A DNA stretch of 64,000 nt from a virus, in IMG/VR virus record IMGVR_UViG_3300036791_001056, positions 82,954-146,953 of that record; one strand, given 5' to 3'. The translations under genes and the position numbers were made by a program. The notes below the pieces were generated by a model, which was not told the origin of the DNA, ran no database searches, and saw only the letters and a list, made by a program, of their open reading frames with translations. This document shows, piece after piece, positions 1 to 64,000 of the stretch (positions are counted from its first letter, which is position 1; each line of letters begins with the position of its first letter).

Positions 1-15
1 GAAGCCTCCAAGAAT

Positions 16-819
16 TTAAAGGAGAATGAGTGATGCGAGAGCAGAGACGTCCTCGAAGCCCTGGCCAGCGAACTGGCTCAGCCACGAGAGCGCCTCAGTG
101 AGGCCGAAGAAGCGGTACGGCACCGCGATGTCGACCTCGGTCTGCGATCCCGAGCCCGGCAGGTTCATCGGCCAGTTGGTCCCGGACATGGTGCTGGAAG
201 ACGTCACCAACTCGGGAATCGAGATGTCGATGACGCCCTGCCCGCCGGTCTGCGAGCCACTGACGCCGGTGAAGATCTTCGCCTGCCGCATGGTGCCCTG
301 GCCAGCTGGCCGAGGGAACTTATTGCGAAAAACGGTATAAACAGGATAAATCAGACGCGAAGGCGCAACCAGGTCAAACGGGACCAGCCCGTTCACGGTC
401 CCGATGCCCAGGTTGCCCGCGGTGAAGCTCCTGACCAGGTCAGGAGTGACGCCGGGCAGTGAGGCGATGAGCTTCTGGATCGCCTCGGCAGGTGACGGCG
501 TGCTCAGCGCGGTCTGCAGGAAGCCGCGCTGGCTGAGGAAGTCCGGGCTCATGCCCTTGACCACCGCTGGGCGGTCGGTCATGCCCTGGTAAACGGCGCT
601 GCGCAGCTCGAGCGCTGCCTGCGCGGACTTCATCATGATCTGGCTGGGGTCAGTCAGCGGGGTGTTGATGCCCTCAGCGTAGGTGCAGCCCTTGACGAGG
701 TTGGGCATGCGGGCCTTGATGACGTCGCCCGCCCTGCTAGCGTGCGCGGCGTCGGCCTGTGCCTCCCTCGCCGGCATGGTGAGGTCGAGCCCCGGGCTCG
801 CCTCGAGAGTTGCCGCCAT
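16..819 (-). CDS. Major capsid protein, N-terminal part (probably exon 1)
   Basis: Directly follows the prohead protease gene. Has an N-terminal propeptide-like region with K-S/K-A/K-G sites, then a conserved-looking core (GLVPFDLVAPSRLIYPVYTVFRNKFPR...YRFFGLTEALSW). It ends abruptly at TAA after 267 aa, short for a capsid. Confidence 0.6.
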   Translation of the reverse strand: MAATLEASPGLDLTMPAREAQADAAHASRAGDVIKARMPNLVKGCTYAEGINTPLTDPSQIMMKSAQAALELRSAVYQGMTDRPAVVKGMSPDFLSQRGFLQTALSTPSPAEAIQKLIASLPGVTPDLVRSFTAGNLGIGTVNGLVPFDLVAPSRLIYPVYTVFRNKFPRPAGQGTMRQAKIFTGVSGSQTGGQGVIDISIPELVTSSSTMSGTNWPMNLPGSGSQTEVDIAVPYRFFGLTEALSWLSQFAGQGFEDVSALASLILL

Positions 820-894
820 AGCGGTCCCTTCGGTTCTCAGCGCGGAGCGCTGTGCTGCTTGTGTGAGTCATGAGAGGTGACGGTTCCTTCGGTA

Positions 895-3800
895 TCAACT
901 GATTCCGCGGATCTTGAGGATCTCGCGCCAGGCAGCTTCCCGCTGCGCTGGGTATGGAGTGGTGCGCCAGTCGTGCTCCAACTCCATCAACCTCATGGCT
1001 TGAATGCGCTCCGCGCTCTCTGCCATGGTCGGCGCCGCCGGCGCCGAGGTCTGCATCTTCTGGATGGGCGCAGCGAGAGCCGCGCCCCGGTATGCGAACA
1101 CAGCCGGGTCAGGCTGCGCGCTCAGCTGGCTGAGCGTCTTCGCCTGCTTCTTCAGCAGCTTGGCCTGCCGCCGCACGGTCGCCTGCAGCTCGGTGAGCTG
1201 CTCGGTAATGACGTCCGGTGCCGCCGCGGTGAGCTCTACACTCTTAGTCACCAGCTCACCGGTAACCTGCTCACCCTTGGTGAGCTGGCGCGGCACCGCC
1301 GGCATCTTCATGGTCTCCGGCGCCGCGTCGGGCTCCTTCTTGGCGCCCTCACCGTGCATGGGACAGATGTCAGGGAACGTTTGCTGGATGTGATCGTGGA
1401 TCGCCTGCATCGCGGTGCGAGTGGTCTCGCGGCCCGCGTGAGAGTAGAACGTCCGGCCGGCCTTGGCGGCGACCACGTCGCTGATGGCCTTGCTCACCGC
1501 TGCTGACGCGCTGGGAACGCCGTTCGGAGTCCCGCTCCCCGGGCTCATCGCGGCGTGGCCATCGCTGAGGAACGGGCGCTTGAACTGCGCCGCCTCGATC
1601 TCGCCCGAGGTGATCGGCGTCTGGTTCGGGCTTCCGTAAGCCGGAGACGGCGCTGCGTGACCCGCGCTGATGTACGGCCGCTGGAATTGACCTGGCTGGC
1701 AAGCAGCGGGCGTCGGAGCAGTTCCCGGGCCCGGATTCGCGTCACCGAACGCCTTGTGCAGCTCCTCGTGCGCCTCCCACACGTCAGCGGGCACCGCGTG
1801 CTTCAGCGTGCTGGCGTGGTGACCGAGCTGCGCCGCGCGCGCTGCCTCGTGGTACGGCAGCGACGTGGCCATGTCCAGCGACTTGACCTGCCACTCCACC
1901 TCATTGATCTCAGCCGCGAGGCTGCGGTCCGGGTAGCACTTAACGATCATCTCCGGGCTGAACGCGGCGCACGTCATGTCGTGCAAGACGCCCATCGTCA
2001 TGGGAACGCCTGACTTGACGATGCGCGCCAGCGCCAGCGCCCCCGACTCGCTCTTCAGCGCCGGCGCCTCCAGCGGTCCGGGTGCCTCATGGTCATCGTC
2101 CTGCATGTGCGCGTCATCCTCGAGCGCCTCAACCGCAGCGCCGTCGGGCTCGCGGTGCGCGGGAGCCTCCTCGGTGTGCATGCCCCGGGCGCTCGCCGCC
2201 TCAGCGGGCGACTCACTCTTCTCGATGAGCTCAGCGCTCACCTCAGCGCTCTCGCTCTTCTTGACGCCCGTCTTATCAGGCGTCTCGCCCACGCTGCCGC
2301 CGGCCGGAGCGCCGCAGCCGGGACAGAACCGGCTCTTACCCTTCATCGCGCCGCCGCACTTACCGCACGTGACCTTGCCCTTCAGCGCCTCAGCTGCCAC
2401 GCTCTTCCTCACCCGCGTGCCGGACCCGCCGCAGTCCGGGCACTTCCGGTTACCGCCCATGATCTTACCGGCGCCTCTGCACGTCTTGCACTTCTTCCCG
2501 GCAGGCTTGAACGCCTTCTCAGCCGAGTCATCACTCACGCGGCGCGCCACGGCGCCGTCTCCGTCACCGTCCGCGTCGAAGAGCCCATCACCGTCGTGAT
2601 CAGCGTCACCGCTGCCCTCCACCACGATCTTGGTCTCCTTCTCGCCCTTCTCAACCGGATCGCCAGCAGTTGCCGTGCTCTCAGCCTTCTCAGCCGAGTC
2701 ATCAGCATCGCTGTCATCACTGCGATCAGCCACGCCGTTCACGTTGCCCGTGCCGCTGCAGTCCGGGCACTTCATGTGACCGTCACGGATCTTCCCGCCA
2801 CCGTGGCACGTAGTGCACGTGCCGCCGATCTTCAGGACCTCAGCCTCATCTGCCGTCTTAGCGGTGTCCGGTAGTGCTGCCACGAACTCGGGCCCCTTCT
2901 CGTGGGCGATGCGCTTAATGTTGGCCTGCAGCTGCTCGGTGGAGTAGTTGTCATCACCGGCGCGCCCCACCGACTGCCACGCGTCAGAGACGTCGCCCGG
3001 GCTGGTGATCGGGAATGACCGGTTGCGGCCGGCAAACGCCGAGCTGGGCAAGGTGGCGCGATCCACGCCGCCAGGATGCGTGTCCTCACCCACGTTGCCG
3101 GACTTGCGCTTGCCAATGATCCGCGCCAAGTCAGCCGGCGTGACGGCCACACTCACGTCCTCCGGCAGCTCGAGCGTCACCATCTTTTCTGCCACTGCTG
3201 CCGTCACACCGGCTCCTTTCCTCGTATAATCAGGCTTTGGGACGGCTCCCATGCCGTGAGTGTGGGCTAGCCCCCAGTCAACCAGCACACCGTCCCGCGT
3301 GACCGGCCGCAGCTGATGGTTCGTTACGGCCTCTTCTTGAGCGCGATGCATCTCTTCGTGCATGGCTACGAGCTCATCTTTGCCAGACTTCTTCTTACCA
3401 GTCCTCCGGCCAATGCCCGGCAGCCCGGAGTGGTACGAGTCCATGTGAGCCCGGAGAGCACCGGCGCTCATCCGGTCAGCCGTCGGGTGATCATTCGGGA
3501 TCGCGTCTCCGCCGATCTTCAGCCAGCCGTGCCGGAATGTGTCAGGAGTACCAGGAATGTGATGATCGTGGATGCTGTCCTTGGTAAGCACGCCGGTGCT
3601 GATCATCTTCTGGATGAACTCATCATTGCCCGTGATCTCACCGCTCAGCTCAGGTGACCCGTCCTTGGCCGCCTTCACGAGCTGAATGGCGCAGTTCTTG
3701 TTCGCGGGCCGGTCCACCAGGCTGATCTCCACGACCTGCCCGCCCTTGATGAGCCCGCCCCGGGCGCGCCCGTCGCGGACGATCTGCGGCCGCGCGATCC

Positions 3801-4149
3801 CGACCGAGTAGGCGCGCAGCGCTCCACCGAGGACCAGCTTCTGCGCGATGGGCTCGATAATCTTGGACTTGACCCACGTGCCGCCGTCGCCGTCCACGTC
3901 CATGTCCACGCCGACGCCCGCCGGGTCCCGCTGGGCGTTGTGCTGCACCCGGACGTTCGCCCCGTCGTTGAGCCAGTCGCGGATCGCCTTGGCCGCGAAG
4001 TCCGGGTCGATGATCTGCTCATCGCTGTCGAGCGCCCCGTCACTGGCCTTGCCGTACACGAGGACGTTGCCGTCGGCGTCCGTCTCAGCCTTGGCGATCG
4101 GGAAGCTGATGAACGTGAGCTCGCCGTCCGCTGTCAGGGTGGCTGCCAT
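895..4149 (-). CDS. HK97-type prohead protease fused to Zn-finger repeats and a scaffold-like region
   Basis: N-terminal VYGKASDGALDSDEQII...VRVQHN...YSVG...VEISLVDRPAN is the Caudovirales prohead protease pattern. Also has CxxCxGxG repeats, an acidic linker and a C-terminal coiled coil. Lies between the portal and capsid genes. Confidence 0.85.
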   Translation of the reverse strand: MAATLTADGELTFISFPIAKAETDADGNVLVYGKASDGALDSDEQIIDPDFAAKAIRDWLNDGANVRVQHNAQRDPAGVGVDMDVDGDGGTWVKSKIIEPIAQKLVLGGALRAYSVGIARPQIVRDGRARGGLIKGGQVVEISLVDRPANKNCAIQLVKAAKDGSPELSGEITGNDEFIQKMISTGVLTKDSIHDHHIPGTPDTFRHGWLKIGGDAIPNDHPTADRMSAGALRAHMDSYHSGLPGIGRRTGKKKSGKDELVAMHEEMHRAQEEAVTNHQLRPVTRDGVLVDWGLAHTHGMGAVPKPDYTRKGAGVTAAVAEKMVTLELPEDVSVAVTPADLARIIGKRKSGNVGEDTHPGGVDRATLPSSAFAGRNRSFPITSPGDVSDAWQSVGRAGDDNYSTEQLQANIKRIAHEKGPEFVAALPDTAKTADEAEVLKIGGTCTTCHGGGKIRDGHMKCPDCSGTGNVNGVADRSDDSDADDSAEKAESTATAGDPVEKGEKETKIVVEGSGDADHDGDGLFDADGDGDGAVARRVSDDSAEKAFKPAGKKCKTCRGAGKIMGGNRKCPDCGGSGTRVRKSVAAEALKGKVTCGKCGGAMKGKSRFCPGCGAPAGGSVGETPDKTGVKKSESAEVSAELIEKSESPAEAASARGMHTEEAPAHREPDGAAVEALEDDAHMQDDDHEAPGPLEAPALKSESGALALARIVKSGVPMTMGVLHDMTCAAFSPEMIVKCYPDRSLAAEINEVEWQVKSLDMATSLPYHEAARAAQLGHHASTLKHAVPADVWEAHEELHKAFGDANPGPGTAPTPAACQPGQFQRPYISAGHAAPSPAYGSPNQTPITSGEIEAAQFKRPFLSDGHAAMSPGSGTPNGVPSASAAVSKAISDVVAAKAGRTFYSHAGRETTRTAMQAIHDHIQQTFPDICPMHGEGAKKEPDAAPETMKMPAVPRQLTKGEQVTGELVTKSVELTAAAPDVITEQLTELQATVRRQAKLLKKQAKTLSQLSAQPDPAVFAYRGAALAAPIQKMQTSAPAAPTMAESAERIQAMRLMELEHDWRTTPYPAQREAAWREILKIRGIS

Positions 4150-4175
4150 AGGTGTCCTCTGGTATAGTTTGGCTG

Positions 4176-4511
4176 GTGAGTTCTAAGTCAGCGCACCGGA
4201 AGAGACGTCACCAGCACAAGAAGCGCATAGCTCAAGTGATCACTGATCACGCTCCCACGCTGCCTATGGACGTGATGCGCAGGCGCAGCAGCGCTGAGCG
4301 CGCCCCAGCGCTGCTGCAGCAGCTCGCTGACGTCATGAACGCGTGTGAAGCGTCCGGTGTGCTGATCAAGCCCGCCCATGGGGCCATCCTCACCCAGTTT
4401 GGCTATCTATTCTGGCTGCAGCACGATCACGTAGGCGACGGCGGGAGCTGGCAGGTGCGCACCCGCCGGCTGACTGAGCTGGCACTGCCTGATGATGACG
4501 ATCTTACTTAA
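4176..4511 (+). CDS. Hypothetical protein, antisense insertion in the head operon, probably leaderless
   Basis: Fills the gap between two minus-strand genes. TGGTATAGT (4160-4168) sits 7 nt before the GTG. Confidence 0.55.
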   Translation: MSSKSAHRKRRHQHKKRIAQVITDHAPTLPMDVMRRRSSAERAPALLQQLADVMNACEASGVLIKPAHGAILTQFGYLFWLQHDHVGDGGSWQVRTRRLTELALPDDDDLT

Positions 4512-4514
4512 AAC

Positions 4515-4883
4515 TCACCCAGCGTGCTGAGCGCGCAGTGACTCCCACTCACCTACGGCCTTGGCCGCTGCGGCGCGAACCTCGGGCGTGACCTTGCCCC
4601 GCCCGCTAGCCCAGCGCTTCACCGATCCTACAGCGGTGGCAATGGCCTGTGACTCGCTCATCCCGCCTCGGATGAGCGCGTGAGCGATGTTCTGAATGTA
4701 AGCGGGCAGCTGGTCAGACTTACTGCCCCAGAGCCCGTGCGTGCCGAGCGGGCGGTGCGTGGTGCTGAGCTCGGGCGTCTCGGCTGACTTAACGACGGCG
4801 CCCTCATCTGGCCACTCAGATGTGGTCAAGATCTCACCCGGGTCATCTGAGTACGGGTTGCCGGGCGCGTCGCGGGTGGTCAC
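4515..4883 (-). CDS. Small head-associated hypothetical protein
   Basis: Start overlaps the upstream stop (GTGA). Acidic N-terminus, then a VVK-S site and a compact helical domain. Confidence 0.7.
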   Translation of the reverse strand: MTTRDAPGNPYSDDPGEILTTSEWPDEGAVVKSAETPELSTTHRPLGTHGLWGSKSDQLPAYIQNIAHALIRGGMSESQAIATAVGSVKRWASGRGKVTPEVRAAAAKAVGEWESLRAQHAG

Positions 4884-7800
4884 GAGATCACCTCATTCGT
4901 GCGGCTGGGCAGCAGATGCATCACGAGATCACCGAACACCCGCGCTGGCCGGCGCGGGTTCATCTTCATGGTGTACTCGCTCCACAGCTCGGCGGCTAGC
5001 TCGAAGTCATCACTGGCTCCGTACTTCGATACCCTCTCACTGATCGCGCGCTTATTGGCACTCACCCAGTCACCGCGCAGATAATAGTTGCGCTGTGGGC
5101 GCGAGATCCCGATCGCGGCCGCCACTTGCTCCCAGATGTGCCAGTATGCCTCATTATTGCCACTGGTAAGCAGCTCCCTCAGCTGAAAGTCCACACCGTG
5201 CCCGAACTCGTGCGCCAGCGTCTGGTCCACGGCGCTGTGCCCGGGATCTGCGCCCGACCACCAGCCCGACTCGTTGTTGTACCTGCTCGCCTGCTCACGC
5301 CGCTCCCGGTTGGCTGGGAACGCCAGCTTGGTGCTGACGGTGATCGCGCGCGACGCTAGCTGATGCGTCGCCAGTGTCGTGGAGCGCCCGCTGCCGAGCC
5401 TGGTGCTAACGGTAATGCTAGTCCGCGCCACGAGGTTCGGGACGTACCGGCCCTGCCAAGCGGTAGCGTGGTTGATGGTCTTCCGGATGGCGTTCCGGGT
5501 GTCATTGTTGGGTGAGATGCTCGGCGGGACCGTCAGCAGCTCGTAACCCTTGAATCGTGCCCAGTCAGGAATAACATCGAGCGGCTTAGGCACAGCAGAG
5601 CTGAGCGCAGCCGCAATCGCTGCTCGCACCTCAGCGTCACGAGCCTCCTGGTAACGCAGCACATCAGCGCGCAAGCTAACGATCCGCCGCGTGAGCTCAG
5701 GCGCGCCAGCTTGATCAGCGCGGTGACCAGCCACCGTAAGGTGCGTGTCAACCACGCCGAACTGGTCACGCACCAAGCTAAGCCCAACCTGCCCCAGTGT
5801 GTTCAGCGCGCGGCTCAGATCAGCTCGGCGCGGGTCGCCTGCTGCCTCAAACTCGCGCGACACGTCATTGATCAGCTGCTCGAGCGAGTCGTGCAGCTGG
5901 CTCATCGTTGGTACGGGAGTGCTGGGCGCAGCCGGGCGCGGCAGTTCAGCTGGTGCCGGGGCAGTGGGCGCCGCTGGCGGCAGCGGCGCAGCAGGTGTGC
6001 CTGGCTGCTGAAGACTGCTCAGTGCCTGGTGCAGCTGGTCAATGTGAGTGGCCGACTGCTCATCATCTGCGCGGCCGTGGGCCTGGGACAGCGCGCTCAG
6101 CGCACCCGCGTGATCGCCAGCAGCGAGCCGCTCTTGCGCCTGCAGCAGCTTATCTTGAACGTTAGGCTGCGCACTAGCGGTCAGCATGTGCATGTTGTGA
6201 TACAGCACCACTGCTTGGGACGCCTCTTGCCGCGATGTGAAGTGCCCGAGGACAGTGGACTTGCCCATGATCGGTGACGTGTACTTGATCTTATAGCCCG
6301 GGTCACCCGGCTCTCTCTTCAAGTCCCGGCCGATGACGTGTCCCGACGGCGCCACCGTCTTGCCACCGTGAGTCTGCCGCCGCGCCTCTTGATACCTCCC
6401 GCAGGGAGGCCGCACGCAGATGTAGCCGTGGATGTAGCCCTCGGGACCGACCTTCAGCAGGTCTGCGATGCGGATCTTAATCTTCCCGCCAGTGGTGCGC
6501 GCAGCAAACGATACCGGCTCCCACTCCGCCTTATTCGCTGAGCTCGCTCCCTGGTGCACCTGGAACGAGTGGGCCTGGAACCACGGATCAGCCGCGTTGT
6601 CTGACGGCGCGAACCCGATGTACGCCTTCACCGGCCGGCGCTCTTGCCGGTACGCCAGCGCCCGGTGATGCCCGTCGATGACCACATCTCTCTGGTTTCC
6701 CGGGACGCGGACGAGGATGACCGGGTTGACGTCCTGCCCGCCGCTGCGGATGCGCTCAGCGAAGCGCGCCACGCGCTGCCGCTGGTGATGCGCCGCCCAC
6801 GAGTTCTCTGAGTCCCAGTCAATAGCGGTGAGCGGAACGTTGACCGGGCCCACCCAGCGCAGCTGCCGGACCCACGCGATTCCCTTGGGCTCGTAATTCG
6901 CGAGGAGCTGCTGGTAGATGTGCTCAGCATCCACGGGCGTCTGGTCACGCAGGTCAGCAGCGCTCTTTTCGACGTTGACGCTTGACCCCGCGTCAGCGCC
7001 CGTCAAGCTCACGTAGATCACGTTGCCCAACCGCCGGTCGACCCGGAATGACGAGCCTCTCGGCAGAATGAGCTCGCTCTCGCTCGCCTTACCGTGAATC
7101 ATGTGCTGGCCGGCTGGTGTGGTTATGACCAAGATCACCGGTGTGCCGCCGATCGCAGCCGGCCCGATCGCTGGGTCCATGCCCGCTGACCGCTGCTCAC
7201 CAAACCGCCTAGCCATCGCTGGGTTGGTAGTAACAGAGGTGTACGCCAGCTCGCGGAACGTCTTACCGGGAGTCAGCGCATCACTGGCGGCCTGATGCAC
7301 CGCCAGCCCGCGGTAGAACGTTCCCTGCTCACTCGCCGTGGACAGCGCCAGCGCCTCATCGGTCTCTCTGACGAACGGCACGTCACTCTTACCAGCGCGC
7401 AGCTCGGAGTTGATCATGCTGTTGCCGCGCGGGTCGATGTACGCATCAACTGCGTGATCCAGCTGAGCACGCTTACCAGAGCTGACATTAGTGACAGCCA
7501 ATGACGGCGCTAGCACGCTCTTCAGCTTTACCGGCTTAACCACCGGCTTGAACTCGTTGTGATACTGCGCCAAGAAGCGCAGTGCGATCTCTTCAGACGG
7601 CGCGTCGGCCGCGATCTTCCCATCGTAAAATGACTTAGTGCTGCTGAACGGGCGGCGCCTCACGCTCGCCACTACTACGCCGCTCGGCACATGCTTAACC
7701 TGATCACCGTCAATGCGCAGGTCACCAGCATTAATGTGACCCAGCTCTTCCAGCGCGCTCTTACCGAGAACTGCCTTGGTTCCGTCATCAAACGTAACTC

Positions 7801-8017
7801 GCACCTGATCATCACGTCGCCCAGTGATGATCCCGTGCCCACGCTCTGGGTGAGTGATCTCATCGCCGCGCTTCCCGCACGGTGGCCTCACGCACACCCA
7901 GCCGTGAACGTAGCCCTCCGAGCCCACCTTGATCATGTCAGCTAGCTGCGGAAGATTGAGCGAGACTGCTGCACTACCGGTCACGCGGGGCACATGCTGC
8001 CAGCTCAGCGTGACCAT
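4880..8017 (-). CDS. Polyvalent head protein: VIP2-like ADP-ribosyltransferase + ParB/Srx-like domain + zincin metallopeptidase
   Basis: ART motifs INSELR, FYRGL, YTSVTT, ESELILPRG. ParB-like PVILV...VIDGHHR. HEFGH followed by SKYG...ELAAE. Two KVG(S/P)EGY(V/I)HG(W/Y)xCVRPPCG modules. Confidence 0.8.
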   Translation of the reverse strand: MVTLSWQHVPRVTGSAAVSLNLPQLADMIKVGSEGYVHGWVCVRPPCGKRGDEITHPERGHGIITGRRDDQVRVTFDDGTKAVLGKSALEELGHINAGDLRIDGDQVKHVPSGVVVASVRRRPFSSTKSFYDGKIAADAPSEEIALRFLAQYHNEFKPVVKPVKLKSVLAPSLAVTNVSSGKRAQLDHAVDAYIDPRGNSMINSELRAGKSDVPFVRETDEALALSTASEQGTFYRGLAVHQAASDALTPGKTFRELAYTSVTTNPAMARRFGEQRSAGMDPAIGPAAIGGTPVILVITTPAGQHMIHGKASESELILPRGSSFRVDRRLGNVIYVSLTGADAGSSVNVEKSAADLRDQTPVDAEHIYQQLLANYEPKGIAWVRQLRWVGPVNVPLTAIDWDSENSWAAHHQRQRVARFAERIRSGGQDVNPVILVRVPGNQRDVVIDGHHRALAYRQERRPVKAYIGFAPSDNAADPWFQAHSFQVHQGASSANKAEWEPVSFAARTTGGKIKIRIADLLKVGPEGYIHGYICVRPPCGRYQEARRQTHGGKTVAPSGHVIGRDLKREPGDPGYKIKYTSPIMGKSTVLGHFTSRQEASQAVVLYHNMHMLTASAQPNVQDKLLQAQERLAAGDHAGALSALSQAHGRADDEQSATHIDQLHQALSSLQQPGTPAAPLPPAAPTAPAPAELPRPAAPSTPVPTMSQLHDSLEQLINDVSREFEAAGDPRRADLSRALNTLGQVGLSLVRDQFGVVDTHLTVAGHRADQAGAPELTRRIVSLRADVLRYQEARDAEVRAAIAAALSSAVPKPLDVIPDWARFKGYELLTVPPSISPNNDTRNAIRKTINHATAWQGRYVPNLVARTSITVSTRLGSGRSTTLATHQLASRAITVSTKLAFPANRERREQASRYNNESGWWSGADPGHSAVDQTLAHEFGHGVDFQLRELLTSGNNEAYWHIWEQVAAAIGISRPQRNYYLRGDWVSANKRAISERVSKYGASDDFELAAELWSEYTMKMNPRRPARVFGDLVMHLLPSRTNEVIS

Positions 8018-8027
8018 CGCAGTTTCC

Positions 8028-8171
8028 TTACTGAGAGTCGTCCTCTGGGCCGCCCTGATCGTGTGACGTGTCGATGCCCGCCTCCGCTGCCGCCGCGTTC
8101 AAGTCACGCAGCCAGTTCTGGTTGCCCGGGTCGTCATCGATGTTGCCGATATCGATTGGCTGCTCACTCAC
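8028..8171 (-). CDS. 47-aa acidic peptide (not in the ORF track)
   Basis: GTG overlaps the stop of 8168..11230. Reads MSEQPIDIGNIDDDPGNQNWLRDLNAAAAEAGIDTSHDQGGPEDDSQ and fills the intergenic gap exactly. Confidence 0.55.
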   Translation of the reverse strand: MSEQPIDIGNIDDDPGNQNWLRDLNAAAAEAGIDTSHDQGGPEDDSQ

Positions 8172-11100
8172 GCTGCGCTCGTCACCTTCGTGTTGTCACT
8201 GCTGATCTGAGAGTTCCGCGTGATGATCTCACCCTTGACCTTGACGTCATTCCGCAGCGTAGACTCGCCGCGCCAGTGCGCGAACACCTGATCAGGCTGG
8301 ATGCTCTGCTCGAGCCGGGCGAAGTCAGTGGCCGGCTGCACAGGTGATCCCCGGAGAAATGCTGTGGATCTAGTCGCTGCCTTAGCATCGGTGAACCGCT
8401 TAATGAACGCCTTAGCGGTGCTTGATCCCTTGGGCTCAGCCCACGAGGACAGCAGCCGCGCGCTGGCGCGCCAGCTGCGCCCCTCTCGGTCAGCGCTCAA
8501 GATGTTCCGCGCGTAGTCACCGTACACGTACCGGACGACCTTCAGCGGCCGATCGTGCTGACCGGTCTCCTTGAGCACCTGATCAGTGTAGTGCTGCTGC
8601 GCCCGCGCGGACCAGTAGCTCAGTGCGTCTCGCCGGCGCTGCGCTGCCTCAGGTGACGTGTCTGAGTAGCCGTACCGCGCCTCATCACCATGAAGAAAGT
8701 CGTGAGTGTCGTGACGGCCGGCGAAGTCAGTAACACGCAGCAATGGTGGCTCAGTCATCGCCATGCTGCGTGTGTACTTACCAATCACAGTGTCAGCGTC
8801 ATTTCCTGAGAAAGACCAGCGGCTGATCTGGCTGGCTACCTCAGCTGCCACCGCCCGGGCCGCGTTATCGGGCACACCAGCAGCCGCCACGGCGCGCGTG
8901 ATAAAGTTGCGCTTAAGCTGCGCTAGGCGCGCGCTCCGGTCCTTCTTGTCGTGAACCAGCTTGTCAGTCTCATCATTCTCAGGGAATGACAAGTTGGTCA
9001 TCCCGATGAGCTGCTTAATGTGCTGCGCCGCGTCAGGTGCCGCGGCGCCGGGAACGACTTGCCCGCTCAAGTGCTCGTCAAAGCCGCCTACCAGCGCCTT
9101 CCGGGTGCCTGACGTGAAGTCACCCGCCACGAACGGCGATGATGTGTCAGCGGCTGCCACCTGGTCACGCACCGCCTGCAGCCGGTCACGGATGACCCGC
9201 AGCGCGGCGATCCCAGCAGGCGGGATGGGCTCTGACCGGAAGCCAAACTCATTCGGCTGCTTGTTCTCAATCGCCCAGTCTACCCGCCGCAGATCATCAC
9301 CGATAACTCGCACGATCTCAGCGGGCGCATGCTCACCAGGTAGTGGCTCCCGCGGGTACAGCGCGGCGTCATCACGCCGCAGCGTCTTACCCGCGTTACC
9401 AGCACTAACTACTGGTGACTGGTATGACGACACGCCGGGAACAGTTCTGGCGGCTTGATCGATGCTCTGCAGCTCGTCAGCGATCTGAGTCGCGTCGAGC
9501 TGCGTGTGAGAGATCACGCGCTGGGGCGCAGCCGGGACGTGAGGTGCAGGCGGCGCTGCTGGCTCAACGCGCTCAGCTTCACGTGCTACCTCACCCGGCG
9601 CAAGACTTAGCTTATCAGTTGATACCCAGACTTGTTTCTTGCCACCGTCCCACTTAACGTAAAAGCCACCACTCGTTGGGTAACTCGTTATCGTTCCGGT
9701 CTTCTTCCCAGCAGAAACACGATCCCCTGAGCGGAACGCAGTTGCTTCACCAGCCGTCACGGTGCTCACATCAGCTGGTGTCGCTGGCTCAGCGCGCTCT
9801 GCCTCGCGCCGCGCCAGGTCAGCCTCCCACTCTGCCGTGCTGGCGAATCCTCCGGCCGCGCGCTCCCGCGCTGCCGCAGCGCGGCGCTGCCCACTGCGCT
9901 GGATCGCCCGCTTCAGGTTCTGCGCATCTGGCGAGTCCAGGCCGATGTTGTCACGCGCTGCCTCATAACCTCGGCGCAGCGCCTCGTGCTCATCATCAGT
10001 AGGAACGTAGCCGGGCAGGCGGGTGCGGCCTGAGATGACGTGCGCCGCCGCTACGTCTCCTTGCCACTCACCGCGCTGATCCAGCAGGTCAGCGTGCGTC
10101 CGCGCGAATGACTCATACCAGCTCGGAGTGTGCGGCTCGTGATCTTCACTGGCGTTCTCTTCCGCGGCCGTCATCAAGTCACGTTCGTACGGTGACATGT
10201 GCTCCCGGCTCGCCAGCTCCGTCCACAGCTGCTCGTTCGGGTCGGGCTCCGGCTCGGACTCGATGCCTAGAATCGCATCATTAACGTGCTTAATGTGACT
10301 CGCTAGCGCGCCGTCACCCGCGTCCTCAGCTCGGTTCTTCGCCAGCCGCAAGTCTTGCGCGGCACTCAAGGCAGCGCCCGCGGCAAAGTGCTGGCGAGCG
10401 CTCTCGAGGTGCTGCTTAACGTCAGCGGGCGCGTCTTGCTCAGCCAGCTTGCTGATGTTGTGGTACAGCGGGATGGCGTCGAACGCTTGCTGCGCAGTGT
10501 CATACCGAGCGGGCAACTTCTCGCGCACCGCTACACCCGCTGCGTCAGTCTTATAATGGATGGCTGAGTACTTGCCGTCCGCGTCCTTACTCGGCACCTT
10601 GCCGATCTTCACGCCGGCGTGTGACACGGTTCCCTTGCGCTTATCCACCTCGGCCTGAGCGTACCTCGGCCCGCAGGGAGGCCGCACGCAGATGTAGCCG
10701 TGGATGTAGCCTTCCGGTCCCACCTTAATAAGATCAGCCAATGCCACACGCTTCTTAACTGACCGCGCTGTCCCAGCAGGCGGCACGCCAAGAGACCCGC
10801 CGCGCAGGTCTTGCCCGCTCGGCTGAGTGCCGCCGTGCCCACCCGGCGGCCAGTAACCGTCCATACCCTGTGGTCCCTGCGGGAACGCAGCGTGCGGTCG
10901 CTGGGCCGCAACGCGGCCAGAACTCGGGAGCGCGTCGTCGTGGCTCTCAGGGAGGTCGGCAGTCGACCGCGGCTGATTACCTGCGCCGTCCCAGCGCGGA
11001 GGCTCAGCACCCGGCGTGAAGCCTGGGACTCCGCCCGGAACCGGCGGCATCTGCATCGCGCCGCCGCCAGCTGCCGGGGGGCTCTGCGGCTGCTGATCCT

Positions 11101-11230
11101 CCCAGATCTCCTCACCGCTCAGGTCTACGGTGCGGCGCAGCTGCTTCTCAGCGTGATCAGCATCACGCAGCGCTTGACGGCTGACCACCCGCGGGCTGAA
11201 GTCTGCCATGCGGTTGGCCAGCGTGCTCAC
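8168..11230 (-). CDS. Polyvalent head protein with a C-terminal divergent ART-like domain
   Basis: KVGPEGYIHGYICVRPPCG module. SH3/KOW-like segment (FRSGDRV...GTI...VKWDGG). C-terminal VVRYVYG / LLSSWAE / KGEII matches R-S-E ART spacing. Confidence 0.65.
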   Translation of the reverse strand: MSTLANRMADFSPRVVSRQALRDADHAEKQLRRTVDLSGEEIWEDQQPQSPPAAGGGAMQMPPVPGGVPGFTPGAEPPRWDGAGNQPRSTADLPESHDDALPSSGRVAAQRPHAAFPQGPQGMDGYWPPGGHGGTQPSGQDLRGGSLGVPPAGTARSVKKRVALADLIKVGPEGYIHGYICVRPPCGPRYAQAEVDKRKGTVSHAGVKIGKVPSKDADGKYSAIHYKTDAAGVAVREKLPARYDTAQQAFDAIPLYHNISKLAEQDAPADVKQHLESARQHFAAGAALSAAQDLRLAKNRAEDAGDGALASHIKHVNDAILGIESEPEPDPNEQLWTELASREHMSPYERDLMTAAEENASEDHEPHTPSWYESFARTHADLLDQRGEWQGDVAAAHVISGRTRLPGYVPTDDEHEALRRGYEAARDNIGLDSPDAQNLKRAIQRSGQRRAAAARERAAGGFASTAEWEADLARREAERAEPATPADVSTVTAGEATAFRSGDRVSAGKKTGTITSYPTSGGFYVKWDGGKKQVWVSTDKLSLAPGEVAREAERVEPAAPPAPHVPAAPQRVISHTQLDATQIADELQSIDQAARTVPGVSSYQSPVVSAGNAGKTLRRDDAALYPREPLPGEHAPAEIVRVIGDDLRRVDWAIENKQPNEFGFRSEPIPPAGIAALRVIRDRLQAVRDQVAAADTSSPFVAGDFTSGTRKALVGGFDEHLSGQVVPGAAAPDAAQHIKQLIGMTNLSFPENDETDKLVHDKKDRSARLAQLKRNFITRAVAAAGVPDNAARAVAAEVASQISRWSFSGNDADTVIGKYTRSMAMTEPPLLRVTDFAGRHDTHDFLHGDEARYGYSDTSPEAAQRRRDALSYWSARAQQHYTDQVLKETGQHDRPLKVVRYVYGDYARNILSADREGRSWRASARLLSSWAEPKGSSTAKAFIKRFTDAKAATRSTAFLRGSPVQPATDFARLEQSIQPDQVFAHWRGESTLRNDVKVKGEIITRNSQISSDNTKVTSAA

Positions 11231-14200
11231 GTCATCACCGCACTCTTGGGCATCGCTGTCATGTATGCGATAGTAACGCCTCGCTGTGAATCACGATGAA
11301 CTGCGGTCAAGTGCAGCGGCTGATCTCTGTCGAGGATCAGCTCCCGCTCTTCTGGTGAGTCTGAGAACGGCTGCGCCCAGACAGCAGGTGTACCCTTTGG
11401 CACAGTGATGTGCAGAACTGTCTTATTCTCACGACCCACATCATATGCGCCTGACGTAAGTGACGTCGAGGAGAACCCATGATCCGCGATCACATCACCC
11501 GGTGACAGATCACGCAGCGCCTGCTCATCATCCAGCTCACGATGCACGATTACAGCAGCAGGCAGTGGCTGCATCGCTGATGACAGATGCTCACTCATCT
11601 CTCGGGAGTGAGCATCAATGTTGCCACTCCGCAGCCCATCATTAATGTCCTGGTAGCCGTTGCCAATGTAACCAGTGATGGCCCCGACCTGCGCAGGTGT
11701 GTACGTGAACGCACGACTCAACTTACGGCCAAAGGCACGTGCCTCTGCTGCGCTGGTAATCTCACTAGCATTAACTGTGCCTGTTACCCGTGACCACTCA
11801 CCGTGAGCATCACGGGGCTCAAGTGAGTCGAATCGCTTTTCAACGGCAGCGCTACTCACCGGAACAAGCCACGGCTCACCGTCACGCAGCTCGATGATCA
11901 CGTCACCTGAGCTCAGCTCACCGGGCTGCGCATCAGCTGGTTCTGCGGCAGCAGCACTCTTCGCCACGCTCTCGTACCGCGCGTGCCCCGTTGCCTCCTG
12001 CGCCGCGCGGAAGTCAGCCTCGCTGAAGCCGTACTCACCGAGCCGGTTCATCTTGGACACTGCCTTGGACGCGAAGTCCGGGTAGTGCCAGACGGTCACG
12101 CGCTGGCTCTGCATGTCCACAACCTGGACAATCAGCGCGGGCCGCAAGTTCGCGCTCGCCACCGCGGCGCGCTTGCGCTCGATCTCCTCACGCTTGATTG
12201 CCGTCTTCAGGTTCTGAGCGTTGCTGTTGAGCGTCTTCAGCTCGCCGCCGTAGTCACCGATCTTAAAGTCCAGCGGCGTCTGCCGCGACATCCAGCCGCC
12301 CGTCGCTGAGATCGGCTCGTACGTCACGCCGAGCTGCTGCTCGAGCAGGTGCGCACCGTGAGCAGCGAACAGCTGCTCGAACGTGTCACCAATCTCAGAC
12401 TTGCCCATCGGGCTGCCCGTGACCGGGTTGACGAACTGAGTGGGCGTCTGGACGGGATCGCGCTGGCCCTTCCAGCGCTTGGACGGAACGGCGCCTGCTG
12501 TCCACTCACCGCGCGCATTACGCAGCTCAGCTGGGTCGAACTTCTTCTCAGCCCGGCCATACCACCGGTCGCAGACGTGATCCGCGTCGATGTGCCCGCG
12601 GACGAGGGTGCACTTACCGTGCTCATCATCTACGTCGCTCGGCCGGTACATGACGCAGCTGGCGCAGCGCTGGCTGGCGCGCCGGTCTGCCTGCCGGTAG
12701 TCAACCGTGCCTGGGCTGAGCAGCTCGGCCTTCTGGCACTTGATGAACAGCCCCGTGACGAGCTGCTTCTGGACGGGTCCCGCCGTCTCGAGAGCGCGCC
12801 GGACGCGCTTCGGGTGCTCACGCAGCTCCGGCCGGATCGCCGGGTTGTCCCTCAGCTCGCGCGGGTCCCACCAGGCGATGGCCTCGGGCTCCTCATTGTC
12901 CGGGTCGTCGGGGTTAGCGCCCTTAGCGCGGTCGAGAATCGGTACATCAGACTCCCGGCCCACGCTGAGCACGTGCCCTCGGTACGGTCCCTCACCGGTC
13001 TCCCAGGTCCCGGTGACGCTGCCAGCCGGCACGGGAAGTCCAGTTTCCTCACCCCACTCGCGCCGGGCCGCCTCCTCCACGCTCTCACCGGGGTCCTCGG
13101 GCCGGCCGCCGGGGAACTCCCAGTACCCACCCGCGGGATCATCCTCATTGTGGGCGCGCTGGATCATCAGGACCCGGCCCGTGTCACGAGCCCGCACCGC
13201 CAGACCTCCGGCCACGAAGCCGTCTGCCGTCAGCGGCGCAGCAACTGACGCAAAATCGGACTTAGAGACAGACCACCTATCTGCGCTATCATACGCTGTT
13301 TCACCGTGGCGCTGCAACTGTGACTTGACTGCCGTTACTGCTGAGCCACGCGGCATCGGCACCGGGTTAAAGCCCGGCAGTGGCGGCGCGGTAATGTGAC
13401 TGAGATCGATGCCAAACGCGCTGCCCGGCACCAGGGCGCACCTACAGCGCGGATGCCCGGGCGGGCCCTCCCGGCCGTCCGGGAACAGCCCCGTGACCGG
13501 AACGGCACCCGCCGCCTCATTGCCGCGGCAGATCTTGCAGACGCGCTCATCCGGCGCGACCAGCCACTCCTTGGTGTCGATCCCGTCATCGCGGTACCGG
13601 TCCAGCGTGCCGCACGTAACCGCTCGAGCGAGCTCCGTCTGCGCGATCATCTCCGCGCGCTCTGGTACAGTCAATAGGTCCTGGATGCGGCGGGCCAGCT
13701 CACCCACGCTCTGCCCCTCGGCGAGCGCCCCGGCGATCTCCCGCGCCAGGTCATCCAGCCCCGTCTGAGAGACGGACTGGATGGTGTTGACGCCCCACTG
13801 CTGCAGCAGCTGCTGCAGGCGCGGCCCATCAGCCACCAGCGCGGCCGCGTCGAAGTCACCGGGCTCCCAGCCGCCCCAGTCAGGCACCTCGGCGGTGGCG
13901 GCGATCTCCGGCGTGGCGATCCCGGCGATGACGTGCTCAGCCGAGACGGTGCCGAGGGCGTACCCCTCGGTCCAGAGCTGCCCGAAGACGCGCCGCAGCG
14001 CGGCGGCGATCAGCTCGCTGATGTGCTGCGCCGCCCACTGCGCGGTGGCGCGGATCACGCCGCCGAAGAACTGGCTGATGAACTCGCGCACAGCCGTCAT
14101 CGCTGATGCGAAGGCGCCCTGGATCTTGGGCGCGTAGATCTTCACCAGGTCGAGGTCACGCAGCCAGCCGGGCCAGCTCGGCTCAGCCTTTGCTACCCAC

Positions 14201-17200
14201 TCGTACTCAGCAGGAGCGAGGCGAAAGGTGCGCACCTTCGCGACGCTGACGGCCTCATCAGCGGTCAGCCCCTCCGCCATGCTTCTCGCGATGTCACCCA
14301 GCGCGGTGTTCGGGATGAAGCACGCCGTCCACGTCGTGACGGGCCGGCCCTTGCGCAGGTGCCGCGCCAGCGCCTCGAACTCCGCGCTGGCGCGCTTATC
14401 CATGTCAGGCACGCTGACCTTGGCGGCGCTGGCGCGCTCGCGGTTAGCGGTGACGGCAGCCGCGTGACCCGGCGTGGGTGCACCCGCGCGGCTCGGCTTG
14501 GCGCCCGCCGGTGAGGCAGAGGCGGGAGCAGCCAGCGCTGCCTGCCGCTCCTGCATCGTCTGGTCGTGGGCCTCTTGAGCGCGCTGCTCTTGCTGCACTC
14601 CTGCGGCGGTGCTGCTGACCGTCTGCGTGGTCTGAGCGTTGGTGCCAGCGGTCTGAGCGCGAGTCTGCTCCGTCTGCGCCTGCGTCTGCTCGGTGCCCGC
14701 TTGGGTCTGCGCCGTCTGCGCCACCGTCTGAGCGATGCCAGCGTGCGTTGCCGCGGTGCCCGCCTGCGTCTGAGCGATCTGCGCCTGCGTCTGCGCCGAC
14801 TGCTGCGCGGTGCTCTCGACCGAGTTCGCGATGCCCATGTGCGTCTGCGCCGTCTGCGCCTGAGTGCGCTCTGTGCCGGCCTGTGTCTGAGCCAGCTGCG
14901 CCTGAGACTGCGCCACCGCGTTCTGCGCCTGCTGCACCGCCGTCGAGAGCGGCACCGGCCCGTTGGGCGTGACGATGAGCGGCTCGCTGGACTCCTCGAG
15001 GCCGTACGGCTGCAGGTTGAGCTCTTGCCGGCACTCGTCGATGGTCCGCAGCCCGTTCTGCATCTGCTGGACCAGCACGCCGGTGAGCGCGTCCTGGTCC
15101 TCCTCTTGCTGCAGCCCCTCGAAGGTGAACTGCATGTCGTCCTGCTGGCAGATCACCTGCAAGACCGCGTTGAAAATGTCCGAGAGGAACTTCAGCAGCG
15201 GCGTGACGCCCGTGTCCTCGCTGCGGTCGTGCGACTGCTTCGCCATCTGGTTCTGCGCACCGGACGAGTGCGACGAGCTGCGCCCCGGCGTGAACCCGAT
15301 CTCCAGCGGCGTCACCCCGAACGCTGAGCAGACCTCGCTGATGAGCAGCTGGTCCAGCTCGTCCGCGGTGGTGATCGGGCGCTGCGGCTCGATCTTGCTG
15401 TTCGGTGGTAGGACGATGATCTTCTGCTTCCACGCCGGGTCGCCCGCGATGGCGTTCAGCGCGTCCTGCAGCTCGCGCAGCTGGTTCGGAGTCATCGCCG
15501 TGTCGCCCGGGATGACGTATGCGGCTGGCACGGTGGACTCCGAGAAGAATTCGTACTGGTACCCCTGCTTCTGCAGGCCCGTCATGATCGGGATCAGGGC
15601 GCGCTCTACCGGCGGGAAGCCGTACGGCGTCCACGTCCGCGGGACCATCGGGACGTACAGCAGCTGGTCGCCGCGGAACTCAGCCAGCTGCCGGCCCTTC
15701 AGCCCGCTCTCCTCGATGTCATCATCAAACATCATGGTCATGAGGTCCGAGCGCGGCACGCCGTAGAGATACTGCTGATAGGCCACGCAGTTCCCTGACC
15801 ATACGGGATGCCCGTTTCGCCGGGCATAAATCACACCGTTAGGCACAGTAACGCAGTAAACGCGTCCTGAGTACTGCACCTCTCTTACGCGACTTGCCGG
15901 GTAACCAGTTGTGCGAACATACATCCGGTAGCAGCCGTCACCAGAAGCTCGCACCGATGACGAGTAGCCGAGCTTCTGGATGATCTCTTGGAAGTCATCT
16001 GCCATCTGTGTGCTTGAGGTCGCAACAGCGTACTGGGCAGCTCCACTTCGCTGAGCCTGCGGCCGGCTCTTACTGTACCGGACCTCAGCACCGTCACCCA
16101 AGCAGTAGTACCGCCAGAAGATCTCAAGCTGCCGCTTCGGCATCTCAAGAATCTCTGCTGGCGCGAACTTATCCTTAGCATAACCAAACTGATGGAGATA
16201 GCGCCACAGCGCCTTCGCTCGGATCGCCCAGCCAGCCAGCTGCCCGTTCGTCACATGGTGCTTAACGCCAAAGATCTCGCTGATCAGCCGGCCAAACTCT
16301 GCAGCTCCCTTACCATTCTCAGTCTGGCAAATCATAAAGTTGTAGCCGTTTTTAACGGGATCGTGACTCAGTGAGCCCTCAGACAGGTACATCCCCATGA
16401 AGGCAGCATACTGGTCACCTGTCATTGAGATAGGCTCATCATGCCGCGGGTTATGCCGCCTGCAGCCACACTCGGGTGAGCACCTCCGCGCATAATGCAC
16501 AGCACCAGTATAGTTAATTTTTACCAGGTTAGCGCGGACTGGGACAGCTGGTCCATAACTCACGTGCACTGGCTGGTTGTCATCAGCCCACGTGAACGTT
16601 TGCCCGGCTGGGGTAAACGTCACGTCACGAAGTTCCCGGCCAGTCCATACGCTCGTGGCAACAAGACCAACAGCGGCTGCGTGCACACCCCGTGCTTCAC
16701 GCCGATGCTCATACTCTAGAAGATGCTGAGCCGGCAGCAACCACTCACGCCGTGCTGTAGTATGACTCCGAGTAAGCTGACCTCTATCATCACGGTATGT
16801 GCTTGACCTTACCCAGCCTTCAGGACCGGTAGTCGTCAGCACACGGTGATCTGGCGTTACGAGAGAGTCGGTACCCCGGCCATAGAAGTGAACCATTGGC
16901 CCACTGTACGGGTAGTCAACATACGCAACTGGCTGCTGCCACTCAAATTCTCCGTTACTGGATCGAGTCGCTACCTCTTCATCATGCTTAAGATCACGGA
17001 ATAGCTTCCAGCCACTACGAGTGAGAATCTCAGTGTCATCACTGTAGCACGGCGGGCGCGGCGTGCCACCGTGGAGGTTGAGCAGCGGCCGGATGGTGGG
17101 CCCGTTGATGAGCATGAAGTTCTCGAGGTCTGAGCCCAGCACGCCCTGGCCCGCGCCCTTGCCCCACGTCGGGATCATGAGGATGGACAGCGCGTCGAAG

Positions 17201-17823
17201 ACCAAGATCTCCTCGATCATCGCGGAGATCCACGTCGCGTAGCTGAAGTAGTTGCGGTCCGGCCGGTTAAAGAACTTCAGTGCCTTGGCCCGGCGCTTAC
17301 CAAAGTCGGCCTGCAGCGCCGGTGAGCTCTGGTACGCCTTCTGCGCCTCAGCGGTGGGGGTAATGTCCCACTCGATGCCTCGGACCTGATTCTTCCGGAA
17401 CTCGATGCACGATCGGGCGATCGAGTAGACGTCAGCCAGCTTCTGGAGGGTGCTGAAGCTGACGAGCTTCAGGCCCTCCTGCCCCGGCTGCCCCGTCGGC
17501 AGGTTCCAGCCCGGCTCGTACTGGTACCGCCGCGGCACGGGCCTCTCGGCACCCGGCGGCGGGGTGTCCACGCCGGTCGGCAAGATCGGTGTGAACGGTG
17601 AGAACGCGCCCGCGGTGAAGTCCTCCGTCGGGCGCGGCAGGTACGGCCCGTACAGCGCGCGGTAACCCAGCCCCTCATTCCCGAGCTGCATCGCCAGCGG
17701 CGAGAACCGGCCGGTGCTCTGCCCCGGCAGCGCCAGCCCGCTCGATCCCTGCGGGCCGGGAGTCGGCCGTGCGCCCCCCGGGATGGTCAGGGCACCCCTC
17801 AAGATCGCGCCGCGTGATGCCAT
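11227..17823 (-). CDS. Portal protein (with intein) fused to MuF, Nudix, HiPIP-like, PD-(D/E)xK nuclease-like and ADP-ribosyltransferase domains
   Basis: Portal motifs (LINGPTIRPL, YQQYLYG, PYGFPPVERAL, VCSAFGVTPLEIG, TIDECR). MuF RAEMIAQTE...KEW...VCKIC...HPRCRC. Nudix WEFPGG...AARREWGEETG. CASC...CTLVRGHI...C. DFKIGDYGGELKT. INDGLR / VHR / FSSTS / EERELIL. Confidence 0.9.
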   Translation of the reverse strand: MASRGAILRGALTIPGGARPTPGPQGSSGLALPGQSTGRFSPLAMQLGNEGLGYRALYGPYLPRPTEDFTAGAFSPFTPILPTGVDTPPPGAERPVPRRYQYEPGWNLPTGQPGQEGLKLVSFSTLQKLADVYSIARSCIEFRKNQVRGIEWDITPTAEAQKAYQSSPALQADFGKRRAKALKFFNRPDRNYFSYATWISAMIEEILVFDALSILMIPTWGKGAGQGVLGSDLENFMLINGPTIRPLLNLHGGTPRPPCYSDDTEILTRSGWKLFRDLKHDEEVATRSSNGEFEWQQPVAYVDYPYSGPMVHFYGRGTDSLVTPDHRVLTTTGPEGWVRSSTYRDDRGQLTRSHTTARREWLLPAQHLLEYEHRREARGVHAAAVGLVATSVWTGRELRDVTFTPAGQTFTWADDNQPVHVSYGPAVPVRANLVKINYTGAVHYARRCSPECGCRRHNPRHDEPISMTGDQYAAFMGMYLSEGSLSHDPVKNGYNFMICQTENGKGAAEFGRLISEIFGVKHHVTNGQLAGWAIRAKALWRYLHQFGYAKDKFAPAEILEMPKRQLEIFWRYYCLGDGAEVRYSKSRPQAQRSGAAQYAVATSSTQMADDFQEIIQKLGYSSSVRASGDGCYRMYVRTTGYPASRVREVQYSGRVYCVTVPNGVIYARRNGHPVWSGNCVAYQQYLYGVPRSDLMTMMFDDDIEESGLKGRQLAEFRGDQLLYVPMVPRTWTPYGFPPVERALIPIMTGLQKQGYQYEFFSESTVPAAYVIPGDTAMTPNQLRELQDALNAIAGDPAWKQKIIVLPPNSKIEPQRPITTADELDQLLISEVCSAFGVTPLEIGFTPGRSSSHSSGAQNQMAKQSHDRSEDTGVTPLLKFLSDIFNAVLQVICQQDDMQFTFEGLQQEEDQDALTGVLVQQMQNGLRTIDECRQELNLQPYGLEESSEPLIVTPNGPVPLSTAVQQAQNAVAQSQAQLAQTQAGTERTQAQTAQTHMGIANSVESTAQQSAQTQAQIAQTQAGTAATHAGIAQTVAQTAQTQAGTEQTQAQTEQTRAQTAGTNAQTTQTVSSTAAGVQQEQRAQEAHDQTMQERQAALAAPASASPAGAKPSRAGAPTPGHAAAVTANRERASAAKVSVPDMDKRASAEFEALARHLRKGRPVTTWTACFIPNTALGDIARSMAEGLTADEAVSVAKVRTFRLAPAEYEWVAKAEPSWPGWLRDLDLVKIYAPKIQGAFASAMTAVREFISQFFGGVIRATAQWAAQHISELIAAALRRVFGQLWTEGYALGTVSAEHVIAGIATPEIAATAEVPDWGGWEPGDFDAAALVADGPRLQQLLQQWGVNTIQSVSQTGLDDLAREIAGALAEGQSVGELARRIQDLLTVPERAEMIAQTELARAVTCGTLDRYRDDGIDTKEWLVAPDERVCKICRGNEAAGAVPVTGLFPDGREGPPGHPRCRCALVPGSAFGIDLSHITAPPLPGFNPVPMPRGSAVTAVKSQLQRHGETAYDSADRWSVSKSDFASVAAPLTADGFVAGGLAVRARDTGRVLMIQRAHNEDDPAGGYWEFPGGRPEDPGESVEEAARREWGEETGLPVPAGSVTGTWETGEGPYRGHVLSVGRESDVPILDRAKGANPDDPDNEEPEAIAWWDPRELRDNPAIRPELREHPKRVRRALETAGPVQKQLVTGLFIKCQKAELLSPGTVDYRQADRRASQRCASCVMYRPSDVDDEHGKCTLVRGHIDADHVCDRWYGRAEKKFDPAELRNARGEWTAGAVPSKRWKGQRDPVQTPTQFVNPVTGSPMGKSEIGDTFEQLFAAHGAHLLEQQLGVTYEPISATGGWMSRQTPLDFKIGDYGGELKTLNSNAQNLKTAIKREEIERKRAAVASANLRPALIVQVVDMQSQRVTVWHYPDFASKAVSKMNRLGEYGFSEADFRAAQEATGHARYESVAKSAAAAEPADAQPGELSSGDVIIELRDGEPWLVPVSSAAVEKRFDSLEPRDAHGEWSRVTGTVNASEITSAAEARAFGRKLSRAFTYTPAQVGAITGYIGNGYQDINDGLRSGNIDAHSREMSEHLSSAMQPLPAAVIVHRELDDEQALRDLSPGDVIADHGFSSTSLTSGAYDVGRENKTVLHITVPKGTPAVWAQPFSDSPEERELILDRDQPLHLTAVHRDSQRGVTIAYMTAMPKSAVMT
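14580..14935 (-). repeat. Heptad (21-bp) AQTQAGT-like coding repeat between portal and MuF
   Basis: Repeated AQTQAGT / AQTQAQI / EQTQAQT units; likely a coiled-coil linker. Confidence 0.8.
15790..17049 (-). mobile_element. Intein with LAGLIDADG homing endonuclease in the portal gene (420 aa)
   Basis: Starts CYSDDTEILTRSGWK, has block B VTPDHRV, LAGLIDADG-like FMGMYLSEGS and YYCLGDG, and ends VYCVTVPNGVIYARRNGHPVWSGN followed by Cys. GC is lower than in the flanks. Confidence 0.92.
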
Positions 17824-17999
17824 GACGGCGCCTCCTGAAAGGTGCGATGTTCAGATGTTTTTTCAGCGGTGAGAACTGCTTAAGCTGGCGGCCGGCGCAG
17901 TGACGTGACTGGCCGGTTGATCCTCTGGTCGTCTGAGGTCTCGATAATGACGGTACTCCCAGAGTTATTGCGGACGGTGCCGGTGTTCCTATAGTGAGG

Positions 18000-18665
18000 C
18001 TACTCACCCTTTGGAGTGGAGTTTCGCGCTGCTCCACCTTCACGCGCCACACTCATCAATGTTGAGTAACGGCCCACGCCAGCACGCAGCGCTTGCTGAT
18101 ACCGCTTACGCTCAGCAGGCGTTAGCGCGGCGATCTCTGCCTGCTGCCGTGCGTATTCATCACGACCAGCGGTGCGCTCCGGCGCCACCTCACCTAGTGT
18201 GCTGATGCCAATGCCTAGCGCACGCTTATGCCCCTTGCCCTCATCTCGTGCACGGAAGTACGCCTCACGTCCCGCTGGCTGCAGACTGCGCACCTCATCC
18301 GAGTTGACTTGATCAGCAGCTCGCGGACTGTCGCGCCACGTGCGCTTATTAGTACCGTGGGGAGGGTTGGTCACCTTAGCCATCGCTGAGCTGTGCGGGA
18401 TGTTTGCGTCGCGCAGCCGGTTATACCGCTTGCGCTGCTGGGGAGTGAGCGCATCAACTTCACTCTCACCCAAGCCAGCTCCCACGTGGACCCACTCACC
18501 GTGAGGCCCGCGCGGCTCAGCCGGGTTGAACCGCTTCACAGCATCAGGCTCAGCCGCCGCCTTGAAAACCAGCGCCGGATCGAAGATGCGCAGCGCCAGG
18601 TGCGCGCGGATCTCGTTCCGCCGCCGCTCCAGCTCAGCGCTATACTCAAACTCGTCACTCAGCAT
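18000..18665 (-). CDS. Head-associated protein with KRFNPAEPRGPHGEW motif and internal helical repeats
   Basis: ATG preceded by AGGAG. Three (A/S)L(T/Q)P...Y...R repeats. Confidence 0.7.
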   Translation of the reverse strand: MLSDEFEYSAELERRRNEIRAHLALRIFDPALVFKAAAEPDAVKRFNPAEPRGPHGEWVHVGAGLGESEVDALTPQQRKRYNRLRDANIPHSSAMAKVTNPPHGTNKRTWRDSPRAADQVNSDEVRSLQPAGREAYFRARDEGKGHKRALGIGISTLGEVAPERTAGRDEYARQQAEIAALTPAERKRYQQALRAGVGRYSTLMSVAREGGAARNSTPKGE

Positions 18666-21066
18666 CCGCGTCTCCTGACTTGTACGCCGTAGGATAACCG
18701 CGCGACTCACCAACGCCTGCGCTGGCCTGCCCCCGGAGGTACCCGCTCTTCGCCTGCCACATCGCCGAGTCGTGCCCGAAGCCCGCGCCGCGCGCCGCAT
18801 CATAGTCAGCGCGCTGCTCGGCAGTGAGCGCGGCGCGCTCCTGCTCAGCCGGGCTCAGCGTTGGTGCAACGGCGCTGCCCGGCGCCGGTGCCGGTGTGGG
18901 TTCAGGCGCATGACTAGGCACCGTTGGCGCGGCAGGCGCTTCTCCACGAGGAGCAGTACGCGGTCCTGACCCGTCGTGCCGGACGTCCAGGGCCTTCAGC
19001 AACCCGTTCTCGCCAGTGATTCGCTGATATGGAATCCCCTTGGCGTCGAGCGCCTGCGCGTACTGCTCCACGCGCTCAGCGTTACGCTCGTCTGAGGTAT
19101 TCCGCGCCATGATGCTGCTGCCGTTGTAGTGGCTAACCGAGACACCGTGCTCACCGCCGCTGACCTCGTAACCGGCGTAGTAAGTACGCCAGCCCCTGAC
19201 CATCTGGCTGCCGGTGGACGTAACCGGCTTGTGGCCCGCCGCGGTGAGCGCAGCACGCACCCGGCGTGCGTTCACGTCGCCCGCGATCAGGCGCTTGGCC
19301 TGCTCGACGTTGGCAGCGTGCCGCTCGGCCGGCGCCTTATCACGCACGCCGGCTTCACCACTCGCGGTCAATTCGATGGTGCGGTTTCCGAGACTGAGCT
19401 TACCGTACCCGCCGCCGAGGTCTTGCCGAGTGTCCACCATTCCCAAGAACTTACCCTTGGCATCCGTGATGTGACTGGCGAGCACTTGATACGGTCGCAC
19501 CTTGGCACCGTACTTAGCCTGCTGCTTGGTCGGGTACTGGTGCCGCGTCAGCTCGCTCGGTTCACTGTGCCGCAGATCAGCCGGGCTGATGAGTACCTGC
19601 TTCACCTTGGGCGCCTTCGGCGGCTTAAGCTTACCACCGCTCGGCGGCGTAGGAGCGTGGCTTGGCTCGGGCAGCGGTGCTCCTGGTGGAGCAGGAGCGT
19701 GTGGCGCAGCTGCCGCCAGATCCTGTGGCGCAGGAGCTGCAGCCGCTTGATTGCGCCTGAACAGCTCGGCAATCTCAGGATCAGCCGCACGCCGCCGCCA
19801 GACATTTCGCGTCGGCTCATTCAGGTCACTCCAGGCACGCGTAGGTTCTGGTCGGCCAATGCCGCTCTGAGCCCGGGTGCGCATCGTGGACTCATACATG
19901 TCTCGCGCGATTTGCTCATTCACACTACCAGTATCTGGCACCTTGTCCGGCACCGGCACGCCGCCCGCGAGCTCCGTCGCGATGCCCTTGGCGGTCTCAC
20001 CCGCCGCGGTACCCACGTTCGTGCGGGTCGTGGCGCGGTCGATGTGCGTGATGGCGGCGTCAAGGTGCGTCTTAGCATCCTCAAGCCGGCCTTCCTCAAC
20101 GGCCTGGCCCGCCTTGCGGAAGTCGCGCCCCGCGGTCATGTACCGCGAGTTGGCGCTGCCCTGCGCGCGGCTGGCCGCGGTCTCGCGGTCCATCGTGTCC
20201 GCCAGGTCACTGAGTCCCCGCATCCAGCGGCCGTGCTGGTCACGAGGCTCGGCCGGGTTATACTTCCAGCGCTTCTCGATCATCTCGGCGTCGCCTCCAG
20301 CTCCGTTCCTGGAGTCAACTATATCACTCAGCCCCAGGCGCTGGCTAGCTGCTGCCCAGATCAGCTCCCGGCGCTCATCGAGCGTCGCCTCCAGGACCAG
20401 GCTCTTGCTGACTTTTGGGACCGGAGTCACGATGACCTCCGGCACCGCGCTCTTGGCAGCGATGAGCGCCGCCTCCTGCTGGCGCAGCTCCTTGATCCGG
20501 GCCTGGAGCTGCGCGATCTGCGCGTTCACCTGCGCTAGCTGCTTGGCGCGGCTCGGCGTGGACTTGCTCGGCTTCGCTGAGGTGGCGCTGCCCTGCCCAG
20601 TCGCCCGCGTCGCGGTTCCGGTGGCGCCCGCTGCCCCGGCCGGCTTGCCGCCGCCGGTCACGGACGTGCCCCGGCCGGTCGATGCGCCCGCGGTGGCCGC
20701 GACGAGCCGAGCCTTCTGCGCCTCGAGCGACGAGAGCTGGGTGGTCAGCGCGCTGATCTGCGCGCGGATGCCGCGCAGCTGCTGCAGCTTAGGTGAGCCC
20801 GGCTGCTGCCCACTCCCAGGCGGGCGCTTACCCTGCTTGGGCTGCTTCTGCTTCTTGGACTTCTTGGGCTGCTTCTGCTGTGCGGGTGGCTGCTGGCCAC
20901 CACCCGCCGGTGCGAACTGCCCGCCGGTCGCTGCTCCGGCGGGCTGGTGGTACGGGTCAGCCTTGGTGATGACGTCGGGCACCGGCGGAAGTCCCCAGCT
21001 CGCGACCGCCGCCTCGCGGATGCGCTGCCGCTCGGCCGCGATCGTGCTGAACAGGCTAGCCGTCAC
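18655..21066 (-). CDS. Large head-associated polyprotein
   Basis: GTG preceded by GAGGAGG. Motifs TKADPYHQPAGAATGGQF and EKRWKYNPAEPRDQHGRW, coiled coils and low-complexity linkers. Confidence 0.75.
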   Translation of the reverse strand: MTASLFSTIAAERQRIREAAVASWGLPPVPDVITKADPYHQPAGAATGGQFAPAGGGQQPPAQQKQPKKSKKQKQPKQGKRPPGSGQQPGSPKLQQLRGIRAQISALTTQLSSLEAQKARLVAATAGASTGRGTSVTGGGKPAGAAGATGTATRATGQGSATSAKPSKSTPSRAKQLAQVNAQIAQLQARIKELRQQEAALIAAKSAVPEVIVTPVPKVSKSLVLEATLDERRELIWAAASQRLGLSDIVDSRNGAGGDAEMIEKRWKYNPAEPRDQHGRWMRGLSDLADTMDRETAASRAQGSANSRYMTAGRDFRKAGQAVEEGRLEDAKTHLDAAITHIDRATTRTNVGTAAGETAKGIATELAGGVPVPDKVPDTGSVNEQIARDMYESTMRTRAQSGIGRPEPTRAWSDLNEPTRNVWRRRAADPEIAELFRRNQAAAAPAPQDLAAAAPHAPAPPGAPLPEPSHAPTPPSGGKLKPPKAPKVKQVLISPADLRHSEPSELTRHQYPTKQQAKYGAKVRPYQVLASHITDAKGKFLGMVDTRQDLGGGYGKLSLGNRTIELTASGEAGVRDKAPAERHAANVEQAKRLIAGDVNARRVRAALTAAGHKPVTSTGSQMVRGWRTYYAGYEVSGGEHGVSVSHYNGSSIMARNTSDERNAERVEQYAQALDAKGIPYQRITGENGLLKALDVRHDGSGPRTAPRGEAPAAPTVPSHAPEPTPAPAPGSAVAPTLSPAEQERAALTAEQRADYDAARGAGFGHDSAMWQAKSGYLRGQASAGVGESRGYPTAYKSGDADAE

Positions 21067-21322
21067 CGGCGTCCTCCTCGTCAAGGTCGTTCTCGTAAGC
21101 CTCTTCCGGCCACGTGATGTCGGCCTCGTCCCAGTCACCGTCGGGCCAGTACTCAGCCTCTATAATAGAGCCGTCCGGGTGCCACGCGACGCGCTTGACC
21201 CGGCGGCAGGCGCGCAGGTGGATCCCGCCGCAGTGCAGGCACGGGCGCTGCCGGCCCTCTGCCTTGCCCTCGAAGATCAGCCGCGCCGCCGCCCGCTCGT
21301 CGGGCGTGAGCCTGTCTGCCAC
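21056..21322 (-). CDS. Small CxxC protein upstream of the head genes
   Basis: RBS AGGAG, CLHCGGIH motif, acidic tail; overlaps the next gene. Confidence 0.65.
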   Translation of the reverse strand: MADRLTPDERAAARLIFEGKAEGRQRPCLHCGGIHLRACRRVKRVAWHPDGSIIEAEYWPDGDWDEADITWPEEAYENDLDEEDAGDG

Positions 21323-21336
21323 TCTAACGCTCCTGG

Positions 21337-21365
21337 TTTACATCAGCCGGCCGGTGTGATATGAT
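21337..21365 (+). promoter_or_regulatory. Phage sigma70-like promoter
   Basis: TTTACA-17 bp-TATGAT with extended TGTG. Confidence 0.75.
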
Positions 21366-21397
21366 CTATACAGGAACGGAGCAGGTGGAGGAACCAG

Positions 21398-22249
21398 ATG
21401 CAGTCGTACTCAGCACTCAACCGCGTGAATCAGTGCCGATGCAGCCACACGTGGGGTGACCATTACCGCCACAACGGCGCCAACGGGTGCTACGGCAGCA
21501 CGTCAGGCCTCAAGTGCCCGTGCAGCCGGTGGCGCGGGCAGCTCACGACCCTCAAGAAGATCAGCACCACCGAGTACCGCAACCGGCTGACCTCTGTGTC
21601 GCACCGGCCGAGCATCATGTGCTGGGAGGCGGTATTCGAGACGTTCGGTGTCTCTTACATCCCGGAACCAGGCAAGGGCAAGCACGCTGGTGAGATCGCC
21701 CACGCCCTCACCACGCAAGGCTACCTGGTGCAGCGCAACTGGCTCCGGGACGTCATGCCCGCCGTCACCCAAGACAGCGCGTACACGCTGGCGCACTTCA
21801 CGGCCACGCACCTGGCGGGTGACTGGCTGGTGTTCACCGCGAGTCACGTGATCGCGCTGCGGGACGGGTTCATCACTGACACCGTAGGCGCCAGTAAAAC
21901 GGTCGCGCGCCGCATCGAATCGGTGTACTCGGTGATCCGCGTTGACAAGCCACGCCAAGGCAACCCGTACTGCGCCGTGATCAAGTGGCTGGAGTCGAAT
22001 GAGGGTACCACCTGGTCACATCACACGCACCGGTACATTGAGCACGCTGCCCGAGGGCTCGGTGGCACGATGCTGGCGTCGTTGAAGGTTGAGATTCACG
22101 AGGACGGGAGCCTGGGAGACACGGGCCTGCGCATGCACTGGGAGACGAGCCAGATCAGCCCGATCATGAAGTGTGACTGTGCTGACGTGGCGGTGTTCGG
22201 GCACTGGCCCCACTGCCGGCTGAGTGAGACCAAGAAGGTGACCACGTGA
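21398..22249 (+). CDS. Hypothetical protein
   Basis: GGAGG RBS downstream of a promoter; Cys/His-rich N-terminus. Confidence 0.7.
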   Translation: MQSYSALNRVNQCRCSHTWGDHYRHNGANGCYGSTSGLKCPCSRWRGQLTTLKKISTTEYRNRLTSVSHRPSIMCWEAVFETFGVSYIPEPGKGKHAGEIAHALTTQGYLVQRNWLRDVMPAVTQDSAYTLAHFTATHLAGDWLVFTASHVIALRDGFITDTVGASKTVARRIESVYSVIRVDKPRQGNPYCAVIKWLESNEGTTWSHHTHRYIEHAARGLGGTMLASLKVEIHEDGSLGDTGLRMHWETSQISPIMKCDCADVAVFGHWPHCRLSETKKVTT

Positions 22250-22731
22250 GCACTGAGGATTCTCTCCGCGCGTGGGCCGCGCGCTGCGCAGCCTCACCGT
22301 TCATCTCACCCGCGGAGCGCGCCGCCTGGCTCGTAATCGCCGAGCGCGGCGCTGAGTGGCCCGTCGCGCGTCATCCTGACGGCCGGCCCCGGCGCGGTGG
22401 GCCCCTGATGATGCAGAAGCTCTGCTTCCGGAACGCCGCGCTGACCGCGTTCGGCTGCACCGCGTTCGACCCGGCCGGTGCGCACTACGCCGAGGGATTC
22501 GCGCAGGGCACCGCCGGGCTGTGGTTCCATCACGCCTGGGTAGTCAGCTCGGCAGGTGAGGTGATCGAGCGGACGTGGGAGACGCCCGGTGACCGGTACG
22601 TCGGCGTGATCCTCACCCGGCGCGAGTTCACCCACGGCTGGGGCGGCTGCCAGCTCAGCACGTGGCCGATCGGCATCTCACTGGCGCCCGTCAGCGCAGA
22701 GGGAGAGACTCATGACGCACATGGCAGCTGA
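22246..22731 (+). CDS. Hypothetical protein with papain/transglutaminase-like motifs
   Basis: CFRNA...YAEGFA...HHAWVV pattern; translationally coupled. Confidence 0.6.
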   Translation: MSTEDSLRAWAARCAASPFISPAERAAWLVIAERGAEWPVARHPDGRPRRGGPLMMQKLCFRNAALTAFGCTAFDPAGAHYAEGFAQGTAGLWFHHAWVVSSAGEVIERTWETPGDRYVGVILTRREFTHGWGGCQLSTWPIGISLAPVSAEGETHDAHGS

Positions 22732-23776
22732 GGTCATCGCGCAGCACGCGCAGCTGGTCGATGACTGGCGGCACCCGCGCCTCACGCTGACGCGGTACAT
22801 CGAGGCGTTCGCGGAGGACGCGCGGCGCAGGCGCGGCTCAAGCATCGTTAACACCATGTTCTACCCGCTGTTCAGCGACCCGGCGCGCGACTTCGAGCGC
22901 TGGGTCCGGCTGGTCGGGAAGGACCTGTTCAGCGCGTGCACCTTCCAAGTCACGACCGAGATGTGCCGCGCAGTCACAGCTATCTACCAGAAGAGCACCG
23001 AGAAGACCACGCGCATCAGCGTGGCCGAGCTGCCCACCGTGGGTGATGACCTGCCAGCTGAGAGCGGGTTCGCCTGGCTGGATGAGCCGCCCGCTATGAT
23101 CGACCGCCGGGGCAAGGTCACCCGTGATCGCGCCGTCAGCTGGTGCGTGACCGCGGTCCCGAACACCATCAACGGTGACACGTGCACCGGGCTGCGCGTC
23201 ATTCTCTGGGCTGACATCACCGTGGATGATGATTACACCGCTGAGTGGCGCCCAGGCATCAAGAACCGGTCAGAGCGTGAGATCGGCCGGCTGCAGCTCC
23301 AGCACTGCTACGCGCTGCCCCTGGACACGGACTTGACGTGGAGCAGCGATCACGTGCCCACAGCCGACAACAGCATCGCCTGGCTGCACGCGATGTTCAT
23401 GCTCCTCGGCACGGAGATCCCGGCGACTCACCGCGCGATCATCCCGGCATCTGTCCAGGGCAGCGTTAAGAGGCGCGTCAAGCATCCTGCTGTCACTGTC
23501 GTGACCCTGCGGCGGGTCGCAGCACGTCCTGATGACCCGGGCACTGAACATCATCGTGAGGTTGACTGGCGGTACCGTTGGGTGGTCCAGGGCCATCACC
23601 GGCACATCGAGTCATATGAGGGCCAGAGTCATCACGCGACTCCCACGCTCAGTGACCGGGGAACCTGCGCTGTCTGCCAGGCGCGCATCACGTGGATCCG
23701 CCCGCACATCAAGGGTGCGGATGATCTACCCATGAAGCCGAGCTCCGGGCACGTGGTGTACCGGCTGAGGAGGTAA
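22712..23776 (+). CDS. Conserved phage hypothetical protein
   Basis: C-terminal RWVVQGHHR...WIRPHIKG motif, common in phage early proteins. Confidence 0.7.
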   Translation: MTHMAAEVIAQHAQLVDDWRHPRLTLTRYIEAFAEDARRRRGSSIVNTMFYPLFSDPARDFERWVRLVGKDLFSACTFQVTTEMCRAVTAIYQKSTEKTTRISVAELPTVGDDLPAESGFAWLDEPPAMIDRRGKVTRDRAVSWCVTAVPNTINGDTCTGLRVILWADITVDDDYTAEWRPGIKNRSEREIGRLQLQHCYALPLDTDLTWSSDHVPTADNSIAWLHAMFMLLGTEIPATHRAIIPASVQGSVKRRVKHPAVTVVTLRRVAARPDDPGTEHHREVDWRYRWVVQGHHRHIESYEGQSHHATPTLSDRGTCAVCQARITWIRPHIKGADDLPMKPSSGHVVYRLRR

Positions 23777-24063
23777 TGATCGTGACGTATTACGCTGTGC
23801 TGCCTGAGCTGTTCCCGGCGTGGGCTTGGGTAACTGAGGAAGACGCGCTGGGCATCACCGCGGTACTGGTGAGCAATGAGGTGCTGACCGCTGACGGGCA
23901 CCAGACGCGAGCGGGATCATCATTCGCGGTGGTAGCCGGGATAGTCATGGCGCCCGCTCCCAACATGCGCCGGCTGTACGTGTCAGCTGCGTCACTCAGC
24001 CGGATCACGGCTGCCGCGCGCTGGCCGCACGTCCAGTGGCACCATGCCCACTCGCCGCACTGA
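23776..24063 (+). CDS. Hypothetical protein
   Basis: TAATG coupling; GAGGAGG RBS. Confidence 0.55.
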   Translation: MIVTYYAVLPELFPAWAWVTEEDALGITAVLVSNEVLTADGHQTRAGSSFAVVAGIVMAPAPNMRRLYVSAASLSRITAAARWPHVQWHHAHSPH

Positions 24064-24070
24064 GCACCCG

Positions 24071-24099
24071 TTTACATTGTCTACCGCGTGTGGTATGAT
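24071..24099 (+). promoter_or_regulatory. Phage promoter, leaderless
   Basis: TTTACA-17 bp-TATGAT; ATG 7 nt downstream. Confidence 0.75.
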
Positions 24100-24106
24100 C
24101 TAGACC

Positions 24107-24361
24107 ATGAGGATGAACCAGCGGGCAGCGGTGCTCGCGGACATCACCGGGGCAGCGGGCTGGTACCGGTACGTCCTGACGTTCTACGCCCGCGAGCTGT
24201 GGCGCAGCCTACCGGGGCCGTGGTACGTGAAGATCGCGCTGATCATCGCGTGCCAGCTGATCCCGGGACCGGGCGACGAGATCGCGCTCATCGCGCTCGC
24301 CGCGTGGGCGCGCCGCAGGAAGAGCCGGAAGGAGCGTGATGCGCGTGCTGAACGTCAGTGA
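24107..24361 (+). CDS. Small membrane protein
   Basis: Hydrophobic LIPGPGDEIALIAL hairpin; follows the promoter. Confidence 0.6.
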   Translation: MRMNQRAAVLADITGAAGWYRYVLTFYARELWRSLPGPWYVKIALIIACQLIPGPGDEIALIALAAWARRRKSRKERDARAERQ

Positions 24362-24812
24362 TGAGGTGGCGCTCACGATCATCCGGGAGCGGTCGCACCT
24401 GCTGATCACCCCGGCCGAGCTGGCGCGGCGCACCGGTCGCACCCGGGGCGCGATCAGCAACTGGCAGAACCGCCGGCCGGACTTCACCGAGCTCACCGTG
24501 GCCGCCAACCTGACGAGCACCACGATCTACTGGTGGCCCGCCGTCCGGGAGTGGCTCACAGCTCAGCGCATTCCGTTCGGAGAGCCGTGCGAGCGCACCG
24601 GCCGGCACTGCTTGAGCTGCGGCTCGGGCATTCAGCTCGGCGAGCTCATCGAGCGCATCGAGCGCATCGAGCGCATCTAGCTCACGCGGCCGCCTAAGCG
24701 CGGCCAGCACCGGTTCCGGCACTTCCAGCAGGAGGACTGCCAGGCAGCGCTGCGGGCGCTCGGCCGGAACACTACGTTCACGGGAGTTTTCGAGGCGGCG
24801 GGAGGCGCATGA
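24336..24812 (+). pseudogene. HTH DNA-binding protein interrupted by an in-frame TAG (24678-24680)
   Basis: TPAELARRTGRTRGAISNW HTH. The frame stays open 43 codons past the TAG and ends at a TGA overlapping the next ATG. Confidence 0.55.
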
Positions 24813-24988
24813 TGAGCAAGATTGAGATCTGGCTGGCCTGGTACCGGTACCGGCGTGACCAGGCGCACTGCTTGTGGCTGCGCGCGACCGGCCGATGCCC
24901 AAGCTGTGGGCAGCGGCGAGGGCAGCATAAGTTCGGCTGTGTGCGCCGCTCCGGGCGCGGCGCGCAGCTCTTCGTGAACGGGATCTGA
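24809..24988 (+). CDS. Small CxxC protein (not in the ORF track)
   Basis: GGAGG RBS; MMSKIEIWLAW...CPSCG...HKFGC. Confidence 0.5.
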   Translation: MMSKIEIWLAWYRYRRDQAHCLWLRATGRCPSCGQRRGQHKFGCVRRSGRGAQLFVNGI

Positions 24989-24989
24989 G

Positions 24990-25424
24990 ATGCTGCGCAT
25001 GGGAGTCACAGGTGCGACAGGCGGCTGCACCCCGTGGCAAGCCGCCCAGCTGCGCAGCCTGCTCATGAGCTTTACCCCGAGCGAGGTGCACCACGGAGAC
25101 TGCATCGGGGTGGACGCACTGAGTCACGCCATTGCCATAGAGCTGCGTGACTGCAGCACCACTGGTAGCCCGCGCGTTCACATCCACCCACCTGAGGACA
25201 GTAAGCAGCGCGCGTTCTGCCAGTATTACGACGTCATGCACCCGCTGCAGCCGTACCTGGTGCGTGACCGTGAGATCGCAGCGTGCGACCTGCTCGTGGC
25301 GGTGCCGCACTCTCGCCAGGAGCAGCTGCGGTCAGGAACGTGGGCCACGGTGCGCTACGCCCGGGGACTTAAGTACCCGCTCATCATCCGCATCAACCCG
25401 GACGAGACCGTCGAGTTCGGCTGA
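24990..25424 (+). CDS. SLOG-family (YspA/DprA-like) nucleotide-binding protein
   Basis: GVTG, HHGDCIGVD, RDREI...DLLVAVP, SGTWATVRYA. Confidence 0.75.
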   Translation: MLRMGVTGATGGCTPWQAAQLRSLLMSFTPSEVHHGDCIGVDALSHAIAIELRDCSTTGSPRVHIHPPEDSKQRAFCQYYDVMHPLQPYLVRDREIAACDLLVAVPHSRQEQLRSGTWATVRYARGLKYPLIIRINPDETVEFG

Positions 25425-25432
25425 AGAACGGA

Positions 25433-26092
25433 GTGTTAATGATGTTCAGCGAGAGCGTGACCAGCCGGCTGGTTAACTGGAAGTTCGAGTCTGCTGAGCG
25501 GCTGATGCGCACTGAGCGGGAGCAAGAGCCGGGTAAGTATGAGGGAGATGAGTGGGACACCGTCACAGCGCTCGCGCAGACGCTCGGGAACTCGGGCTGG
25601 TTCTCCGGATCGCTCAGTGACGTCGTTCGCGCAGCGGTGGCGTGGCTGATACAGCAGCCGCTGAACGCACCAGACGATGACTCTTCCGGCAGTGAGGTCG
25701 TGACCGACTTGCTCGCAGCTGATGTCGCGCGGCGCGTTGCCCGCGAGTGCCTGGTCATCGGTGTACCGGACATTGAGCACTGGCCCGTTAACGCCAGTTC
25801 GAACTGTTGCTGTCGCGCTGGCAACAGCGGCATCGTCTGCGGTGCGTTAACTTATCGTGATTATGGAAGTGGTGAGCTGTTCACGGCAACGTGTGAGGCT
25901 GAGCTCAGCGGGCACACGCTCGCTGAGTTGCGCCAGAGCATCATCCGGCACCTGTGCAGCACCTCTCACGTCCGAGATCCATACGTGTCAGGTGGTACGT
26001 TCATGCTGAGCAGCACACCCCGTGACACCTTCAGACAGTCCGAGCCTGATCAGCCGGGCAGTGTGAGTGCACCACCGGCCGCATCATTCTGA
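25433..26092 (+). CDS. Hypothetical protein
   Basis: Continues the plus-strand operon; RBS-like GGAG. Confidence 0.55.
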   Translation: MLMMFSESVTSRLVNWKFESAERLMRTEREQEPGKYEGDEWDTVTALAQTLGNSGWFSGSLSDVVRAAVAWLIQQPLNAPDDDSSGSEVVTDLLAADVARRVARECLVIGVPDIEHWPVNASSNCCCRAGNSGIVCGALTYRDYGSGELFTATCEAELSGHTLAELRQSIIRHLCSTSHVRDPYVSGGTFMLSSTPRDTFRQSEPDQPGSVSAPPAASF

Positions 26093-26346
26093 GCATCTCT
26101 CAGCCAAGCGTAACTTAGTTAAGATGAGTGAAGACAAGCAAAACCGAGATCAGCGACAGCAAAGACAAGTGCAAGCCTAGCTTACTCAGTGATTAGCTAA
26201 GCGCAGCGCAGTTAAGATCGGCGCAGTTAAGATCGATTAAGATCAGCAAAGCAAAGCTCAGCGCGACCAAGCTGAGACCAGCACGGCAGCAGAGCCTGAT
26301 AAAGCGAAGATAAGATCAGCAGAGTGCTCAGCGCAGCGCGGCGTAG
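26092..26346 (+). ncRNA. Pentamer AGY-NN array (candidate guide RNA)
   Basis: e.g. AGC TA AGC GC AGC GC AGT TA AGA TC GGC GC AGT TA AGA TC GAT TA AGA TC AGC AA AGC AA AGC TC. Intergenic, with several in-register runs. Confidence 0.8.
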
Positions 26347-26367
26347 TCACGCCGCGCTGCTGAGCAT
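26325..26367. terminator. Hairpin closing the array between convergent genes
   Basis: CAGCGCGGCGT-AGTC-ACGCCGCGCTG, extended by TGCTCAG/CTGAGCA. Confidence 0.65.
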
Positions 26368-26375
26368 CTGAGCAG

Positions 26376-26984
26376 CTAGGGTGCTGGCGGAGTGGGCTGC
26401 TCGACCGGGGTACCCGGGGTGATGACCAGGCTCGCCGCGGTGCCCGCGACCACGTCTACGCTGATGCTGCCACTGATGTTGTTCGGGTCCGTGGCGGTGA
26501 CCACGACTCCCACCGCCGGGCTGCCCGCGATCACGGTGCACGTCAGGGTGTCCGTTGAGACGCTGAGCGTGACGGCGCTCGAGGCATCGCCACCGTTGAG
26601 CGCCGCCCCCCAGGTGAGCGTGTCAGCGGTGGGGTTGCCCTTGGAGTCCTCGGGCTCGACAACGAGATCGACCTGCTGGGTGTCGGTAAGCTGCATGACG
26701 CCATCCTTTGTGATGAGAGGTGAGCGCGCACCGGTCGACTGATCCACTGGCGCGCTGGGAGTGATCCGCAGTGCCGTCGCAAACCCGCGGTCTAGCGTGA
26801 ACTCGAACAGGTTGGTGAGAATCGCCACGGTCCGAGCCAGGTCACGGATCGCCGCGTCACCGGTGCCGGGCTGGGTGACTATGCTCGCCACCCGCACTGC
26901 CTCAGTGAGCGCCAGCTCCCTCTTGCTCTGCTCTGCCGTCAACGGCTGCTCCTCGCGGTCGGGGTTTAGTATATAGCGAAGCAT
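26376..26984 (-). CDS. Hypothetical protein with a C-terminal Ig-like beta domain
   Basis: Thr/Val-rich beta-strand pattern; downstream of terL. Confidence 0.65.
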   Translation of the reverse strand: MLRYILNPDREEQPLTAEQSKRELALTEAVRVASIVTQPGTGDAAIRDLARTVAILTNLFEFTLDRGFATALRITPSAPVDQSTGARSPLITKDGVMQLTDTQQVDLVVEPEDSKGNPTADTLTWGAALNGGDASSAVTLSVSTDTLTCTVIAGSPAVGVVVTATDPNNISGSISVDVVAGTAASLVITPGTPVEQPTPPAP

Positions 26985-27012
26985 CAGTCAGCACACCCGG
27001 ACAAGGTGCACG

Positions 27013-27321
27013 TCACGGCAACAGAGGTGAGTTTTGCTCAATCATGGGGTCCGCTGTCCTCTTCAGTGCCTCGTTATGCGCGGCGCACGCTGCCTCAGCG
27101 AGTTCGGGCGTGTCCATCATCCCGATCACGGTGTCGGCCTTCCAGTCATCTTCTCCGCCCGTCCGGGCGTAAATGGTGCGGCCGAGAGACCGGCCGGTGC
27201 GCCATGAAAGCGCAGTGAGATCAGTGGCTACGACCCTCATCCTCTCAGGAAACTCGGACGGCGCCTCCACCATCAGCCGCTTCAGGTCTCGAGGACAACT
27301 GGTGAGCCGCACTTGGGGCAC
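27013..27321 (-). CDS. Hypothetical protein (true start probably downstream)
   Basis: WRTGRSLGRTIYA...IGMMDTPELA motif. Confidence 0.55.
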   Translation of the reverse strand: MPQVRLTSCPRDLKRLMVEAPSEFPERMRVVATDLTALSWRTGRSLGRTIYARTGGEDDWKADTVIGMMDTPELAEAACAAHNEALKRTADPMIEQNSPLLP

Positions 27322-29603
27322 GTCAAGCGCGGCTGCTTAGTGGCTGGGTCAATGCTGACGAATGGGTGCTGGCAGCTCTCGCACCGGGTGACCCCGTACG
27401 CCGCCAAGAACGACCCGCCGATGAGGTCCTTCAGGGCTGAGATGGCCCAGACACACGCGTCAATCCGGTCTGGTGACTCCCCGTCCATGGGAGTCCACGC
27501 ACAGTTATGGACAAGGATCCCATTTGCAAAATACTCATGCTGCCCGGTCACCGTAATGTTGTACACCGCGCTTGGCACCGCGTTCACCTGGACGGAGTGG
27601 ACCGTGCTTTCGGCCACACTCACGTGAGCAAAACGCTGCGCGAACTCCTGTTGAGATGAACTCTTGATCACACTCAACACACTGGACCGTGATTTCTCGC
27701 TGCTTACGCCGTTGCCATGCATCAGTGCTCTTCTGCTTCTGCTGGTCTCCCCGGTATGCGTACATACCAGTGACTCGCTCAGATTTATGGTGAGAGATGT
27801 GATCATGGCGTGACAATAGCATGAGATTGCTGATGTCATTATTGTCGGGGTCGTGATCGATGTGGTGCACGTGATGCCCGTTGGGTATGGGACCGTGATA
27901 TTCTTCCCAGACGTCGCGATGGAGAAGTTTAGCGCCCCGTGACCGTGATGTGATCCAGTACGTGCCGTTCCACTTGTAATACCGCTCACCGTTGCGCTCG
28001 ATGAATGGGAACGCTGATTTTCGGCTGCGACGGGACTTCCGGCTTTCATGCACCTTGTAATCTTAGCACCAGGAACCAGCGCACCAGCGGGAACAAAGCC
28101 ACTTCCCGGGCTGAACACTGGGTGATCAGGTGTGCACGTGATGGTGTCGCCGTTTTTTGCTGTGATTGTTACGGTCCGGCGAATGCCTGTAAAGCCAGAG
28201 TGCGTGACTGGCCGCCAGCCAGCTCTCGTCATTACCAAGTCACGGCACGTTACCTGCTCAATGGGAATCTCACCACGCATGGTTGTTATTGCTGTCCCAG
28301 CGATCAAGCACATCTGGTCCTCAAGATACGGGAACGTGCCCACGTGGCTGATGCGGCGCTGCTCATACAACGATGAGATCGGCTCCGCGCGGATGGCCTT
28401 GCCGCGCGTGGCGCGCACCGCCTGGAACGGGATGTTCGGGTCCACCGTCTTCAGCAACGTCCCGATGAAGTCCCCGCCGTTGTTGACCTCCGCGACGACG
28501 CGGTCTGCCTTGAACTCATGGTACACCGCGATGACCCTCTTCATCGCCTCCATGGGTGTGGCGCGCAGCGTGAAGTCACCAAGCACGTAGCCGCGGCCGT
28601 TCTTAGCCGCACCGGCCACGATGACGCCAGTCTGGGCGCTGGCCTCGCCGTCAGTGACTGCCGGGTCCACCCCGACGACGACGCGGATGAGGTCGGGCAC
28701 CAGTGCCGGGTCGGTGACGCGGGTCTCTTCGAACCAGTCGCGCTGCCACAGCGCGCCCGGCACATCATCCAAGATCTCGGCCTCGAGCTCTTGCCGGCCG
28801 AGGCGCGTGCCCAGCAGCGGCGCGATGACGTTCTCCTGGTACTCCTTCGTCAAGTTCTCGATGTTGTCCATCGTCCGGCCGCGCGTGATCATCGTGGTCG
28901 TGCGCTGGAGAATGCCCATCCGTGATGGGTCCGGGTCACTCGTGCGCAGCAGCGCGACCGGGCGCGGCGTCGTGGCTATGACCACCTGCGTGCGGTAGTC
29001 CTCGTCCCAGCCGGTCTTCTTAGGCAGCCGCAGCGTGATGACCAGGTTGCTCCACGTGGTGTCTGCCACGAGCCCCTTGTGCGCGTCCTGCCAGAACGCG
29101 GCCTCGTCCGCCCAGGCAAAGTGGAACTGCGGCCCGCGCAGCCGCCACGGCTTCTCAGCCGAGAAGGACTTGAACCCAGACCCGTTGGCGAGCCGCACCT
29201 CACCGAGCGTGCGGTTGTACCCGTCGTCCTCCGAGTGGTTCCGGAACTCGTCACGGTTGAAGCACGCGATGAGTCCGCTCTCGCCCTCGAGCATGGTGTC
29301 ACGGGTGTCAGCAAAGGTCTTCCCGACCAGCGCAATGCGCGCTCCCGGGTAGTCACGCGCCTTCTGCGCTGCCCACTCGGCGGCAGTGCGCGACTTCCCC
29401 CAGCCTCTTCCAGCGAGAATGCACCACACGAACCACGTACCCGGCGGAGCCAGCTGCTCCGGTCGCGCGATCTCGCGCCAGGGACGCTTGATGAGCCCGT
29501 CTTCCAAGTCGCGCACCCGCTTGATCTCCTGCTGCAGCTCGCGCAGGCGCCGCAGGCGCTCGAGGCGCAGCCCGGCGAGGGAGTCCGCGGTCTTGGCTGC
29601 CAT
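27282..29603 (-). CDS. terL: Terminase large subunit with intein
   Basis: Walker A AGRGWGKS, LRGPQFHFAWADEAA, ATTPRP, nuclease VVGVDPA and SPDRIDA. Confidence 0.95.
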   Translation of the reverse strand: MAAKTADSLAGLRLERLRRLRELQQEIKRVRDLEDGLIKRPWREIARPEQLAPPGTWFVWCILAGRGWGKSRTAAEWAAQKARDYPGARIALVGKTFADTRDTMLEGESGLIACFNRDEFRNHSEDDGYNRTLGEVRLANGSGFKSFSAEKPWRLRGPQFHFAWADEAAFWQDAHKGLVADTTWSNLVITLRLPKKTGWDEDYRTQVVIATTPRPVALLRTSDPDPSRMGILQRTTTMITRGRTMDNIENLTKEYQENVIAPLLGTRLGRQELEAEILDDVPGALWQRDWFEETRVTDPALVPDLIRVVVGVDPAVTDGEASAQTGVIVAGAAKNGRGYVLGDFTLRATPMEAMKRVIAVYHEFKADRVVAEVNNGGDFIGTLLKTVDPNIPFQAVRATRGKAIRAEPISSLYEQRRISHVGTFPYLEDQMCLIAGTAITTMRGEIPIEQVTCRDLVMTRAGWRPVTHSGFTGIRRTVTITAKNGDTITCTPDHPVFSPGSGFVPAGALVPGAKITRCMKAGSPVAAENQRSHSSSATVSGITSGTARTGSHHGHGALNFSIATSGKNITVPYPTGITCTTSITTPTIMTSAISCYCHAMITSLTINLSESLVCTHTGETSRSRRALMHGNGVSSEKSRSSVLSVIKSSSQQEFAQRFAHVSVAESTVHSVQVNAVPSAVYNITVTGQHEYFANGILVHNCAWTPMDGESPDRIDACVWAISALKDLIGGSFLAAYGVTRCESCQHPFVSIDPATKQPRLTCPKCGSPVVLET
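27504..28310 (-). mobile_element. Intein in terL (269 aa)
   Basis: CLIAGTAITTMRGEIPIEQV, TCTPDHPVF, and VYNITVTGQHEYFANGILVHN followed by Cys. Confidence 0.92.
27535..28053 (-). CDS. HNH homing endonuclease in an alternative frame inside the terL intein
   Basis: LHRDVWEEYHGPIPNGHHVHHIDHDPDNNDISNL plus a CVEC...FCSREC zinc finger. Confidence 0.85.
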   Translation of the reverse strand: MHESRKSRRSRKSAFPFIERNGERYYKWNGTYWITSRSRGAKLLHRDVWEEYHGPIPNGHHVHHIDHDPDNNDISNLMLLSRHDHISHHKSERVTGMYAYRGDQQKQKSTDAWQRRKQREITVQCVECDQEFISTGVRAAFCSRECGRKHGPLRPGERGAKRGVQHYGDRAA

Positions 29604-29607
29604 GGTC

Positions 29608-29639
29608 TTGTTTACACCAGCGCATCGATGTGGTAGAGT
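29608..29639 (+). promoter_or_regulatory. Repeated promoter element abutting the terL start
   Basis: TTGTTTACACCAGCGCATCGATGTGGTAGAGT; 17-bp spacer. Confidence 0.8.
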
Positions 29640-29672
29640 AGTACCAAGGAACAGGAATGAGAGGAGCCTGAG

Positions 29673-29945
29673 ATGCCGAGCTCACCCACCGAGGTGATCA
29701 TCAGTGACGAGTATCAGGTCGTGGAGTTCCGTGCCCAGATGACAGCTGATGGCTTCACGAACCGCGAGACCGGCCCAGTCAGTAGTGGTCACTTTCCCGT
29801 GCTCACCGATCAGTCACCTGATGGCGACCCGCCTGATGTCGCGCGGCACCGCGCCATGGTTTACGCCGACACCTGCAGCAGGTCAGTTCTCGGAACAGTC
29901 ACGTACCGCGTCCGCCGGGTCCAGGTCTACACGGTTGAGTGGTGA
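29673..29945 (+). CDS. Hypothetical protein
   Basis: GAGGAG RBS after the promoter. Confidence 0.6.
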   Translation: MPSSPTEVIISDEYQVVEFRAQMTADGFTNRETGPVSSGHFPVLTDQSPDGDPPDVARHRAMVYADTCSRSVLGTVTYRVRRVQVYTVEW

Positions 29946-29951
29946 CGAAAG

Positions 29952-30188
29952 ATGTTTGTGAGTGAAGACGGTCGCTGGCGAGTCAGCACGATCTCACTCA
30001 ACGGCCGGGAGCGCGTGCGGGTCGAGTGCAGCAACATCGCAGACGCGCCCGTTCACGGGGACGGCGCACACCGCACGGGCATCATCAGCGGGCCGGGCGG
30101 CTGGTACTGGGTAGCGGACCTGGCCGGCCCGGCGGACGTTGAGCGGTACGTGCCGCTCGTTAGCTTGAGGGAGATCAGCAATGGGTAA
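29952..30188 (+). CDS. Hypothetical protein
   Basis: Tightly packed operon. Confidence 0.55.
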   Translation: MFVSEDGRWRVSTISLNGRERVRVECSNIADAPVHGDGAHRTGIISGPGGWYWVADLAGPADVERYVPLVSLREISNG

Positions 30189-30633
30189 GCAAACGCACGG
30201 TGACCCGCTCACTGGCGGCGGGCTCGATCTGCGCGACCTGGTGTTCCGGGCGCTGGATCACGCCCGCGAGAACGGTCACGAGGAGTTCCTGCACCTGCCC
30301 GCCGCTGAGGTGGCGAATGATCTTCGTGAGTACGACTGGGACCTGGAGAATGATGACCCGGCCGAGCTCACGCCGCTGGTCACCGAGTGGCGCAGGCGGC
30401 ACGGCATCATCATCACAGAAGATGAGCTGGTGACTGACGTTGCCGTCATTGACTTTCCCATCACGCTGCGTGTCACGCTCACCGCTGGCCAGCTGCGCCG
30501 GTACCAGCACTATCACGGGCTGACCAGCGGCAGCCCGCGCACCCACGTTGAGAGCTACATCCGGTCAGCACTGTACAGCAGTCACGAGTCATTCGATGAG
30601 GATGACATTACCATCACTATGGAGGAATCATGA
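30181..30633 (+). CDS. Hypothetical protein
   Basis: GGAG RBS; overlaps neighbours. Confidence 0.6.
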   Translation: MGKQTHGDPLTGGGLDLRDLVFRALDHARENGHEEFLHLPAAEVANDLREYDWDLENDDPAELTPLVTEWRRRHGIIITEDELVTDVAVIDFPITLRVTLTAGQLRRYQHYHGLTSGSPRTHVESYIRSALYSSHESFDEDDITITMEES

Positions 30634-31079
30634 AGAAGATCGCAGGAGCCATCACGCTCGGGGCGGTCAGCGCGGCCGTCCTGCTCGCCAGTCCCGGCAC
30701 CAGCTCCGCGGCGACCGCGCCGCCGGTGCACGACAAGGTCAAGGGCTGCGCGCCGCTGGCGCGCACGCTGCATCACTGGTGGCCGCCACTGCTGCGGGCG
30801 CAGCCGGTCAGTGACCCGGATCTCGAGCTGTACCCGTGGCAGCCCGCGGCCAGCGCGATCGGCAGCTACATCAGCGACCCGGCGGTGGGCCAGTGGCTGC
30901 CGCAGTGGATCGCAGAGGCGGCGGGCGCCGTCAGCACGCTGGGCATCCGGGTGGGACCGTACCCGGAGGTGCCGCAGGCCGTTCACAACGGAGCGGTGCG
31001 CGACCTGGCGCAGGCGTTCGGCCACATGCACTACTGGTGCCCGGCGTCGATCCCAGCAAGGTGGGTGACGCCTAAGTGA
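30630..31079 (+). CDS. Secreted hypothetical protein
   Basis: MKK plus hydrophobic signal peptide; GGAGG RBS. Confidence 0.65.
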   Translation: MKKIAGAITLGAVSAAVLLASPGTSSAATAPPVHDKVKGCAPLARTLHHWWPPLLRAQPVSDPDLELYPWQPAASAIGSYISDPAVGQWLPQWIAEAAGAVSTLGIRVGPYPEVPQAVHNGAVRDLAQAFGHMHYWCPASIPARWVTPK

Positions 31080-31374
31080 GGCCGCGCACGGTGGAAGAGA
31101 TCATCACCACGCCGACGACCTAGCTGCGCGGTTCGAGGAAGACAGCCTTGGCCCTGGCCGTGTGGTCGACGGCGCTTCGCTTCGTCAGGTGCGCGTGGCT
31201 TTCGAGTCGAAAGCCCGTGCTGAGCGTGACCTGGCCGACGCGGTGACCGTCGCCCGAGCCGAAAGGCACTCGTGTGCTGCGATCGGAGCTATGGTCGGCA
31301 CTTCCGAGGAAGCGGCACGCCAGCGTTATGGCGTGCATCTCCCCGGCGTCAGCTACCCAGAGCCCAGCCAGTGA
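31076..31374 (+). pseudogene. Frameshifted small HTH/antitoxin-like gene
   Basis: RPRTVEEII...HADDLAARFE needs a frameshift near 31108, then AVTVAR...AAIGAMVGTSEEAARQRYG. Confidence 0.55.
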
Positions 31375-31465
31375 TCGTGCATCTTAGTTTTGTGTGATAT
31401 AGTTATAACTAGCTAGCAGGAGCACAAAACAAGCAGATGCTCCTCAGACACAGAAAGGCGCACCT

Positions 31466-31789
31466 ATGCGCAACGGGCAGGTAACCAGCCCAGATGCTCC
31501 CCGCGTCGCCCCGGTCGTGTACATCGATCTAGACATCGTTCCATTTGAGTACATGACCGATGATGAGTTGCGTGATCAAGCAGCGCGCGCTTGCACGATC
31601 GAGGCGTACCCGAGCCTCAAGGCATTGTTGCTCACTCTACGCGGCCCCGGTGGCAACGGCACCATTCCGGTCTACCGCATCGAAGGCCCACTCAATCACA
31701 TCATCAGGTGGTTGGTCGCCCAGTACGGCGCCGGCACCACCAGCGAGTCGGTTGAGTTTTTCGCTGACCAGATGTGCTTGGCTAAGTAA
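31466..31789 (+). CDS. Hypothetical protein
   Basis: GAAAGG RBS; TGTGATATAGT -10 near 31393-31403. Confidence 0.6.
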   Translation: MRNGQVTSPDAPRVAPVVYIDLDIVPFEYMTDDELRDQAARACTIEAYPSLKALLLTLRGPGGNGTIPVYRIEGPLNHIIRWLVAQYGAGTTSESVEFFADQMCLAK

Positions 31790-31796
31790 ACCAAGC

Positions 31797-31843
31797 CGCG
31801 CGAGCGCCGGTGATTACGGTCTACCGGCGCTTACGCGTTTTTT
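31797..31843 (+). terminator. Rho-independent terminator
   Basis: AGCGCCGGT...ACCGGCGCT stem followed by a T6 run. Confidence 0.7.
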
Positions 31844-32362
31844 CTAGCCCCCAGTGCCGAGCCGGTGATCACGCAGCTCAGCCTCGAGCCGCGCGATCTC
31901 CGCATCTACGCTGTCGATGGTCAGTACCTCGGTGCGCGTCGGCGCATTGAGGCCGAGCAGCTTGGCGCGCTGCTCCTTGATCTTCAGGATCCGGTCCACG
32001 ACCTCCAGCACGAAGCGATCATCGTTGAGCGGCTCGCCATCATCGTCACGGATGATGCGCCCGTTGTTGACCAGCACGTGAGATGCCCGCAACTCCACCC
32101 AGCAGGCGCGCTCCAGCTCATCGAGCGATACCAGCTCGAGGACGCGCTGCTCGTCGCGCGCCACTCGGATCGTCGTCGCCAGCCCACGGCGGATCGCCGC
32201 GGCCGCGCGCTCCGGGTTGCCGCTCAGGCCGAGCTGGTCCGCGATCTCCTCGAGCGACCAGCCCAGCGCGCGCAGCCTCACGGCGTACGCGTCGCGCTGG
32301 ACGCCCTTCTTGAAGATGCGGCTGCCCCGGGCCGGGACGGGCAAGAGGATGTCTTCAGGCAT
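31844..32362 (-). CDS. Probable terminase small subunit
   Basis: HTH (LRALGWSLEEIADQLGL) and RILKIKEQRAKLLGLNAPTR; same strand as and upstream of terL. Confidence 0.7.
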   Translation of the reverse strand: MPEDILLPVPARGSRIFKKGVQRDAYAVRLRALGWSLEEIADQLGLSGNPERAAAAIRRGLATTIRVARDEQRVLELVSLDELERACWVELRASHVLVNNGRIIRDDDGEPLNDDRFVLEVVDRILKIKEQRAKLLGLNAPTRTEVLTIDSVDAEIARLEAELRDHRLGTGG

Positions 32363-32364
32363 GC

Positions 32365-32396
32365 TTGTTTACACCAGCGCTTCGATGTGATAGAGT
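32365..32396 (+). promoter_or_regulatory. Repeated promoter element abutting the terS start
   Basis: TTGTTTACACCAGCGCTTCGATGTGATAGAGT, two mismatches to the 29608 copy. Confidence 0.8.
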
Positions 32397-32403
32397 TTAT
32401 TAC

Positions 32404-32817
32404 ATGAAGGAGTACAAGTTCCGCCGGTACGCCGCGGGCGTCAGCGCGGTCCGGCAGGGAAACCGCGCCGCACCGGTCAAGCGCGGCTGGTGGGCGTTCC
32501 CAGCCGGCTGGGAAAAGCACGCGGGCAACGTGCCCGCTGGTGTCGCACGCCGCTGGCACACGCTCATCGTGCCGGCTGACGCGCTGATTTTCGTGGGCTG
32601 GGACCGCCGGGGCGTGCTGCACCGTGACGGGTTCTTCAACGTGGGCCCGTGGCAGTACATGAGCGTGGAGGACGCGATGCTGGGCTTCGAGCGCATACGC
32701 GCCCATACCCTCAGCATCGTCATCACTCAGCCGCAGTGGCGGGGCTTCCTGCTGCGCAAGGCCTTCGACGCTGATCACCTGCAGTGCTTCATCCCTGCCG
32801 CTGTGAACGTGCGGTGA
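32404..32817 (+). CDS. Hypothetical protein, leaderless
   Basis: ATG 7 nt after TAGAGT. Confidence 0.65.
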   Translation: MKEYKFRRYAAGVSAVRQGNRAAPVKRGWWAFPAGWEKHAGNVPAGVARRWHTLIVPADALIFVGWDRRGVLHRDGFFNVGPWQYMSVEDAMLGFERIRAHTLSIVITQPQWRGFLLRKAFDADHLQCFIPAAVNVR

Positions 32818-32820
32818 TCG

Positions 32821-32852
32821 TTGTTTACACCAGCACTTCGATGTGATAGACT
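32821..32852 (+). promoter_or_regulatory. Third copy of the promoter element
   Basis: TTGTTTACACCAGCACTTCGATGTGATAGACT. Confidence 0.8.
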
Positions 32853-33027
32853 AACTATAGGAAAAGGAACAGAGCAGAGGATCACACATGCAGCCACTCA
32901 AGCCTGAGCACGCGGACCGGATATCTAGCCAGATCACACTGACCGCGGTGAGCAGCGTAACTGGGACGTGCGTCAGCGCGGCATGCGCTAACCCAGCGGT
33001 CGCGATCGTCACGATCAGGAGGCCCCA

Positions 33028-33351
33028 GTGATCGGGAACCACAACCGGTCCGGCAGCCGCGTTACCGCCAGCGGGACCACTGAGGAGTGGCGCCGCAACG
33101 GCTGGCGCCGCGAGGGGCACTGCAACCGCTGCGACAACGGGCTGTTCCACAACCGGCGCCGGCGCGGCGCCGGAGGCGAGCACCCCAGCGGCGTCAGCCT
33201 CGCCGCGAATGATCCCTCCCGCATCGACAACATCTGGGAAGATGAGATCGCTCCCGGCGAGAAAGCCGGCCTACGCCGCCGGGTTCGCGCCCGCGGTCGC
33301 GCTGAGGTGCGCCGCGTCATTCGTGAGGAGACTGCTCATGGAACTGGATGA
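33028..33351 (+). CDS. Arg-rich hypothetical protein
   Basis: AGGAGG RBS. Confidence 0.55.
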   Translation: MIGNHNRSGSRVTASGTTEEWRRNGWRREGHCNRCDNGLFHNRRRRGAGGEHPSGVSLAANDPSRIDNIWEDEIAPGEKAGLRRRVRARGRAEVRRVIREETAHGTG

Positions 33352-33403
33352 GCTCATCAGTGCAGAAGACGGGATCGTAATGACTGAGTCGCAGCGGTGA
33401 CGA

Positions 33404-33595
33404 GTGAGCATGATGCACTTTGAGATCAAGCGCTGTGGCCGGATCGGCTACATGGTGTACATGGTGATGGACAGCGGGCCACTGAGCCGGCTGCCTGACG
33501 GCCTGCCAGTAGACGCAGCCATCACGAGGCGGGGAGCTCAACGGCTCGTTAAGAGGCGTCAGCGGCGGCTGCAGCGGGCGCGGGGGATGGAATGA
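33404..33595 (+). CDS. Hypothetical protein
   Basis: Operon position. Confidence 0.45.
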   Translation: MSMMHFEIKRCGRIGYMVYMVMDSGPLSRLPDGLPVDAAITRRGAQRLVKRRQRRLQRARGME

Positions 33596-33643
33596 ACATT
33601 CTACGTCACACGAGCTGCGCGGTAACTGAGCAAGGAGTTAACC

Positions 33644-33994
33644 ATGTTCTACTGCGATCCCTGCGCCGTCCGGCGCGGCTGGCCCCAGACGATCTTTCGC
33701 AGTGATGGGCACTGTGAGTGCTGTGGTCACGCCCGTGAGTGCTCAGACCTGCCGAGCAAGTACCTGCCACTGCCGCCCCGAGAGGTCCGAGAGGGACAGC
33801 TCTTCACCTACGTGAACTACCCGGATGGACACCTGCGCATCATCCGGCTCGTGCGCAGCGGTCGCGTTTACCACGCTGACGCGCTGGTGCCGGGCGCGCG
33901 CTGGGACCGGTACTTTAACATCGCGCAGGTTGACTGGCGCGTCACCGCTTGGGTGGCAGCCAGCGGGGCCGAGGCACCTAAGGAGCAGCCGTGA
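33644..33994 (+). CDS. Zn-finger hypothetical protein
   Basis: AAGGAG RBS; MFYCDPC...CECCG...C. Confidence 0.65.
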   Translation: MFYCDPCAVRRGWPQTIFRSDGHCECCGHARECSDLPSKYLPLPPREVREGQLFTYVNYPDGHLRIIRLVRSGRVYHADALVPGARWDRYFNIAQVDWRVTAWVAASGAEAPKEQP

Positions 33995-34543
33995 GCGAGA
34001 TGCGCGGGAAGACCCCGGCGGTCATCCTCATCGACCCCGAAGTACCCGCACAACGGTGGCGGCGTATTCCGCGACGCCGCGTGCTGGGGAGTACCCCAGC
34101 TGTGGATCACTGGTGCGCGGCTGAGGGCTGAGTTCGCTCGGAAGGGCCGGATCACCCGCGAGGAGCGCATGAAGGCGCTCGTGCGGGAGACCGACCTGTT
34201 CTGGTGCGACCGGCCGTTCGACGAGTTCCCGCGCGGGACCACGTTCATCGGCGTGGAGGTGCTGCCGAACGCTGAGGTGCTGACGCTCGGCTGGGAGCAC
34301 CCGGAAGACGCGGTGTACGTCTTTGGCCCGGAGGACGGCAACTTGCCGAAGGCAGTGCGCCTGCAGTGCCACCGGTTCATCATCTTGCCCACCCGCATCT
34401 GCCTGAACTTGCAGGTGGCGGCCGGGATGGTGCTCGGGCACCGCATGCTGGACCGCATGGCGCGCGGCATCGAGCCCGCCCGCGGCGCGTATGACATGAT
34501 GGCTGATGATCGCGGCTTCGCGGACCCGGGAGATGACTGGTGA
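33991..34543 (+). pseudogene. SpoU/TrmL-family (SPOUT) RNA methyltransferase with a +1 frameshift near 34035
   Basis: VILIDP/KYPHNGG motif 1 is split by an extra C; also VYVFGPEDG and CLNLQVAAGMVL. Confidence 0.75.
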
Positions 34544-34848
34544 CTGATAATCTGTCTTACCGCTCACCCAGCCTGCGTCTGGCAGTCAGCGTGCGCTGTA
34601 AGCAAGTTCAGGCGCCGCCCTGGCACGATCTCTGGGAGATCACAATGGACGAGACCTCACTCACCGAGCTGTCTGCTGAGCTGCTGCAGCTACCCGAGCC
34701 GCTAACGCCTCGAATGCACCAGCTGCGCCGCCTCATTGAGAGCGTGATCGCCAAGAACTTGAGCACTCACCCAGCTAACTGGGAGCACGGCCTGCATCCA
34801 GCCACCTTGCGCAATCAAGAGAGTGATCAGGTGCCGACCAGCACGTGA
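34540..34848 (+). CDS. Hypothetical protein
   Basis: GTGA coupling. Confidence 0.5.
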   Translation: MTDNLSYRSPSLRLAVSVRCKQVQAPPWHDLWEITMDETSLTELSAELLQLPEPLTPRMHQLRRLIESVIAKNLSTHPANWEHGLHPATLRNQESDQVPTST

Positions 34849-35162
34849 GTGTCGTTGCCCGCGCTGTCCAGCCACGTGAACTCACCGTGCCGCCCGACAG
34901 GGCGGTGCATGCGGCAGCCCACGCAGTACGTGGCGCCGTAGAAGCCCGGCTGCCGCGCGTAGGTCTCGCACAGTGGCAGTGCCATCGTGGTAACGGCGCC
35001 GCACTCTGGATCATGATGAACATACGCGCGGTATACCGGCCGCACGAATCCCTTCTCAACCTCTTCCGGCGAGAGCACGAGGTACGCGTCGTGCTGGTGA
35101 ATCGGCTCGGTGTCGACACCGTGGCCCAGCCGCGGGTCACTCGGATCAGTGATGAGCGTCAC
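34827..35162 (-). CDS. Conserved Zn-binding hypothetical protein
   Basis: AAGGAG RBS; YLVLSPEE...GFVRP...CG...ETYAR.PGFYGATYCVGC. Confidence 0.65.
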   Translation of the reverse strand: MTLITDPSDPRLGHGVDTEPIHQHDAYLVLSPEEVEKGFVRPVYRAYVHHDPECGAVTTMALPLCETYARQPGFYGATYCVGCRMHRPVGRHGEFTWLDSAGNDTHVLVGT

Positions 35163-35181
35163 GACCCACTCCTTTAGTTCT

Positions 35182-35210
35182 GTTGCACCAGCGCGGCGAT
35201 GTGGTAGAAT
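35182..35210 (+). promoter_or_regulatory. Diverged copy of the promoter element
   Basis: GTTGCACCAGCGCGGCGATGTGGTAGAAT. Confidence 0.65.
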
Positions 35211-35241
35211 AACTATTAGGAACGTGGAACGGAGCATCACC

Positions 35242-35718
35242 ATGAGCGCGCTGGATGACTGGGCAGGCGGGCAGCCTTGCGAGCGGCACGATCTGCCGTA
35301 CTGCGGTGGCTGCCGCGAGCTGGCTGGGATTAAGCGCAGTGCCGACGGCACCCTCGGCTGGCAGAGTGACTGCGCCGTCCAGCTGTTCGCTGACCTCACG
35401 CAGGTCAGTTACGATGATGCGGTCGATACGCTGCGCGCGGTGGGCTTCCGGCCCAAGCACGGCACTCCCATCGATGGAGTCCGCACCGCGCTCACCGCGG
35501 CGGGCCAGCACGTCACCGAGATCCGGCTCCACTACATCACGGCGACGCAGCTCTCACACACCGGCCGCCGGTTCTTCGTAGTCGGCTGGAAGGGCAAGGC
35601 CTGTCACACGTGGCCACTCATCGCCGGGCGCGCTCCCCGCGCTCTGCAGCCGCCGTTCAGGTACCGGATCTTCGAGGTAACAGCTCAAGAGCCAGAAGGA
35701 GCATCATCAGATGACTGA
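35242..35718 (+). CDS. Hypothetical protein (papain-like DC...H pattern)
   Basis: SDCAVQLFADLTQVSYDDA; follows the promoter and a GGAG RBS. Confidence 0.6.
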   Translation: MSALDDWAGGQPCERHDLPYCGGCRELAGIKRSADGTLGWQSDCAVQLFADLTQVSYDDAVDTLRAVGFRPKHGTPIDGVRTALTAAGQHVTEIRLHYITATQLSHTGRRFFVVGWKGKACHTWPLIAGRAPRALQPPFRYRIFEVTAQEPEGASSDD

Positions 35719-35971
35719 CCGCCGGGTGCGGCTCGCCGCAGCCATTACCGACACTTCGCCTGAAGAGCTCATCAGTGCCATCATGGTGGAGTACCAAGAT
35801 GAGGCGGTGCTCACCATCGCGAGCGCACTCAAGCGTGACCGAGGAGTTGCTGACGCTACTGGCGCCCAGTCTCAGCTGGCGACCGCGCTGAGCGCCGCCA
35901 GCGAGAGCATCTGCCGAGAGCTGCGTGAGATCACTTGCCAGCTGAAGCGGTACAATGACTACCGCAGGTGA
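35711..35971 (+). CDS. Hypothetical protein
   Basis: AAGGAG RBS. Confidence 0.55.
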   Translation: MTDRRVRLAAAITDTSPEELISAIMVEYQDEAVLTIASALKRDRGVADATGAQSQLATALSAASESICRELREITCQLKRYNDYRR

Positions 35972-35976
35972 CTCTG

Positions 35977-36005
35977 TTTACATCGTAGTCACGATGTGAT
36001 AGAGT
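35977..36005 (+). promoter_or_regulatory. Phage promoter
   Basis: TTTACA-17 bp-TAGAGT with CGATGTGA. Confidence 0.75.
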
Positions 36006-36033
36006 ACTACTAGGAATCAGGAACGGAGGAAGC

Positions 36034-36336
36034 ATGATCCAGCGCATCACCACCCGCGAGCAGCTCATCGAGCTGCACCAGCGCCTGCAGCTGCGCGATG
36101 ACTGGCACGAGCCTGACGAGCGCGAAGTCAGCGCCCGCGTCCGTGGCGGCAGCTTTGACAACGCCGGTTACTGGGGCACTGAGATGATCACTCAAACATT
36201 CAATGGTGTCACCGTCAAGCACAGTGTGCGATCAATGGAAATGTGGGTCACCGTTACTGTGAACGGGCAGCCCACCGCTGAGGTCAACCTCGCAACGCTG
36301 TTCGCCTTCGCCTGCGGCACTTATGACGGGGAGTAG
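36034..36336 (+). CDS. Conserved hypothetical protein
   Basis: GGAGG RBS; DWHEPDE...SFDNAG...VNLATLFAFA. Confidence 0.65.
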   Translation: MIQRITTREQLIELHQRLQLRDDWHEPDEREVSARVRGGSFDNAGYWGTEMITQTFNGVTVKHSVRSMEMWVTVTVNGQPTAEVNLATLFAFACGTYDGE

Positions 36337-36510
36337 GCCAAGTGGACCGCAGCATTAAGATTCACTTCATGAACGGTGAGAGCACGATCATCATCGTCAC
36401 AAACGTTAAGATCGGTGAGGACGGAATCATCCGGTTCGTTCGCATCATCAACAGCAAGTGGTGCGAGGTGCTCGCCGCGCCACGCGAGAGCGTCAGGAGC
36501 TGGGGCTGAT

Positions 36511-36819
36511 ATGAGCGCTCGCCAGCAGTATGAAGAACTGCTCAAGGCGTTGAGCCGTGGCCAGACCGCTGAAGAGGCGCTGCGTGAGCTGCAAATCAAG
36601 AGGCATAAGAAGCTCATCACCAAGAAGACTTGGCTCTTGGTGCTGGTCAGCACCATCACACAGTTCTGGTGGGCGCAACTCGTGGTCTGGGGCCTGAGCA
36701 TGCTAAGTGTAAGCACGGGCATCTGGCCCATCTGGCTGATCATGGAGGGCGTCAGCAGCATGCTCGTCGCAACAGTCACACTCGGCATGATGTACGCGGT
36801 GCGAGACACGAGGGGATGA
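36511..36819 (+). CDS. Membrane protein
   Basis: Two hydrophobic segments. Confidence 0.55.
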   Translation: MSARQQYEELLKALSRGQTAEEALRELQIKRHKKLITKKTWLLVLVSTITQFWWAQLVVWGLSMLSVSTGIWPIWLIMEGVSSMLVATVTLGMMYAVRDTRG

Positions 36820-37397
36820 AGATGACTGAAGACACCGGCCACTCGTGGCCATTCCGCCAGGCAGAGCACGGCAGCTGGACTGAGCTCTTCCAGGCTGACT
36901 GCGACCGCAACGCCGGCATGCCGATAGAGCTCATCTCAGCTGAGGTCTACGCTCAGCGCGAGGGCATGACGCGCGAGGCTCACATCATCCGGGTCCTCCG
37001 CGCTGACCGCGAGCGGCGGCAGGCAGAGGCACAGCTGGTGAGTGACCGCGTGCTGCTCGACGGCGTCATCGACTCGGCCCGCGCGGCCGAGATGACCGTC
37101 GTGGAGTACATCACGTCTGACCAGTTCTTGCCCAAGTGCACCAGCCGCCCGCGCCGCACGTGGGACATCAGCCCGGACTTCCTCGCTCAGCTGCTCACAC
37201 GGGTCGAGGAGCGCCAGCGCACCGCCATCGTCACAGCACCAGCGTGTGCTGGCTCTGGCCAGCCGTGGTCCGGCAAGATCTACCCCATGTGCCCAGTGTG
37301 CGAACATAGCTGGGAAGACTTGAACGTAATGAAGCCCAAGATCAGTCAAGTGATTGAGAGCTGGTGGGTAGGTAATGTTCCTGCTCACGCCGACTAA
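36816..37397 (+). CDS. Hypothetical protein
   Basis: ATGA coupling; C-terminal C...CPVC. Confidence 0.55.
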   Translation: MKMTEDTGHSWPFRQAEHGSWTELFQADCDRNAGMPIELISAEVYAQREGMTREAHIIRVLRADRERRQAEAQLVSDRVLLDGVIDSARAAEMTVVEYITSDQFLPKCTSRPRRTWDISPDFLAQLLTRVEERQRTAIVTAPACAGSGQPWSGKIYPMCPVCEHSWEDLNVMKPKISQVIESWWVGNVPAHAD

Positions 37398-37403
37398 GAA
37401 GCC

Positions 37404-37468
37404 GGCACAGCACAACACAGCACTGCGCAGCAGAGAACAGATCAGCACAGCAGACCGCAGCTCAGCGT
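37404..37468 (+). ncRNA. Pentamer AGY-NN array, 13 units
   Basis: GGC AC AGC AC AAC AC AGC AC TGC GC AGC AG AGA AC AGA TC AGC AC AGC AG ACC GC AGC TC AGC GT. Confidence 0.75.
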
Positions 37469-37498
37469 GAGCGGCTAGCAAGTGCTAGCCGCTCACGC
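37465..37498. terminator. 16-bp perfect hairpin between convergent genes
   Basis: GCGTGAGCGGCTAGCA-AG-TGCTAGCCGCTCACGC. Confidence 0.75.
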
Positions 37499-37504
37499 GC
37501 TGTC

Positions 37505-37831
37505 TTACGGGTTGATGGTCAGCGCCACGTCCTGCAGCACCGGCACCGTCGGGCTGTCGGTGATCTTCACCCACACCAGCCACGTGCCCTGCGCCAAGAT
37601 CACTCCGCCGTTGGCCGGGCCCACGAGGCACTGCGCCCAGTACGCTGGGCCGGGGAACGTGGCCCACGAGCCGGTGGTCCACGCTGCCGGCTCCACGTTC
37701 GGCAGCGCGGCGGTGGTGAACGCGAACTGCACTTGATCGCTGGTGGGATCATACCCGGCAGGCGACTTGACGATGATCTGCACCTGCAGGTAGTCGGTCG
37801 ACAGCGCTGACTGGGTCACACTGATCACCAC
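37505..37831 (-). CDS. Virion/baseplate-like small beta protein
   Basis: DPTSDQVQFAF...CLVGP...GTWLVWVKITDSPTVPV, a type seen beside actinophage tail-fibre genes; GAGGAGG RBS. Confidence 0.6.
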   Translation of the reverse strand: MVISVTQSALSTDYLQVQIIVKSPAGYDPTSDQVQFAFTTAALPNVEPAAWTTGSWATFPGPAYWAQCLVGPANGGVILAQGTWLVWVKITDSPTVPVLQDVALTINP

Positions 37832-37838
37832 TGCCTCC

Positions 37839-39638
37839 TCATCTCGCTCCGCTGACTCCCCACGTGCCGCGCGCCCGGAGACCTTGATCAGCGACCTCCC
37901 ACGTCCCACCCGCGCCCCGGACGTCCCACGTGAGCCGCGCTCCGCTGATGACCCACGAGATGCGCCTCACCGGCGCCCCCGTCGCAGGCGCAGCCAGCAA
38001 GCGGCGCTGCCGGTGCAGGTACAGGCCCCGCGCCCGGCGATGCCGGTGAGCCGGCGGCGGGGCGAGCGGTCCCGGCTGGCCAATGTTGAACAGCGGAACC
38101 AGCAGCAAGTGGCCCCTGCGGTGCCTGGGGACCTCTCGGGCCGGCGATCGCCGCCGGTGCTGCTGAGCCAGCAGGCACGGGACCGCCGGTGAGAGCGGCG
38201 GCACCCAGAGCAGGCGCCGGCTGCTGCGCCGCTGCGGCAGCTGCTGGCGATGACGATGAAGATGAAGCGCTGGGGCCGGTGCGGTGCCGGCTGGCTGAGC
38301 GCTGGGTACCCACAGCACGTGACCGTGCCGGCGCCGCCAGCGCCCGCCCCGGTGATGACGGCTGAGTGAGGTGATTAGCGGTCCGAGCGTTACCGGCGCC
38401 GGCGGCGGGACTATATAGAGATGCCCGCGCCGGTGGCGCAGCGGGACGGGTCGCGCGCTGCGGTGCCGGTGGCTGAGCGTTACCGGCGGCGCTTGAGCGT
38501 GCTGGAAGCTCGGCGTGACCGGGAGCAGAGGCCGCGCTCGCCGGTGATGCCAGACCGCTAGCCGGCTGAGCCGCCGCCGGTGGCTGGGAGTGAGCTCAGC
38601 GGGCGGCACCGGGCTCTGCTCGGGAAACCACAGCAGCGTCGTGCGGCGCCTAGCGTGACGATCAGCGCTCTCATGGAACCGCGCGCGCTGCCGGATGAGC
38701 GTGGGCGGCAGTGCCTGCGCGTGCTGGAGCGCTACCGGCGCCCAGAAGACGTGAGCGCGCCGGTGCCGTGGGCCGACGCGCCCCGGCCGGCGCCGGTGCT
38801 GCGGTGCAAGCAGCGGGGGCGCGGTGGGCTGCTGAGGTGAGAACTCCACCAGCGTGCTGCGGCGGCGCGAATGCCGGCTCCGCCCGAGCCAGCCCCGCTG
38901 GTGCTGAGCGCTGAGCGCTGGGACCGGCACCACAGCTGGCACAGCCACCGCGGTGACTCCCGGCTGCCACTGCGCCGGGAACGCCATAGGTGACTGGAAG
39001 CCTGGTGGGATGAGCAGCTGGGTCGACGCGGCAGCTGTGACCTGCGCCGGCCCGACGAGGACATCGAGCCAGAAGTTGGCCGAGTTGTCATCAGTCGCCG
39101 GGAAGTCCGCCGTCGGGTCAGCGCTGGCGGTGTCGAACGATCCCTGGTACGAGTTGGTGAACGGCGCCGGGTTGGTGCCCGCGAACGAGATCGGTGCCGA
39201 GTACACGTTGAGGGGGCCGTTGACGATGCCACCAAGGTACGGCGCCCCGGTGCCACCCTCATTACCGAACTGTGTGTGGGTGTCGTTGAAGTTGTTGACG
39301 AGCCCCACGACCGCCTTGTACGGCGTGTTCTGCGTCAAGGCGAACGGCGTAGCCAGCGGGACGTACGTCCACTGCCCGACGACGGCAGCTGCCGTGCTCG
39401 CGCTGGTGTCGCTGCCCTGGTACGTGCCGGTCGTGGCTGCGGTGATCTGCCACAGCGCGAACGCCGCGCTGGCTGACTGCGCCGAGTCCGAGCGCCAGAT
39501 GTAGTAGCCGTACAGGAACTGCCCCGGCTGCGTCACTGAGAATGACATGCCGGCGACGAAGTTGCCCGTGAACGTAATGGATGACACGGGACCCGTGGCC
39601 CCGTTCCCGTTCACCCCGAAGGCGCTGTACTGCGTCAC
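37839..39638 (-). CDS. Putative virion protein: DUF4082-like beta domain + Arg/His/Pro-rich repeats
   Basis: GMSFSVT...GQWTYVPLATPFALTQNTPY...NFWLDV, then repeated HRRR...LLW.P units. Confidence 0.65.
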   Translation of the reverse strand: MTQYSAFGVNGNGATGPVSSITFTGNFVAGMSFSVTQPGQFLYGYYIWRSDSAQSASAAFALWQITAATTGTYQGSDTSASTAAAVVGQWTYVPLATPFALTQNTPYKAVVGLVNNFNDTHTQFGNEGGTGAPYLGGIVNGPLNVYSAPISFAGTNPAPFTNSYQGSFDTASADPTADFPATDDNSANFWLDVLVGPAQVTAAASTQLLIPPGFQSPMAFPAQWQPGVTAVAVPAVVPVPALSAQHQRGWLGRSRHSRRRSTLVEFSPQQPTAPPLLAPQHRRRPGRVGPRHRRAHVFWAPVALQHAQALPPTLIRQRARFHESADRHARRRTTLLWFPEQSPVPPAELTPSHRRRLSRLAVWHHRRARPLLPVTPSFQHAQAPPVTLSHRHRSARPVPLRHRRGHLYIVPPPAPVTLGPLITSLSRHHRGGRWRRRHGHVLWVPSAQPAGTAPAPALHLHRHRQQLPQRRSSRRLLWVPPLSPAVPCLLAQQHRRRSPAREVPRHRRGHLLLVPLFNIGQPGPLAPPPAHRHRRARGLYLHRQRRLLAAPATGAPVRRISWVISGARLTWDVRGAGGTWEVADQGLRARGTWGVSGAR

Positions 39639-39700
39639 GGCCGTCTCCTATGTGGCTGGCCGCGCCGGCCTACGTGCGCACCTCCGCTGCTCTGCCCGCC

Positions 39701-40297
39701 TTAGCACACCTGGAAGATCAAGAACTGGTCACACTGGATCGCGCCGAACGCGGCGGACAGCGTCGCGCGCAGCCCGATGGCCGTCGCCGCGGTATACGTG
39801 TTGAACGCCGTGACGGTTTCCGGCATGTTCAAGAAGGTGTTGTTCGCGGTGCCCACAGTTCCCGCGTTGGAGCCCACCGCGGTCGGCAGCTCCATGCTGC
39901 CGCCGACCGACAGGGTGTTGCCCGATGAGCCGATGGCCAGCACCCGCAGCACCACCTCCATCGTCCACCCGATGCCGGTCAGCGAGCCGGTGCCGAGGGT
40001 CAGCGCGCCCGTCGTCGTCAGCGTGGTAGCGAGGGTGCCTGACGCACCGCACGCCAAGAACGTGGTCAGGTTAGACGTGGTGCCGCCGGTGTTGATCGTG
40101 CCACCGGCCTTGATGTACAGCGTCATGCCGGGATAGAACTGCGTGCCGTTGTACTGCGCGGGGAGAACGAAGTCTTGGGTGGTTGGCGCCTGCGGGCTGA
40201 TCGTGGCAGTGGTCGCTGACGCCGACAGCGCGGCGCCGTTCGTGGTCTGCCACGGCACGCCACCGTTCAGCAGGTTAGCCCAGCTCTGGAACGCCAC
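39701..40297 (-). CDS. Putative virion structural protein
   Basis: Thr/Gly/Ala-rich beta protein in a structural cluster. Confidence 0.6.
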   Translation of the reverse strand: MAFQSWANLLNGGVPWQTTNGAALSASATTATISPQAPTTQDFVLPAQYNGTQFYPGMTLYIKAGGTINTGGTTSNLTTFLACGASGTLATTLTTTGALTLGTGSLTGIGWTMEVVLRVLAIGSSGNTLSVGGSMELPTAVGSNAGTVGTANNTFLNMPETVTAFNTYTAATAIGLRATLSAAFGAIQCDQFLIFQVC

Positions 40298-40346
40298 GTT
40301 AACTCACCGCCCCTCCCCCGTCCGGTTCTTCTGCCCGCTCTAACCT

Positions 40347-40820
40347 TTACTCTTCCCACTCGGTCGTGATCACGTACGACATGCCCGCCGGCAGCGCGTT
40401 CGCTCGGTTGACGAACGCGAATCCCACCGTGGCGGCTGGGACGCTCGCCGGTGCGAAGTCCTCTGGGATCTCCCACGGCCAGTCACCACCCGACTGGCTG
40501 TTGAACGCCATGCTGAACGCATCGGTGCCGTTGAGCGTCGGCGCGGCGGCCCAGCCCGAGATCAGGTTGTTGGCCGATGAGGCAAACGCCGGGTTGAGCT
40601 TGAAGTTCGTCACGTTAGCCGGGGTGGTGCTCGAGCCGGTGCTCGTGACGTTGATGCCGACCTGCAGCTGCTGGCTGGACGGCGCTGATGTGCCGGCGAT
40701 CGTGCCGAGAGTCACCCGGCGCAGCCGGATGCCGACGGTGGCCGAGTAGCCGACCCACGCGAAGGCAGAGCCTGATGACAGAGCTGCCGCTGACGTGAGC
40801 GTGGCGACGTAACGTGCCAT
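40347..40820 (-). CDS. Putative virion structural protein
   Basis: GAAAGG RBS; Ser/Thr/Ala-rich, ends WEE. Confidence 0.6.
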   Translation of the reverse strand: MARYVATLTSAAALSSGSAFAWVGYSATVGIRLRRVTLGTIAGTSAPSSQQLQVGINVTSTGSSTTPANVTNFKLNPAFASSANNLISGWAAAPTLNGTDAFSMAFNSQSGGDWPWEIPEDFAPASVPAATVGFAFVNRANALPAGMSYVITTEWEE

Positions 40821-40873
40821 GAGTGGGCTGCCTTTCGCTGGTGCAGAACGACTCTGCCAGTTTTCCGAGCATG

Positions 40874-40909
40874 CAAAAGGCCGTGAGCAGGTTAAGATGC
40901 TCACGGCCT
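40874..40909 (-). terminator. Terminator after the array
   Basis: AGGCCGTGAGCA-TCTTAACC-TGCTCACGGCCT-TTT on the minus strand. Confidence 0.75.
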
Positions 40910-40912
40910 GAT

Positions 40913-40957
40913 GCTGTGCTTAGCTATATTACGCTTTAATTTTCTGAGCTCAGCCTT
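40913..40957 (-). ncRNA. Short pentamer AGY-NN array, about 9 units
   Basis: Plus strand gctgt gctta gctat attac gcttt aattt tctga gctca gcctt. Confidence 0.6.
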
Positions 40958-40980
40958 CGCGGCCTGGCTGTGCCTGTGAC

Positions 40981-41298
40981 TCAGTGCTGAGCAGCCTCCA
41001 GCGGAGAGCTGAACCGCTCGATAGCAGCGGTCACACGATCACGCATGCCCATGATGAAGGCATCCGTGTCAGTGCTCACCGGCGCTGAGCCCACGAGCGC
41101 ATCACTCTTGAGAGAGAAGCGCTGGTCCAGGCGGACAGCAGCAGCGAGCTCTGTGGCCCACCGTGGGTCGGCATCGCTGTGCGCGTCGCGCCAGCCCGCC
41201 GCTGAGTCAGCGACTCCCCAGCCGATGAGCGCGGCTACGCTGATGGCCAAGATGATGATCATGACGATGAGTGCGGTGATCATGCTCGGCACACCCAC
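40981..41298 (-). CDS. Membrane protein
   Basis: N-terminal transmembrane helix. Confidence 0.55.
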   Translation of the reverse strand: MGVPSMITALIVMIIILAISVAALIGWGVADSAAGWRDAHSDADPRWATELAAAVRLDQRFSLKSDALVGSAPVSTDTDAFIMGMRDRVTAAIERFSSPLEAAQH

Positions 41299-42110
41299 GC
41301 CGCGAAGGTGTCGCCCGCGCCGGTGAACTTAGCGACCGCGTTCTCAGCGTTCACCATGGGATTGAAGATGTATCCCGGCACCACCTCGCCGAGGATCTGC
41401 CAGTACCCGCTGGCGCCGCTCGGGTTGTAGGCGTACTGGTTCCCGCCGGACTCGCACTCAGCGATGGCAGCGGCGCTCCACGCGGCCCAGCGCGGGCCGC
41501 GTGCTGCCTCCCAGAGCTGCTCGAGCTGGCCAAATGACAGGCGCCCGCTGAGACCTCCTGAGGCAGCCGGAATGCCCGCTCCGGACCCACCACGTGGAGT
41601 CCGGTGAGAGCCGTAAGACCGGTAGCTCACCGTGACCTCAGCTCGGTGCCGGTACGCAGCCGGCAGGGCCGTCGAGCAGGCCGCCGGGATGACCAGGCGC
41701 TCACCCACCATGATGAAGTCCGGGTTGGCGCCGATGGTGCGCTCGTTCCAGCGGAAGATGCCCGGCCAGCACCCGGCGGCGCCGTAGACGCGGCGGCTGA
41801 TGACGCTGAGCGTGTCGCCTCGCGCGACCGTGACTGCGCTGGGGCGCCACGCTGCCGGGCGCCGGGGCAGCTGGCCGGCTGAGTGGGTGAGCGCGCCGCG
41901 CTCCGTGATCCCGCGCGCCGTCATCACGCTCGCTGCGCTAGCGGTGACTGACTGGCTGCTGGCGCTGCTGGTTGATGCGAACAGCGTGACCACGAGGGCG
42001 ATAGCGGCGCTGGCGAGCGTCAGCGCGACGCACGAACCAGCGATGACTGCTTGCTGCTTGCTGCTGCGTGACTTATCAACGTGTGTGCCGTGATAGGTCC
42101 GATGAGACAT
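41280..42110 (-). CDS. Membrane-anchored LysM + lytic-transglycosylase-like protein
   Basis: TM helix; LysM VTVARGDTLSVIS...IFRWN...NPDFIMVGERLVIP; AECESGGN...SGASGYWQI. Confidence 0.85.
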   Translation of the reverse strand: MSHRTYHGTHVDKSRSSKQQAVIAGSCVALTLASAAIALVVTLFASTSSASSQSVTASAASVMTARGITERGALTHSAGQLPRRPAAWRPSAVTVARGDTLSVISRRVYGAAGCWPGIFRWNERTIGANPDFIMVGERLVIPAACSTALPAAYRHRAEVTVSYRSYGSHRTPRGGSGAGIPAASGGLSGRLSFGQLEQLWEAARGPRWAAWSAAAIAECESGGNQYAYNPSGASGYWQILGEVVPGYIFNPMVNAENAVAKFTGAGDTFAAWVCRA

Positions 42111-42415
42111 GTGGCTGTCCTTGGCCTGCACCGAGGCATCACGCCGCCGGTGCTCCTTCGCCGCTGATGGCGTGGGTCCGCGATCTTCGCGGAAGCGGTC
42201 GTGTGACCAGCGGGTTCAGGGCTGGCCGACCGCGCGCCGGGCGCTGTCGGGCTCCAAGGTGGCAGCGAGAGACACGTCTCGTACTGGCTTCAGTATATCA
42301 CATTAGTGAGAACTGCCAACCGGTGCTGGAGCTGTTATCTGACAGTAACCCAGCAGCGGCCGGCTGGCCAGCGGTTTGAGAAAAATTATCTCAAGTTGAG
42401 CTGAGACCTGCCAAG

Positions 42416-42655
42416 TCACCCATCCAGCCAGTTCCACACGGTGCCGTACTCCGGGTGACCGTGAACACACTCGAGATCAGCCAGTGATGACCAGAATGAC
42501 GTAGACCGGTACGTGGTCAGCCAGCGCACCGCTACGGTGCCGTCAGAGAACACGACTCCCTCAAACTGCGCCTCATCAGGCGGATTCGTGACGCCCTGCT
42601 CGTAATACTCAGCTGGTGGGCTCGGCCGCAGCACCTCAAACCGGCGGATCATCAC
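42416..42655 (-). CDS. Conserved phage hypothetical protein
   Basis: EGVVFSDGTVAVRWL...HGH motif. Confidence 0.65.
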   Translation of the reverse strand: MMIRRFEVLRPSPPAEYYEQGVTNPPDEAQFEGVVFSDGTVAVRWLTTYRSTSFWSSLADLECVHGHPEYGTVWNWLDG

Positions 42656-42896
42656 CTATCCAAGTGTGACAGCTGCCGCAGTACCGCTCGCGGACGTCAT
42701 TATGATTATAACTAGTCTTACCGCAGCGTAGGCACGTTATGCTCAAGCTCACAGGTGCCGTGTTGAACGCTTGAACGTGCAGCTCAGTGAGCTCATCATT
42801 CACGCCGAACTGATGATCATCAGCCACTTGGCTCGTGTCCAGCAGCCTCACCGGGCCTTGGTCACTGGCTAGCTGCCAGCGAGAGCAGATCTTCAC
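42636..42896 (-). CDS. Small Zn-finger protein
   Basis: SITCLRCGKTSYNHNDVRERYCGSCH. Confidence 0.55.
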   Translation of the reverse strand: MKICSRWQLASDQGPVRLLDTSQVADDHQFGVNDELTELHVQAFNTAPVSLSITCLRCGKTSYNHNDVRERYCGSCHTWIGDDPPV

Positions 42897-42942
42897 CGCG
42901 CGTCTTACCCCCAGCCAATGCCACTCACGTGATGCTCTCCTC

Positions 42943-43575
42943 TCAGCAACTCAGCTCGAAGCACGTTCCCGGACCGTCCCACTCTTGTGCCGGCAGTGGG
43001 TCATCTCGGGGCGCTGACACGATCCACGCACCGTTCTGCGGGGCGAACGGCATGGACACAGACTCTTGGATGCCGCCCGCCTCATTGGGATCGAACCACG
43101 TCCAGGGGTAGTACTCCGGCGGCGGCCCGTAACCCAGCGGGTTGCCGAAGAACGCCTGCCCGGCCCACGAGTCACTGCACGTCACGACCTGCAGCCGGAC
43201 GTTGTCCGCCACATTGTGATCGTACAGGCACAGGGTACCACCGTCATACGCCACCTTCAGGTGGAACATGCCCTTGTAAGCACCGGACGTGATCTGCACC
43301 TGCTGCCAGAGGAAGTTCGCACCGCTCTGGCACCACCACAGCACCACGTCCGTGCCCGAGCCGCCGGTGCCGCCGCCTGTGGGGTCCGCTAGGCAATAGT
43401 TAGTATCAGTCGTCCAGTACCACGGCGCCCAGCCTGAGCTGGCACGGGCACTGGGAGCGGCGCCTGCCGCCAGCAGGCCTGCAGCCGTCAGCGCAGCGGC
43501 GGTGAGGCCCAGCCGCCTGGGGAGGTTCATCAGCATGCTCCCTAAAGTTCTTGCGAGATTTTCCTCTGATGTCAC
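42943..43575 (-). CDS. Secreted ricin-B (beta-trefoil) lectin-like protein
   Basis: Signal peptide; CL.D...VVLWWC...W, LCLYD...C...Q.F, QEW repeats. Confidence 0.65.
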   Translation of the reverse strand: MTSEENLARTLGSMLMNLPRRLGLTAAALTAAGLLAAGAAPSARASSGWAPWYWTTDTNYCLADPTGGGTGGSGTDVVLWWCQSGANFLWQQVQITSGAYKGMFHLKVAYDGGTLCLYDHNVADNVRLQVVTCSDSWAGQAFFGNPLGYGPPPEYYPWTWFDPNEAGGIQESVSMPFAPQNGAWIVSAPRDDPLPAQEWDGPGTCFELSC

Positions 43576-43616
43576 TGACAGGTACTCCTCCGTTTATCAG
43601 TGCATGCCGCTGCTCT

Positions 43617-43955
43617 TTACGCGGCCTCGAGGACACTGGCGATGGCTCGGTAGGCACGGATCAGCTGCTCCGCGCGGTAGACTCGGACGTGGCGCCGCCG
43701 GCTGCCGCTCGGGCGCTTCCCGGCTGGCGTCATGCCCACCAGGTTCACGAGCTGGCGGACTTGCGCCTCATCCAGATCGGGCGGCCCAAGCAGCCGCGCG
43801 GCGTCAGCCACCGTCCAGAACCGCTCGTCATCCACGGCCACCACCGTCAGGGTGCGGGTAGCGTAGCCGCGCTTCTTCTCAGCTTGATTCTCGGTCAGGA
43901 TAATGCTCGTCATTGCTTGGTTCCTGTTCTTGCCGTGAGGCTCGTCCCTTCCCAA
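43617..43955 (-). CDS. HTH-like DNA-binding protein
   Basis: WTVADAARLLG...VRQLV...RVYRAEQL. Confidence 0.5.
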   Translation of the reverse strand: MGRDEPHGKNRNQAMTSIILTENQAEKKRGYATRTLTVVAVDDERFWTVADAARLLGPPDLDEAQVRQLVNLVGMTPAGKRPSGSRRRHVRVYRAEQLIRAYRAIASVLEAA

Positions 43956-44062
43956 GTGGCCACTGCCGAGCCCATCGCCGCCGCTCGTGGATCAGCCGCG
44001 AGCTGCGATTCATCATGCTAGCTATTTTACCAGCTTGATAAGGATTTCCCTAACTTCAGTGA

Positions 44063-44326
44063 TCACCAAGTTCGGTCCCACGCCCGCTGCCAGCTCCGTG
44101 CCACGATGTCAAACGCATCTCGTGAGATGACTGACCCGCTCCACTCCACCCGAAGCGCAGCAGGATGCGCTACCAGCACGATAGTGGGATCATCGAGCCA
44201 CGGATGCTCCACCAGCTCATCATACGGCTCATTGTCATGCAGCAGCAATACGGCGCGCGCCTCGCGCTTCTTACCCGGCGGGCAGTAAGCAGTGATCTTA
44301 CCGGAACGACTCGTCAGCCCACTCAC
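44063..44326 (-). CDS. Hypothetical protein
   Basis: GAGGAGG RBS. Confidence 0.55.
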   Translation of the reverse strand: MSGLTSRSGKITAYCPPGKKREARAVLLLHDNEPYDELVEHPWLDDPTIVLVAHPAALRVEWSGSVISRDAFDIVARSWQRAWDRTW

Positions 44327-44330
44327 CTCC

Positions 44331-44975
44331 TCACCTGGCTAATGATGCCGGCAGCTCTGGCAGGCCGAGCACGCCGTCCTGCCAGAGCAGCTCGAGATGA
44401 GCGGTAAACGAGCTGTATGTGATCTCTGCCGCTGGCCGCCGGCCCTCATCATCACGACAGCCGGGGTTAACACACCTTACGACGCCGTGCAGCGGCCAGT
44501 ACCGCAGCGTGAACCCAGCGCAGAACGGGCACGGCCGCTCCCGCTCACCGGGCTGCCGGGGCAGCCGGATGATACTGCTGGCCTCTCCGAGGACGCGCGC
44601 CGCCTGCCCGCACCACCTCTCCAGCCACCGCGCGGCGTCCAGCGCGCGCTGGGTGCCCGCTGCCTCAGCCAGCGCCAGGATGCTGCGCAGCGCGATGCCG
44701 GTGTTCTTATCGCTGGTCCCGCGGTCACGGATGGGCAAGCTGAGCGCTCCGCGCAGGGACCTCTCGACGTACCGGGCCTCTCGCCGCAGCTCGAAGACCA
44801 AGTTGGCCGCCGCGGGACTCCACGGCGGCCGAGGGCCGGGCGGCGTGAACACGCCACCACTGCCCCGGGCTGGCCACGCCGTCAGTGCCAGCTCGAGCCG
44901 TGCGTGCATCTTCACGCTCTGCTCAACCGCCGTCCGGAGCCGGTCGCGGCAGCTGGCGTCCAGGGTGTAGGGCAC
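44331..44975 (-). CDS. Actinophage conserved protein with C-terminal zinc ribbon (possible regulator)
   Basis: RPPW...CPFC...LR...C.NPGC; leaderless after TGTGATACAGT. Confidence 0.6.
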   Translation of the reverse strand: MPYTLDASCRDRLRTAVEQSVKMHARLELALTAWPARGSGGVFTPPGPRPPWSPAAANLVFELRREARYVERSLRGALSLPIRDRGTSDKNTGIALRSILALAEAAGTQRALDAARWLERWCGQAARVLGEASSIIRLPRQPGERERPCPFCAGFTLRYWPLHGVVRCVNPGCRDDEGRRPAAEITYSSFTAHLELLWQDGVLGLPELPASLAR

Positions 44976-45061
44976 AGAGTTACTGTATCACATTAACGCT
45001 TATGCCTGTGCTAGTCTCGTCTTCGCTATTTGGATGTCCGTGACGGTGACTGTTTTCTCGC

Positions 45062-45511
45062 TCACGTCGCGCTCCCGGGCGCCGGGGTGGCGGAGAACGT
45101 CTCACCGCAGGTACACACCATCGGGGTCGAAAGGGTTCCGCCGGGTCCGGTAACGGCTGTGTATGTGTGCACGTGAGTCATGAACGTGTGCTGGGCGATA
45201 AGCGGCGCCAGGGTAACGACAGGCTCGCAGGTGGCCTCAAAGATGTCAGGCTTGCGCGGGTAGAACTCGTCCTTGACGCCCTGGATCAGCCAGTCGCCGA
45301 CGTCGCAGCGCATGACGCCTTCGAGCGTGGCGATGTTCAGCGAGCCGTCCTGGTTGCGGGTGACGGCTGGCTTGCCGAGGAACGGCACGCCGTAACCGAC
45401 TGAGTCCAGCCACGCCAGGATGGTTGGCCATGTACCGTCGTTGCGGACGGCCTCGATGACGACGGGCTTTTTTCGGTACTGACCCATGTATTCGCTCCTT
45501 AAAATCAGCAC
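45062..45511 (-). CDS. Conserved phage protein (RKKPVVIEA family)
   Basis: YRKKPVVIEA...IATLEGVM...GDWLIQGVKDEFYP.KPDIF. Confidence 0.75.
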   Translation of the reverse strand: MLILRSEYMGQYRKKPVVIEAVRNDGTWPTILAWLDSVGYGVPFLGKPAVTRNQDGSLNIATLEGVMRCDVGDWLIQGVKDEFYPRKPDIFEATCEPVVTLAPLIAQHTFMTHVHTYTAVTGPGGTLSTPMVCTCGETFSATPAPGSAT

Positions 45512-46842
45512 ACACGCAGCTTCTGAGCAGCCACGAGGGCCTCATCCAAGCTGTTGCTCTCCTTGCAGGCCTCCATGACGTCCGCTGGTGACAAGCCCGA
45601 GAGGTCCTCGTTCAGCGCGGCAGGCGCACTGAAGTAGTAGCTGATGATGGCGTGCGCCTGCTGGTTCGAGCAGAGCCCGAAGTCCTCCCGCCGGTCCACG
45701 CGACCGGCCCGGATGACCGCGTCATCGAGCACTGAGAGGTCATTGGTGGTCATGATGGTGATCAGCCCGTGAGGCGTGGTCACGCCGTCCAGGGCATTCA
45801 GGAGGCCCGCGAGGGTCACCTCGTGCGAGTCATCGCGAACCCGGGCCGCGTGGAAGACGTCCACGTCCTCCAGCAACAGCACGCTGCGGGTATCGATCTC
45901 AGCGACGCGCTTCAGCAGGTCACCGTCCTTGCGGATGTCGGCCAGCGGCAGGTACGAGAGGTCGAGGCCGAAGTGCCCAGCGAGCGCTCGGGCCAGTGAG
46001 GTCTTACCGGTTCCCGGCGGGCCGTTGAAGAGGTACCCGCGGTGCCAGGGCAGGCCCCGGTCGATGTACCAGGCCTCAGCATCCAGGAACCGCTGCACGT
46101 CCGCCAAGATGCGGTCGAGCTGGCCGTCCGGCAAGATCACAGACCTCAGCGGCCGCACCGGCATGTCACTAATGCGGTTCCAGCCTCCCCAGTCACCGTA
46201 GATCTTGATGGCAGGCACCCGCTCGGTCTCGGTGCTCTTCCTGATGACCCGCCTCAGCTCCACCAGCAGCGCGTCACGGGCTGTGATGGACGTGGCTGTG
46301 AACACCATCTCTGGCGGCTTCCACATGCCGCCCTCAGCTGACTGCGCCTGCTTACCGCCCTGCTCGGCCGTGGTCACCTCGATCTTATGATCGCCAACCA
46401 CGATGACCTGCGCCGACTTGCTGTCGAACTCCAGCCCCAGTGTCATGGTCTGGCGCTTCCCGGGGTAGTTGCTGTCCCACATCGAGTAGGCGACCAGCGC
46501 GCGCTGCCGCGCTGGCGGCAGCAAGCTGAGGACCCAGAGGTGCACGTCCTCGTAAGAGGCGTCTGAGCCGGAGATGCGCACTGTGTACGTCATCCAGTCA
46601 GCGTACTTACCCCGGGCCCGGCCGTACAGTGGCTTAAGCGCCTGCCCGGCGGCCACAGCCAGTGCCAGGCGCGGCCACCGCTGGTGCAGCAGGCCGATCA
46701 GGTCCTTGGCCGGCGGCCGCTGGCTGCTGGCGTCATCAGCTGGATCATGATCATCATCAGCCGGATCCCACGCCCGGTGCGTGCTCTTCCTCTGCCTGAT
46801 CAGCGCTTGGTTCCGAGCGCGCCATACCCGATGTCCGGTCAT
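45505..46842 (-). CDS. BCS1-like AAA+ ATPase
   Basis: RGYLFNGPPGTGKTS, LLLEDVD, TLAGLLNALDG, MTTN...LD.A.IRAGRVD; N-terminal hydrophobic segment. Confidence 0.85.
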   Translation of the reverse strand: MTGHRVWRARNQALIRQRKSTHRAWDPADDDHDPADDASSQRPPAKDLIGLLHQRWPRLALAVAAGQALKPLYGRARGKYADWMTYTVRISGSDASYEDVHLWVLSLLPPARQRALVAYSMWDSNYPGKRQTMTLGLEFDSKSAQVIVVGDHKIEVTTAEQGGKQAQSAEGGMWKPPEMVFTATSITARDALLVELRRVIRKSTETERVPAIKIYGDWGGWNRISDMPVRPLRSVILPDGQLDRILADVQRFLDAEAWYIDRGLPWHRGYLFNGPPGTGKTSLARALAGHFGLDLSYLPLADIRKDGDLLKRVAEIDTRSVLLLEDVDVFHAARVRDDSHEVTLAGLLNALDGVTTPHGLITIMTTNDLSVLDDAVIRAGRVDRREDFGLCSNQQAHAIISYYFSAPAALNEDLSGLSPADVMEACKESNSLDEALVAAQKLRVC

Positions 46843-46855
46843 GATAATAATTATA

Positions 46856-47329
46856 TCACCATGAGACTGTGAACAGGCGCTGGTTCATGTGATCTCGCAG
46901 CCACACCACGATCTCCGGGTCACCCCGGTCCATAACGGTGTCGTACCATGAAGCTCGGGTGTTGGGAATCTCTGCCGCCTCGAGGATCTGCTCCAACAGC
47001 TGCTCATCGAGCAGCGGCAGGTCCTCCCCGATGATGTCGTGAACCTGCTGGACTGCCTCAGGAATGTAACGATCATCACTGAAAAGAGCCGCCTTGAGCC
47101 ACGACACCCTGCCGACCCAGACGCTGTCTGATCTGGTGACGCGCTCTTGATGCGGGCACCTCCACGACTTGGTAACGCCGTCAATGCACCGGTCAGCGGC
47201 GTGCCACCGGAAGTGCTTAGAGCCGAACATGTGCCCGAAGAAGCAGCACACGTCATCCTCACTGAGCTCACCCAGCGCGTGAATGTGCAGGTCAGCTGCC
47301 ACTGAGATCCTCCTGCTCCTTCTCTTCAC
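46856..47329 (-). CDS. Hypothetical protein
   Basis: Operon position; VWVGRVSWLKA motif. Confidence 0.6.
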   Translation of the reverse strand: MKRRSRRISVAADLHIHALGELSEDDVCCFFGHMFGSKHFRWHAADRCIDGVTKSWRCPHQERVTRSDSVWVGRVSWLKAALFSDDRYIPEAVQQVHDIIGEDLPLLDEQLLEQILEAAEIPNTRASWYDTVMDRGDPEIVVWLRDHMNQRLFTVSW

Positions 47330-47537
47330 CCGATATGGTCATGTGCCGCAGCAGGTGCTGGACGTCCAGGTAATCGTGCATGAGCTGCGTAAGCCGCCCA
47401 GGCTGGCTGCCCAGCTGAGGCGGCCCCACGCCGGTGAGCCGCGCGCTCATCCGGCTCTTCAGCCGGTCCTGCTCAGCCAGCAGCTCTTCCGTGGCCAGCT
47501 GCCCGAGCTCAGCGAGCCGGCACTTGATGATGCTCAT
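47292..47537 (-). CDS. Hypothetical protein
   Basis: GGAGG RBS; coupled. Confidence 0.5.
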   Translation of the reverse strand: MSIIKCRLAELGQLATEELLAEQDRLKSRMSARLTGVGPPQLGSQPGRLTQLMHDYLDVQHLLRHMTISGEEKEQEDLSGS

Positions 47538-48181
47538 GCGCCTCCACTCTCAGCACGCAGCCGGTCCAGCTCAGCATCGAGCTCGCGCTGCCTCACCTGC
47601 AGGGCGTGCCGCCGCAGCGCCATGAACAGGCGCCCCTGCTCCAGAGCATCATCCACAGCCACGTGCGGCCGCAGCCCCGTCTTATCGATAACTCCCGCGA
47701 TCTTCTTGGTAACATCGCGGGGCAGCCCGTAGTAGCCCGGCCACGCTGCGAGGCCGTCCAGGTAGCTGCGAATGTCGAGCGCAGCGAAGCCGAATGGGTT
47801 CCGGCCCGCGAACTTGTGGAGGTACCAGTTCACAAAGCCGAAGTCAAACGCAGCCGGCCACGCCACCGCGACCGGCCGCTCGGGCAGATCACTGACCCAC
47901 CGGGCGAACCGCAGCATCGCGGCGGGAGCGAGCTGCGGGTCGCGCCGCACCTCAGCGTACGCATCCGGGTGCTGCTGCTCCCACCAGCGCTGCGTGTCCA
48001 TGTCCACACTCGCGCCGGGCAGCGGGCGCAGCTTCTCGTACCACCGCCCGATCTCGTGGTCAGTGGCTCCGTCGAAGGCTACGGCGCCCAGTGAGAGCAT
48101 CGAGTAGATGCCCGGCGCTGGCCCGTCCGTCTCGATGTCGATGGAGACGTACGTCTCTGGCTGCGTAGTAGTAATAGCCAC
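47534..48181 (-). CDS. DEDDh 3'-5' exonuclease
   Basis: SIDIETDGP, AFDFGF, LDIRS, HVAVDDA. Confidence 0.85.
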   Translation of the reverse strand: MAITTTQPETYVSIDIETDGPAPGIYSMLSLGAVAFDGATDHEIGRWYEKLRPLPGASVDMDTQRWWEQQHPDAYAEVRRDPQLAPAAMLRFARWVSDLPERPVAVAWPAAFDFGFVNWYLHKFAGRNPFGFAALDIRSYLDGLAAWPGYYGLPRDVTKKIAGVIDKTGLRPHVAVDDALEQGRLFMALRRHALQVRQRELDAELDRLRAESGGA

Positions 48182-48214
48182 GTCTCTGCTCCGTTCCTAG
48201 TTCATCTGCCGAAT

Positions 48215-48892
48215 CTAGCGAACTATACCACAGAATGGGCACTGGAGCAGGTTAACCGCCTCATCGAGCCTCTTCCATGCGTGCTGGAAGATCACGAACT
48301 GGATCTGAGTGGCGTTGCCCTTCAGCCAGAACGCCGTGTAGAAGTGCCCGGCGATGAGCCGGTTGGTCCCGCTGAGGAAGTAGTGATGAAAGTGCGGGAC
48401 CGACACCGTCCACTTGCTGTCCCGCCACTCGTGAAAGTACAGGACCGTCTTGATCTCCTCCGCCGGGTGATGCAGCACGTCCAGCGTGCGAACGTGCTTG
48501 TCCGTCACCCCGGTCTGGCCAATGCTGAAGTCGGGGTGCGCCGCCAGGCTGATGGCGCCGACATTGAAGACCTTCTTCGTCGGGTCGACGACCCGGTAGG
48601 CGAACCACTCTTGCCACGCGCTCTTCGGCAGACACGGCGCCCACCACACCTCAGATCGGTCAGACGGGTTATCGACCGACGTCAGACACCAGTTATTGTG
48701 CTCGAACGGGTGAACCTGCCCCGTGGTCGTGAACACCTCATGCACATGCGGCACCACGCTCACCGCAGCGCTCGCCGGGGTGATCGCCGGGGTGATCGCC
48801 GCGCAGCTCGCTGCCGCGCTGAGCGCGACCGCTGCCGCCAGCCCTTGCCACTTACTTGTCTTCATCGAGCTCCTCATTTCTCTGGTCATCAC
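48215..48892 (-). CDS. Secreted protein, ricin-like segment
   Basis: Signal peptide; WCLTS...WWAPC...QEW. Confidence 0.55.
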   Translation of the reverse strand: MMTREMRSSMKTSKWQGLAAAVALSAAASCAAITPAITPASAAVSVVPHVHEVFTTTGQVHPFEHNNWCLTSVDNPSDRSEVWWAPCLPKSAWQEWFAYRVVDPTKKVFNVGAISLAAHPDFSIGQTGVTDKHVRTLDVLHHPAEEIKTVLYFHEWRDSKWTVSVPHFHHYFLSGTNRLIAGHFYTAFWLKGNATQIQFVIFQHAWKRLDEAVNLLQCPFCGIVR

Positions 48893-49036
48893 GGGCCGCG
48901 CGCCGTTGAGCGCTCGCCGCGCTGCAGCACGCGGCTGAGCAGTAGCGCGCCGTTACCCGCCACAGCTTAACGATACTCTCACATCCTGGCCGGGCGCACA
49001 CCCTCGGCTCACGGCTCGGCCGCTGCGACTGGCTGC

Positions 49037-49339
49037 TCACGGCTCATCCGGGTGCTGCAGCCTCTCACCGTCATCAGGCAGCACGACTCCCATCACGTGA
49101 CTCGTTCCATGTACCTCGCCCGCATCAGCCAGCACACCTCGCAGCCGGTCAACCTCCGTCATAAACTTCCCGAGATCACTGACGACCAGCTTGACGACCC
49201 CGTCATGATCTCGGTTCAAGGTGTGTGCCACGATGCAGCCACTGAGATCACGCGTCGTAACGCAGACCGCGAGCGGCCACTCATCGGCATCGAGCTGCGC
49301 CAGCAGCTCAGCCAGGGCAGCTTGCGCCCACTCACTCAC
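49037..49339 (-). CDS. Hypothetical protein
   Basis: Operon position. Confidence 0.5.
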   Translation of the reverse strand: MSEWAQAALAELLAQLDADEWPLAVCVTTRDLSGCIVAHTLNRDHDGVVKLVVSDLGKFMTEVDRLRGVLADAGEVHGTSHVMGVVLPDDGERLQHPDEP

Positions 49340-49359
49340 AGCTTCGCACCTCTCTGAAG

Positions 49360-49419
49360 GCTCTGCTTTGACACGCTATGCTCGTCTTTGCCATGCTTGT
49401 CTTTGCTGCGGATAGTTGA
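49360..49419 (-). ncRNA. Pentamer AGY-NN array, 12 units
   Basis: Plus strand gctct gcttt gacac gctat gctcg tcttt gccat gcttg tcttt gctgc ggata gttga; fills an intergenic gap. Confidence 0.7.
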
Positions 49420-49420
49420 C

Positions 49421-50137
49421 TCAGACCCGGATGACGCTGGCGCGCCGCGCCGCGACCGAGTTGCTGGCGCCCGCCGGGGCCTCACCCACCTCGGACGCTG
49501 CAGCCGGGCCGTGATCGCGCTGCCGGGTGAGCGCCGCCAGCGCTTGGTCAATGCTCCCGGCGAGCTCATCACCCACGCTCTCACCGTTGATCATGAGCTG
49601 GAACGGGTGATCTCGCGGCATGCCCCAGCGCCTGTGCCCCATCAGGGCCAAGAAGAACCGGACGGCGTTCGCGTCATCATACTGGATCCCGATGACCCAC
49701 TTCCGGCCGTCACAGCCGCGCTGGACCGGCAGCCCGGTGCGCCGGCTGAACACCGCTGTGAAGTGCTGGACCTCCGCCGGCACCCGCTGCCCGTCATCTG
49801 GCGGCACTGAGTGCAGCGCGCCGCGCATAAGCTCTGGCTGCTGCCACACGTCGATGAAGTAGTCTTGATCACGCCGGAACGCGAACTCCTCACCGTCCAC
49901 CCACACCGTGGCTCCGGCCGGCGCCGCATCAGCGCTCCGGTACCGCGCCTCGAGCCGGACGCGCTCCCCGGTGACGGTGACGACCCACAGGCCTGCCTGC
50001 CGGCAGATCTCTGGGATCACCCCCGTGTACCTCGCCAGGAACGTCATCAGCTTCACCAGTGAGCTCGGCACCAGCTGATCAGCGGGCCCCTTGGGCTTGG
50101 AGCTCACAACTCCATCCTTCCAAGATCTCGAAGTCAC
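49421..50137 (-). CDS. Hypothetical protein
   Basis: Long ORF on the operon strand. Confidence 0.55.
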   Translation of the reverse strand: MTSRSWKDGVVSSKPKGPADQLVPSSLVKLMTFLARYTGVIPEICRQAGLWVVTVTGERVRLEARYRSADAAPAGATVWVDGEEFAFRRDQDYFIDVWQQPELMRGALHSVPPDDGQRVPAEVQHFTAVFSRRTGLPVQRGCDGRKWVIGIQYDDANAVRFFLALMGHRRWGMPRDHPFQLMINGESVGDELAGSIDQALAALTRQRDHGPAAASEVGEAPAGASNSVAARRASVIRV

Positions 50138-50598
50138 GTGAGAGCAGCCCCAGCCGTGGGCTCACCCAGTGCAGCAGAGCAGGCCCCGGATGATGCTCAG
50201 CGGCAAACGCCTCATCGGCTGCGCTGATCTCGTCATCGACCCAGGCAAACGGCCGGCCCGCGGCGTGCTCAATGAGCTTAGGCAGCTTCCAGTGATGTGA
50301 CGACACCCAGCGCTCAGGAATACGCAGCGCGGTCTGAGGCAGCTCGGGCAGGCCGGTCTTCGGCGCTACCCACTCGTTGGCGTCCTGCCACGCGGTGCCC
50401 CACACCAGCTCGAGCGGCAGCGCCAGCAGCCACTCACCGTGGCTTGGGTTCAGCCACACACGCAGAGGCCTCCGCGGCCGGCCGTACACATCTCGCCCGG
50501 CTTGCGGGTACCGGAACGTCTGGTAACCAGCCGGCCGCCCACGGGTTCAGCGGCCCGTCCACGTCCAGGTACAGCAACGGCAGCTCGGTAACGCTCAT
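50079..50598 (-). pseudogene. HAD-superfamily (RNA-repair HAD-like) phosphatase, frameshifted near 50530
   Basis: LLYLDVDGPLNP in one frame; RVWLNP.HG, LVWGTAW, WK, RPFAWVDD in another. Confidence 0.7.
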
Positions 50599-50644
50599 CA
50601 CCTCCGCTCAGCTCGTGTACATTATACCATAAGCGGGCCCAGCA

Positions 50645-51211
50645 TCAGTCATGCGCATACTCCTCGACCTTGATGCTCACCCGGCTCACCGTGATCCGAG
50701 CGTGATCGCCGAAGTGCTCAAGCAGCACGTCATCAAACGCGCCGGAGCCGAGAGCACTCTGCAGCGCGAGGCACCGGTCAAAGCGCGCTTCGTCTGGCCC
50801 GCTGTACTTACTCGTCTTATAATCGCGCTTCCCGAGCGCACCACTGGGCTGGATCCCGTCCCAGACGTTCTCCGCGATCTCATCGCGCTGGGTGTGACGG
50901 GCTGCGCCGCACATGCCGCAGTACAGCTCCTGCTCGGTAAGCGAGTGCTGGCACTGCTGGCACTCAGCGGCCGCGGTGACGTCGCTGATGACCGGCATGA
51001 CCGCGAGGCTCTCGTATACGTTGAAGATGCAGGGCTCACCGTCATTGAAGTACGGCGTGTACTGGTACCACCCGAACCACTCGATGCCGTCGTCATCGAG
51101 CAGCGCCTGCATGAGCGGCGCCAGCTCATCGAGCGGGCGCTGCGGGACGCGGGAGTCCCCCCGGCAGATCTCACCGTCCACTGGGATCCCGAGAAAGCTG
51201 GTGTGACTCAC
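50645..51211 (-). CDS. Conserved hypothetical protein
   Basis: AAGGAG RBS; W.QYTPYFNDGEPC.F...FGDHA.ITV. Confidence 0.7.
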   Translation of the reverse strand: MSHTSFLGIPVDGEICRGDSRVPQRPLDELAPLMQALLDDDGIEWFGWYQYTPYFNDGEPCIFNVYESLAVMPVISDVTAAAECQQCQHSLTEQELYCGMCGAARHTQRDEIAENVWDGIQPSGALGKRDYKTSKYSGPDEARFDRCLALQSALGSGAFDDVLLEHFGDHARITVSRVSIKVEEYAHD

Positions 51212-51242
51212 TTCTGCGCTCCTTTTCTCTCTAATGACTGCA

Positions 51243-51340
51243 GCTGTCCTGTGCTGAGTTAACACTGGGCTATGCAATGCACCGGTGAGCTGAACTTTGC
51301 TAGACTTCTCTACGCTCCTGGCTGGCTGAAGCTGAGCTAA
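51243..51340 (-). ncRNA. Pentamer AGY-NN array
   Basis: Plus strand actgg gctat gcaat gcacc ggtga gctga acttt gctag acttc tctac gctcc, plus flanking units. Confidence 0.65.
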
Positions 51341-51504
51341 GGAAAACTTACATCGAGCGGTGCGCTGGCTCGACGGATACCACCGTGAGTGACCGCGCCC
51401 AGATGGACGGCAGCACCCGCTCGGTGCCCTGCTCCGGGGCACCGGCCCCGCTGAATGAGTTGCCATTCGAATACGTGAGCATCTGCTCTGCCTCTCGTCT
51501 TGGA

Positions 51505-51610
51505 ACTGCGCTGAGCTGAACCTACGGTTAGCTTGACTTAGCTAGACCGAGCTGATCTACGCTCCACTGATCCACGCTGATGTATGCTAAGCTGAGCTAC
51601 TCTCTGCTGT
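51505..51610 (-). ncRNA. Pentamer AGY-NN array, 18 units in register plus 3
   Basis: Plus strand cctac ggtta gcttg actta gctag accga gctga tctac gctcc actga tccac gctga tgtat gctaa gctga gctac tctct gctgt. Confidence 0.8.
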
Positions 51611-51698
51611 GTGTCAAATGAACCCGATCGTGACACCGATCACCATCAGCGCCGTGATCGCCAGCAGCAGCCACACGATCCGGATCTGCCCGCTCTCA

Positions 51699-52271
51699 TC
51701 ACGCACGCTCATCACCCTCAGCTATCTTCACATCGTCATGGCGATGGAGACGCGCATGCTCCAGCTCGATGTCACGCGTTGATATGAGCACAAAGTCGTG
51801 CCCGGCGGGGTACCGGTCGTGATCATGGTGCATGTGCTCGATGAGCGCGCTGCGGTCACCCACCAGTGACCGCAGGTGATCGGCTGCGCTCACCTCAGCC
51901 GCCACTGATAGGCCGAGCGTGCTGAGCCGCTGCTCACGCATCTTTGCCCCGCTCATCCACGGCTTGATGGGCATTCCGCTAATGTAGTCACCCGGCGTGG
52001 GCAGCCAGCCCAAGTCCTCGAGAATGTGCTGCTCCGCGATGAGCCGCACCGGCACCTCGATGAGCCCGCCCGAGGTCTTCTCGAGGTCAACGACCCGGCC
52101 AAACACGCGCTGGCAGAGCCACACGCCGTACGTGTTGTGGAACAGCGCCCGGTGCCGGACGTCGCCCACGAACTGCTTGGAGCTGTCGATCAGCTCTTCG
52201 ATGGCGATGTAGTCGCTCGGATCACCTCCCCACTTCTTAGCGGCTGACCGAGCGTGATACCACGAGTTCAC
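51699..52271 (-). CDS. DUF6915-like protein
   Basis: HARSAAKKWGG...DSSK...D.RHRAL.H...VPVRLIAEQHILEDLG. Confidence 0.7.
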   Translation of the reverse strand: MNSWYHARSAAKKWGGDPSDYIAIEELIDSSKQFVGDVRHRALFHNTYGVWLCQRVFGRVVDLEKTSGGLIEVPVRLIAEQHILEDLGWLPTPGDYISGMPIKPWMSGAKMREQRLSTLGLSVAAEVSAADHLRSLVGDRSALIEHMHHDHDRYPAGHDFVLISTRDIELEHARLHRHDDVKIAEGDERA

Positions 52272-52555
52272 AGCTCCACCCACTCGCTCTCAGCCAGCCG
52301 CAGCCCGGTGCTCGCCAAGACTGCCCACACGTTCGCGGCGCTCAGCTCATCTTCATCACCAGTTCCCGGCCGCATGCTCTCGCTCACCGCGAGCACCACG
52401 CGGCCGATGACCGCGTCACTCACGTCGGGCAGCGCTCGGCGCAGCTCATCAGCAATGGCTGGTGCGATCGTGCCCCACTGCTCTGGGGTGTGCACTGCCA
52501 AGATGTCCGCGAGGGAGCGGAGCTGCGCTCGCTGGACCACTCCGTAAGAATTCAC
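52268..52555 (-). CDS. Hypothetical protein
   Basis: GGAGG RBS; coupled. Confidence 0.5.
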   Translation of the reverse strand: MNSYGVVQRAQLRSLADILAVHTPEQWGTIAPAIADELRRALPDVSDAVIGRVVLAVSESMRPGTGDEDELSAANVWAVLASTGLRLAESEWVEL

Positions 52556-52634
52556 CGCTGTCTTCCTCCCGCAGCGCGGTAACCGAGCACGAAGCCGGTC
52601 ACCAGCGCCACGCTGACTGCCCACACGATCATTG

Positions 52635-53006
52635 CTACCGCCTCCGCCACTTAACAGTCTTCTTCTCCACCCGGCCGGCCGCTGGTGCCACCACCTCTTC
52701 GATTCCCTGGAACAGCACACCAGCGCGTCCCTTGACCTCATCAGTGAGCCACGACTGCTGGCCGTGGTAAAAGCCACTGCGCCACCAGCCCAAGACCGGG
52801 CGCACCGCTCGCCACGTACCGCCCACCTGCGCCGTGACCAGCTCATCAGCGAGCTGCTGCGCCCGCTGCGCGTCTTGGGTGCCGAGGACGATGACTCCCG
52901 ACTCGACCTCAGCGTCATCGTGCAGCATGTAAGCTATCACCCGCAGCGGCTGGTACGTCTTACCGTTGGGCCGGGTGAACGTCTCCGCCCCGAGATCATC
53001 GCTCAT
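52635..53006 (-). CDS. Hypothetical protein
   Basis: GGAGG RBS; TRPNGKTYQP...VLGT motif. Confidence 0.6.
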   Translation of the reverse strand: MSDDLGAETFTRPNGKTYQPLRVIAYMLHDDAEVESGVIVLGTQDAQRAQQLADELVTAQVGGTWRAVRPVLGWWRSGFYHGQQSWLTDEVKGRAGVLFQGIEEVVAPAAGRVEKKTVKWRRR

Positions 53007-53166
53007 GCCGGCTCCTCCGCCTGCTCACGCGCCGCCACCGCAGCGCTGCCGTCAGCAGCACCGCCAGTGCCGCAGCTCCCACGCTGACGACCAGCGTCAG
53101 CATTACCGCCGTGACCGATGGAGGCTGCTGATGCGAATAATACCACCACATCACATCACGCCAACG

Positions 53167-53373
53167 TCATTTGCGCTCGTTTCTGGCCAGTGCTGCGTGA
53201 ATGCCGTGAGAGTAGCCCAGCAGCCAGCTGGCGCGCCCGCCATACTCCATCGGAACGTGATCAGGCATCCGGTCAGGCAGCACCTGCATCATCGCGGTGT
53301 GCCCGTCCAGGTCCAGCACGCGCCGGGCATCGTGCAGGCTGCGCGCCTGCCCCGCATCGTATGCGTCACTCAC
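53167..53373 (-). CDS. Hypothetical protein
   Basis: Operon position. Confidence 0.45.
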   Translation of the reverse strand: MSDAYDAGQARSLHDARRVLDLDGHTAMMQVLPDRMPDHVPMEYGGRASWLLGYSHGIHAALARNERK

Positions 53374-53394
53374 AGCTCACACTTTCCTCATCAG

Positions 53395-54183
53395 TCACAA
53401 GAATGCCAAGTCATTGATGTCCAGCTCACTCATCAGCCGGGTGATCTCACCCTGCAGCCGGCTCATCCGAGCGTGCTCAGCGTCGATTCCCGCCGCCGCA
53501 ACGGCGCGGCGTGCCGCGTTGGCGCTGAGCACAGCCGCCAGCTGCTTAGGCGTGAGCTCATCATCTCGGGCGTTGCCAGTGGCGTAACCGTCTTCGAGAT
53601 CAGCGTCTTGCTGCATCTCATAGTATGAGTTAACCTGACTCTCGCACAGCTCCAGCATGCGCTGGAGCTGGCGGATGTGCTCGAGCCGCTGCTCCGTGAC
53701 CGGGTTTGAGTGCTTAAGCGCCACTGGCGGCTGCCGGCCGATCATCCTCCGGACAGTCATCAGTACAGCTCCAGCCCCGCCGGTCACCTGGTCCACCGCG
53801 TCCGCCCAGTCAGGCCCGACCGCCACGGCCGTCCTGGTGGGCACACCGTGGAACTCAGTGCGCCCCGCATCGGTGATCTCACGGGCCAGCACGCCGGCGG
53901 AGCGCGCCTCAGCCAAGACCTCGAGGAGGCCCAGCTCACCGGGCACCTGGCACACGATCTTCGCGAATGACCCGCTGACCCAGCGCAGCTCAGGCTCGGT
54001 CAGCTGAGCGCTCATGACGATCAAGTAGTACTGCGCCGGGAGCAGAAGATGATTGGCCTGCAGCCGCTCAGTGAGCCACGCCAGCGAGGCGTGAGCGCCC
54101 TGCGCGATCTCCTTGCCCCGCCGCATCCCGAGGTCGCGGCGGATCACGATGACCTGCTTAACCTCACGCTCGGCGCTCATCAC
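53395..54183 (-). CDS. pth2: Pth2-type peptidyl-tRNA hydrolase, apparently joined to the next ORF by a 1-nt insertion
   Basis: KQVIVIRRDLGMRRGKEIAQGAHAS, KIVC, DAGRTEF, T.VAVGP, VDQVTG. Removing one G near 53776 gives the usual ending GLELY* overlapping an ATG. Confidence 0.85.
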   Translation of the reverse strand: MMSAEREVKQVIVIRRDLGMRRGKEIAQGAHASLAWLTERLQANHLLLPAQYYLIVMSAQLTEPELRWVSGSFAKIVCQVPGELGLLEVLAEARSAGVLAREITDAGRTEFHGVPTRTAVAVGPDWADAVDQVTGGAGAVLMTVRRMIGRQPPVALKHSNPVTEQRLEHIRQLQRMLELCESQVNSYYEMQQDADLEDGYATGNARDDELTPKQLAAVLSANAARRAVAAAGIDAEHARMSRLQGEITRLMSELDINDLAFL

Positions 54184-54346
54184 CCGGCCCGCCTGCCGTC
54201 CTGGAACGCCCGGTCATACAGGTCACGCAGCCGGAGCTCACCTGCCTCATCAGCCGTTACCTCTCGGATCACAGTCTCACGGCGGTGATCGTACGGCTGA
54301 TCGCGCAGCCACGACTCGTCACGCAGCCACTCATCACTGAGCTCAG

Positions 54347-55000
54347 TCATGCTACCGGATCACTCTCTGACTCGTGGCCAACGCAGAAGTCAGGCCCATT
54401 CTCCGGCTCGCAGTCCAGGGTGTGCGGCGGCGCCGGCAGGTCGCGCTCGCCGCGCTCCTCCCAGCCGATGCTCCGGCCCAGGTTGAGCACCTGCCCGATG
54501 AGGCTCTTGACGGCGAGCTCCGCGCGGCTCTCCTCAGCGCGCTCCGGGATCCGGAGGTGCGCCAAGATCTGGCTGGCGAGGTCATCGAGGCGCAGCCGGT
54601 CAGCATCAGCTCCAGGAGCGTCATCGAGACCTCGGTCACGCATGATGCCCCAGAGCGGGCCCGCGGTGAACTCGACGGCGCTGGCCCACTCTTCACCGCG
54701 CAGCTCACGGATGAGCAGGTGGATAACCGCGGCGTACGGGTGATCGACCGCCTTGCGGAACGCGGTGTGGAAGCCTTCTCCCAGCAGCGAGAAGAACGTG
54801 TCGTAACCGACCGGTGAGCCGGCCACAGACTCCTCCGAGCGCCGCTGGCTGTAGCCCGCAGCACTGCCCTGATTCCAAGCTGAGTGAATGACCCGCCTCA
54901 TCAGCCGGTCACGCTCCACGCCGCTGCAGGCGTTCTCAGCGACCTGCAGCGCCTGGTGAATGAGAGCGCGCTGCTGCTCAGCGTCAGCGAGGCTAGCCAC
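54347..55000 (-). CDS. Hypothetical protein
   Basis: Long ORF on the operon strand. Confidence 0.55.
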   Translation of the reverse strand: MASLADAEQQRALIHQALQVAENACSGVERDRLMRRVIHSAWNQGSAAGYSQRRSEESVAGSPVGYDTFFSLLGEGFHTAFRKAVDHPYAAVIHLLIRELRGEEWASAVEFTAGPLWGIMRDRGLDDAPGADADRLRLDDLASQILAHLRIPERAEESRAELAVKSLIGQVLNLGRSIGWEERGERDLPAPPHTLDCEPENGPDFCVGHESESDPVA

Positions 55001-55292
55001 GGTGAGTCACCGCCGTCACGGCCGCCGCCTCCTGGCGCTCCAGCCAGAACTTCGCGCCGTTGATCTCGAGCTCGATGCGCCCGTCACTGGGTGTGTTCCG
55101 GTAGATAGCATCAGCCAGCTCGCTGGCACCGGCCTGGAACCTGGCCACGATCGCGATGACGCGGCTCTTACCGAGCCGGGCGCCCGGGATGCGCTCTCGG
55201 CGGAGCATGACCGCACCGGCCTGCAGGCGGTCGATGCAGCTGCTCAGCTCGCGCGGCAGCCGGCGCATCGATCCCGCGAAGTCTTCATGCAT
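54993..55292 (-). CDS. Hypothetical protein
   Basis: GAGGAG RBS. Confidence 0.5.
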   Translation of the reverse strand: MHEDFAGSMRRLPRELSSCIDRLQAGAVMLRRERIPGARLGKSRVIAIVARFQAGASELADAIYRNTPSDGRIELEINGAKFWLERQEAAAVTAVTHRG

Positions 55293-55353
55293 CTGGCTCT
55301 CTCCTCTCCACTTCCTTATTTAGTATTGACGGCGCGTCAGCGGGTGGTGCCTA

Positions 55354-55626
55354 TCACCATCCGTCCTTCCAGAACAGTGACCCGGCCTCATCGAGGCCAC
55401 CCAGCCACCGCGGCAGCCGGACGCGCGGCGCGGCGTAGCCAGCCAGCACCCACAGCGCGCTGAGCGTGGTAGGCGCCGTCCGCACCGCGGCGAGACCGCT
55501 CTCAGATGTCGAGCAGCCGCCTGACCACCTCCGGCGGACAGCCGGGGGGATCCGGCGGTACACCACGACCAGCGCGACCAGCGCGCGCTGAGTCACACTC
55601 ACCTTACGCACCACTTCACTCCTCAT
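55354..55626 (-). CDS. Hypothetical protein, weak YidD-like pattern
   Basis: LVVVYRRI.P...CS.S..GL.AV. Confidence 0.4.
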   Translation of the reverse strand: MRSEVVRKVSVTQRALVALVVVYRRIPPAVRRRWSGGCSTSESGLAAVRTAPTTLSALWVLAGYAAPRVRLPRWLGGLDEAGSLFWKDGW

Positions 55627-55767
55627 CTTCCTCAGTTCCCTGGTCAGCCACGCCCGCCAAGAGCTCAGCGGCGGCCAAGTCGTGAGCGCGCTGCATGTTC
55701 ATCGCGAACACCTCACTCAGCGAGTGCTTCTGGCCGCACCAGCAGCCAATGTGCCGGTGAAGTAGGC

Positions 55768-56184
55768 TCACGATGACTTTGACTCTGCTGAGCTGGCCGT
55801 TGTGACGATGTCATCCTGGCGCAGCACAGCGGAGATGTCGCGCTGATCACTCACTGAGAGCGTGGCAGTGATGTCACCCAGCGTCATGCCCATGTCGAAC
55901 TCACGCAGCAGCGTGACGATGGCCCGCAGCCTCAGCAGCGCCGAGCAGGTGCGCTCCCGCTCGGCGATCTGCCGGGCAGCCGCCTCGAAGCCCTTGCGGT
56001 AGCCGCGCTCCTCGGTGAAGATCTCAAGGACCACGAGAGCGTCCTCGACTGCCCGCTGCTCCGCGTGAACGAAGTCACGGTGCATGCTCCCGCCGTATCC
56101 CGAAGTAGCCTTGACGACGCGCTGGATCTCACTGTACGCGGCCACCGTCTCACGGCTCATGGTCCGCGTCACCTCTCGCGCCAC
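55768..56184 (-). CDS. Hypothetical protein
   Basis: GAGGAG RBS; -10 TGTGGTATAGT near 56341-56351. Confidence 0.55.
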   Translation of the reverse strand: MAREVTRTMSRETVAAYSEIQRVVKATSGYGGSMHRDFVHAEQRAVEDALVVLEIFTEERGYRKGFEAAARQIAERERTCSALLRLRAIVTLLREFDMGMTLGDITATLSVSDQRDISAVLRQDDIVTTASSAESKSS

Positions 56185-56366
56185 CTGCGTTCTCCTCTCT
56201 GCTCTGTTCCTGTTTTATTAGCGCGCCACTGAGCTGTGAGGCTCAGTGGCGCCAGAACGTTCTTGCTAACTCCACGGTCCCACGGTACATCCCTTCGCTC
56301 GGGAGTAAGAACTGCCACATTCAACTGCGTTCAAATAGTGACTATACCACACGCGCTGCCGGCTGG

Positions 56367-57050
56367 CTAGTCACCGGCGCTCGCTGGCGCTGATCGCGCG
56401 GCGGCCGCGTTCTTCAGCCCCTGCCGGTACTCACGCATCCGCCGCCGCTTACACTCCTTGCACTGGTAATCGACACCTGACGGGCGCTTGGTGTTCCGCC
56501 AGAAGGCGTCGCGCGGCAGGTCAGTCTTCTTACACGGCCCGCTGCAGCTGAACAGCTGTGCTATGAGGAAGCCCTGCTCATCGCGTGCTCCGTCCGGCGG
56601 CTCGGTCTCCAGCTGGCCGACAGGCACAGCCAGGGCGGCCACGACGTCACCGAGCGCCTCAGCCGGCACCTGACTCACGACAGCCGGCAGCACGGCGCCG
56701 CTCTGGCGGCGAGCGCTCACGACGGCCGCGGCGAGCGGCGCTGACGGCATGCTGGAGATGAGCTGCAGCTGCCGCCTGACCGCGGCGGACTGAGCCAGCG
56801 AGATGCCCGCTGCGGGCAGCGGGGCCTGCGGGGTCCCAGCCCACTGCGTGACTGCCCGCCGGCACCGGCTGTCGGTGTAAGCGTCGATGACGTGCATCAG
56901 CCGGGAGACGAATACCGGGTCGCAGTGCCATCCCAGCGTCTGCCACACCGCTGCTTCAACCGTCTCCCGGTTGACGACGGTACTGCCCGGCACCAAGTCG
57001 AGAGCCCGAGAGAGCAGGGGCCGCCTCGTTGATCGCATGATTAACGGCAA
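56367..57050 (-). CDS. Hypothetical protein with C-terminal zinc finger
   Basis: CSGPC...F...QCKECK. Confidence 0.6.
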   Translation of the reverse strand: MPLIMRSTRRPLLSRALDLVPGSTVVNRETVEAAVWQTLGWHCDPVFVSRLMHVIDAYTDSRCRRAVTQWAGTPQAPLPAAGISLAQSAAVRRQLQLISSMPSAPLAAAVVSARRQSGAVLPAVVSQVPAEALGDVVAALAVPVGQLETEPPDGARDEQGFLIAQLFSCSGPCKKTDLPRDAFWRNTKRPSGVDYQCKECKRRRMREYRQGLKNAAAARSAPASAGD

Positions 57051-57096
57051 CCTTTATCATCAGCGTGCTGAGTGATCAGCAGCTCTTTTTTAATTC

Positions 57097-57225
57097 GGTG
57101 ATCTGTGCTCTGCTGTGGTATTCTCGGACAGGCTTAGCTCAGCTTAACTACGCCATGCGGTGCTGCGGTATGCTAATCTTACAGGCTCAGCTTTACTGCG
57201 CCAGTGCCGGTTGCGGTGAGATCAG
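57097..57225 (-). ncRNA. Pentamer AGY-NN array downstream of the RAMP partner gene
   Basis: 17 in-register units at 57097-57181 (ggtga tctgt gctct gctgt ggtat tctcg gacag gctta gctca gctta actac gccat gcggt gctgc ggtat gctaa tctta), plus a shifted run. Confidence 0.8.
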
Positions 57226-57231
57226 AAGATG

Positions 57232-57789
57232 TCACCTGCCACGCGGCCAGGCTGGCTGTTTCACTGGCCGCTCGTACCGGCTCGTGATGACCTCGCCATC
57301 AACTGGCGCCGCCGGCTCAGCCTCTCCGAACAGCGCTGCCTCGATGCGCTCAATGCGGTCTTCAACCGCCGTCATCCGGCGGTGCAGGCCCACGATGATG
57401 GTCCGCGTCGCCATGAAGCGCTGGTACTCCGAGTCCGTCATGCCGGTCGTGTCACCGTGAGTCACGACCTCGAGGGCGCGGCCCATCTGCCGGTCGGCCC
57501 GCATCCGGTGACCCTGCGCCACCACGGCCAGCTCGCTCGGCTTGCCGACCCGGTAGCCCTGGCCGCGCGCCGCGATGAGGACGCGGCCGTAATCACGCAG
57601 CAGCAGTGGGCGAGCGGCGGTGACGGCGGCGCGGATGACGGTCTTGAGATCCGGGTCACCGCTGATGCCCAGGGACTGGGCGAGGTGCTCGAAGGTGAGC
57701 AGCTGGCCGAAGGCTGCCTCAGCGGCGATGCTGGCGATGATGGACCGCTGAGAGCGGTCTCCCTTAGGCTGGAATCGTGTCATGGTCAC
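57232..57789 (-). CDS. Winged-helix-like + coiled-coil protein in the RAMP operon
   Basis: LLTFEHLAQSLG...LIAARGQGYRV wing motif; flanked by arrays on both sides. Confidence 0.65.
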   Translation of the reverse strand: MTMTRFQPKGDRSQRSIIASIAAEAAFGQLLTFEHLAQSLGISGDPDLKTVIRAAVTAARPLLLRDYGRVLIAARGQGYRVGKPSELAVVAQGHRMRADRQMGRALEVVTHGDTTGMTDSEYQRFMATRTIIVGLHRRMTAVEDRIERIEAALFGEAEPAAPVDGEVITSRYERPVKQPAWPRGR

Positions 57790-57830
57790 TTCCTGTGTTC
57801 CTAACTCAGTTCCTGGTGTGATGCGCCGTA

Positions 57831-57970
57831 CCTGTACTGCGCTTTTCTGCGCTGAGCTTTACTCCACTTAGCTGATCTTATCTTAACCCTGCTGATCACA
57901 GCTAGGCTGTGCTCTGGTTAGCTCTGCTAAGCTACTGTGTGCTGATGCTTCGCCTACGCTTAGCTTAGTT
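57831..57970 (-). ncRNA. Pentamer AGY-NN array directly after the RAMP gene, 21 units in perfect register
   Basis: Minus strand AGC TT AGC AG AGC TA ACC AG AGC AC AGC CT AGC TG TGA TC AGC AG GGT TA AGA TA AGA TC AGC TA AGT GG AGT AA AGC TC AGC GC AGA AA AGC GC AGT AC AGG. Confidence 0.85.
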
Positions 57971-57976
57971 ATGTGA

Positions 57977-58600
57977 TCAGCTCGTGATCTTGGAGATCTC
58001 CGGCGTGAAGCGCCCGTAGCCAATGCGCCGGGCGTTGCACAGGCCCTGCCGGCCGGTGATCTCCATGATGGTGACGAAGTCGTCCCAGTTGATGGCGTCG
58101 AGCATGACGACCATCTCGGACCGCAGCGCCCAGTCGCGGAAGATCGGCCGGACCCGGACGCCCATCGACCTGGTCGCGGTGGTCGGAGTGAGGTTCACGA
58201 TGGTCTTGAACTGGAAGCGCGAGTCCTCCCAGAGTCCCTTGATGGTGCGCGGCCCATCGTACATGATGGGCAGCTCAGCCTGCACGAGCTGGACGGCGCC
58301 GCGCTCGATGGCCTTGCCGAGGCGCAGGGCCCGAGCTGCCTGCGTCATCGCGGCCATCACGCACTTCGCCGGGACGATCGGGATCCCGGCGCCGTCGGTG
58401 TACAGGCCCATCCGCCACTCCAGGGCGAACACCTGCTCCTGCTCGGCCTCGGTGAGCCCCTTCTTCTTAACGAGCGCGTCCTTGTCCTTCCGCAGCGGGT
58501 CGATCATCGCCTCGATGTTGTCGAGGACCAAGCCGCTCTCACCGGTGAAGACCACGTTGGCCCGGGTGAACCCCTCGAAGGTGGACGTTGCTGCTGGCAT
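57977..58600 (-). CDS. Stand-alone Cas7/RAMP-like protein (Vipr-like)
   Basis: First strand VVFTGESGLVL; PIVPAKCVMAAM (equivalent to the RAMP IPGSSIKG helix); RVRPIFRDW; C-terminal glycine loop GLCNARRIGYGRF. No cas1/cas2 or CRISPR array in the window. Confidence 0.75.
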   Translation of the reverse strand: MPAATSTFEGFTRANVVFTGESGLVLDNIEAMIDPLRKDKDALVKKKGLTEAEQEQVFALEWRMGLYTDGAGIPIVPAKCVMAAMTQAARALRLGKAIERGAVQLVQAELPIMYDGPRTIKGLWEDSRFQFKTIVNLTPTTATRSMGVRVRPIFRDWALRSEMVVMLDAINWDDFVTIMEITGRQGLCNARRIGYGRFTPEISKITS

Positions 58601-58628
58601 CTCTGCTCCATTCGCTGGTGTGCTGGGT

Positions 58629-58703
58629 GCTGAACTGAGCTGAGCTCAGCCGTTCTTCACTGAGCTTAGCTGGGCTAGGACATGCTCTGGCCTGCTGTGC
58701 TAG
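58629..58703 (-). ncRNA. Pentamer AGY-NN array forming the 5' leader of the RAMP gene, 15 units
   Basis: Plus strand gctga actga gctga gctca gccgt tcttc actga gctta gctgg gctag gacat gctct ggcct gctgt gctag. Confidence 0.8.
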
Positions 58704-58711
58704 CTGGACTC

Positions 58712-58720
58712 ACTATACCA
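58712..58720 (-). promoter_or_regulatory. Extended -10 promoter of the RAMP/array operon
   Basis: TGGTATAGT 8 nt before the first array unit; no clear -35. Confidence 0.6.
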
Positions 58721-58812
58721 TAGACAGAGGCAGATCACGCACAAACCGGCAGCCGCACCCATCAAAGGATGAGCGCGACTCAATTCTCTTGCATCATCAG
58801 CTGGCCGAGCGA

Positions 58813-59151
58813 TCACTCACCCAGCACCACCGCAATGTCGGTTTTCACCGCAGCGCGCTCAAAGTGCCGGCGCTGCCAGTCATCGCTGCCGGGCAGCTTC
58901 ATCCGCCACTCTACGATCCGGTACCAGCGCCGCAGCCGGCGCGCGTTCCGCTCGGCTGCTTCAACGATCTCACGGGTGATGAGCGTGTTGTCCCAGCGGT
59001 GCACGCCACCGGCGCAGCCACCGTCGCACCACACGTAGTGCAGCGCGTCGAGCTCCCGGTTCTTCCGCTCCAGGACCAGCTGCATCTGGCGGATCTGCGC
59101 GGCCTGGCGGCGGAGCTTCTCACGGAGCTGTGCTTCATCCACACACATCAT
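58813..59151 (-). CDS. Hypothetical protein
   Basis: GGAGG RBS; LDALHYVWCDGGC.GG.HR motif. Confidence 0.6.
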   Translation of the reverse strand: MMCVDEAQLREKLRRQAAQIRQMQLVLERKNRELDALHYVWCDGGCAGGVHRWDNTLITREIVEAAERNARRLRRWYRIVEWRMKLPGSDDWQRRHFERAAVKTDIAVVLGE

Positions 59152-59503
59152 AAGTATGCGCCTCCGGAATGTCACACACCGCAAACTTAGGTTTAGGCTT
59201 GGTGGCGAAGTGATCGCACAACGTGATGTCATCCCAGACTGCCTGGCGGCTCTTCTTCATTACCGGGCTAGCGCTGATGAGTGCGCGGATGGCTGTAAGA
59301 TCCTCGGCCGTCCACCGGTCGTCGGGTACCTCTCCCCTGATCGGGTACACCCAGCGGTGATGCTCACGCTCCGGCAAAGGGAACCAGCGCAGAATGTGCG
59401 CCATCATGCGATCATCGTCAACCTGGTCTGCGACCCTGTTTTGCATGTGGGTGTTCAAGTTGCTGAACCACGCCTCAATGAGCGCGTTATTTTTCTCACT
59501 CAC
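59135..59503 (-). CDS. Hypothetical protein
   Basis: Coupled to the BRO gene. Confidence 0.55.
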   Translation of the reverse strand: MSEKNNALIEAWFSNLNTHMQNRVADQVDDDRMMAHILRWFPLPEREHHRWVYPIRGEVPDDRWTAEDLTAIRALISASPVMKKSRQAVWDDITLCDHFATKPKPKFAVCDIPEAHTYDVCG

Positions 59504-60177
59504 GTGAGATCCTCGTTCACATTGATGCCGATGACTACGTGCTGCACCGGCACAGGAACACGCAGCTTAGCCCGCGAATCAGCGGTGAACAAGCTCTCCA
59601 CAGGCATGCCGAGCCAGCGAACTGCTCGGTGAGCTAGCCCGTCACTGACGCGCAAGTCACCGTAACACTGCTTGGCGTAGCTCGTGTTGACGAGCGGCAC
59701 ACCAGGTATGTCCAGCGCGTTCATGATCTCCTTGGCTCGCCGGGCCGGTACCTGACGATCGCGTATGACATCGAGGAACGGCTGCCGGCCGTACCGCTGG
59801 CGGTTACCCGGTGACACGGGCTTCTTGAACCCCTTTACCCGGTAATAACCGTTCTTACGCAGCTGGGGCAGCACCTCGGTATACATCATCCGCTGGAAAT
59901 CGATAGCTTTAGGCTTACGTGACTGGAACGTCAGCTGCCACATGCCCGGCTCACTGATCAAGATCATCTCACGTGCCCCGCTAGGAGTCTCGATCATCTT
60001 ACTGGTCTTGAACTCGTCCCAGACACGATCGTACGCGTCAGATGCAGAAGCGAACTCCAGGTAATCGCAGATGTCCTTCGCGATGAACCAAAGCTCACCA
60101 CTCTCATCGGTCGCGCGCCTCAGCGTGACGTACTGAAGTGGGAACATATCTGTGATGGGCTGCAGTGCTGTTGTCAT
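59500..60177 (-). CDS. BRO-N domain antirepressor-like protein
   Basis: WFIAKDICDYL...ISEPGMWQL...SRKPKA..FQ....EVLPQLRKNG.Y. Confidence 0.85.
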   Translation of the reverse strand: MTTALQPITDMFPLQYVTLRRATDESGELWFIAKDICDYLEFASASDAYDRVWDEFKTSKMIETPSGAREMILISEPGMWQLTFQSRKPKAIDFQRMMYTEVLPQLRKNGYYRVKGFKKPVSPGNRQRYGRQPFLDVIRDRQVPARRAKEIMNALDIPGVPLVNTSYAKQCYGDLRVSDGLAHRAVRWLGMPVESLFTADSRAKLRVPVPVQHVVIGINVNEDLT

Positions 60178-60183
60178 GCTGTG

Positions 60184-60213
60184 ATTTTATAGAAGCGAAA
60201 ACTTGACTGTCAA
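60184..60213 (-). promoter_or_regulatory. Promoter of the BRO gene, leaderless
   Basis: TTGACA-18 bp-TAAAAT, 6 nt before the ATG. Confidence 0.65.
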
Positions 60214-60251
60214 ATCCTGGGTGCTATCGACTTTAAGCTACTGGGAGCGAG

Positions 60252-61697
60252 TTACAAGATCACCAAGCACCGCCGCTTGGCCCGCGTTATGGCGGTGTAG
60301 AGCCACCGCGCTCGGTCCGGCCCGCCAGGACCGGCGCCGACCACCGCGACGTCGTTGGCCTGGCTGCCCTGCGCCTTGTGCGCCGTGAAGCAGTAGCCGT
60401 AGTCAAACGCGGCGCCGGAGCGCTCATCGGGCCGCAGGACGCGCCCGGCGCCGAGCTGCCCGAGGTCGATGCGCTTCATGACCTTGACTCCCGCGCCGGG
60501 CTCGGCGCCGTCGAGCTCGATGATGACGTCCGCGGTCTTCCGGCCCTGGCTGGTGACCTCGGCCACCGTTCCCACGATGCCGTTGAAGACCCGCTCCTGC
60601 CACCCGGCGGCGTGCCAGCGCCCGTCCCGGCGCTTCATGACGTCGCACTCGTAGGTTCCGAGGGCGGTGACTCGGTCACCGCCCGCGATGGGCGCCTGGC
60701 TCTGAGTGTGGGCGGCGTGGACCAGCTTGTTGATGTCAGCGCGCTTGGAGTTGGTCCAGGTGATGATGAGCGAGTCCGGCCCCGGCACCAGCCGGTCGGG
60801 AGCCAGGGCGTGGTAAGCGTCGGGCCGCGCGCTGCCGCTCATGACCACGGCGCCGGCGCCGTACCGCCCGATTGGCGTCATCCCGATGCTGCGGGCATGC
60901 AGCGCCATCGGGACGATCCCGGACGCCTCCGCCTGCCGGAAGTTCTCTTCCAAGACGATCTCCGGGCTCAGCATCCAGGGGCTGAGCGCGCCCTTGACGG
61001 GCGGCAGCTGGCCGTGATCTCCTACGAGGAGTACCGGCAGCCCGAAGCGCCGGATGTCCTGCACCTGCTCCTCGGTGACCATGCTCGCCTCATCAAGCAC
61101 CAGGAGGTCCCGGTGACCGCCGGCGAACAGCCTGGGTTCGAACTCCAGGTGAGACTCCACGCGGCAGCCAGGGGCTGGCTCCGGGCCCGCCGCAGCGGCA
61201 TCGAGGCGGCAGGCGCCGCAGCGGAAGCGGGGGCACTCGCACTCATCAGCCTCGAAGCCCCGGCCGCAAGCGCACTGCTGCTCCTGCGCCGTCTCTCCTG
61301 ACCTCAGGCAGGTGTGCCAGCCCTTAGGGCGGTACAGCAGCGAGTGATACGTGCCGCAGCGGGCCCGCTGCAGCTCATCAAGGTTCCGGCGCAGCACCCA
61401 GGCTGCCTTATTAGTCGGAGTGGCGAACGTGATGCGCTTGCCGAGCAGCCCGGCGAGGGAGGCGGCGAGCATGCTCTTGCCGGTCCCGGCCAGGCCGCCG
61501 AGGCTGAGCACCGGGTACTCCTGCCCGGCGCCGTGAGTGTGCGGCGCCTCATCGGCGTCCGGGTCCAGGCCGAGGCATACCGGGTCGGTGCAGTACCGGA
61601 CGGGCGGAGCGCTCTTCAGCCACTCAGCGATGCGGTCCACCGCGCTCTGCTGGCTGGCGCTGAGCGTGAACTCGGCCGCTGCCGCTAGTATGGTCAC
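60252..61697 (-). CDS. RecD/Dda-like SF1B helicase with Cys-rich insertions
   Basis: GLAGTGKS, TPTNKAA, LDEASM, VGDHGQLPPV, RQAE, TAHKAQGSQ, LYTAITRA. Confidence 0.9.
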   Translation of the reverse strand: MTILAAAAEFTLSASQQSAVDRIAEWLKSAPPVRYCTDPVCLGLDPDADEAPHTHGAGQEYPVLSLGGLAGTGKSMLAASLAGLLGKRITFATPTNKAAWVLRRNLDELQRARCGTYHSLLYRPKGWHTCLRSGETAQEQQCACGRGFEADECECPRFRCGACRLDAAAAGPEPAPGCRVESHLEFEPRLFAGGHRDLLVLDEASMVTEEQVQDIRRFGLPVLLVGDHGQLPPVKGALSPWMLSPEIVLEENFRQAEASGIVPMALHARSIGMTPIGRYGAGAVVMSGSARPDAYHALAPDRLVPGPDSLIITWTNSKRADINKLVHAAHTQSQAPIAGGDRVTALGTYECDVMKRRDGRWHAAGWQERVFNGIVGTVAEVTSQGRKTADVIIELDGAEPGAGVKVMKRIDLGQLGAGRVLRPDERSGAAFDYGYCFTAHKAQGSQANDVAVVGAGPGGPDRARWLYTAITRAKRRCLVIL

Positions 61698-61915
61698 GGC
61701 TGAGCCGGTATGCTGGTGCGGACCGGCACGAGCTGCCGGCTCGCCCACGGGATCTCGGCCTGGCTGAGGGAGTTGGGCTCGCTGCGGCGGATGATCACGT
61801 CGTGCGGCCCGTCCTGATGCCGCTCGACCCACCACTTGACGTTCTCGGAGATCACGCTGCCGTCAACGGCGGTGCGGTAGACTTCGGTGCCTACCGGCAG
61901 CAAGTCCAGGCTCAT
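61694..61915 (-). CDS. Hypothetical protein
   Basis: GAGGAG RBS; -10 TGTGGTAGACT upstream. Confidence 0.55.
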   Translation of the reverse strand: MSLDLLPVGTEVYRTAVDGSVISENVKWWVERHQDGPHDVIIRRSEPNSLSQAEIPWASRQLVPVRTSIPAQP

Positions 61916-62042
61916 GAATCTCTCCTCTGCTCCGTTCCTTGCTAGTAGTCTACCACACTAGTGATGCCGGGTCTAGCGAGAACCAGCACAGCAGCGATGT
62001 TGATCGTCACCGTGTGGCCCTGGCCACGTGGCCAGCGGCCCA

Positions 62043-62458
62043 TCAGCGCACCGTCTCACACACGACCAGCACACCGGCCCAGCGCAGGAACTCGGCGGGC
62101 GACTCGAGATGCATAATGCCCGGCAGGTAGTGGAACACGTGCTCTCGCGGCCCGACGATGACGAGAGTCTTGCCCAGCGCCTGCGCCATGCCGAACTCGG
62201 CGTGGCGGCCGCCCTGCCCAGCCCCGACGACGTGAAGCTGACCACGGCGTGCGCGGCCGTCAGGTCCTCGATGTCCTCGAGTGCCTGCTGAGCGAGGAAG
62301 TCAGGTGAGTCCCGGGGTGGGCCACCGGGCACGTCGCTGGTGTCTTCGTGACTCACCAGCCACCGAGACGTGACAGCGTGTCCCGCCGCCTGAAGCAGGT
62401 CAGAATACCTGCGGATCTCAGCTTGCCGCTGGAAGGCAGCAGCGAGGTACATGATCAT
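62043..62458 (-). pseudogene. Nucleoside 2-deoxyribosyltransferase-like protein, frameshifted near 62213
   Basis: MYLAA...VTSRWL...DIEDL...; restoring one G gives GGRHAEFGMAQALGK...GPREHVFH.LP. Confidence 0.7.
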
Positions 62459-63113
62459 TGAGCGCTCTCTTCCGGTGTCATCAGGCCAGTCTGCTTATCA
62501 TCAGTGCTGGGCTCCGAGACGGCGCGCTCCCACAGCACGACTAGATAGACCGCGGAGCCTCCGGTCAGCTCACGCTGGTGCCGGCCACCGGTCACGATCA
62601 TCGTCACCAGTTCCCAGTCATCACCGGGTGACTAGAGGGGCTGCGGCGCCGGGTTGTGACCGAGCCAGCTCGCTGAGACCCACGTGAGAACAGCGCTCGA
62701 TCACGCCTCGCTCCCATCTGCGTCTTTCATCGTCTCGTCATCTCGTGACCAGAGGATCACGATGAAGCTGTCACCGGTGGATGAGCCCATCGCCATCGAG
62801 GCGAGCTCCCAGCCAGCGCCCGCCGGCGGCTTCACCGGAGCGCTCGCCGTGCTGGGCACGGCCCGGATGCTGGTCAGGGTAACGCGGTACTCCATGTATC
62901 GACAATACCATCGAGCGACTGGTGCTGTCAGGTCACCGCCAGGACAAGGAGGTAGCTGCTGTCGATACCCTGGCGGCGGCCAGCAAGAGATCCGCAGCCG
63001 AGAGGCTGACCGTGATTACGAGCCGCGATGCTGCTGAGCTGGCAGGCTAGCCAGCAAGGCCTCAGGATGAACGCTGGCGGCGTACCCCGGCCTGCTGTTG
63101 GTAACCAGCTGGC

Positions 63114-63605
63114 TCACCCGGCACTAGTACTTCTCGACCCTTCCAAGGCATTACCCGGCAGTGACCAGGCGCTCAGCTCGATGGCCCGGAGAGCGAGCGC
63201 GTCCCAGTGCCAGTCGCTCATCTGCCGCTGGTGCCAGCCCGGCGCCAGCTCTCGCCACCGCGGGTTCGGCGTGAGTGACTCGGCGCGCTGCCGAGCTGCG
63301 GCATCAGCAGCGCACCGCCGAGCGGCCTCCTGCCGCAGCGGGATGATGCCCAGCACGCTCAGCGCCCCGACGTCAGCCGCTGTCGCACCGTGCTGGCCGA
63401 GCCACAGCGCTCTCCGAGCTTGACTGCGTGACCGGCGAGTGGCCCAGCCGGCCTGCACCTCAGCTCGGCGGTCACGGGGCGGCGTGCTGCGTGCTCTCCG
63501 AGCTGGCCGCGCCGCGGGCTGGCTGGCTCGGCGAGCCCTCAGCAGCGCCGTCATGGCCAGCCGGGCCTCGTGCCGCTCACGCCGCTCATCAGGAGAAAGT
63601 GCCAT
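63114..63605 (-). CDS. Arg/Ala-rich hypothetical protein, leaderless
   Basis: TATAGT 7 nt before the ATG. Confidence 0.5.
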   Translation of the reverse strand: MALSPDERRERHEARLAMTALLRARRASQPAARPARRARSTPPRDRRAEVQAGWATRRSRSQARRALWLGQHGATAADVGALSVLGIIPLRQEAARRCAADAAARQRAESLTPNPRWRELAPGWHQRQMSDWHWDALALRAIELSAWSLPGNALEGSRSTSAG

Positions 63606-63699
63606 GTCAACTACTATATCTCAGCTTTGTGCATCCACGGTGTGCTATGCCTCACTCACCAAAACAAGCAAAATATCATCATCTATCATCATTAACGAG

Positions 63700-63910
63700 C
63701 CGTTACTACCGTGTTACTATCAGTTACTATTTATGTTACTATCCTTGACTAGCCAGTTACCACCGTAACTACCAAAATCTTATTTATGTTTACGTGTACA
63801 GGGGACGCCAGGTACACGTACTTGGATGGGTACAGCGTGGTAACAGTAGTTACTGCCAGGTCAGAGCTAGTAACATAGGTAGTAACAGCTAGTAACACCG
63901 GTAGTAACGG
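63700..63910. repeat. Origin-like cluster of GTTAC(T)/(A)GTAAC repeats in an AT-rich region
   Basis: GTTAC copies dominate on the left and GTAAC copies on the right, around an AT-rich core. Confidence 0.6.
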
Positions 63911-64000
63911 TGCCCGCTGACGACTGAAGCGCGGTGCCCATGTGGGCACCGCGCGTAGAAGTATTGGTCGGGGGGGTCTGCGCAACCCAGTTGTGGGCTG

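What the first reader, a model, noticed from the sequence alone, without database searches (positions are those of the whole stretch)
26092..58703. Arrays are dispersed genome-wide and always read AGY-NN on the transcribed strand
Besides the three arrays at the RAMP locus, there are arrays at 26092 (+), 37404 (+), 40913 (-), 49360 (-), 51243 (-) and 51505 (-). All are intergenic, most begin within a few nt of a stop codon, and their polarity flips with the local genes. Strand-locked polarity argues for function as RNA rather than as DNA sites. It suggests a distributed guide repertoire, up to about 32 kb from the effector, riding on different operons and so on different expression times.
Basis: partly seen in the sequence, partly recalled or inferred. 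Interest (0 to 1): 0.88.

Follow-up and report, generated by a model that had tools for sequence, protein, structure and literature searches.

The report
Scattered VIPR guide-RNA arrays in phage
The five-base AGY-NN repeat tracts scattered through this 147-kb phage are real, lie almost always on the transcribed strand, and are most likely extra guide RNAs for the phage's single VIPR protein (a CRISPR-related DNA silencer described in 2026); no target was found.

Summary
Observation confirmed. The complete 146,953-bp phage genome holds 30 arrays of at least 6 AG[C/T/A]-NN pentamers (337 units). First-order Markov shuffles give 0. Twenty-nine arrays lie sense to the upstream gene or tRNA; the one exception has its own promoter and hairpin.

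The "RAMP" at window 57977-58600(-) is a Vipr protein. It has a Cas7-like fold (Z 10.9) and is homologous to Felixounavirus, Gordonia and Mycobacterium phage Viprs that sit beside canonical GGY-NN arrays. A vap1 homologue follows it. This is the VIPR system of bioRxiv 10.64898/2026.04.26.720920.

The first repeat base is A instead of G. The two residues that read G1 in SUSP1 Vipr (H17, D177) are replaced here by D27 and N189. They are also replaced in 15 other AGY-associated Viprs, while the G2-contacting Arg is kept.

In the canonical VIPR genomes checked, arrays lie only next to vipr. Here one vipr gene faces arrays up to about 64 kb away, in 3' UTRs before hairpins, in 5' UTRs and between tRNAs.

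Guide function is inferred, not shown. No target appeared in the phage itself, in relatives, or in IMG/VR, GTDB or metagenome scans.

This scan has already noted dispersed VIPR arrays in at least five other phage genomes. I class it as a new variant of a known kind.

The parts
26092..26327 (+). Orphan AGY-NN tract of about 47 units. In-phase blocks are 26092-26156, 26195-26284 and 26288-26327, with out-of-phase units between them. It starts on the stop codon of ORF 25433-26092 and includes a 15-nt tandem duplication at 26206-26235.
26324..26367 (+). Strong hairpin directly after the tract, terminator-like, facing the convergent gene 26376-26984(-).
   Evidence: -35.6 kcal/mol, z -5.0
37409..37468 (+). 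Orphan 12-unit AGY-NN array, 12 nt after the stop of gene 36630-37397.
37465..37498 (+). Hairpin that begins inside the last unit of the array.
   Evidence: -33.3 kcal/mol, z -6.8
40911..40950 (-). Orphan 8-unit array, 31 nt after the stop of gene 40981-41298(-).
40873..40914 (-). Hairpin followed by a U-run, directly after the array.
   Evidence: -29.1 kcal/mol, z -8.0
49358..49407 (-). Orphan 10-unit array, 14 nt after the stop of gene 49421-50137(-) and just before the next start.
51287..51316 (-). Orphan 6-unit array in the probable 5' UTR of gene 50645-51211(-).
51529..51608 (-). Orphan 16-unit array downstream of gene 51699-52283(-). The syntenic gap in relative L001 is only 62 nt and holds no array.
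57100..57149 (-). 10-unit array after vap1; further units lie upstream to about 57184.
57232..57789 (-). vap1 homologue, 185 aa, phrog_5926.
   Evidence: BLASTP 4e-18 to the gene after vipr in phage LittleE and 7e-6 to VpaE1_086
57834..57943 (-). 22-unit array between vipr and vap1.
57977..58600 (-). vipr, 207 aa. Stand-alone Cas7-like RAMP and the only copy in the genome. It carries D27, N189 and A190 in place of SUSP1 H17, D177 and W178; R151 corresponds to R138.
58627..58701 (-). 15-unit leader array between the promoter and the vipr ribosome-binding site.
58712..58720 (-). TGGTATAGT extended -10 promoter motif, one of about 25 such motifs in the genome, lying 10 nt before the leader array.

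Best explanation
The dispersed tracts are additional vrRNA-type RNAs of the phage's own VIPR system.

The single Vipr protein (window 57977-58600, minus strand) has a repeat-reading pocket adapted to A-G-Y instead of G-G-Y. By homology with the published filament, it would coat any transcript segment made of AGY-NN pentamers, one protomer per pentamer. That would hide AGY and present the variable NN pairs. (Inferred.)

The tracts are not clustered beside vipr with a conserved tail. They are embedded in many transcription units:
- 3' UTRs just before terminator hairpins;
- 5' UTRs;
- spacers between tRNAs, where RNase P and RNase Z would release them;
- one stand-alone promoter-array-hairpin gene.

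The loaded filaments would then bind matching gapped DNA sequences in rival mobile elements or the host and silence them, as shown for SUSP1 VIPR.

Shown here: the arrays, their strand lock, the Vipr and Vap1 homology, and the covariation between protein residues and repeat grammar. Inferred: transcription and processing, loading, and DNA targeting.
For: 1. The arrays are non-random and strand-locked. There are 30 arrays against 0 in Markov nulls, and 29 of 30 are sense.

2. The RAMP is a Vipr.
- An AF2 model (pLDDT 95) matches Csm3, Cmr4 and type VII Cas7 (Foldseek E 1e-6; VIA Z 10.9 and 10.7).
- tblastn finds homologues in 132 phage records. Four homologue loci I opened (VpaE1, Trine, LittleE and the distant relative P0011) carry GGY-NN arrays, and 10 of the 11 IMG/VR loci carry GG-first arrays (five GGY; six near-identical contigs read GGA-NN).
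- The downstream gene is a vap1 homologue.

3. Protein and RNA co-vary. VpaE1 Vipr carries exactly the residues named in the cryo-EM preprint 10.64898/2026.04.26.720927 (H17, R138, D177, W178).
- All 10 members of the window's clade have D, R, N, A at these positions. The rest of the family has H in 98 of 123 and D in 98 of 123.
- The four clade loci whose DNA could be read carry AG arrays.
- In 15 further IMG/VR Viprs found only through AGY arrays, the H17 and D177 positions are never H and D, while R138 is always kept.

4. The dispersed arrays have the same unit profile as those flanking vipr, and the same position-3 to position-5 composition as bona fide GGY arrays of high-GC phages.

5. 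The context fits an RNA.
- The leader array and the stand-alone array (genome 2966-3045) start about 10 nt after TGNTATAGT promoters.
- Three window arrays abut hairpins of -29 to -36 kcal/mol.
- Three intervals between tRNAs in the tRNA cluster hold arrays.

6. There is only one vipr in a genome rated 100% complete. It has the highest GC3 of all called genes.

7. Relative L067 also has AG arrays in nearly every intergenic gap of its 6.3-kb contig.
Against: - No target was found.
  - Within the phage, best matches equal those of shuffled guides for skip 0, 1 and 2, and nothing lies within 4 kb of any array.
  - Nothing was found in six related loci, under six word and skip rules.
  - IMG/VR gave zero exact 10-unit matches.
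  - Seeds of 8-9 units in IMG/VR, GTDB genomes and metagenomes extended only at chance level.
- There is no conserved 3' tail after the tracts, unlike published vrRNAs. The hairpins differ in sequence and look like ordinary terminators.
- NN composition fits no codon frame of this phage's genes better than a uniform model does. Canonical arrays show the same bias, however.
Confidence: 0.62

Rival explanations
1. The dispersed tracts are cis-acting Vipr-binding sites rather than DNA guides. Vipr filaments would form on UTRs and tRNA spacers of the phage's own transcripts. There they could protect the transcripts from host RNases, mark processing sites, or throttle translation of the gene downstream. 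The leader array could autoregulate vipr in this way.
For: - Most tracts lie inside operons, directly before a ribosome-binding site or directly after a stop codon.
- No target could be found.
- There is no conserved tail.
- The array sequences do not align between relatives, as expected if only AGY is under selection.
Against: - The NN pairs show the same composition as guide-bearing canonical arrays.
- The stand-alone promoter-array-hairpin unit has no gene to regulate.
- The published Vipr filaments are DNA-targeting machines.
- Failure to find targets is expected when neither the host nor rival phages are in the databases.
Confidence: 0.2
2. The tracts are decoys or sponges. They would soak up Vipr protomers, either the phage's own to set the dose or those of a co-infecting AG-type rival, without directing them to any target.
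For: - Satellites are reported to encode solo vrRNAs that redirect a helper phage's VIPR (10.64898/2026.10.15.759431).
- The 337 units are a large sink for a single protein gene.
Against: - The published decoys still guide the complex to DNA sites.
- A pure sponge has no need of high NN diversity (3.79 bits).
- A pure sponge has no need to be placed in many separate operons.
Confidence: 0.07
3. The tracts have nothing to do with Vipr. They could be unstructured spacer RNA, RNase E or Rho-related signals, or DNA-level sites. One DNA-level idea is a run of GCT primase triplets on the complementary strand.
For: - Strand polarity also follows two large genome domains, + from 10.9 to 120.4 kb and - elsewhere. 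A replication-linked DNA signal is therefore not strictly excluded.
- AG-C fits the R-N-C preference recalled for mycobacterial RNase E. This is from my own memory and was not tested.
Against: - The grammar is identical to that of the arrays flanking vipr.
- It tracks the Vipr pocket residues across clades.
- In IMG/VR, high-entropy AGY arrays sit beside a Vipr gene in 16 of about 20 loci, while low-entropy ones are microsatellites.
- The + array at genome 2966 lies inside a - domain and has its own promoter.
- No Rfam family matches the window.
Confidence: 0.06

Closest known systems
Type II-like VIPR system (vipr + vap1 + vrRNAs), type example Escherichia phage SUSP1; bioRxiv 10.64898/2026.04.26.720920 and 10.64898/2026.04.26.720927
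   Same: - A stand-alone Cas7-like Vipr followed by a vap1 homologue.
- Pentamer arrays (constant trinucleotide plus variable NN) upstream of and between these genes, on the same strand.
- The G2-contacting Arg is conserved.
- The system is phage-encoded.
- No self-targets, as reported for the published systems.
   Different: - The repeat is AGY-NN, not GGY-NN, and the G1-reading residues are replaced (H17 to D, D177 to N, W178 to A).
- There is no conserved 3' tail or pseudoknot.
- Most arrays lie far from vipr, up to about 64 kb away, inside other operons and between tRNAs.
- Targets are unknown.
Non-canonical VIPR repeat units (YNNNG, NNNNG; GAC/NN, CAC/NN, WGT/NN, TGH/NN); bioRxiv 10.64898/2026.04.26.720920 methods and 10.64898/2026.10.21.760802
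   Same: - A 5-nt period with an altered constant trinucleotide, beside a Vipr-like fold.
- AGY overlaps the reported WGT class.
   Different: - Here C dominates position 3 (64%).
- As far as I read those reports, they describe arrays adjacent to the protein gene.
- I did not find in them the link between pocket residues and repeat base.
Solo (orphan) vrRNAs of F5 satellites and vipr-null SUSP1-like phages; bioRxiv 10.64898/2026.10.15.759431
   Same: vrRNA tracts that are not next to a vipr gene.
   Different: - Those lie on elements that lack vipr. They sit at the old vipr locus or on satellites, number 1-2 per element, and have the canonical tail.
- Here the same genome encodes the cognate Vipr and carries about 27 distant tracts.
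Ribozyme-interspersed vrRNA arrays (types I and V; 10.64898/2026.04.26.720920, fig. S19 legend)
   Same: Repeat tracts separated by self-processing or processed RNA elements that would set the ends of the tracts.
   Different: Here the separators are tRNA genes (genome 38306-38802), so host RNase P and RNase Z would do the cutting. This is inferred.
Class 1 CRISPR Cas7 backbone filaments (Csm3, Cmr4)
   Same: RRM/RAMP fold, glycine-rich loop, thumb, and one protomer per fixed RNA step.
   Different: - A 5-nt rather than a 6-nt step.
- No CRISPR repeats, no Cas5, Cas6 or Cas10, and no adaptation genes.
- The guide is interrupted every unit.

Membership tests
VIPR system | Vipr protein: small stand-alone RAMP (RRM core, G-loop, thumb) outside any CRISPR-Cas locus | tested here: met
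   - AF2 pLDDT 95.
- Foldseek top hits are Csm3 and type VII Cas7, E 1e-6.
- VIA Z is 10.9 to Cmr4 and 10.7 to Csm3.
- The C-terminus has a GYGRF loop.
- No Rfam CRISPR repeat in the window.
VIPR system | Sequence homology to characterised Vipr proteins | tested here: met
   - tblastn to Felixounavirus VpaE1 gp087 gives E 5e-4 over 91% of the protein. That protein carries H17, R39, K82, R138, D177 and W178, exactly as named for SUSP1 Vipr.
- Gordonia phage Trine, 7e-16; Mycobacterium phage LittleE, 1e-12.
- phrog_4652, 5.7e-20.
- A profile search finds 2,521 representatives.
- SUSP1 itself was not fetched.
VIPR system | vap accessory gene next to vipr | tested here: met
   The 185-aa gene at 57232-57789(-) falls in phrog_5926, together with the genes downstream of vipr in VpaE1 and LittleE. 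BLASTP gives 4e-18 and 7e-6.
VIPR system | Tandem 5-nt units, constant trinucleotide plus hypervariable NN, flanking vipr on its strand | tested here: met
   Arrays of 15, 22 and 10 or more units lie before vipr, between vipr and vap1, and after vap1. NN entropy is 3.79 bits.
VIPR system | Canonical GGY constant trinucleotide | tested here: not met
   The units are AGY (A 89% at position 1). Both G1-reading residues are substituted to match. Non-canonical trinucleotides are reported in the family (10.64898/2026.10.21.760802), so this sets a subtype rather than excluding membership.
VIPR system | Conserved structured 3' tail after each repeat tract | tested here: not met
   The sequences downstream of 26 array blocks share no motif. 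Five end in unrelated GC-rich hairpins, and the others run into a ribosome-binding site or a tRNA.
VIPR system | vrRNAs are expressed as about 100-nt RNAs and co-purify with Vipr | not testable with these tools
VIPR system | NN strings match natural DNA targets under the 1-nt-skip rule | tested here: inconclusive
   No match above shuffled-guide level was found in the phage itself, in related loci, or in IMG/VR, GTDB genomes or metagenomes. The host and rival phages are unknown, and the collection scans needed exact seeds.
Solo/orphan vrRNAs (vipr-null elements) | The element carrying the vrRNA lacks vipr | tested here: not met
   The same complete genome encodes one vipr.

The most novel reading that the evidence does not exclude
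This phage has taken the VIPR guide store apart and spread it through the genome.

- About 30 tail-less AGY-NN tracts ride on early, middle, late and tRNA transcripts. The guide set therefore changes with the infection programme.
- Ordinary RNA ends (terminators, RNase P/Z cuts at tRNAs) replace the dedicated vrRNA tail.
- The switch from G to A at repeat position 1, matched by the H17D and D177N changes in the pocket, would make these guides unreadable by rival GGY-type Viprs, and GGY guides unreadable by this Vipr.
Probability: 0.35. Interest if true: 0.8.

Novelty: new variant of a known kind. Interest (0 to 1): 0.62.

Why it matters
VIPR was described only in 2026, from loci where the guides sit beside the protein gene and were surveyed in 20-kb windows. 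This genome suggests three things.

- Local surveys may undercount guides. One Vipr may serve about 30 tracts across 147 kb, including tracts released from a tRNA cluster.
- A dedicated tail may be dispensable.
- Repeat grammar and the protein's base-reading pocket change together. H17 and D177 are lost wherever G1 becomes A, while R138 and G2 are kept. This gives a testable specificity code and a possible way for co-infecting phages to keep their guide pools separate.

All three points can be tested with small-RNA-seq, Vipr pull-down and pocket-swap mutants.

Tried and rejected
- **TRAP-like, Hfq, CsrA and Rho ideas.** These came from my first look at the 5-nt period. I dropped them once the VIPR preprints and the Vipr homology were found.
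- **Single-sequence AF2 model.** It was useless (pLDDT 37). The model built with an alignment was used instead.
- **Pfam.** Nothing for vipr or vap.
- **Targets within the phage.** None under skip 0, 1 or 2.
- **"Guide sits beside its own resistant allele".** This pattern, noted elsewhere in this scan, is not seen here. Best matches within 4 kb of each array have uniform p-values. Nothing was found in the rival alleles available in L001, L003, L067, L088, L138, L104 and L189-L191.
- **Alternative pairing words.** N3N4N5 with skip 0-2 gave nothing.
- **Collection scans.** Three 10-unit exact patterns in IMG/VR gave 0 hits. Seeds of 8-9 units in IMG/VR, GTDB genomes and metagenomes gave 11, 5, 12 and 20 hits, and all extended at about 25% identity, which is chance.
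- **Codon-frame fit of NN composition.** No frame beats a uniform model. Canonical arrays show the same bias, so this argues neither way.
- **Rfam.** No family in the window.


Full report
**Setting.** The window is bases 82954-146953 of a single-contig virus record of 146,953 bp. The record is rated 100% complete. It has 64% G+C and 40 tRNA genes, 39 of them in one cluster at 33.0-41.5 kb. The host is unknown. The large terminase is at most 45% identical to any deposited phage, and most matches are actinophages. A relative's locus carries a DUF397 gene; from memory this domain is commonest in Streptomyces and other actinomycetes, which I did not test.

With a chain caller (AG[C/T/A] every 5 nt, one miss allowed, at least 6 units), the whole genome has 30 arrays and 337 units.

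- First-order Markov shuffles give 0 arrays, and mononucleotide shuffles give 0-1 clusters.
- Unit positions 1-3 are constrained: A 89%, G 87%, then C 64% / T 21% / A 14%.
- The last two positions are nearly free, with 3.79 of 4 bits of entropy.
- On a GC3-based gene map plus tRNAs, every array is intergenic. The one apparent overlap (51287-51316) lies upstream of the likely true start, GTG 51211 after AAAGGAG. The PHROG match to that ORF begins only at residue 89.
- Twenty-nine of 30 arrays lie sense to the upstream gene or tRNA.
- The exception (genome 2966-3045, + strand) starts about 10 nt after a TGATATAGT promoter motif and ends at a hairpin. It is therefore a small transcription unit of its own. 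The same slot, in the same divergent orientation, is occupied by an array in relative L001.

**What the "RAMP" is.** A full-text search for pentanucleotide repeats in phages led to the VIPR preprints. These describe phage-encoded stand-alone RAMP proteins (Vipr). One protomer binds each 5-nt unit of a GGY-NN repeat RNA (vrRNA), hides GGY and presents NN. The complex then recognises double-stranded DNA in which every third base is skipped.

The 207-aa protein at 57977-58600(-) belongs to this family on several grounds.

- Its AF2 model, built with a 133-sequence alignment, has pLDDT 95. It matches Csm3, Cmr4 and type VII Cas7 (Foldseek E about 1e-6; VIA Z 10.9 and 10.7).
- tblastn finds it in 132 phage records.
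- At three of these loci, and at the locus of the distant relative P0011, the gene is flanked by textbook GGY-NN arrays: Felixounavirus VpaE1, Gordonia phage Trine, Mycobacterium phage LittleE and L068. Of 11 IMG/VR loci, ten carry GG-first arrays on the vipr strand. Five of these read GGY, and six near-identical contigs read GGA-NN.
- The next gene (57232-57789) is homologous to the gene after vipr in LittleE and VpaE1, that is, vap1 (phrog_5926).
- There is only one vipr in the genome.

**The AGY grammar matches the protein.** The cryo-EM preprint states that G1 of GGY is read by H17 and D177, and that G2 is held by R138 and W178. VpaE1 Vipr has exactly these residues at these numbers, so it serves as a ruler.

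- All ten members of the window's clade have D, R, N, A at these positions.
- In the other 123 aligned family members, H occurs 98 times and D 98 times.
- The four clade loci whose DNA I could read (the window, L001, L003, L067) all have AG-first arrays. The nearest protein outside the clade that keeps H and D (P0011) has GGC arrays.
- As an independent test, I scanned IMG/VR for nine perfect AGY-NN units. Among the 80 loci read, low-entropy hits were microsatellites without Vipr. High-entropy arrays sat beside a Vipr-profile hit in 16 loci.
- In 15 Viprs found this way, the H17 and D177 positions are S/G, N/T, N/N, A/G or N/A, never H/D. The Arg that contacts the retained G2 is always present.

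So the change from G to A at repeat position 1 goes with loss of the two G1-reading side chains in several separate clades. This ties the AGY tracts to this protein far more firmly than neighbourhood alone.

**What is unusual here.** In the canonical or AGY-type VIPR genomes and loci I could check, arrays form one cluster within about 2 kb of vipr, often at a regular spacing of about 110 nt that reflects array plus tail.

- These were the whole Trine genome, three IMG/VR records of 46-101 kb whose match positions were listed, and 16 AGY loci.
- For VpaE1 and LittleE, only whole-record counts on a single strand were returned.

In this phage only three arrays flank vipr and vap1. The rest lie 6 to about 64 kb away, measured around the genome ends, which are contiguous in L001. 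In the window they fall into two settings.

- Three lie between a stop codon and a strong hairpin: 26092-26327, 37409-37468 and 40911-40950. The hairpins are -29 to -36 kcal/mol, z -5 to -8.
- Three lie between co-directional genes: 49358-49407, 51287-51316 and 51529-51608.

Outside the window, arrays lie in three intervals between tRNAs. They almost fill the gaps tRNA-Lys/tRNA-Arg and tRNA-Arg/tRNA-Arg (genome 38389-38722), and a third array lies in the tRNA-Leu/tRNA-Ile interval (37750-37804). No conserved tail follows the tracts.

Dispersal seems to be a trait of the clade, but a variable one. L067 has AG arrays in nearly every gap of its 6.3-kb contig. L001 has a 62-nt gap where the window has the 51529 array. 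Array sequences do not align between relatives whose genes are 70-82% identical in nucleotides.

The preprints I read describe solo vrRNAs only on vipr-less satellites and phages, and ribozyme-separated arrays. They do not use the words dispersed, orphan or tRNA for a vipr-positive genome. This scan's own earlier notes report scattered VIPR arrays in at least five other phages.

**Mechanism.** The tracts are most likely transcribed as parts of their operons, of the tRNA cluster, or from their own promoter. Vipr would coat them, and their ends would be set by terminators, RNase P and RNase Z, or trimming of uncoated flanks. They would then act as gapped DNA guides. Every step after [quoted passage not shown] is inference.

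**Weak point.** I could not find a target.

- Within the phage, best matches equal those of shuffled guides.
- No near-target lies within 4 kb of any array.
- Nothing appeared in the related loci under six word and skip rules.
- Exact 10-unit patterns have no match in IMG/VR.
- Seeds of 8-9 units in IMG/VR, GTDB genomes and metagenomes extend at chance level.

These searches have little power, because the host and rival phages are unknown and the collection scans allow no mismatch. NN composition fits no codon frame, but canonical arrays of high-GC phages show the same A/T-rich bias. A cis-regulatory or protective role of Vipr coating therefore remains a live rival, at about 0.2.

**Verdict.** The finding is a new variant of a known kind: an AGY-type, tail-less, genome-wide dispersed VIPR repertoire.

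Noticed in passing
window 58712-58720(-), 56341-56349(-), 50621-50629(-), 48222-48230(-), 4160-4168(+), 31395-31403(+), and others: About 25 copies of an extended -10 motif, TG[GA]TA[TA]A[GA]T, lie in front of genes and of two arrays. This is probably the main promoter class read by the host polymerase.
   Followed up: partly
window 57977-58600(-): vipr has the highest third-codon-position G+C (0.94) of all 175 called genes. This would fit a protein needed in large amounts.
   Followed up: no
window 26206-26235(+): A perfect 15-nt tandem duplication (three units, GCGCAGTTAAGATCG) lies inside the array. Tracts may grow by duplicating units.
   Followed up: no
window 56367-57050(-) and 60252-61835(-): A 227-aa protein after vap1 has a C-terminal Lar-like/endonuclease VII-like zinc module (phrog_5558, E 1.6e-5). 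A UvrD-like SF1 helicase lies 1.6 kb upstream of vipr. Both are syntenic in L001 and L003, so they may be further accessory genes or may simply be neighbours.
   Followed up: partly
L189:7915-11134 (Logan SRR33232069, 45.7-kb contig): A homologue (63% aa) of window gene 26376-26984 is followed, convergently, by staggered GG-type pentamer arrays. More arrays lie 1-3 kb away, and there is no Vipr-profile hit in the 20.5 kb read. This is the same slot as the window's 26092-26327 tract, but with the other repeat grammar.
   Followed up: partly
genome 37750-38722 (outside the window; G000:C1): AGY-NN tracts occupy three intervals between tRNAs: Leu/Ile, Lys/Arg and Arg/Arg. tRNA processing would release them as separate small RNAs.
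   Followed up: partly
window 50645-51466(-): The longest ORF is probably over-extended. GTG 51211, preceded by AAAGGAG, matches the start of the PHROG alignment (residue 89).
   Followed up: yes
L088 (IMGVR_UViG_3300032892_000011): A more distant relative (genes 50-70% aa identical to genome 80-85 kb) has a Vipr with N/R/N/A pocket residues and AGY arrays. There the locus sits in a different genomic neighbourhood, so the VIPR module appears to move between positions.
   Followed up: no

What the first reader, a model, noticed from the sequence alone, without database searches (positions are those of the whole stretch)
57097..58720. Stand-alone RAMP/Cas7-like gene embedded in 5-nt-periodic AGY-NN arrays: candidate non-CRISPR RNA-guided system
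Seen: one minus-strand unit runs promoter > 15-unit array > 207-aa protein > 21-unit array > wHTH-like gene > 17-unit array. In each array, three of every five bases are near-constant (AGC/AGT/AGA, occasionally GGY) and two vary freely. That is unlike a microsatellite (no expansion of identical units) and unlike a CRISPR. The protein has the RAMP hallmarks: first beta strand, P-x-x-P helix and a C-terminal Gx(6)GYGRF loop. Known: Cas7 RAMPs polymerise along guide RNA with a fixed nucleotide step. From memory (unverified), VIPR systems pair a lone phage RAMP with GGY/NN RNAs whose NN bases specify a gapped DNA target. Inference: one protomer binds each pentamer, the triplet is a handle and the NN bases are the guide, probably used against competing phages or elements or to repress transcription.
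Basis: partly seen in the sequence, partly recalled or inferred. Interest (0 to 1): 0.97.

Follow-up and report, generated by a model that had tools for sequence, protein, structure and literature searches.

The report
Phage VIPR system with AGY guides
This 147-kb uncultured phage carries a VIPR system, a CRISPR-related RNA-guided DNA silencer first described in 2026 preprints, so the kind is known; what is unusual is that its guide repeats use A-G-Y where the published ones use G-G-Y, and the protein residues that read the first base have changed to match.

Summary
Three minus-strand arrays of 15, 21 and 16 pentamers (AGY+NN) flank two genes behind a TGGTATAGT promoter element. Genome-wide there are 22 such arrays against 0 in 20 shuffles.

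The 207-aa protein is a Vipr. It matches the solved SUSP1 Vipr (PDB 36pp, E 3e-6), and its confident AF2 model has a Csm3/Cas7 RAMP fold. The 185-aa gene is a Vap1 homologue (hhalign 94.9%).

What differs is the handle: AGY instead of GGY.
- In 26 loci, all 12 AGY loci have Asn at the column of SUSP1 Asp177 and Asp/Asn at His17, the two residues that read G1.
- All 14 GGY loci have Asp177.
- The AGY systems form one clade, so this is one evolutionary switch.

There is no SUSP1-type 3' tail or other separator. The arrays sit in mRNA leaders and gaps between genes.

I found no credible target, in the phage's own genome or in public collections. Expression, Vipr binding and DNA silencing are inferred from homology.

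This scan's earlier AI notes already report AGY-type VIPR on this genome and on other DNA.

Verdict: new variant of a known kind, moderate interest.

The parts
58712..58720 (-). Probable promoter: extended -10 element TGGTATAGT, about 10 nt upstream of array A
   Evidence: Read from the sequence. TGGTATA[AG]T occurs 11 times in the 147-kb, 64% GC genome: 7 on the + strand within genome 8265-87113 and 4 on the - strand within 131183-141673. The sigma-70 scan found no -35 partner, so this is inference.
58627..58701 (-). Array A: 15 AGY/NN pentamers in the leader of the vipr mRNA (candidate vrRNA)
   Evidence: No stable fold (z -1.55).
57977..58600 (-). vipr: 207-aa lone RAMP protein (Vipr family). 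The G-loop is GLCNARRIGYGRF, with Asn189 where SUSP1 has Asp177.
   Evidence: PDB 36pp_D 'SUSP1 Vipr protein', E 3.4e-6 over residues 26-203. phrog_4652, E 5.7e-20. AF2 pLDDT 94.7. Foldseek top hits are Csm3/Cas7 chains, E 5e-7. 1380 cluster representatives at E<=1e-3.
57829..57933 (-). Array B: 21 AGY/NN pentamers between vipr and vap (candidate vrRNA or vrRNAs)
   Evidence: Fold z -0.69.
57232..57789 (-). vap1-like accessory gene, 185 aa (the likely true start is the ATG at 57783). N-terminal winged-helix-like domain followed by a long helical hairpin.
   Evidence: Profile A5 against the gene directly downstream of SUSP1 vipr: hhalign 94.9%, E 4.7e-8, shared GxGYRV motif. phrog_5926, E 3e-11. 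A homologous ORF was found downstream of or near vipr in 22 fetched loci. AF2 pLDDT 87. Only weak winged-helix fold hits.
57100..57179 (-). Array C: 16 AGY/NN pentamers downstream of vap, more degenerate than A and B
   Evidence: Fold z -1.09.
56367..57050 (-). Next gene in the same direction, 227 aa, with a C-terminal Cys-rich motif. It is syntenic only in the closest relatives, so whether it belongs to the system is uncertain.
   Evidence: Homologues follow vap in L001 and L003. Weak PHROG hits to Lar-like and endonuclease VII zinc motifs over residues 168-220. No terminator between array C and this gene.
26195..26289 (+). Further AGY/NN array in the window, 19 units, away from the vipr locus
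37404..37468 (+). Further AGY/NN array, 13 units
51529..51608 (-). Further AGY/NN array, 16 units, in a gene leader
51262..51316 (-). Further AGY/NN array, 11 units
49358..49407 (-). Further AGY/NN array, 10 units

Best explanation
This is a phage VIPR system of the vipr + vap1 kind.

The operon (inferred): it is transcribed from the TGGTATAGT element, and the three AGY/NN arrays are parts of that transcript.

Mechanism, by homology to SUSP1:
- Vipr protomers polymerise along an array, one per pentamer.
- Two neighbouring protomers sequester each A-G-Y triplet.
- The NN bases are left exposed and pair with a double-stranded DNA target that has one skipped base after every two read.
- With Vap1, the bound filament silences transcription of a rival mobile element.

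What is specific to this clade (shown here as a sequence correlation): the first base of the handle is A rather than G. The two residues that read G1 in the SUSP1 structure have changed with it: His17 to Asp27, and Asp177 to Asn189.

Processing (inferred): there is no 3' pseudoknot tail and no tRNA-like separator, so guides are probably defined by the Vipr footprint after host RNases trim the unprotected mRNA.

Leader effect (inferred): binding to array A in its own leader could also feed back on vipr translation.
For: The protein:
- Full-length hit to the solved SUSP1 Vipr and to phrog_4652.
- tblastn finds SUSP1 itself, other enterobacterial phages including Felixounavirus records, and actinophages Trine, LittleE and MakoManhole.
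- The AF2 model (pLDDT 94.7) has a Csm3/Cas7 fold.

The partner gene:
- Vap1 homology.
- A vap homologue is encoded downstream of or near vipr in 22 loci.

The arrays:
- Real and non-random.
- On the vipr strand in every relative.
- The same caller recovers the published GGT/NN arrays of SUSP1, a positive control.
- The scaffold is kept while NN content turns over. Syntenic arrays of the window and L001 (Vipr 82% identical) share no more NN than order-shuffled arrays do.

Handle and protein co-variation:
- 12 of 12 AGY loci have Asn at the Asp177 column and Asp/Asn at the His17 column.
- 14 of 14 GGY loci have Asp177, and 12 of 14 have His17.
- The structural roles of these residues come from the paper's text.

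Phage context: terminase, Dda-like helicase and Ant/Bro genes.
Against: - There is no RNA or binding data.
- I found no natural target under the 1-nt-skip rule. Own-genome matches are at chance. Exact-pattern scans of viral, metagenome and genome collections gave nothing, or two chance-level hits.
- I found no conserved 3' tail, although one caps SUSP1 vrRNAs. Guide boundaries are therefore unknown.
- The AGY systems are one clade (98/98 support), so the residue-to-base correlation is a single evolutionary event, not repeated co-variation.
- Four Viprs with Gly, Gly, Glu or Ser at the Asp177 column still have GGY arrays. Losing the Asp does not by itself change the handle.
- The 1-nt-skip rule has been shown only for SUSP1-type systems.
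Confidence: 0.8

Rival explanations
1. Vipr and the arrays act on the phage's own RNAs rather than as trans-acting DNA guides. Vipr would coat AGY/NN leaders and spacers to stabilise transcripts, time translation or mark processing sites.
For: The arrays are dispersed over the whole genome (22 of them). Many lie directly between a promoter-like element or a stop codon and the next ribosome-binding site, and three lie flush between tRNA genes. There is no guide-capping tail. No target was found.
Against: A cis-binding site would not need the hypervariable NN seen in syntenic arrays. The protein and its partner are homologues of a system shown to silence DNA in trans. Solo or dispersed vrRNAs are also reported for SUSP1-like phages and satellites.
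Confidence: 0.1
2. The system is RNA-guided but targets RNA rather than DNA, as type III Csm3/Cmr4 backbones do.
For: The closest solved folds in the structure library are Csm3 and type VII Cas7 chains, which line RNA-targeting complexes.
Against: That structure library predates the Vipr entries. By sequence the nearest solved protein is SUSP1 Vipr, which binds dsDNA on either strand. The partner Vap1 is a predicted DNA-binding protein.
Confidence: 0.06
3. The pentamer tracts are a compositional or DNA-level feature of this phage's intergenic DNA, unrelated to the RAMP gene.
For: The tracts occur far from vipr. Position 4 is A/T-biased.
Against: In all 12 AGY loci from different phages, the arrays hug vipr and vap on the coding strand. 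The constant triplet tracks the protein's G-loop residue. No shuffle produced an array (0 in 20).
Confidence: 0.03

Closest known systems
Type II VIPR of Escherichia phage SUSP1 and the Pseudomonas fulva prophage (Vipr + Vap1 + vrRNAs); bioRxiv 10.64898/2026.04.26.720920, 10.64898/2026.04.26.720927, 10.64898/2026.10.15.759431
   Same: - A lone ~200-aa Vipr RAMP (sequence hit) followed directly by a Vap1 homologue.
- Arrays of about 10-20 pentamers upstream and downstream on the same strand, each with a constant triplet and two variable bases.
- Phage-encoded.
   Different: - The handle is AGY, not GGY.
- The G1-reading residues are Asp27/Asn189 instead of His17/Asp177, and Trp178 is Ala190.
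- No pseudoknot tail was detected.
- The arrays are embedded in mRNA leaders and inter-cistronic gaps, and 19 more are scattered over the genome.
- Vipr identity to SUSP1 is only about 23%.
- The legend of the first preprint lists GGY>AGY among handle substitutions tested in SUSP1, and the text says that perturbing GGY abolished silencing. I could not see the figure.
GGY-type VIPR loci with the same G-loop length (GLGDARK/RLGYGRF) in IMG/VR contigs, and actinophage loci (Mycobacterium phage LittleE gp34/33, Gordonia phages Trine gp41/40 and MakoManhole gp78/77)
   Same: - Sister lineages of the AGY clade in the Vipr tree.
- A vap homologue is encoded at or near vipr in these loci.
- IMG/VR loci also end their arrays with a recurring terminal unit.
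   Different: - They use GGC/NN.
- They carry Asp at the Asp177 column and mostly His at His17.
- MakoManhole and LittleE have tRNA-like T-arm elements after arrays. This locus has none.
Non-canonical VIPR repeat units reported from a genomic language model survey (bioRxiv 10.64898/2026.10.21.760802: GAC/NN, CAC/NN, WGT/NN, TGH/NN) and the YNNNG/NNNGG/NNNNG repeats of the first VIPR preprint
   Same: Shows that VIPR handles other than GGY exist and sit beside Vipr-like folds. Formally, AGY/NN is a YNNAG repeat and so falls within YNNNG, and AGT falls within WGT.
   Different: AGC/AGY is not named in any text I could read, and the figures and tables were not available. I found no link to the G1-reading residues in the text I could search.
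CRISPR class 1 backbone RAMPs (Csm3/Cmr4/Cas7)
   Same: RRM core, thumb hairpin and glycine-rich loop. Foldseek E about 5e-7, TM 0.52-0.56.
   Different: No CRISPR array, no other cas genes, and no second RAMP. The step is 5 nt with three bases displaced, rather than a 6-nt step with one flipped base.

Membership tests
VIPR system (Vipr + vrRNA) | Vipr protein: a minimal single-RRM RAMP with G-loop and thumb, homologous to characterised Viprs | tested here: met
   - PDB 36pp_D SUSP1 Vipr, E 3.4e-6, near full length.
- tblastn recovers SUSP1 and other enterobacterial phages, including Felixounavirus records.
- AF2 pLDDT 94.7 with a Csm3/Cas7 fold.
- Conserved R151-P, W157 and G196.
VIPR system (Vipr + vrRNA) | Flanking tandem 5-nt repeats with a constant triplet and a hypervariable dinucleotide, on the vipr strand | tested here: met
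   Three arrays of 15, 21 and 16 units. The same holds in 11 other AGY loci. NN has turned over between close relatives.
VIPR system (Vipr + vrRNA) | Canonical GGY triplet (YNNGG repeat) | tested here: not met
   The triplets are AGC 27, AGA 7 and AGT 6 of 52, with GGY only 3 of 52. The preprints do allow 'a related consensus', including YNNNG. This fails the canonical motif but not the family.
VIPR system (Vipr + vrRNA) | Carried by a virus or provirus | tested here: met
   The window holds a large terminase subunit, a Dda-like helicase and an Ant/Bro protein. The contig is 146,953 bp with 40 tRNA genes.
VIPR system (Vipr + vrRNA) | The arrays are expressed as small RNAs that co-purify with Vipr | not testable with these tools
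   No transcriptome or biochemistry is available. There is only a promoter-like element upstream of array A.
VIPR system (Vipr + vrRNA) | Guides match natural DNA targets under the 1-nt-skip rule | tested here: inconclusive
   Own genome at chance for skips 0-3. Relatives' guides against this genome at chance. Exact scans gave 0 hits, or 2 chance-level hits. The host is unknown, and mismatch-tolerant collection scans were not possible.
Type II VIPR (SUSP1 / P. fulva clade) | vap1 accessory gene directly downstream of vipr | tested here: met
   hhalign 94.9%, E 4.7e-8 to the gene directly downstream of SUSP1 vipr, with a shared GxGYRV motif. I take that gene to be vap1 from its position; the record annotates it only as a hypothetical protein.
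Type II VIPR (SUSP1 / P. fulva clade) | An invariant structured 3' tail (a pseudoknot in the SUSP1 clade) capping each vrRNA | tested here: not met
   - No shared sequence after the 22 arrays.
- No Rfam hit.
- Intergenic folds are not more stable than shuffles.
A short terminal unit could still act as a cap.
CRISPR-Cas (class 1) | CRISPR repeat-spacer array plus a multi-gene cas operon | tested here: not met
   The only repeats are the 5-nt arrays. The neighbours are vap1, a Cys-rich protein and small unknown ORFs. No PADLOC defence family hit.

The most novel reading that the evidence does not exclude
The A-for-G change in the handle, with the matched His17-to-Asp/Asn and Asp177-to-Asn changes, makes AGY-type Viprs orthogonal to GGY-type ones: neither loads the other's guides. 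The switch would then have been selected so that a phage's silencer cannot be hijacked or diluted by rivals' decoy or solo GGY vrRNAs, a tactic the October 2026 preprint describes for satellites. It would also provide a second, independent channel for programmable silencing. In this phage, dispersing 22 tail-less arrays through leaders and tRNA spacers would be a distinct way of producing guides.
Probability: 0.3. Interest if true: 0.6.

Novelty: new variant of a known kind. Interest (0 to 1): 0.45.

Why it matters
VIPR is a months-old class, and its published rules come almost entirely from GGY systems of enterobacterial and Pseudomonas phages.

A natural clade that reads AGY, with changes at exactly the two residues that contact G1 in the solved structure, gives a testable recognition rule for the handle (Asp for G, Asn for A). 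It also offers a candidate orthogonal scaffold for multiplexed silencing.

The tail-less arrays embedded in mRNA raise the question of how guides are cut out here.

None of this changes the basic picture. The locus is a further example of a known system, not a new one.

Tried and rejected
1. Self-targeting. The best own-genome matches of all 22 arrays under skip 0, 1, 2 or 3 are no better than order-shuffled guides; the highest z, about 3, is for the trivially periodic skip-3 rule.
2. Cross-targeting by relatives. Arrays of L001, L003 and L004 against this genome, in 9-unit windows, are at chance.
3. Public targets, exact 1-nt-skip patterns.
   - Array A (10 units) and array B (11 units) in IMG/VR: 0 hits.
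   - Array B in JGI metagenomes and in GTDB genomes: 0 hits.
   - Array A in metagenomes: 2 hits. About one hit is expected by chance on my rough estimate of the collection's size. One lies in an ATP synthase alpha gene of an AT-rich organism. The other lies in an unannotated ORF. The five flanking units match 6/10 and 3/10. I rejected both as chance.
4. Host or prophage copies of AGY-type Vipr in 185,579 species genomes: none.
5. A general code at the Asp177 column. Viprs with Gly, Gly, Glu or Ser there still have GGY arrays. DNA for the informative His/Asn and Ala/Ala cases could not be fetched.
6. A conserved 3' tail, ribozyme or known RNA family: none.
7. DNA similarity of the locus to deposited phages: none.
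8. Pfam and PADLOC are silent for Vipr and Vap.
I repeated it by reference.
Full report
**Observation**

On the minus strand the region reads as follows:
- TGGTATAGT at 58720-58712.
- Fifteen pentamers at 58701-58627.
- A ribosome-binding site and a 207-aa ORF at 58600-57977.
- Twenty-one pentamers at 57933-57829.
- A 185-aa ORF at 57789-57232. Its homologues begin at the residue that corresponds to the ATG at 57783.
- Sixteen pentamers at 57179-57100.
- A 227-aa ORF at 57050-56367.

In the 52 units, position 1 is A 44 times, position 2 is G 46 times and position 3 is C or T 43 times. Position 5 is unbiased. Position 4 varies but is A/T in 41 of 52. Fifteen of the sixteen dinucleotides occur at NN.

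A phase-aware caller finds 22 such arrays in the 146,953-bp genome and none in 20 shuffles. Nineteen of the 22 lie outside every ORF of 120 aa or more.

**What the protein is**

- Pfam and PADLOC give nothing.
- A search of PDB sequences returns 'SUSP1 Vipr protein' (36pp_D), E 3.4e-6, residues 26-203 against 18-190 of 202.
- PHROGs gives phrog_4652, of unknown function, at 5.7e-20.
- tblastn against deposited phages finds 125 records. They include phiSUSP1, SUSP2 and other enterobacterial phages, among them Felixounavirus records. They also include Gordonia phages Trine and MakoManhole, Mycobacterium phage LittleE and Pseudomonas phages.
- An exhaustive HMMER search finds 1380 cluster representatives at E<=1e-3.
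- With 78 of these as the alignment, AlphaFold2 gives pLDDT 94.7 and pTM 0.88.
- Foldseek's best solved matches are Csm3 and type VII Cas7 chains, E about 5e-7 and TM 0.52-0.56. That structure library stops before the Vipr depositions.

**What is known about the family**

Three preprints describe VIPR.
- Discovery preprint (10.64898/2026.04.26.720920):
  - VIPR is a lone Vipr RAMP plus an accessory vap gene in phages, flanked by vrRNAs of 9-16 YNNGG units (GGY/NN) with a conserved 3' tail.
  - The NN bases read double-stranded DNA with one base skipped per unit.
  - The system silences rival mobile elements.
  - Seven types are described, with some alternative repeats (NNNGG, YNNNG, NNNNG).
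- Cryo-EM preprint (10.64898/2026.04.26.720927):
  - One protomer binds per repeat.
  - G1 is read by His17 and Asp177.
  - G2 lies between Arg138 and Trp178.
  - Y3 sits in a pocket of the next protomer.
- Third preprint (10.64898/2026.10.15.759431): it shows that Vipr and Vap1 are both needed against a satellite, and it describes decoy solo vrRNAs.
- A survey (10.64898/2026.10.21.760802): it reports 21 clusters with non-canonical triplets (GAC, CAC, WGT, TGH).

**The second gene**

A homologue is encoded downstream of or near vipr in 22 of the loci I fetched, of both AGY and GGY type. It sits next to vipr in Trine, LittleE and MakoManhole.

A profile of 19 homologues matches the gene directly after SUSP1 vipr at 94.9% probability, E 4.7e-8, with a shared GxGYRV motif. 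I take that gene to be vap1 from its position.

The AF2 model (pLDDT 87) has three helices and a beta hairpin, followed by two long helices. Foldseek gives only weak winged-helix matches, to OmpR-type domains, ScpB and MarR, at E of 0.014 or worse.

**Do relatives keep the arrays?**

Yes. The closest relatives (L001, L003, L004; Vipr 67-82% identical) have AGY/NN arrays in the same three gaps. So do nine IMG/VR loci found through the GNAR(K/R)(L/I)G loop.

As controls, the same caller recovers GGT/NN arrays beside SUSP1 vipr and GGC/NN arrays in LittleE, MakoManhole and Trine. It also finds GGC/NN in 12 IMG/VR loci with a G(L/I)GD(A/G)R loop.

Syntenic arrays of the window and L001 share no more NN than order-shuffled arrays do, while the vipr coding DNA is 83% identical.

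**Handle and protein change together**

I aligned 27 Viprs from loci and mapped the SUSP1 contact residues onto them.
- All 12 AGY loci have Asn at the Asp177 column and Asp or Asn at the His17 column.
- All 14 GGY loci have Asp177, and 12 of the 14 have His17.
- Arg138 is invariant.

Asp for G and Asn for A is also the rule in pentatricopeptide-repeat RNA recognition. That point is my own knowledge, not tested here.

Two limits apply. First, the AGY loci form a single clade with 98/98 support, nested among GGY lineages, so this is one switch and not repeated co-variation. Second, Viprs with Gly, Gly, Glu or Ser at that column still sit beside GGY arrays, so the Asp is not strictly required for G.

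**How guides are made here**

- I found no conserved sequence after the arrays and no Rfam family.
- No fold is more stable than shuffles; z runs from -0.7 to -1.6.
- There is no terminator within the unit.
- TGGTATA[AG]T occurs 11 times in the genome, on the + strand in the left part and on the - strand in the right arm. One copy lies about 10 nt before array A.

I infer a single transcript from which Vipr-covered stretches survive trimming by host RNases. Elsewhere in the genome, three arrays lie flush between tRNA genes, where RNase P and RNase Z would release them.

**Targets**

None was found. The own genome is at chance under every skip rule, and so are relatives' guides against this genome.

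Exact-pattern scans of the viral, metagenome and genome collections gave no hit, or two hits that I judge to be chance.

The host is unknown, and no AGY-type Vipr was found in GTDB species genomes. Absence of self-targets fits a weapon aimed at other elements, but it does not show one.

**Comparison and verdict**

The locus works like the SUSP1-type VIPR system and is a member of that family: a Vipr homologue, a Vap1 homologue, pentamer arrays and a phage carrier.

It fails the canonical GGY motif and lacks the SUSP1-clade tail. I therefore file it as a variant within the family rather than as a type II member in the strict sense.

I could not find AGY or AGC named in the searchable text of the four preprints. 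However, YNNNG and WGT/NN overlap it formally, and I could not read their figures or tables.

Earlier AI notes of this scan report AGY-type VIPR on this same genome and in at least three other phages, one noting the lost acidic residue. I reached the same reading independently and tested it on 26 loci.

Interest is moderate: a known kind, with a clean and testable specificity switch.

Noticed in passing
genome 38389-38722 (outside the window, about 44.3-44.6 kb before its start): Three AGY/NN arrays lie flush between tRNA genes (Lys - array - array - Arg - array - Arg) inside the phage's block of 40 tRNA genes. RNase P and RNase Z would release them as discrete RNAs.
   Followed up: partly
window 26082-26340 (+), 37404-37468 (+), 49358-49407 (-), 51262-51316 (-), 51529-51608 (-): Five further AGY/NN arrays far from vipr. 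Two are followed by GC-rich hairpins that look like terminators; the others by a ribosome-binding site. In each case the polarity follows the local gene direction.
   Followed up: partly
window 57100-58701, position 4 of the pentamers: The first variable base is A or T in 41 of 52 units, and in 70% of units genome-wide, in a 64% GC genome. The second variable base is unbiased. Relatives such as L013 do not show this. I do not know whether it reflects target composition or a constraint of the filament.
   Followed up: no
L009-L017 (IMG/VR AGY loci) and L027-L030 (GGY loci): Arrays in relatives often end with a recurring terminal pair of units: AGCAC-AGCAC-AGA/AGG in the AGY loci and GGCAT/GGCAA-GGTTT in the GGY loci. 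This may be a minimal cap or nucleation site standing in for the SUSP1 tail. It is only faintly visible in the window, where arrays A and C end in AGCAC.
   Followed up: no
L007:1641-1772 and 2885-3235 (Gordonia phage MakoManhole); L006:3634-3997 (Mycobacterium phage LittleE): GGC/NN arrays in these cultured actinophages are each followed by a repeated element resembling a tRNA T-arm plus acceptor (GGTTCGA.TCC...). It is a likely processing handle. In Trine, an array lies inside the annotated 5' end of gp40, which suggests a mis-called start.
   Followed up: no
window 56367-57050 (-): The 227-aa protein after array C is conserved in synteny in L001 and L003. It ends in a Cys-x2-Cys-containing motif with weak PHROG hits to Lar-like and endonuclease VII zinc modules. 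It may be an extra accessory of this sub-clade.
   Followed up: partly
genome-wide; window 58712-58720, 56349-56341, 50629-50621, 48230-48222: TGGTATA[AG]T occurs 11 times in the genome. All 7 plus-strand copies lie at genome positions 8265-87113 and all 4 minus-strand copies at 131183-141673. It is probably this phage's promoter -10 element.
   Followed up: partly
A1 alignment, protein P0016: One Asn-type Vipr keeps His at the His17 column, so it is a possible intermediate in the G-to-A handle switch. Its DNA could not be fetched, so its array type is unknown.
   Followed up: partly

What the first reader, a model, noticed from the sequence alone, without database searches (positions are those of the whole stretch)
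57831..57935. Decodable gapped guides: explicit target predictions
Stripping the constant triplets gives these guide-sense NN strings. Post-RAMP array: TT AG TA AG AC CT TG TC AG TA TA TC TA GG AA TC GC AA GC AC. Leader array: CT AC AG AG AT CT CC TA TC GA AC TG TC TC TC. 51610 array: AC AG GT TC TT AT TC GT TC GG GT TC TC CT TA CA TA GT. The strings are all different and are A/T-rich relative to this GC-rich genome. Inference: if one target base is skipped per unit, the targets are NNx patterns of about 45-60 bp. The skipped base could fall on codon wobble positions, which would make recognition immune to synonymous escape.
Basis: inference. Interest (0 to 1): 0.8.

Follow-up and report, generated by a model that had tools for sequence, protein, structure and literature searches.

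The report
Phage VIPR guide arrays, AGY type
The "gapped guides" are real 5-base-repeat guide-RNA arrays of a phage VIPR system, a CRISPR-related RNA-guided DNA silencer first described in 2026, here in a variant with an AGY scaffold and about 26 arrays spread over the genome, but none of the decoded targets could be found.

Summary
Observation confirmed.

The array lies between a 207-aa gene (57977-58600) and a 183-aa gene (57232-57783). The 207-aa protein is a Vipr. Its family profile hits PDB 36pp "SUSP1 Vipr protein" at E=5.6e-52, and its model (pLDDT 95) matches Csm3/Cas7. The 183-aa gene is a conserved partner (vap).

This is therefore a VIPR system (bioRxiv 10.64898/2026.04.26.720920).

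It differs from the described systems in four ways:
- The scaffold is AGY, not GGY. This tracks changes at both published G1-contacting residues (H17 to D27, D177 to N189).
- There is no shared 3' tail, and arrays tend to end in AGG.
- About 26 arrays (298 units) are dispersed genome-wide.
- Some arrays fill inter-tRNA spacers.

No target was found in the phage's own genome or by exact-seed scans of IMG/VR, JGI metagenomes and GTDB genomes. Only the 1-base skip was scanned externally, and the scans could not tolerate mismatches, so this is a weak negative.

This scan has already reported VIPR systems on other DNA. I rate this a new variant of a known kind.

The parts
58712..58720 (-). Extended -10-like promoter element TGGTATAGT, ending 1 nt upstream of the leader array
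   Evidence: Read directly from the sequence. The relative locus L057 has TATAGT in the same place. The consensus scanner did not call it. Inferred, not shown.
58627..58710 (-). Leader vrRNA-like array: 14 AG-anchored units (15-17 slots), ending about 25 nt before the vipr ATG
   Evidence: Relatives L002-L004 and L057 have an array in the same position.
57977..58600 (-). vipr gene: 207-aa Cas7-like RAMP of the Vipr family, G-loop GLCNARRIGYGRF
   Evidence: Family profile against PDB 36pp 'SUSP1 Vipr protein', E=5.6e-52; single sequence E=3.4e-6. AF2 model pLDDT 95.3. Top Foldseek hits are Csm3/Cas7 at E about 4e-7. It is the only copy in the genome.
57829..57965 (-). Post-vipr array, which is the finding: 23 AG-anchored units (27 slots), with AGG as the last unit
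   Evidence: No significant RNA structure (z = -1.2).
57232..57783 (-). vap-like accessory gene: 183 aa, N-terminal winged-helix-like domain followed by long helices
   Evidence: 42-45% identical to the gene directly downstream of vipr in L003/L002, and 38% in L057. AF2 model pLDDT 77. Only weak Foldseek hits to MarR/OmpR/BirA winged helices, E >= 0.04. PHROG 5926, function unknown.
57100..57197 (-). Post-vap array: 8 clean units at 57100-57149, plus degenerate units upstream
51503..51608 (-). The '51610' array: 17 AG-anchored units in an intergenic gap
51287..51316 (-). Short 6-unit array, the only one that falls inside a crude gene call
49358..49407 (-). 8-unit array, 13 nt from the next gene
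40911..40950 (-). Weaker array (6 of 8 units in phase)
37429..37468 (+). 7-unit array on the plus strand, sense to the local plus-strand genes, followed by a stem-loop
26102..26327 (+). Three adjacent plus-strand arrays (14, 15 and 7 units), followed by a GC-rich hairpin

Best explanation
The window carries a VIPR locus of a 147-kb GC-rich phage. On the minus strand it runs: promoter-like element, leader array, vipr, array, vap, array.

By homology with SUSP1 Vipr, Vipr protomers should polymerise on the transcribed array, one protomer per 5-nt unit. They would sequester the constant AGY triplet and expose the two variable bases. The exposed NN bases of successive units would then pair with double-stranded DNA while skipping every third target base, giving sequence-specific binding and transcriptional silencing of a competing mobile element.

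What is shown: the periodic arrays; Vipr family membership and the Cas7-like fold; the conserved vipr-vap pair; AGY arrays beside independent homologues; and covariation between protein residues and the first base of the repeat.

What is inferred from the published homologues: transcription and processing of the arrays, filament formation, the 1-nt skip, DNA silencing, and the nature of the targets.

This clade reads A rather than G at unit position 1. The two residues that contact G1 in SUSP1 (H17, D177) are D27 and N189 here. The residues that hold G2 (R138 -> R151) and Y3 (R179 -> R191) are kept.

The other roughly 23 arrays elsewhere in the genome have the same unit composition, so they are probably further guides. 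They would be released from operon transcripts, and in the tRNA cluster by tRNA end-processing.
For: Protein:
- The family profile hits SUSP1 Vipr (PDB 36pp) over 190 of 192 positions at E=5.6e-52.
- The fold matches Csm3/Cas7.
- The G-loop and the Arg equivalent to R138 are conserved.

Locus:
- The downstream 183-aa gene is conserved next to vipr in L002, L003 and L057.
- AGC-NN arrays flank the homologues P0003, P0004, P0005 and P0008.
- L005 shows three arrays, the first two closed by the same roughly 35-nt tail, which is the canonical vrRNA layout.

Covariation:
- Among 151 family representatives the pair at positions 27/189 is (H,D) 96, (H,E) 12 and (D,N) 10.
- All five independent (D,N) loci with DNA available have AGY arrays.
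- The (S,D) locus L100/101 and the (H,D) locus L102 have GGH arrays.
- H17 and D177 contact G1 in the cryo-EM structures (10.64898/2026.04.26.720927, section 5).

Arrays:
- 26 arrays against about 0.5 expected. All lie on the strand of at least one flanking gene, and 25 are intergenic.
- No significant RNA structure.
- No self-targets, as the VIPR paper also reports.
- Arrays exactly fill inter-tRNA spacers.
Against: - No target was found for any tested guide.
- In SUSP1, changing GGY to AGY abolishes silencing. Function with AGY therefore rests on the inferred specificity switch, which is untested.
- There is no conserved 3' tail of the kind described for type II vrRNAs.
- Arrays of up to 23-27 units exceed the published 9-16.
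- Dispersal of 26 arrays inside operons is not described in the text I read of the three VIPR-specific preprints, and could mean another role.
- The NN composition fits antisense codon positions 1-2 better than the other frames, but no better than a uniform model.
- Expression of the arrays cannot be tested here.
Confidence: 0.68

Rival explanations
1. The arrays are bound by Vipr but act in cis or as decoys, not as DNA-targeting guides. Vipr filaments on intergenic stretches of the phage's own polycistronic mRNAs might control their stability, processing or translation. Alternatively the arrays might soak up a rival phage's Vipr.
For: - 25 of 26 arrays sit between genes. Where the flanks are tight, they start 4-25 nt after a stop codon and end 13-60 nt before the next start.
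- They have no shared tail.
- No target was found.
- Decoy use of vrRNAs by satellites is published (10.64898/2026.10.15.759431).
Against: - All characterised Vipr proteins use such arrays as guides.
- The NN positions are highly diverse across arrays, as expected for guides.
- Arrays flanked by tRNAs would be cut out as free small RNAs.
- Array position next to vipr is conserved in relatives.
Confidence: 0.2
2. The dispersed arrays have nothing to do with Vipr. They could be sites for another periodic RNA-binding protein (TRAP-like logic, one triplet per subunit every 5 nt), or unstructured purine-rich leaders that help translation in a GC-rich host.
For: - TRAP binds (G/U)AG triplets spaced by 2-3 nt (established knowledge).
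- The arrays lie in the sense strand upstream of genes and show no significant structure.
Against: - The constant triplet is AG followed by C/T, not (G/U)AG. The base before AG is C 102, A 79, G 68, T 49.
- The same arrays flank Vipr homologues in five independent loci and change to GG when the Vipr contact residues change.
- Pfam and PADLOC searches of the neighbouring proteins (10 and 4 respectively) gave no RNA-binding family such as TRAP.
Confidence: 0.08
3. The arrays are slippage microsatellites or a compositional artefact with no function.
For: TRF reports only weak period-5/10 rows in this region.
Against: - The units are not identical copies. Two of the five positions vary freely while AG is held.
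- 26 arrays against about 0.5 expected.
- Strict strand polarity and intergenic placement.
- The feature is conserved across Vipr homologues of 34-38% identity.
Confidence: 0.01

Closest known systems
VIPR systems (Vipr + vrRNA + vap). Type II exemplars are Escherichia phage SUSP1 and a Pseudomonas fulva prophage. Sources: bioRxiv 10.64898/2026.04.26.720920; structures in 10.64898/2026.04.26.720927 and PDB 36pp.
   Same: - Phage-encoded.
- A single small Cas7-like RAMP homologous to SUSP1 Vipr.
- A two-gene vipr-vap operon with a winged-helix-like partner.
- Long intergenic flanks made of 5-nt units with three constant and two hypervariable bases, in the same orientation as the genes.
- No CRISPR array or cas genes detected nearby.
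- No self-targets.
   Different: - The constant triplet is AGY (C > T > A), not GGY.
- The two G1-contacting residues are D27 and N189 instead of H and D.
- No conserved 3' tail or pseudoknot; the last unit is often AGG.
- Arrays reach 23-27 units, against the published 9-16.
- About 26 arrays are spread over a 147-kb genome rather than confined to the locus.
- Some arrays lie between tRNA genes.
- Targets are unknown.
Non-canonical VIPR arrays found by entropy periodicity (bioRxiv 10.64898/2026.10.21.760802: GAC/NN, CAC/NN, WGT/NN, TGH/NN next to Vipr-like folds)
   Same: 5-nt arrays with a non-GGY constant triplet beside a Vipr-like protein. WGT/NN overlaps the AGT units seen here.
   Different: - AGC-dominant units are not named in the text I could read. 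I did not check the figures or tables.
- That paper reports about 10 repeats per array.
- It gives no residue-level explanation for the non-canonical motifs, and mentions neither dispersal nor tRNA flanks.
Solo or orphan vrRNAs on satellites and VIPR-null phages (bioRxiv 10.64898/2026.10.15.759431)
   Same: vrRNA arrays located away from a vipr gene.
   Different: There, 1-2 solo vrRNAs sit at the former VIPR locus of phages that lost vipr, or on satellites. Here, a phage that keeps vipr carries about 23 extra arrays scattered between unrelated genes.
Class 1 CRISPR-Cas backbone (Cas7/Csm3 filaments on crRNA)
   Same: The RAMP fold (Foldseek E about 4e-7, TM about 0.5), the G-loop, and one protomer per fixed step of the RNA.
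   Different: No repeat-spacer array, no Cas1/Cas2, Cas10 or large subunit detected nearby. The step is 5 nt with 2 pairing bases, not 6 nt with 5 pairing bases. The system is virus-encoded.
TRAP (trp RNA-binding attenuation protein) sites
   Same: Triplets repeated at about 5-nt spacing in an mRNA leader.
   Different: The constant bases differ (AGY, not (G/U)AG). No TRAP-family hit among the neighbouring proteins searched. The arrays co-vary with Vipr.

Membership tests
VIPR system | Vipr protein: sequence homologue of the characterised Vipr (SUSP1 / X1U2U4 family) | tested here: met
   Family profile against PDB 36pp 'SUSP1 Vipr protein': E=5.6e-52, 190 of 192 positions. Single sequence: E=3.4e-6. 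1380 family representatives at E<=1e-3.
VIPR system | Minimal RAMP fold (RRM core, thumb, glycine-rich loop) | tested here: met
   AF2 model pLDDT 95.3. Top Foldseek hits are Csm3/Cas7 of type III and type VII complexes, E 4e-7 to 1e-5. The G-loop is GLCNARRIGYGRF with G196 invariant and G183 and G186 nearly invariant. I did not inspect the thumb separately.
VIPR system | Tandem pentanucleotide arrays (3 constant + 2 variable bases) in the intergenic flanks of vipr, same strand | tested here: met
   Arrays at 58627-58710, 57829-57965 and 57100-57197, all on the minus strand like vipr. Shuffle control.
VIPR system | Constant triplet GGY (canonical consensus) | tested here: not met
   The units are AGC 181, AGT 63, AGA 43, AGG 11. 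The papers allow 'a related consensus' (YNNNG, NNNNG) and list non-canonical motifs, so this marks a variant rather than excluding membership.
VIPR system | Invariable structured 3' tail after each repeat tract (type II) | tested here: not met
   No k-mer is shared by the 26 downstream flanks above background. AGG is enriched as the last unit instead (6/26 against 5/272, p=8e-5). The relative L005 does have a repeated tail.
VIPR system | vipr-associated accessory gene (vap), predicted DNA-binding | tested here: met
   The 183-aa neighbour is conserved beside vipr homologues (2e-42 and 4e-34; alignment). It is winged-helix-like, but only by weak fold matches, so the DNA-binding part is inconclusive.
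VIPR system | Encoded by a virus or provirus, outside any CRISPR-cas locus | tested here: met
   IMG/VR virus record of 146,953 bp. Portal, terminase and Dda-like helicase genes are present. No cas or defence-system hits in the neighbours. No CRISPR-like repeats in TRF.
VIPR system | Arrays are expressed as small RNAs that co-purify with Vipr | not testable with these tools
   Needs small-RNA sequencing and pull-down.
VIPR system | Guides match natural DNA targets under the 1-nt skip rule (at least 80% NN match), with no self-targets | tested here: inconclusive
   No self-target. Exact-seed scans of three public collections gave only chance-level hits.
CRISPR-Cas (class 1) | Repeat-spacer array plus adaptation and effector cas genes | tested here: not met
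   No direct repeats of 25-40 nt with spacers. Only one RAMP gene in the genome. The neighbours are Bro-N, helicase, PTH2 and unknowns.
TRAP-type attenuation site | (G/U)AG triplets with 2-3 nt spacers, and a TrpBP-family protein | tested here: not met
   The base preceding AG is mostly C or A. No TrpBP hit among the ten proteins searched. I did not search the whole proteome.

The most novel reading that the evidence does not exclude
This phage has turned VIPR into a genome-wide guide factory. About 26 AGY-type arrays (around 300 units) are embedded between ordinary genes and between tRNA genes. They would be released by operon and tRNA processing, a natural counterpart of engineered tRNA-gRNA arrays. 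They would be read by a Vipr whose D27/N189 pair re-specifies the scaffold base from G to A.

A bolder variant is that the mRNA-embedded arrays also couple Vipr loading to the expression of the phage's own operons.
Probability: 0.35. Interest if true: 0.7.

Novelty: new variant of a known kind. Interest (0 to 1): 0.55.

Why it matters
VIPR is only months old as a concept, and its rules come mainly from one E. coli phage clade. This locus adds three things.

1. It is a natural AGY-reading clade in which both residues that contact G1 in the SUSP1 structure have changed together. That gives a simple, testable code for how the protein picks its scaffold base, and a route to orthogonal VIPR tools.
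2. It shows that one phage can carry more than twenty guide arrays scattered through its operons and its tRNA cluster. That widens where vrRNAs should be looked for, and suggests tRNA processing as a way of making them.
3. It gives a concrete set of 26 decodable guides from an uncultured 147-kb phage. Once the host or the source metagenome is searched with mismatch tolerance, those guides could reveal which elements the phage fights.

Tried and rejected
Rejected readings:
- TRAP-like RNA site. This was my first idea. I dropped it after the Vipr hit and because the base before AG is not G/U.
- Microsatellite or chance. Rejected by controls.
- Rfam families in 49000-64000. Nothing relevant.

Searches for relatives that found nothing:
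- DNA similarity to known phages: none.
- The helicase is only 29% identical to Pseudomonas or Caulobacter siphophage proteins, so the host stays unknown.
- Close relatives of the Vipr in IMG/VR: none. In GTDB genomes: none.
- The alignments were too diverse for the pattern search.
- DNA of the closest homologues P0001, P0002 and P0006 could not be fetched.

Target searches under the 1-nt skip rule:
- Own genome at skips 0-2: all best matches were at most 75% and within the shuffled-NN controls, except one 8-unit guide at 14/16 that was also within its controls.
- IMG/VR with a 10-unit seed: 0 hits.
- IMG/VR with five 8-unit seeds: 9, 8, 19, 10 and 30 hits. Mean extension over the last two seed sets was 26-28%, which is chance level.
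- A 10-unit exact run in L019/L023 lies in 39% GC contigs, and the skipped base falls on codon position 2. Rejected.
- JGI metagenomes: 0 hits for one seed and 13 for another.
- The best of those 13 (26/30 NN, wobble phase) lies in what looks like a mitochondrial atp1 gene, judged from the translated peptide, in 27-31% GC contigs. I judged it chance, roughly p 0.05-0.2 before multiple testing.
- GTDB genomes with an 11-unit seed: 0 hits.
- The tRNA-flanked guide: 0 hits.
- Relatives' VIPR loci: no match.
- tblastn of the decoded antisense peptide against 50,697 phage records: no match.

Other tests:
- NN composition against codon frames: antisense positions 1-2 fit best among the frames, but no better than a uniform model.
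- A shared 3' tail: none.

Full report
**What is there**

Read on the minus strand, window 57965-57829 is a run of 5-nt units with AG fixed at positions 1-2, mostly C or T at position 3, and two free bases.

The chain has 23 AG-anchored units. It has 27 slots if degenerate units are counted, and one phase slip near the 5' end. Nineteen AGs fall in one phase, against a mean of 8.1 and a maximum of 15 in 2000 dinucleotide-preserving shuffles.

NN is 55% A+T in a genome that is 36% A+T.

**Context**

The window is the last 64 kb of a 146,953-bp IMG/VR virus record that CheckV rates complete. The record has portal, terminase, Dda-like helicase and Bro-N genes and no close relative among 50,697 phage records.

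The array fills the 187-nt gap between a 207-aa gene (57977-58600, minus) and a 183-aa gene (57232-57783, minus). A second array (58627-58710) lies between an extended -10-like TGGTATAGT and the 207-aa gene's ribosome-binding site. A third array follows the 183-aa gene.

**The protein**

The 207-aa protein belongs to a large family: 1380 representatives at E<=1e-3.

- A profile of 77 members matches PDB 36pp, 'SUSP1 Vipr protein', over 190 of 192 positions at E=5.6e-52.
- The single sequence matches the same entry at E=3.4e-6.
- Its AlphaFold model (pLDDT 95.3) matches Csm3/Cas7 backbone subunits of type III and type VII CRISPR complexes (E about 4e-7, TM about 0.5).
- It is the only such gene in the genome.

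The 183-aa neighbour is 42-45% identical to the gene directly after vipr in L003/L002 and 38% in L057. Its model shows an N-terminal winged-helix-like domain followed by long helices, with only weak fold matches. That fits the published description of vap genes.

**What it is**

A literature search found bioRxiv 10.64898/2026.04.26.720920. It defines VIPR systems as:

- a phage-encoded Vipr RAMP;
- vrRNAs made of 9-16 YNNGG (GGY/NN) repeats plus a 3' tail;
- a vap gene;
- recognition of double-stranded DNA by the NN bases with one skipped target base per unit, the skipped base usually on the codon wobble position.

The companion structural paper shows one protomer per repeat. It also names the contacts: G1 by H17 and D177, G2 by R138 and W178, and Y3 by a pocket that includes R179.

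**How this one differs**

*1. The scaffold is AGY.* Unit position 3 is C 181, T 63, A 43, G 11.

- The profile alignment to SUSP1 places D27 at H17 and N189 at D177. R151 (= R138) and R191 (= R179) are kept.
- In 151 family representatives, the pair at these two positions is (H,D) 96, (H,E) 12 and (D,N) 10.
- Every (D,N) protein for which I could fetch DNA has AGC-dominant arrays. These are the window, P0003 (L002-L004), P0004 (L005), P0005 (L056) and P0008 (L057).
- The (S,D) and (H,D) homologues P0007 (L100/101) and P0009 (L102) have GGH-NN arrays.
- P0060 (H,D) has mixed GGC/AGC arrays.
- An Asp-to-Asn change at a base-contacting residue is a plausible G-to-A specificity switch. This is inference. 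It matters because GGY-to-AGY substitutions abolish silencing in SUSP1.

*2. There is no shared 3' tail* among the 26 arrays. Instead AGG is enriched as the last unit (6/26 against 5/272 elsewhere, Fisher p=8e-5), and relatives' arrays end in AGGCC. The relative L005 does show the classic layout: three arrays, the first two followed by the same roughly 35-nt tail.

*3. The arrays are long and many.* I count 26 arrays and 298 units genome-wide, against about 0.5 arrays in Markov surrogates. Every array lies on the strand of at least one flanking gene, and 25 of 26 are intergenic by my crude gene calls. Where the flanks are tight, arrays begin 4-25 nt after a stop codon and end 13-60 nt before the next start.

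*4. Four arrays lie inside a 22-tRNA cluster* outside the window. One 11-unit array starts 7 nt after tRNA-Arg(tct) and ends 7 nt before tRNA-Arg(cct), so tRNA end-processing would release it as a free RNA of about 67 nt.

None of the three VIPR-specific preprints mentions dispersed or tRNA-flanked arrays in the text I searched or read. Non-canonical triplets (GAC, CAC, WGT, TGH) have been reported.

**Target tests**

Own genome, skips 0-2, all 26 guides: best matches were at most 75% of NN positions and within the shuffled-NN controls, except one 8-unit guide at 14/16 that was also within its controls. The papers likewise report no self-targeting.

Large collections could only be scanned with exact patterns, so I used a seed-and-extend approach, at the 1-nt skip only:

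| Collection | Seed | Result |
|---|---|---|
| IMG/VR | 10 units | 0 hits |
| IMG/VR | 8 units, five seeds | 9, 8, 19, 10, 30 hits; extension at chance level (mean 26-28% over the last two seed sets) |
| JGI metagenomes | 10 units | 0 hits |
| JGI metagenomes | 9 units | 13 hits |
| GTDB genomes | 11 units | 0 hits |
| IMG/VR | tRNA-flanked guide, 9 units | 0 hits |

Two near-misses were examined and rejected:

- A 10-unit run in 39% GC contigs, where the skipped base falls on codon position 2.
- A 26/30 match in wobble phase to what looks like a mitochondrial atp1 gene, judged from the translated peptide, in 27-31% GC contigs. This is implausible for a 64% GC phage, and roughly p 0.05-0.2 before multiple testing.

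The guides do not match the relatives' VIPR loci. A decoded peptide found nothing in cultured phage records.

NN composition fits antisense codon positions 1-2 better than the other frames, but no better than a uniform model.

The tools offered no mismatch-tolerant search of large collections, and gap sizes other than 1 were tested only on the phage's own genome.

**Verdict**

- Observation: confirmed.
- Interpretation: right in kind and already published as VIPR. The specific target predictions remain open.
- VIPR membership: about 0.9.
- That this array acts as a 1-nt-skip DNA guide: about 0.6.
- Main rival, about 0.2: the operon-embedded arrays act in cis or as decoys.

This scan has already reported VIPR systems on other DNA. 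The class is therefore known, and what is new here is the AGY/D27-N189 variant, the missing tail, the genome-wide dispersal and the tRNA-flanked arrays.

Noticed in passing
Genome C1:36500-42000 (L103), outside the window: A cluster of 22 tRNA genes with AGY-NN arrays filling several inter-tRNA spacers. One example is L103:2169-2223, between tRNA-Arg(tct) and tRNA-Arg(cct), with 7-nt margins. This suggests vrRNA release by tRNA processing.
   Followed up: partly
L102:3740-3990: In a GGY-type relative (P0009), each array is followed by a hairpin resembling a tRNA T-arm (GGGGTTCGAGCCCC / GGGGTTCGGGTCCCC). ARAGORN calls no tRNA there. It may be a tRNA-like tail or processing signal.
   Followed up: partly
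All 26 arrays; window examples at 57829-57833 and 51503-51608: AGG units are rare inside arrays but common as the last unit (6/26 against 5/272, p=8e-5). Relatives' arrays end in AGGCC. This may be a 3' boundary signal replacing the type II tail.
   Followed up: partly
window 63674-63908: Two clusters of the 7-mer GTTACTA, spaced about 11 nt apart (63700-63745), and its inverse TAGTAAC (63865-63908), bracket an AT-rich stretch near the contig end. They look like iterons, perhaps an origin or operator region.
   Followed up: no
window 11227-17823 (-): A 2198-aa ORF combines portal, minor-head/head-morphogenesis and NUDIX-like PHROG matches, and contains 21-nt coding repeats at 14663-14803.
   Followed up: no
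window 53395-54183 (-): A phage-encoded peptidyl-tRNA hydrolase PTH2 domain (Pfam E=2e-24) in a 262-aa protein.
   Followed up: no
window 27282-29603 (-): The large terminase ORF is 773 aa, and its PHROG matches are split (residues 47-702). This is compatible with the intein another note on this genome reported. I did not check it.
   Followed up: no
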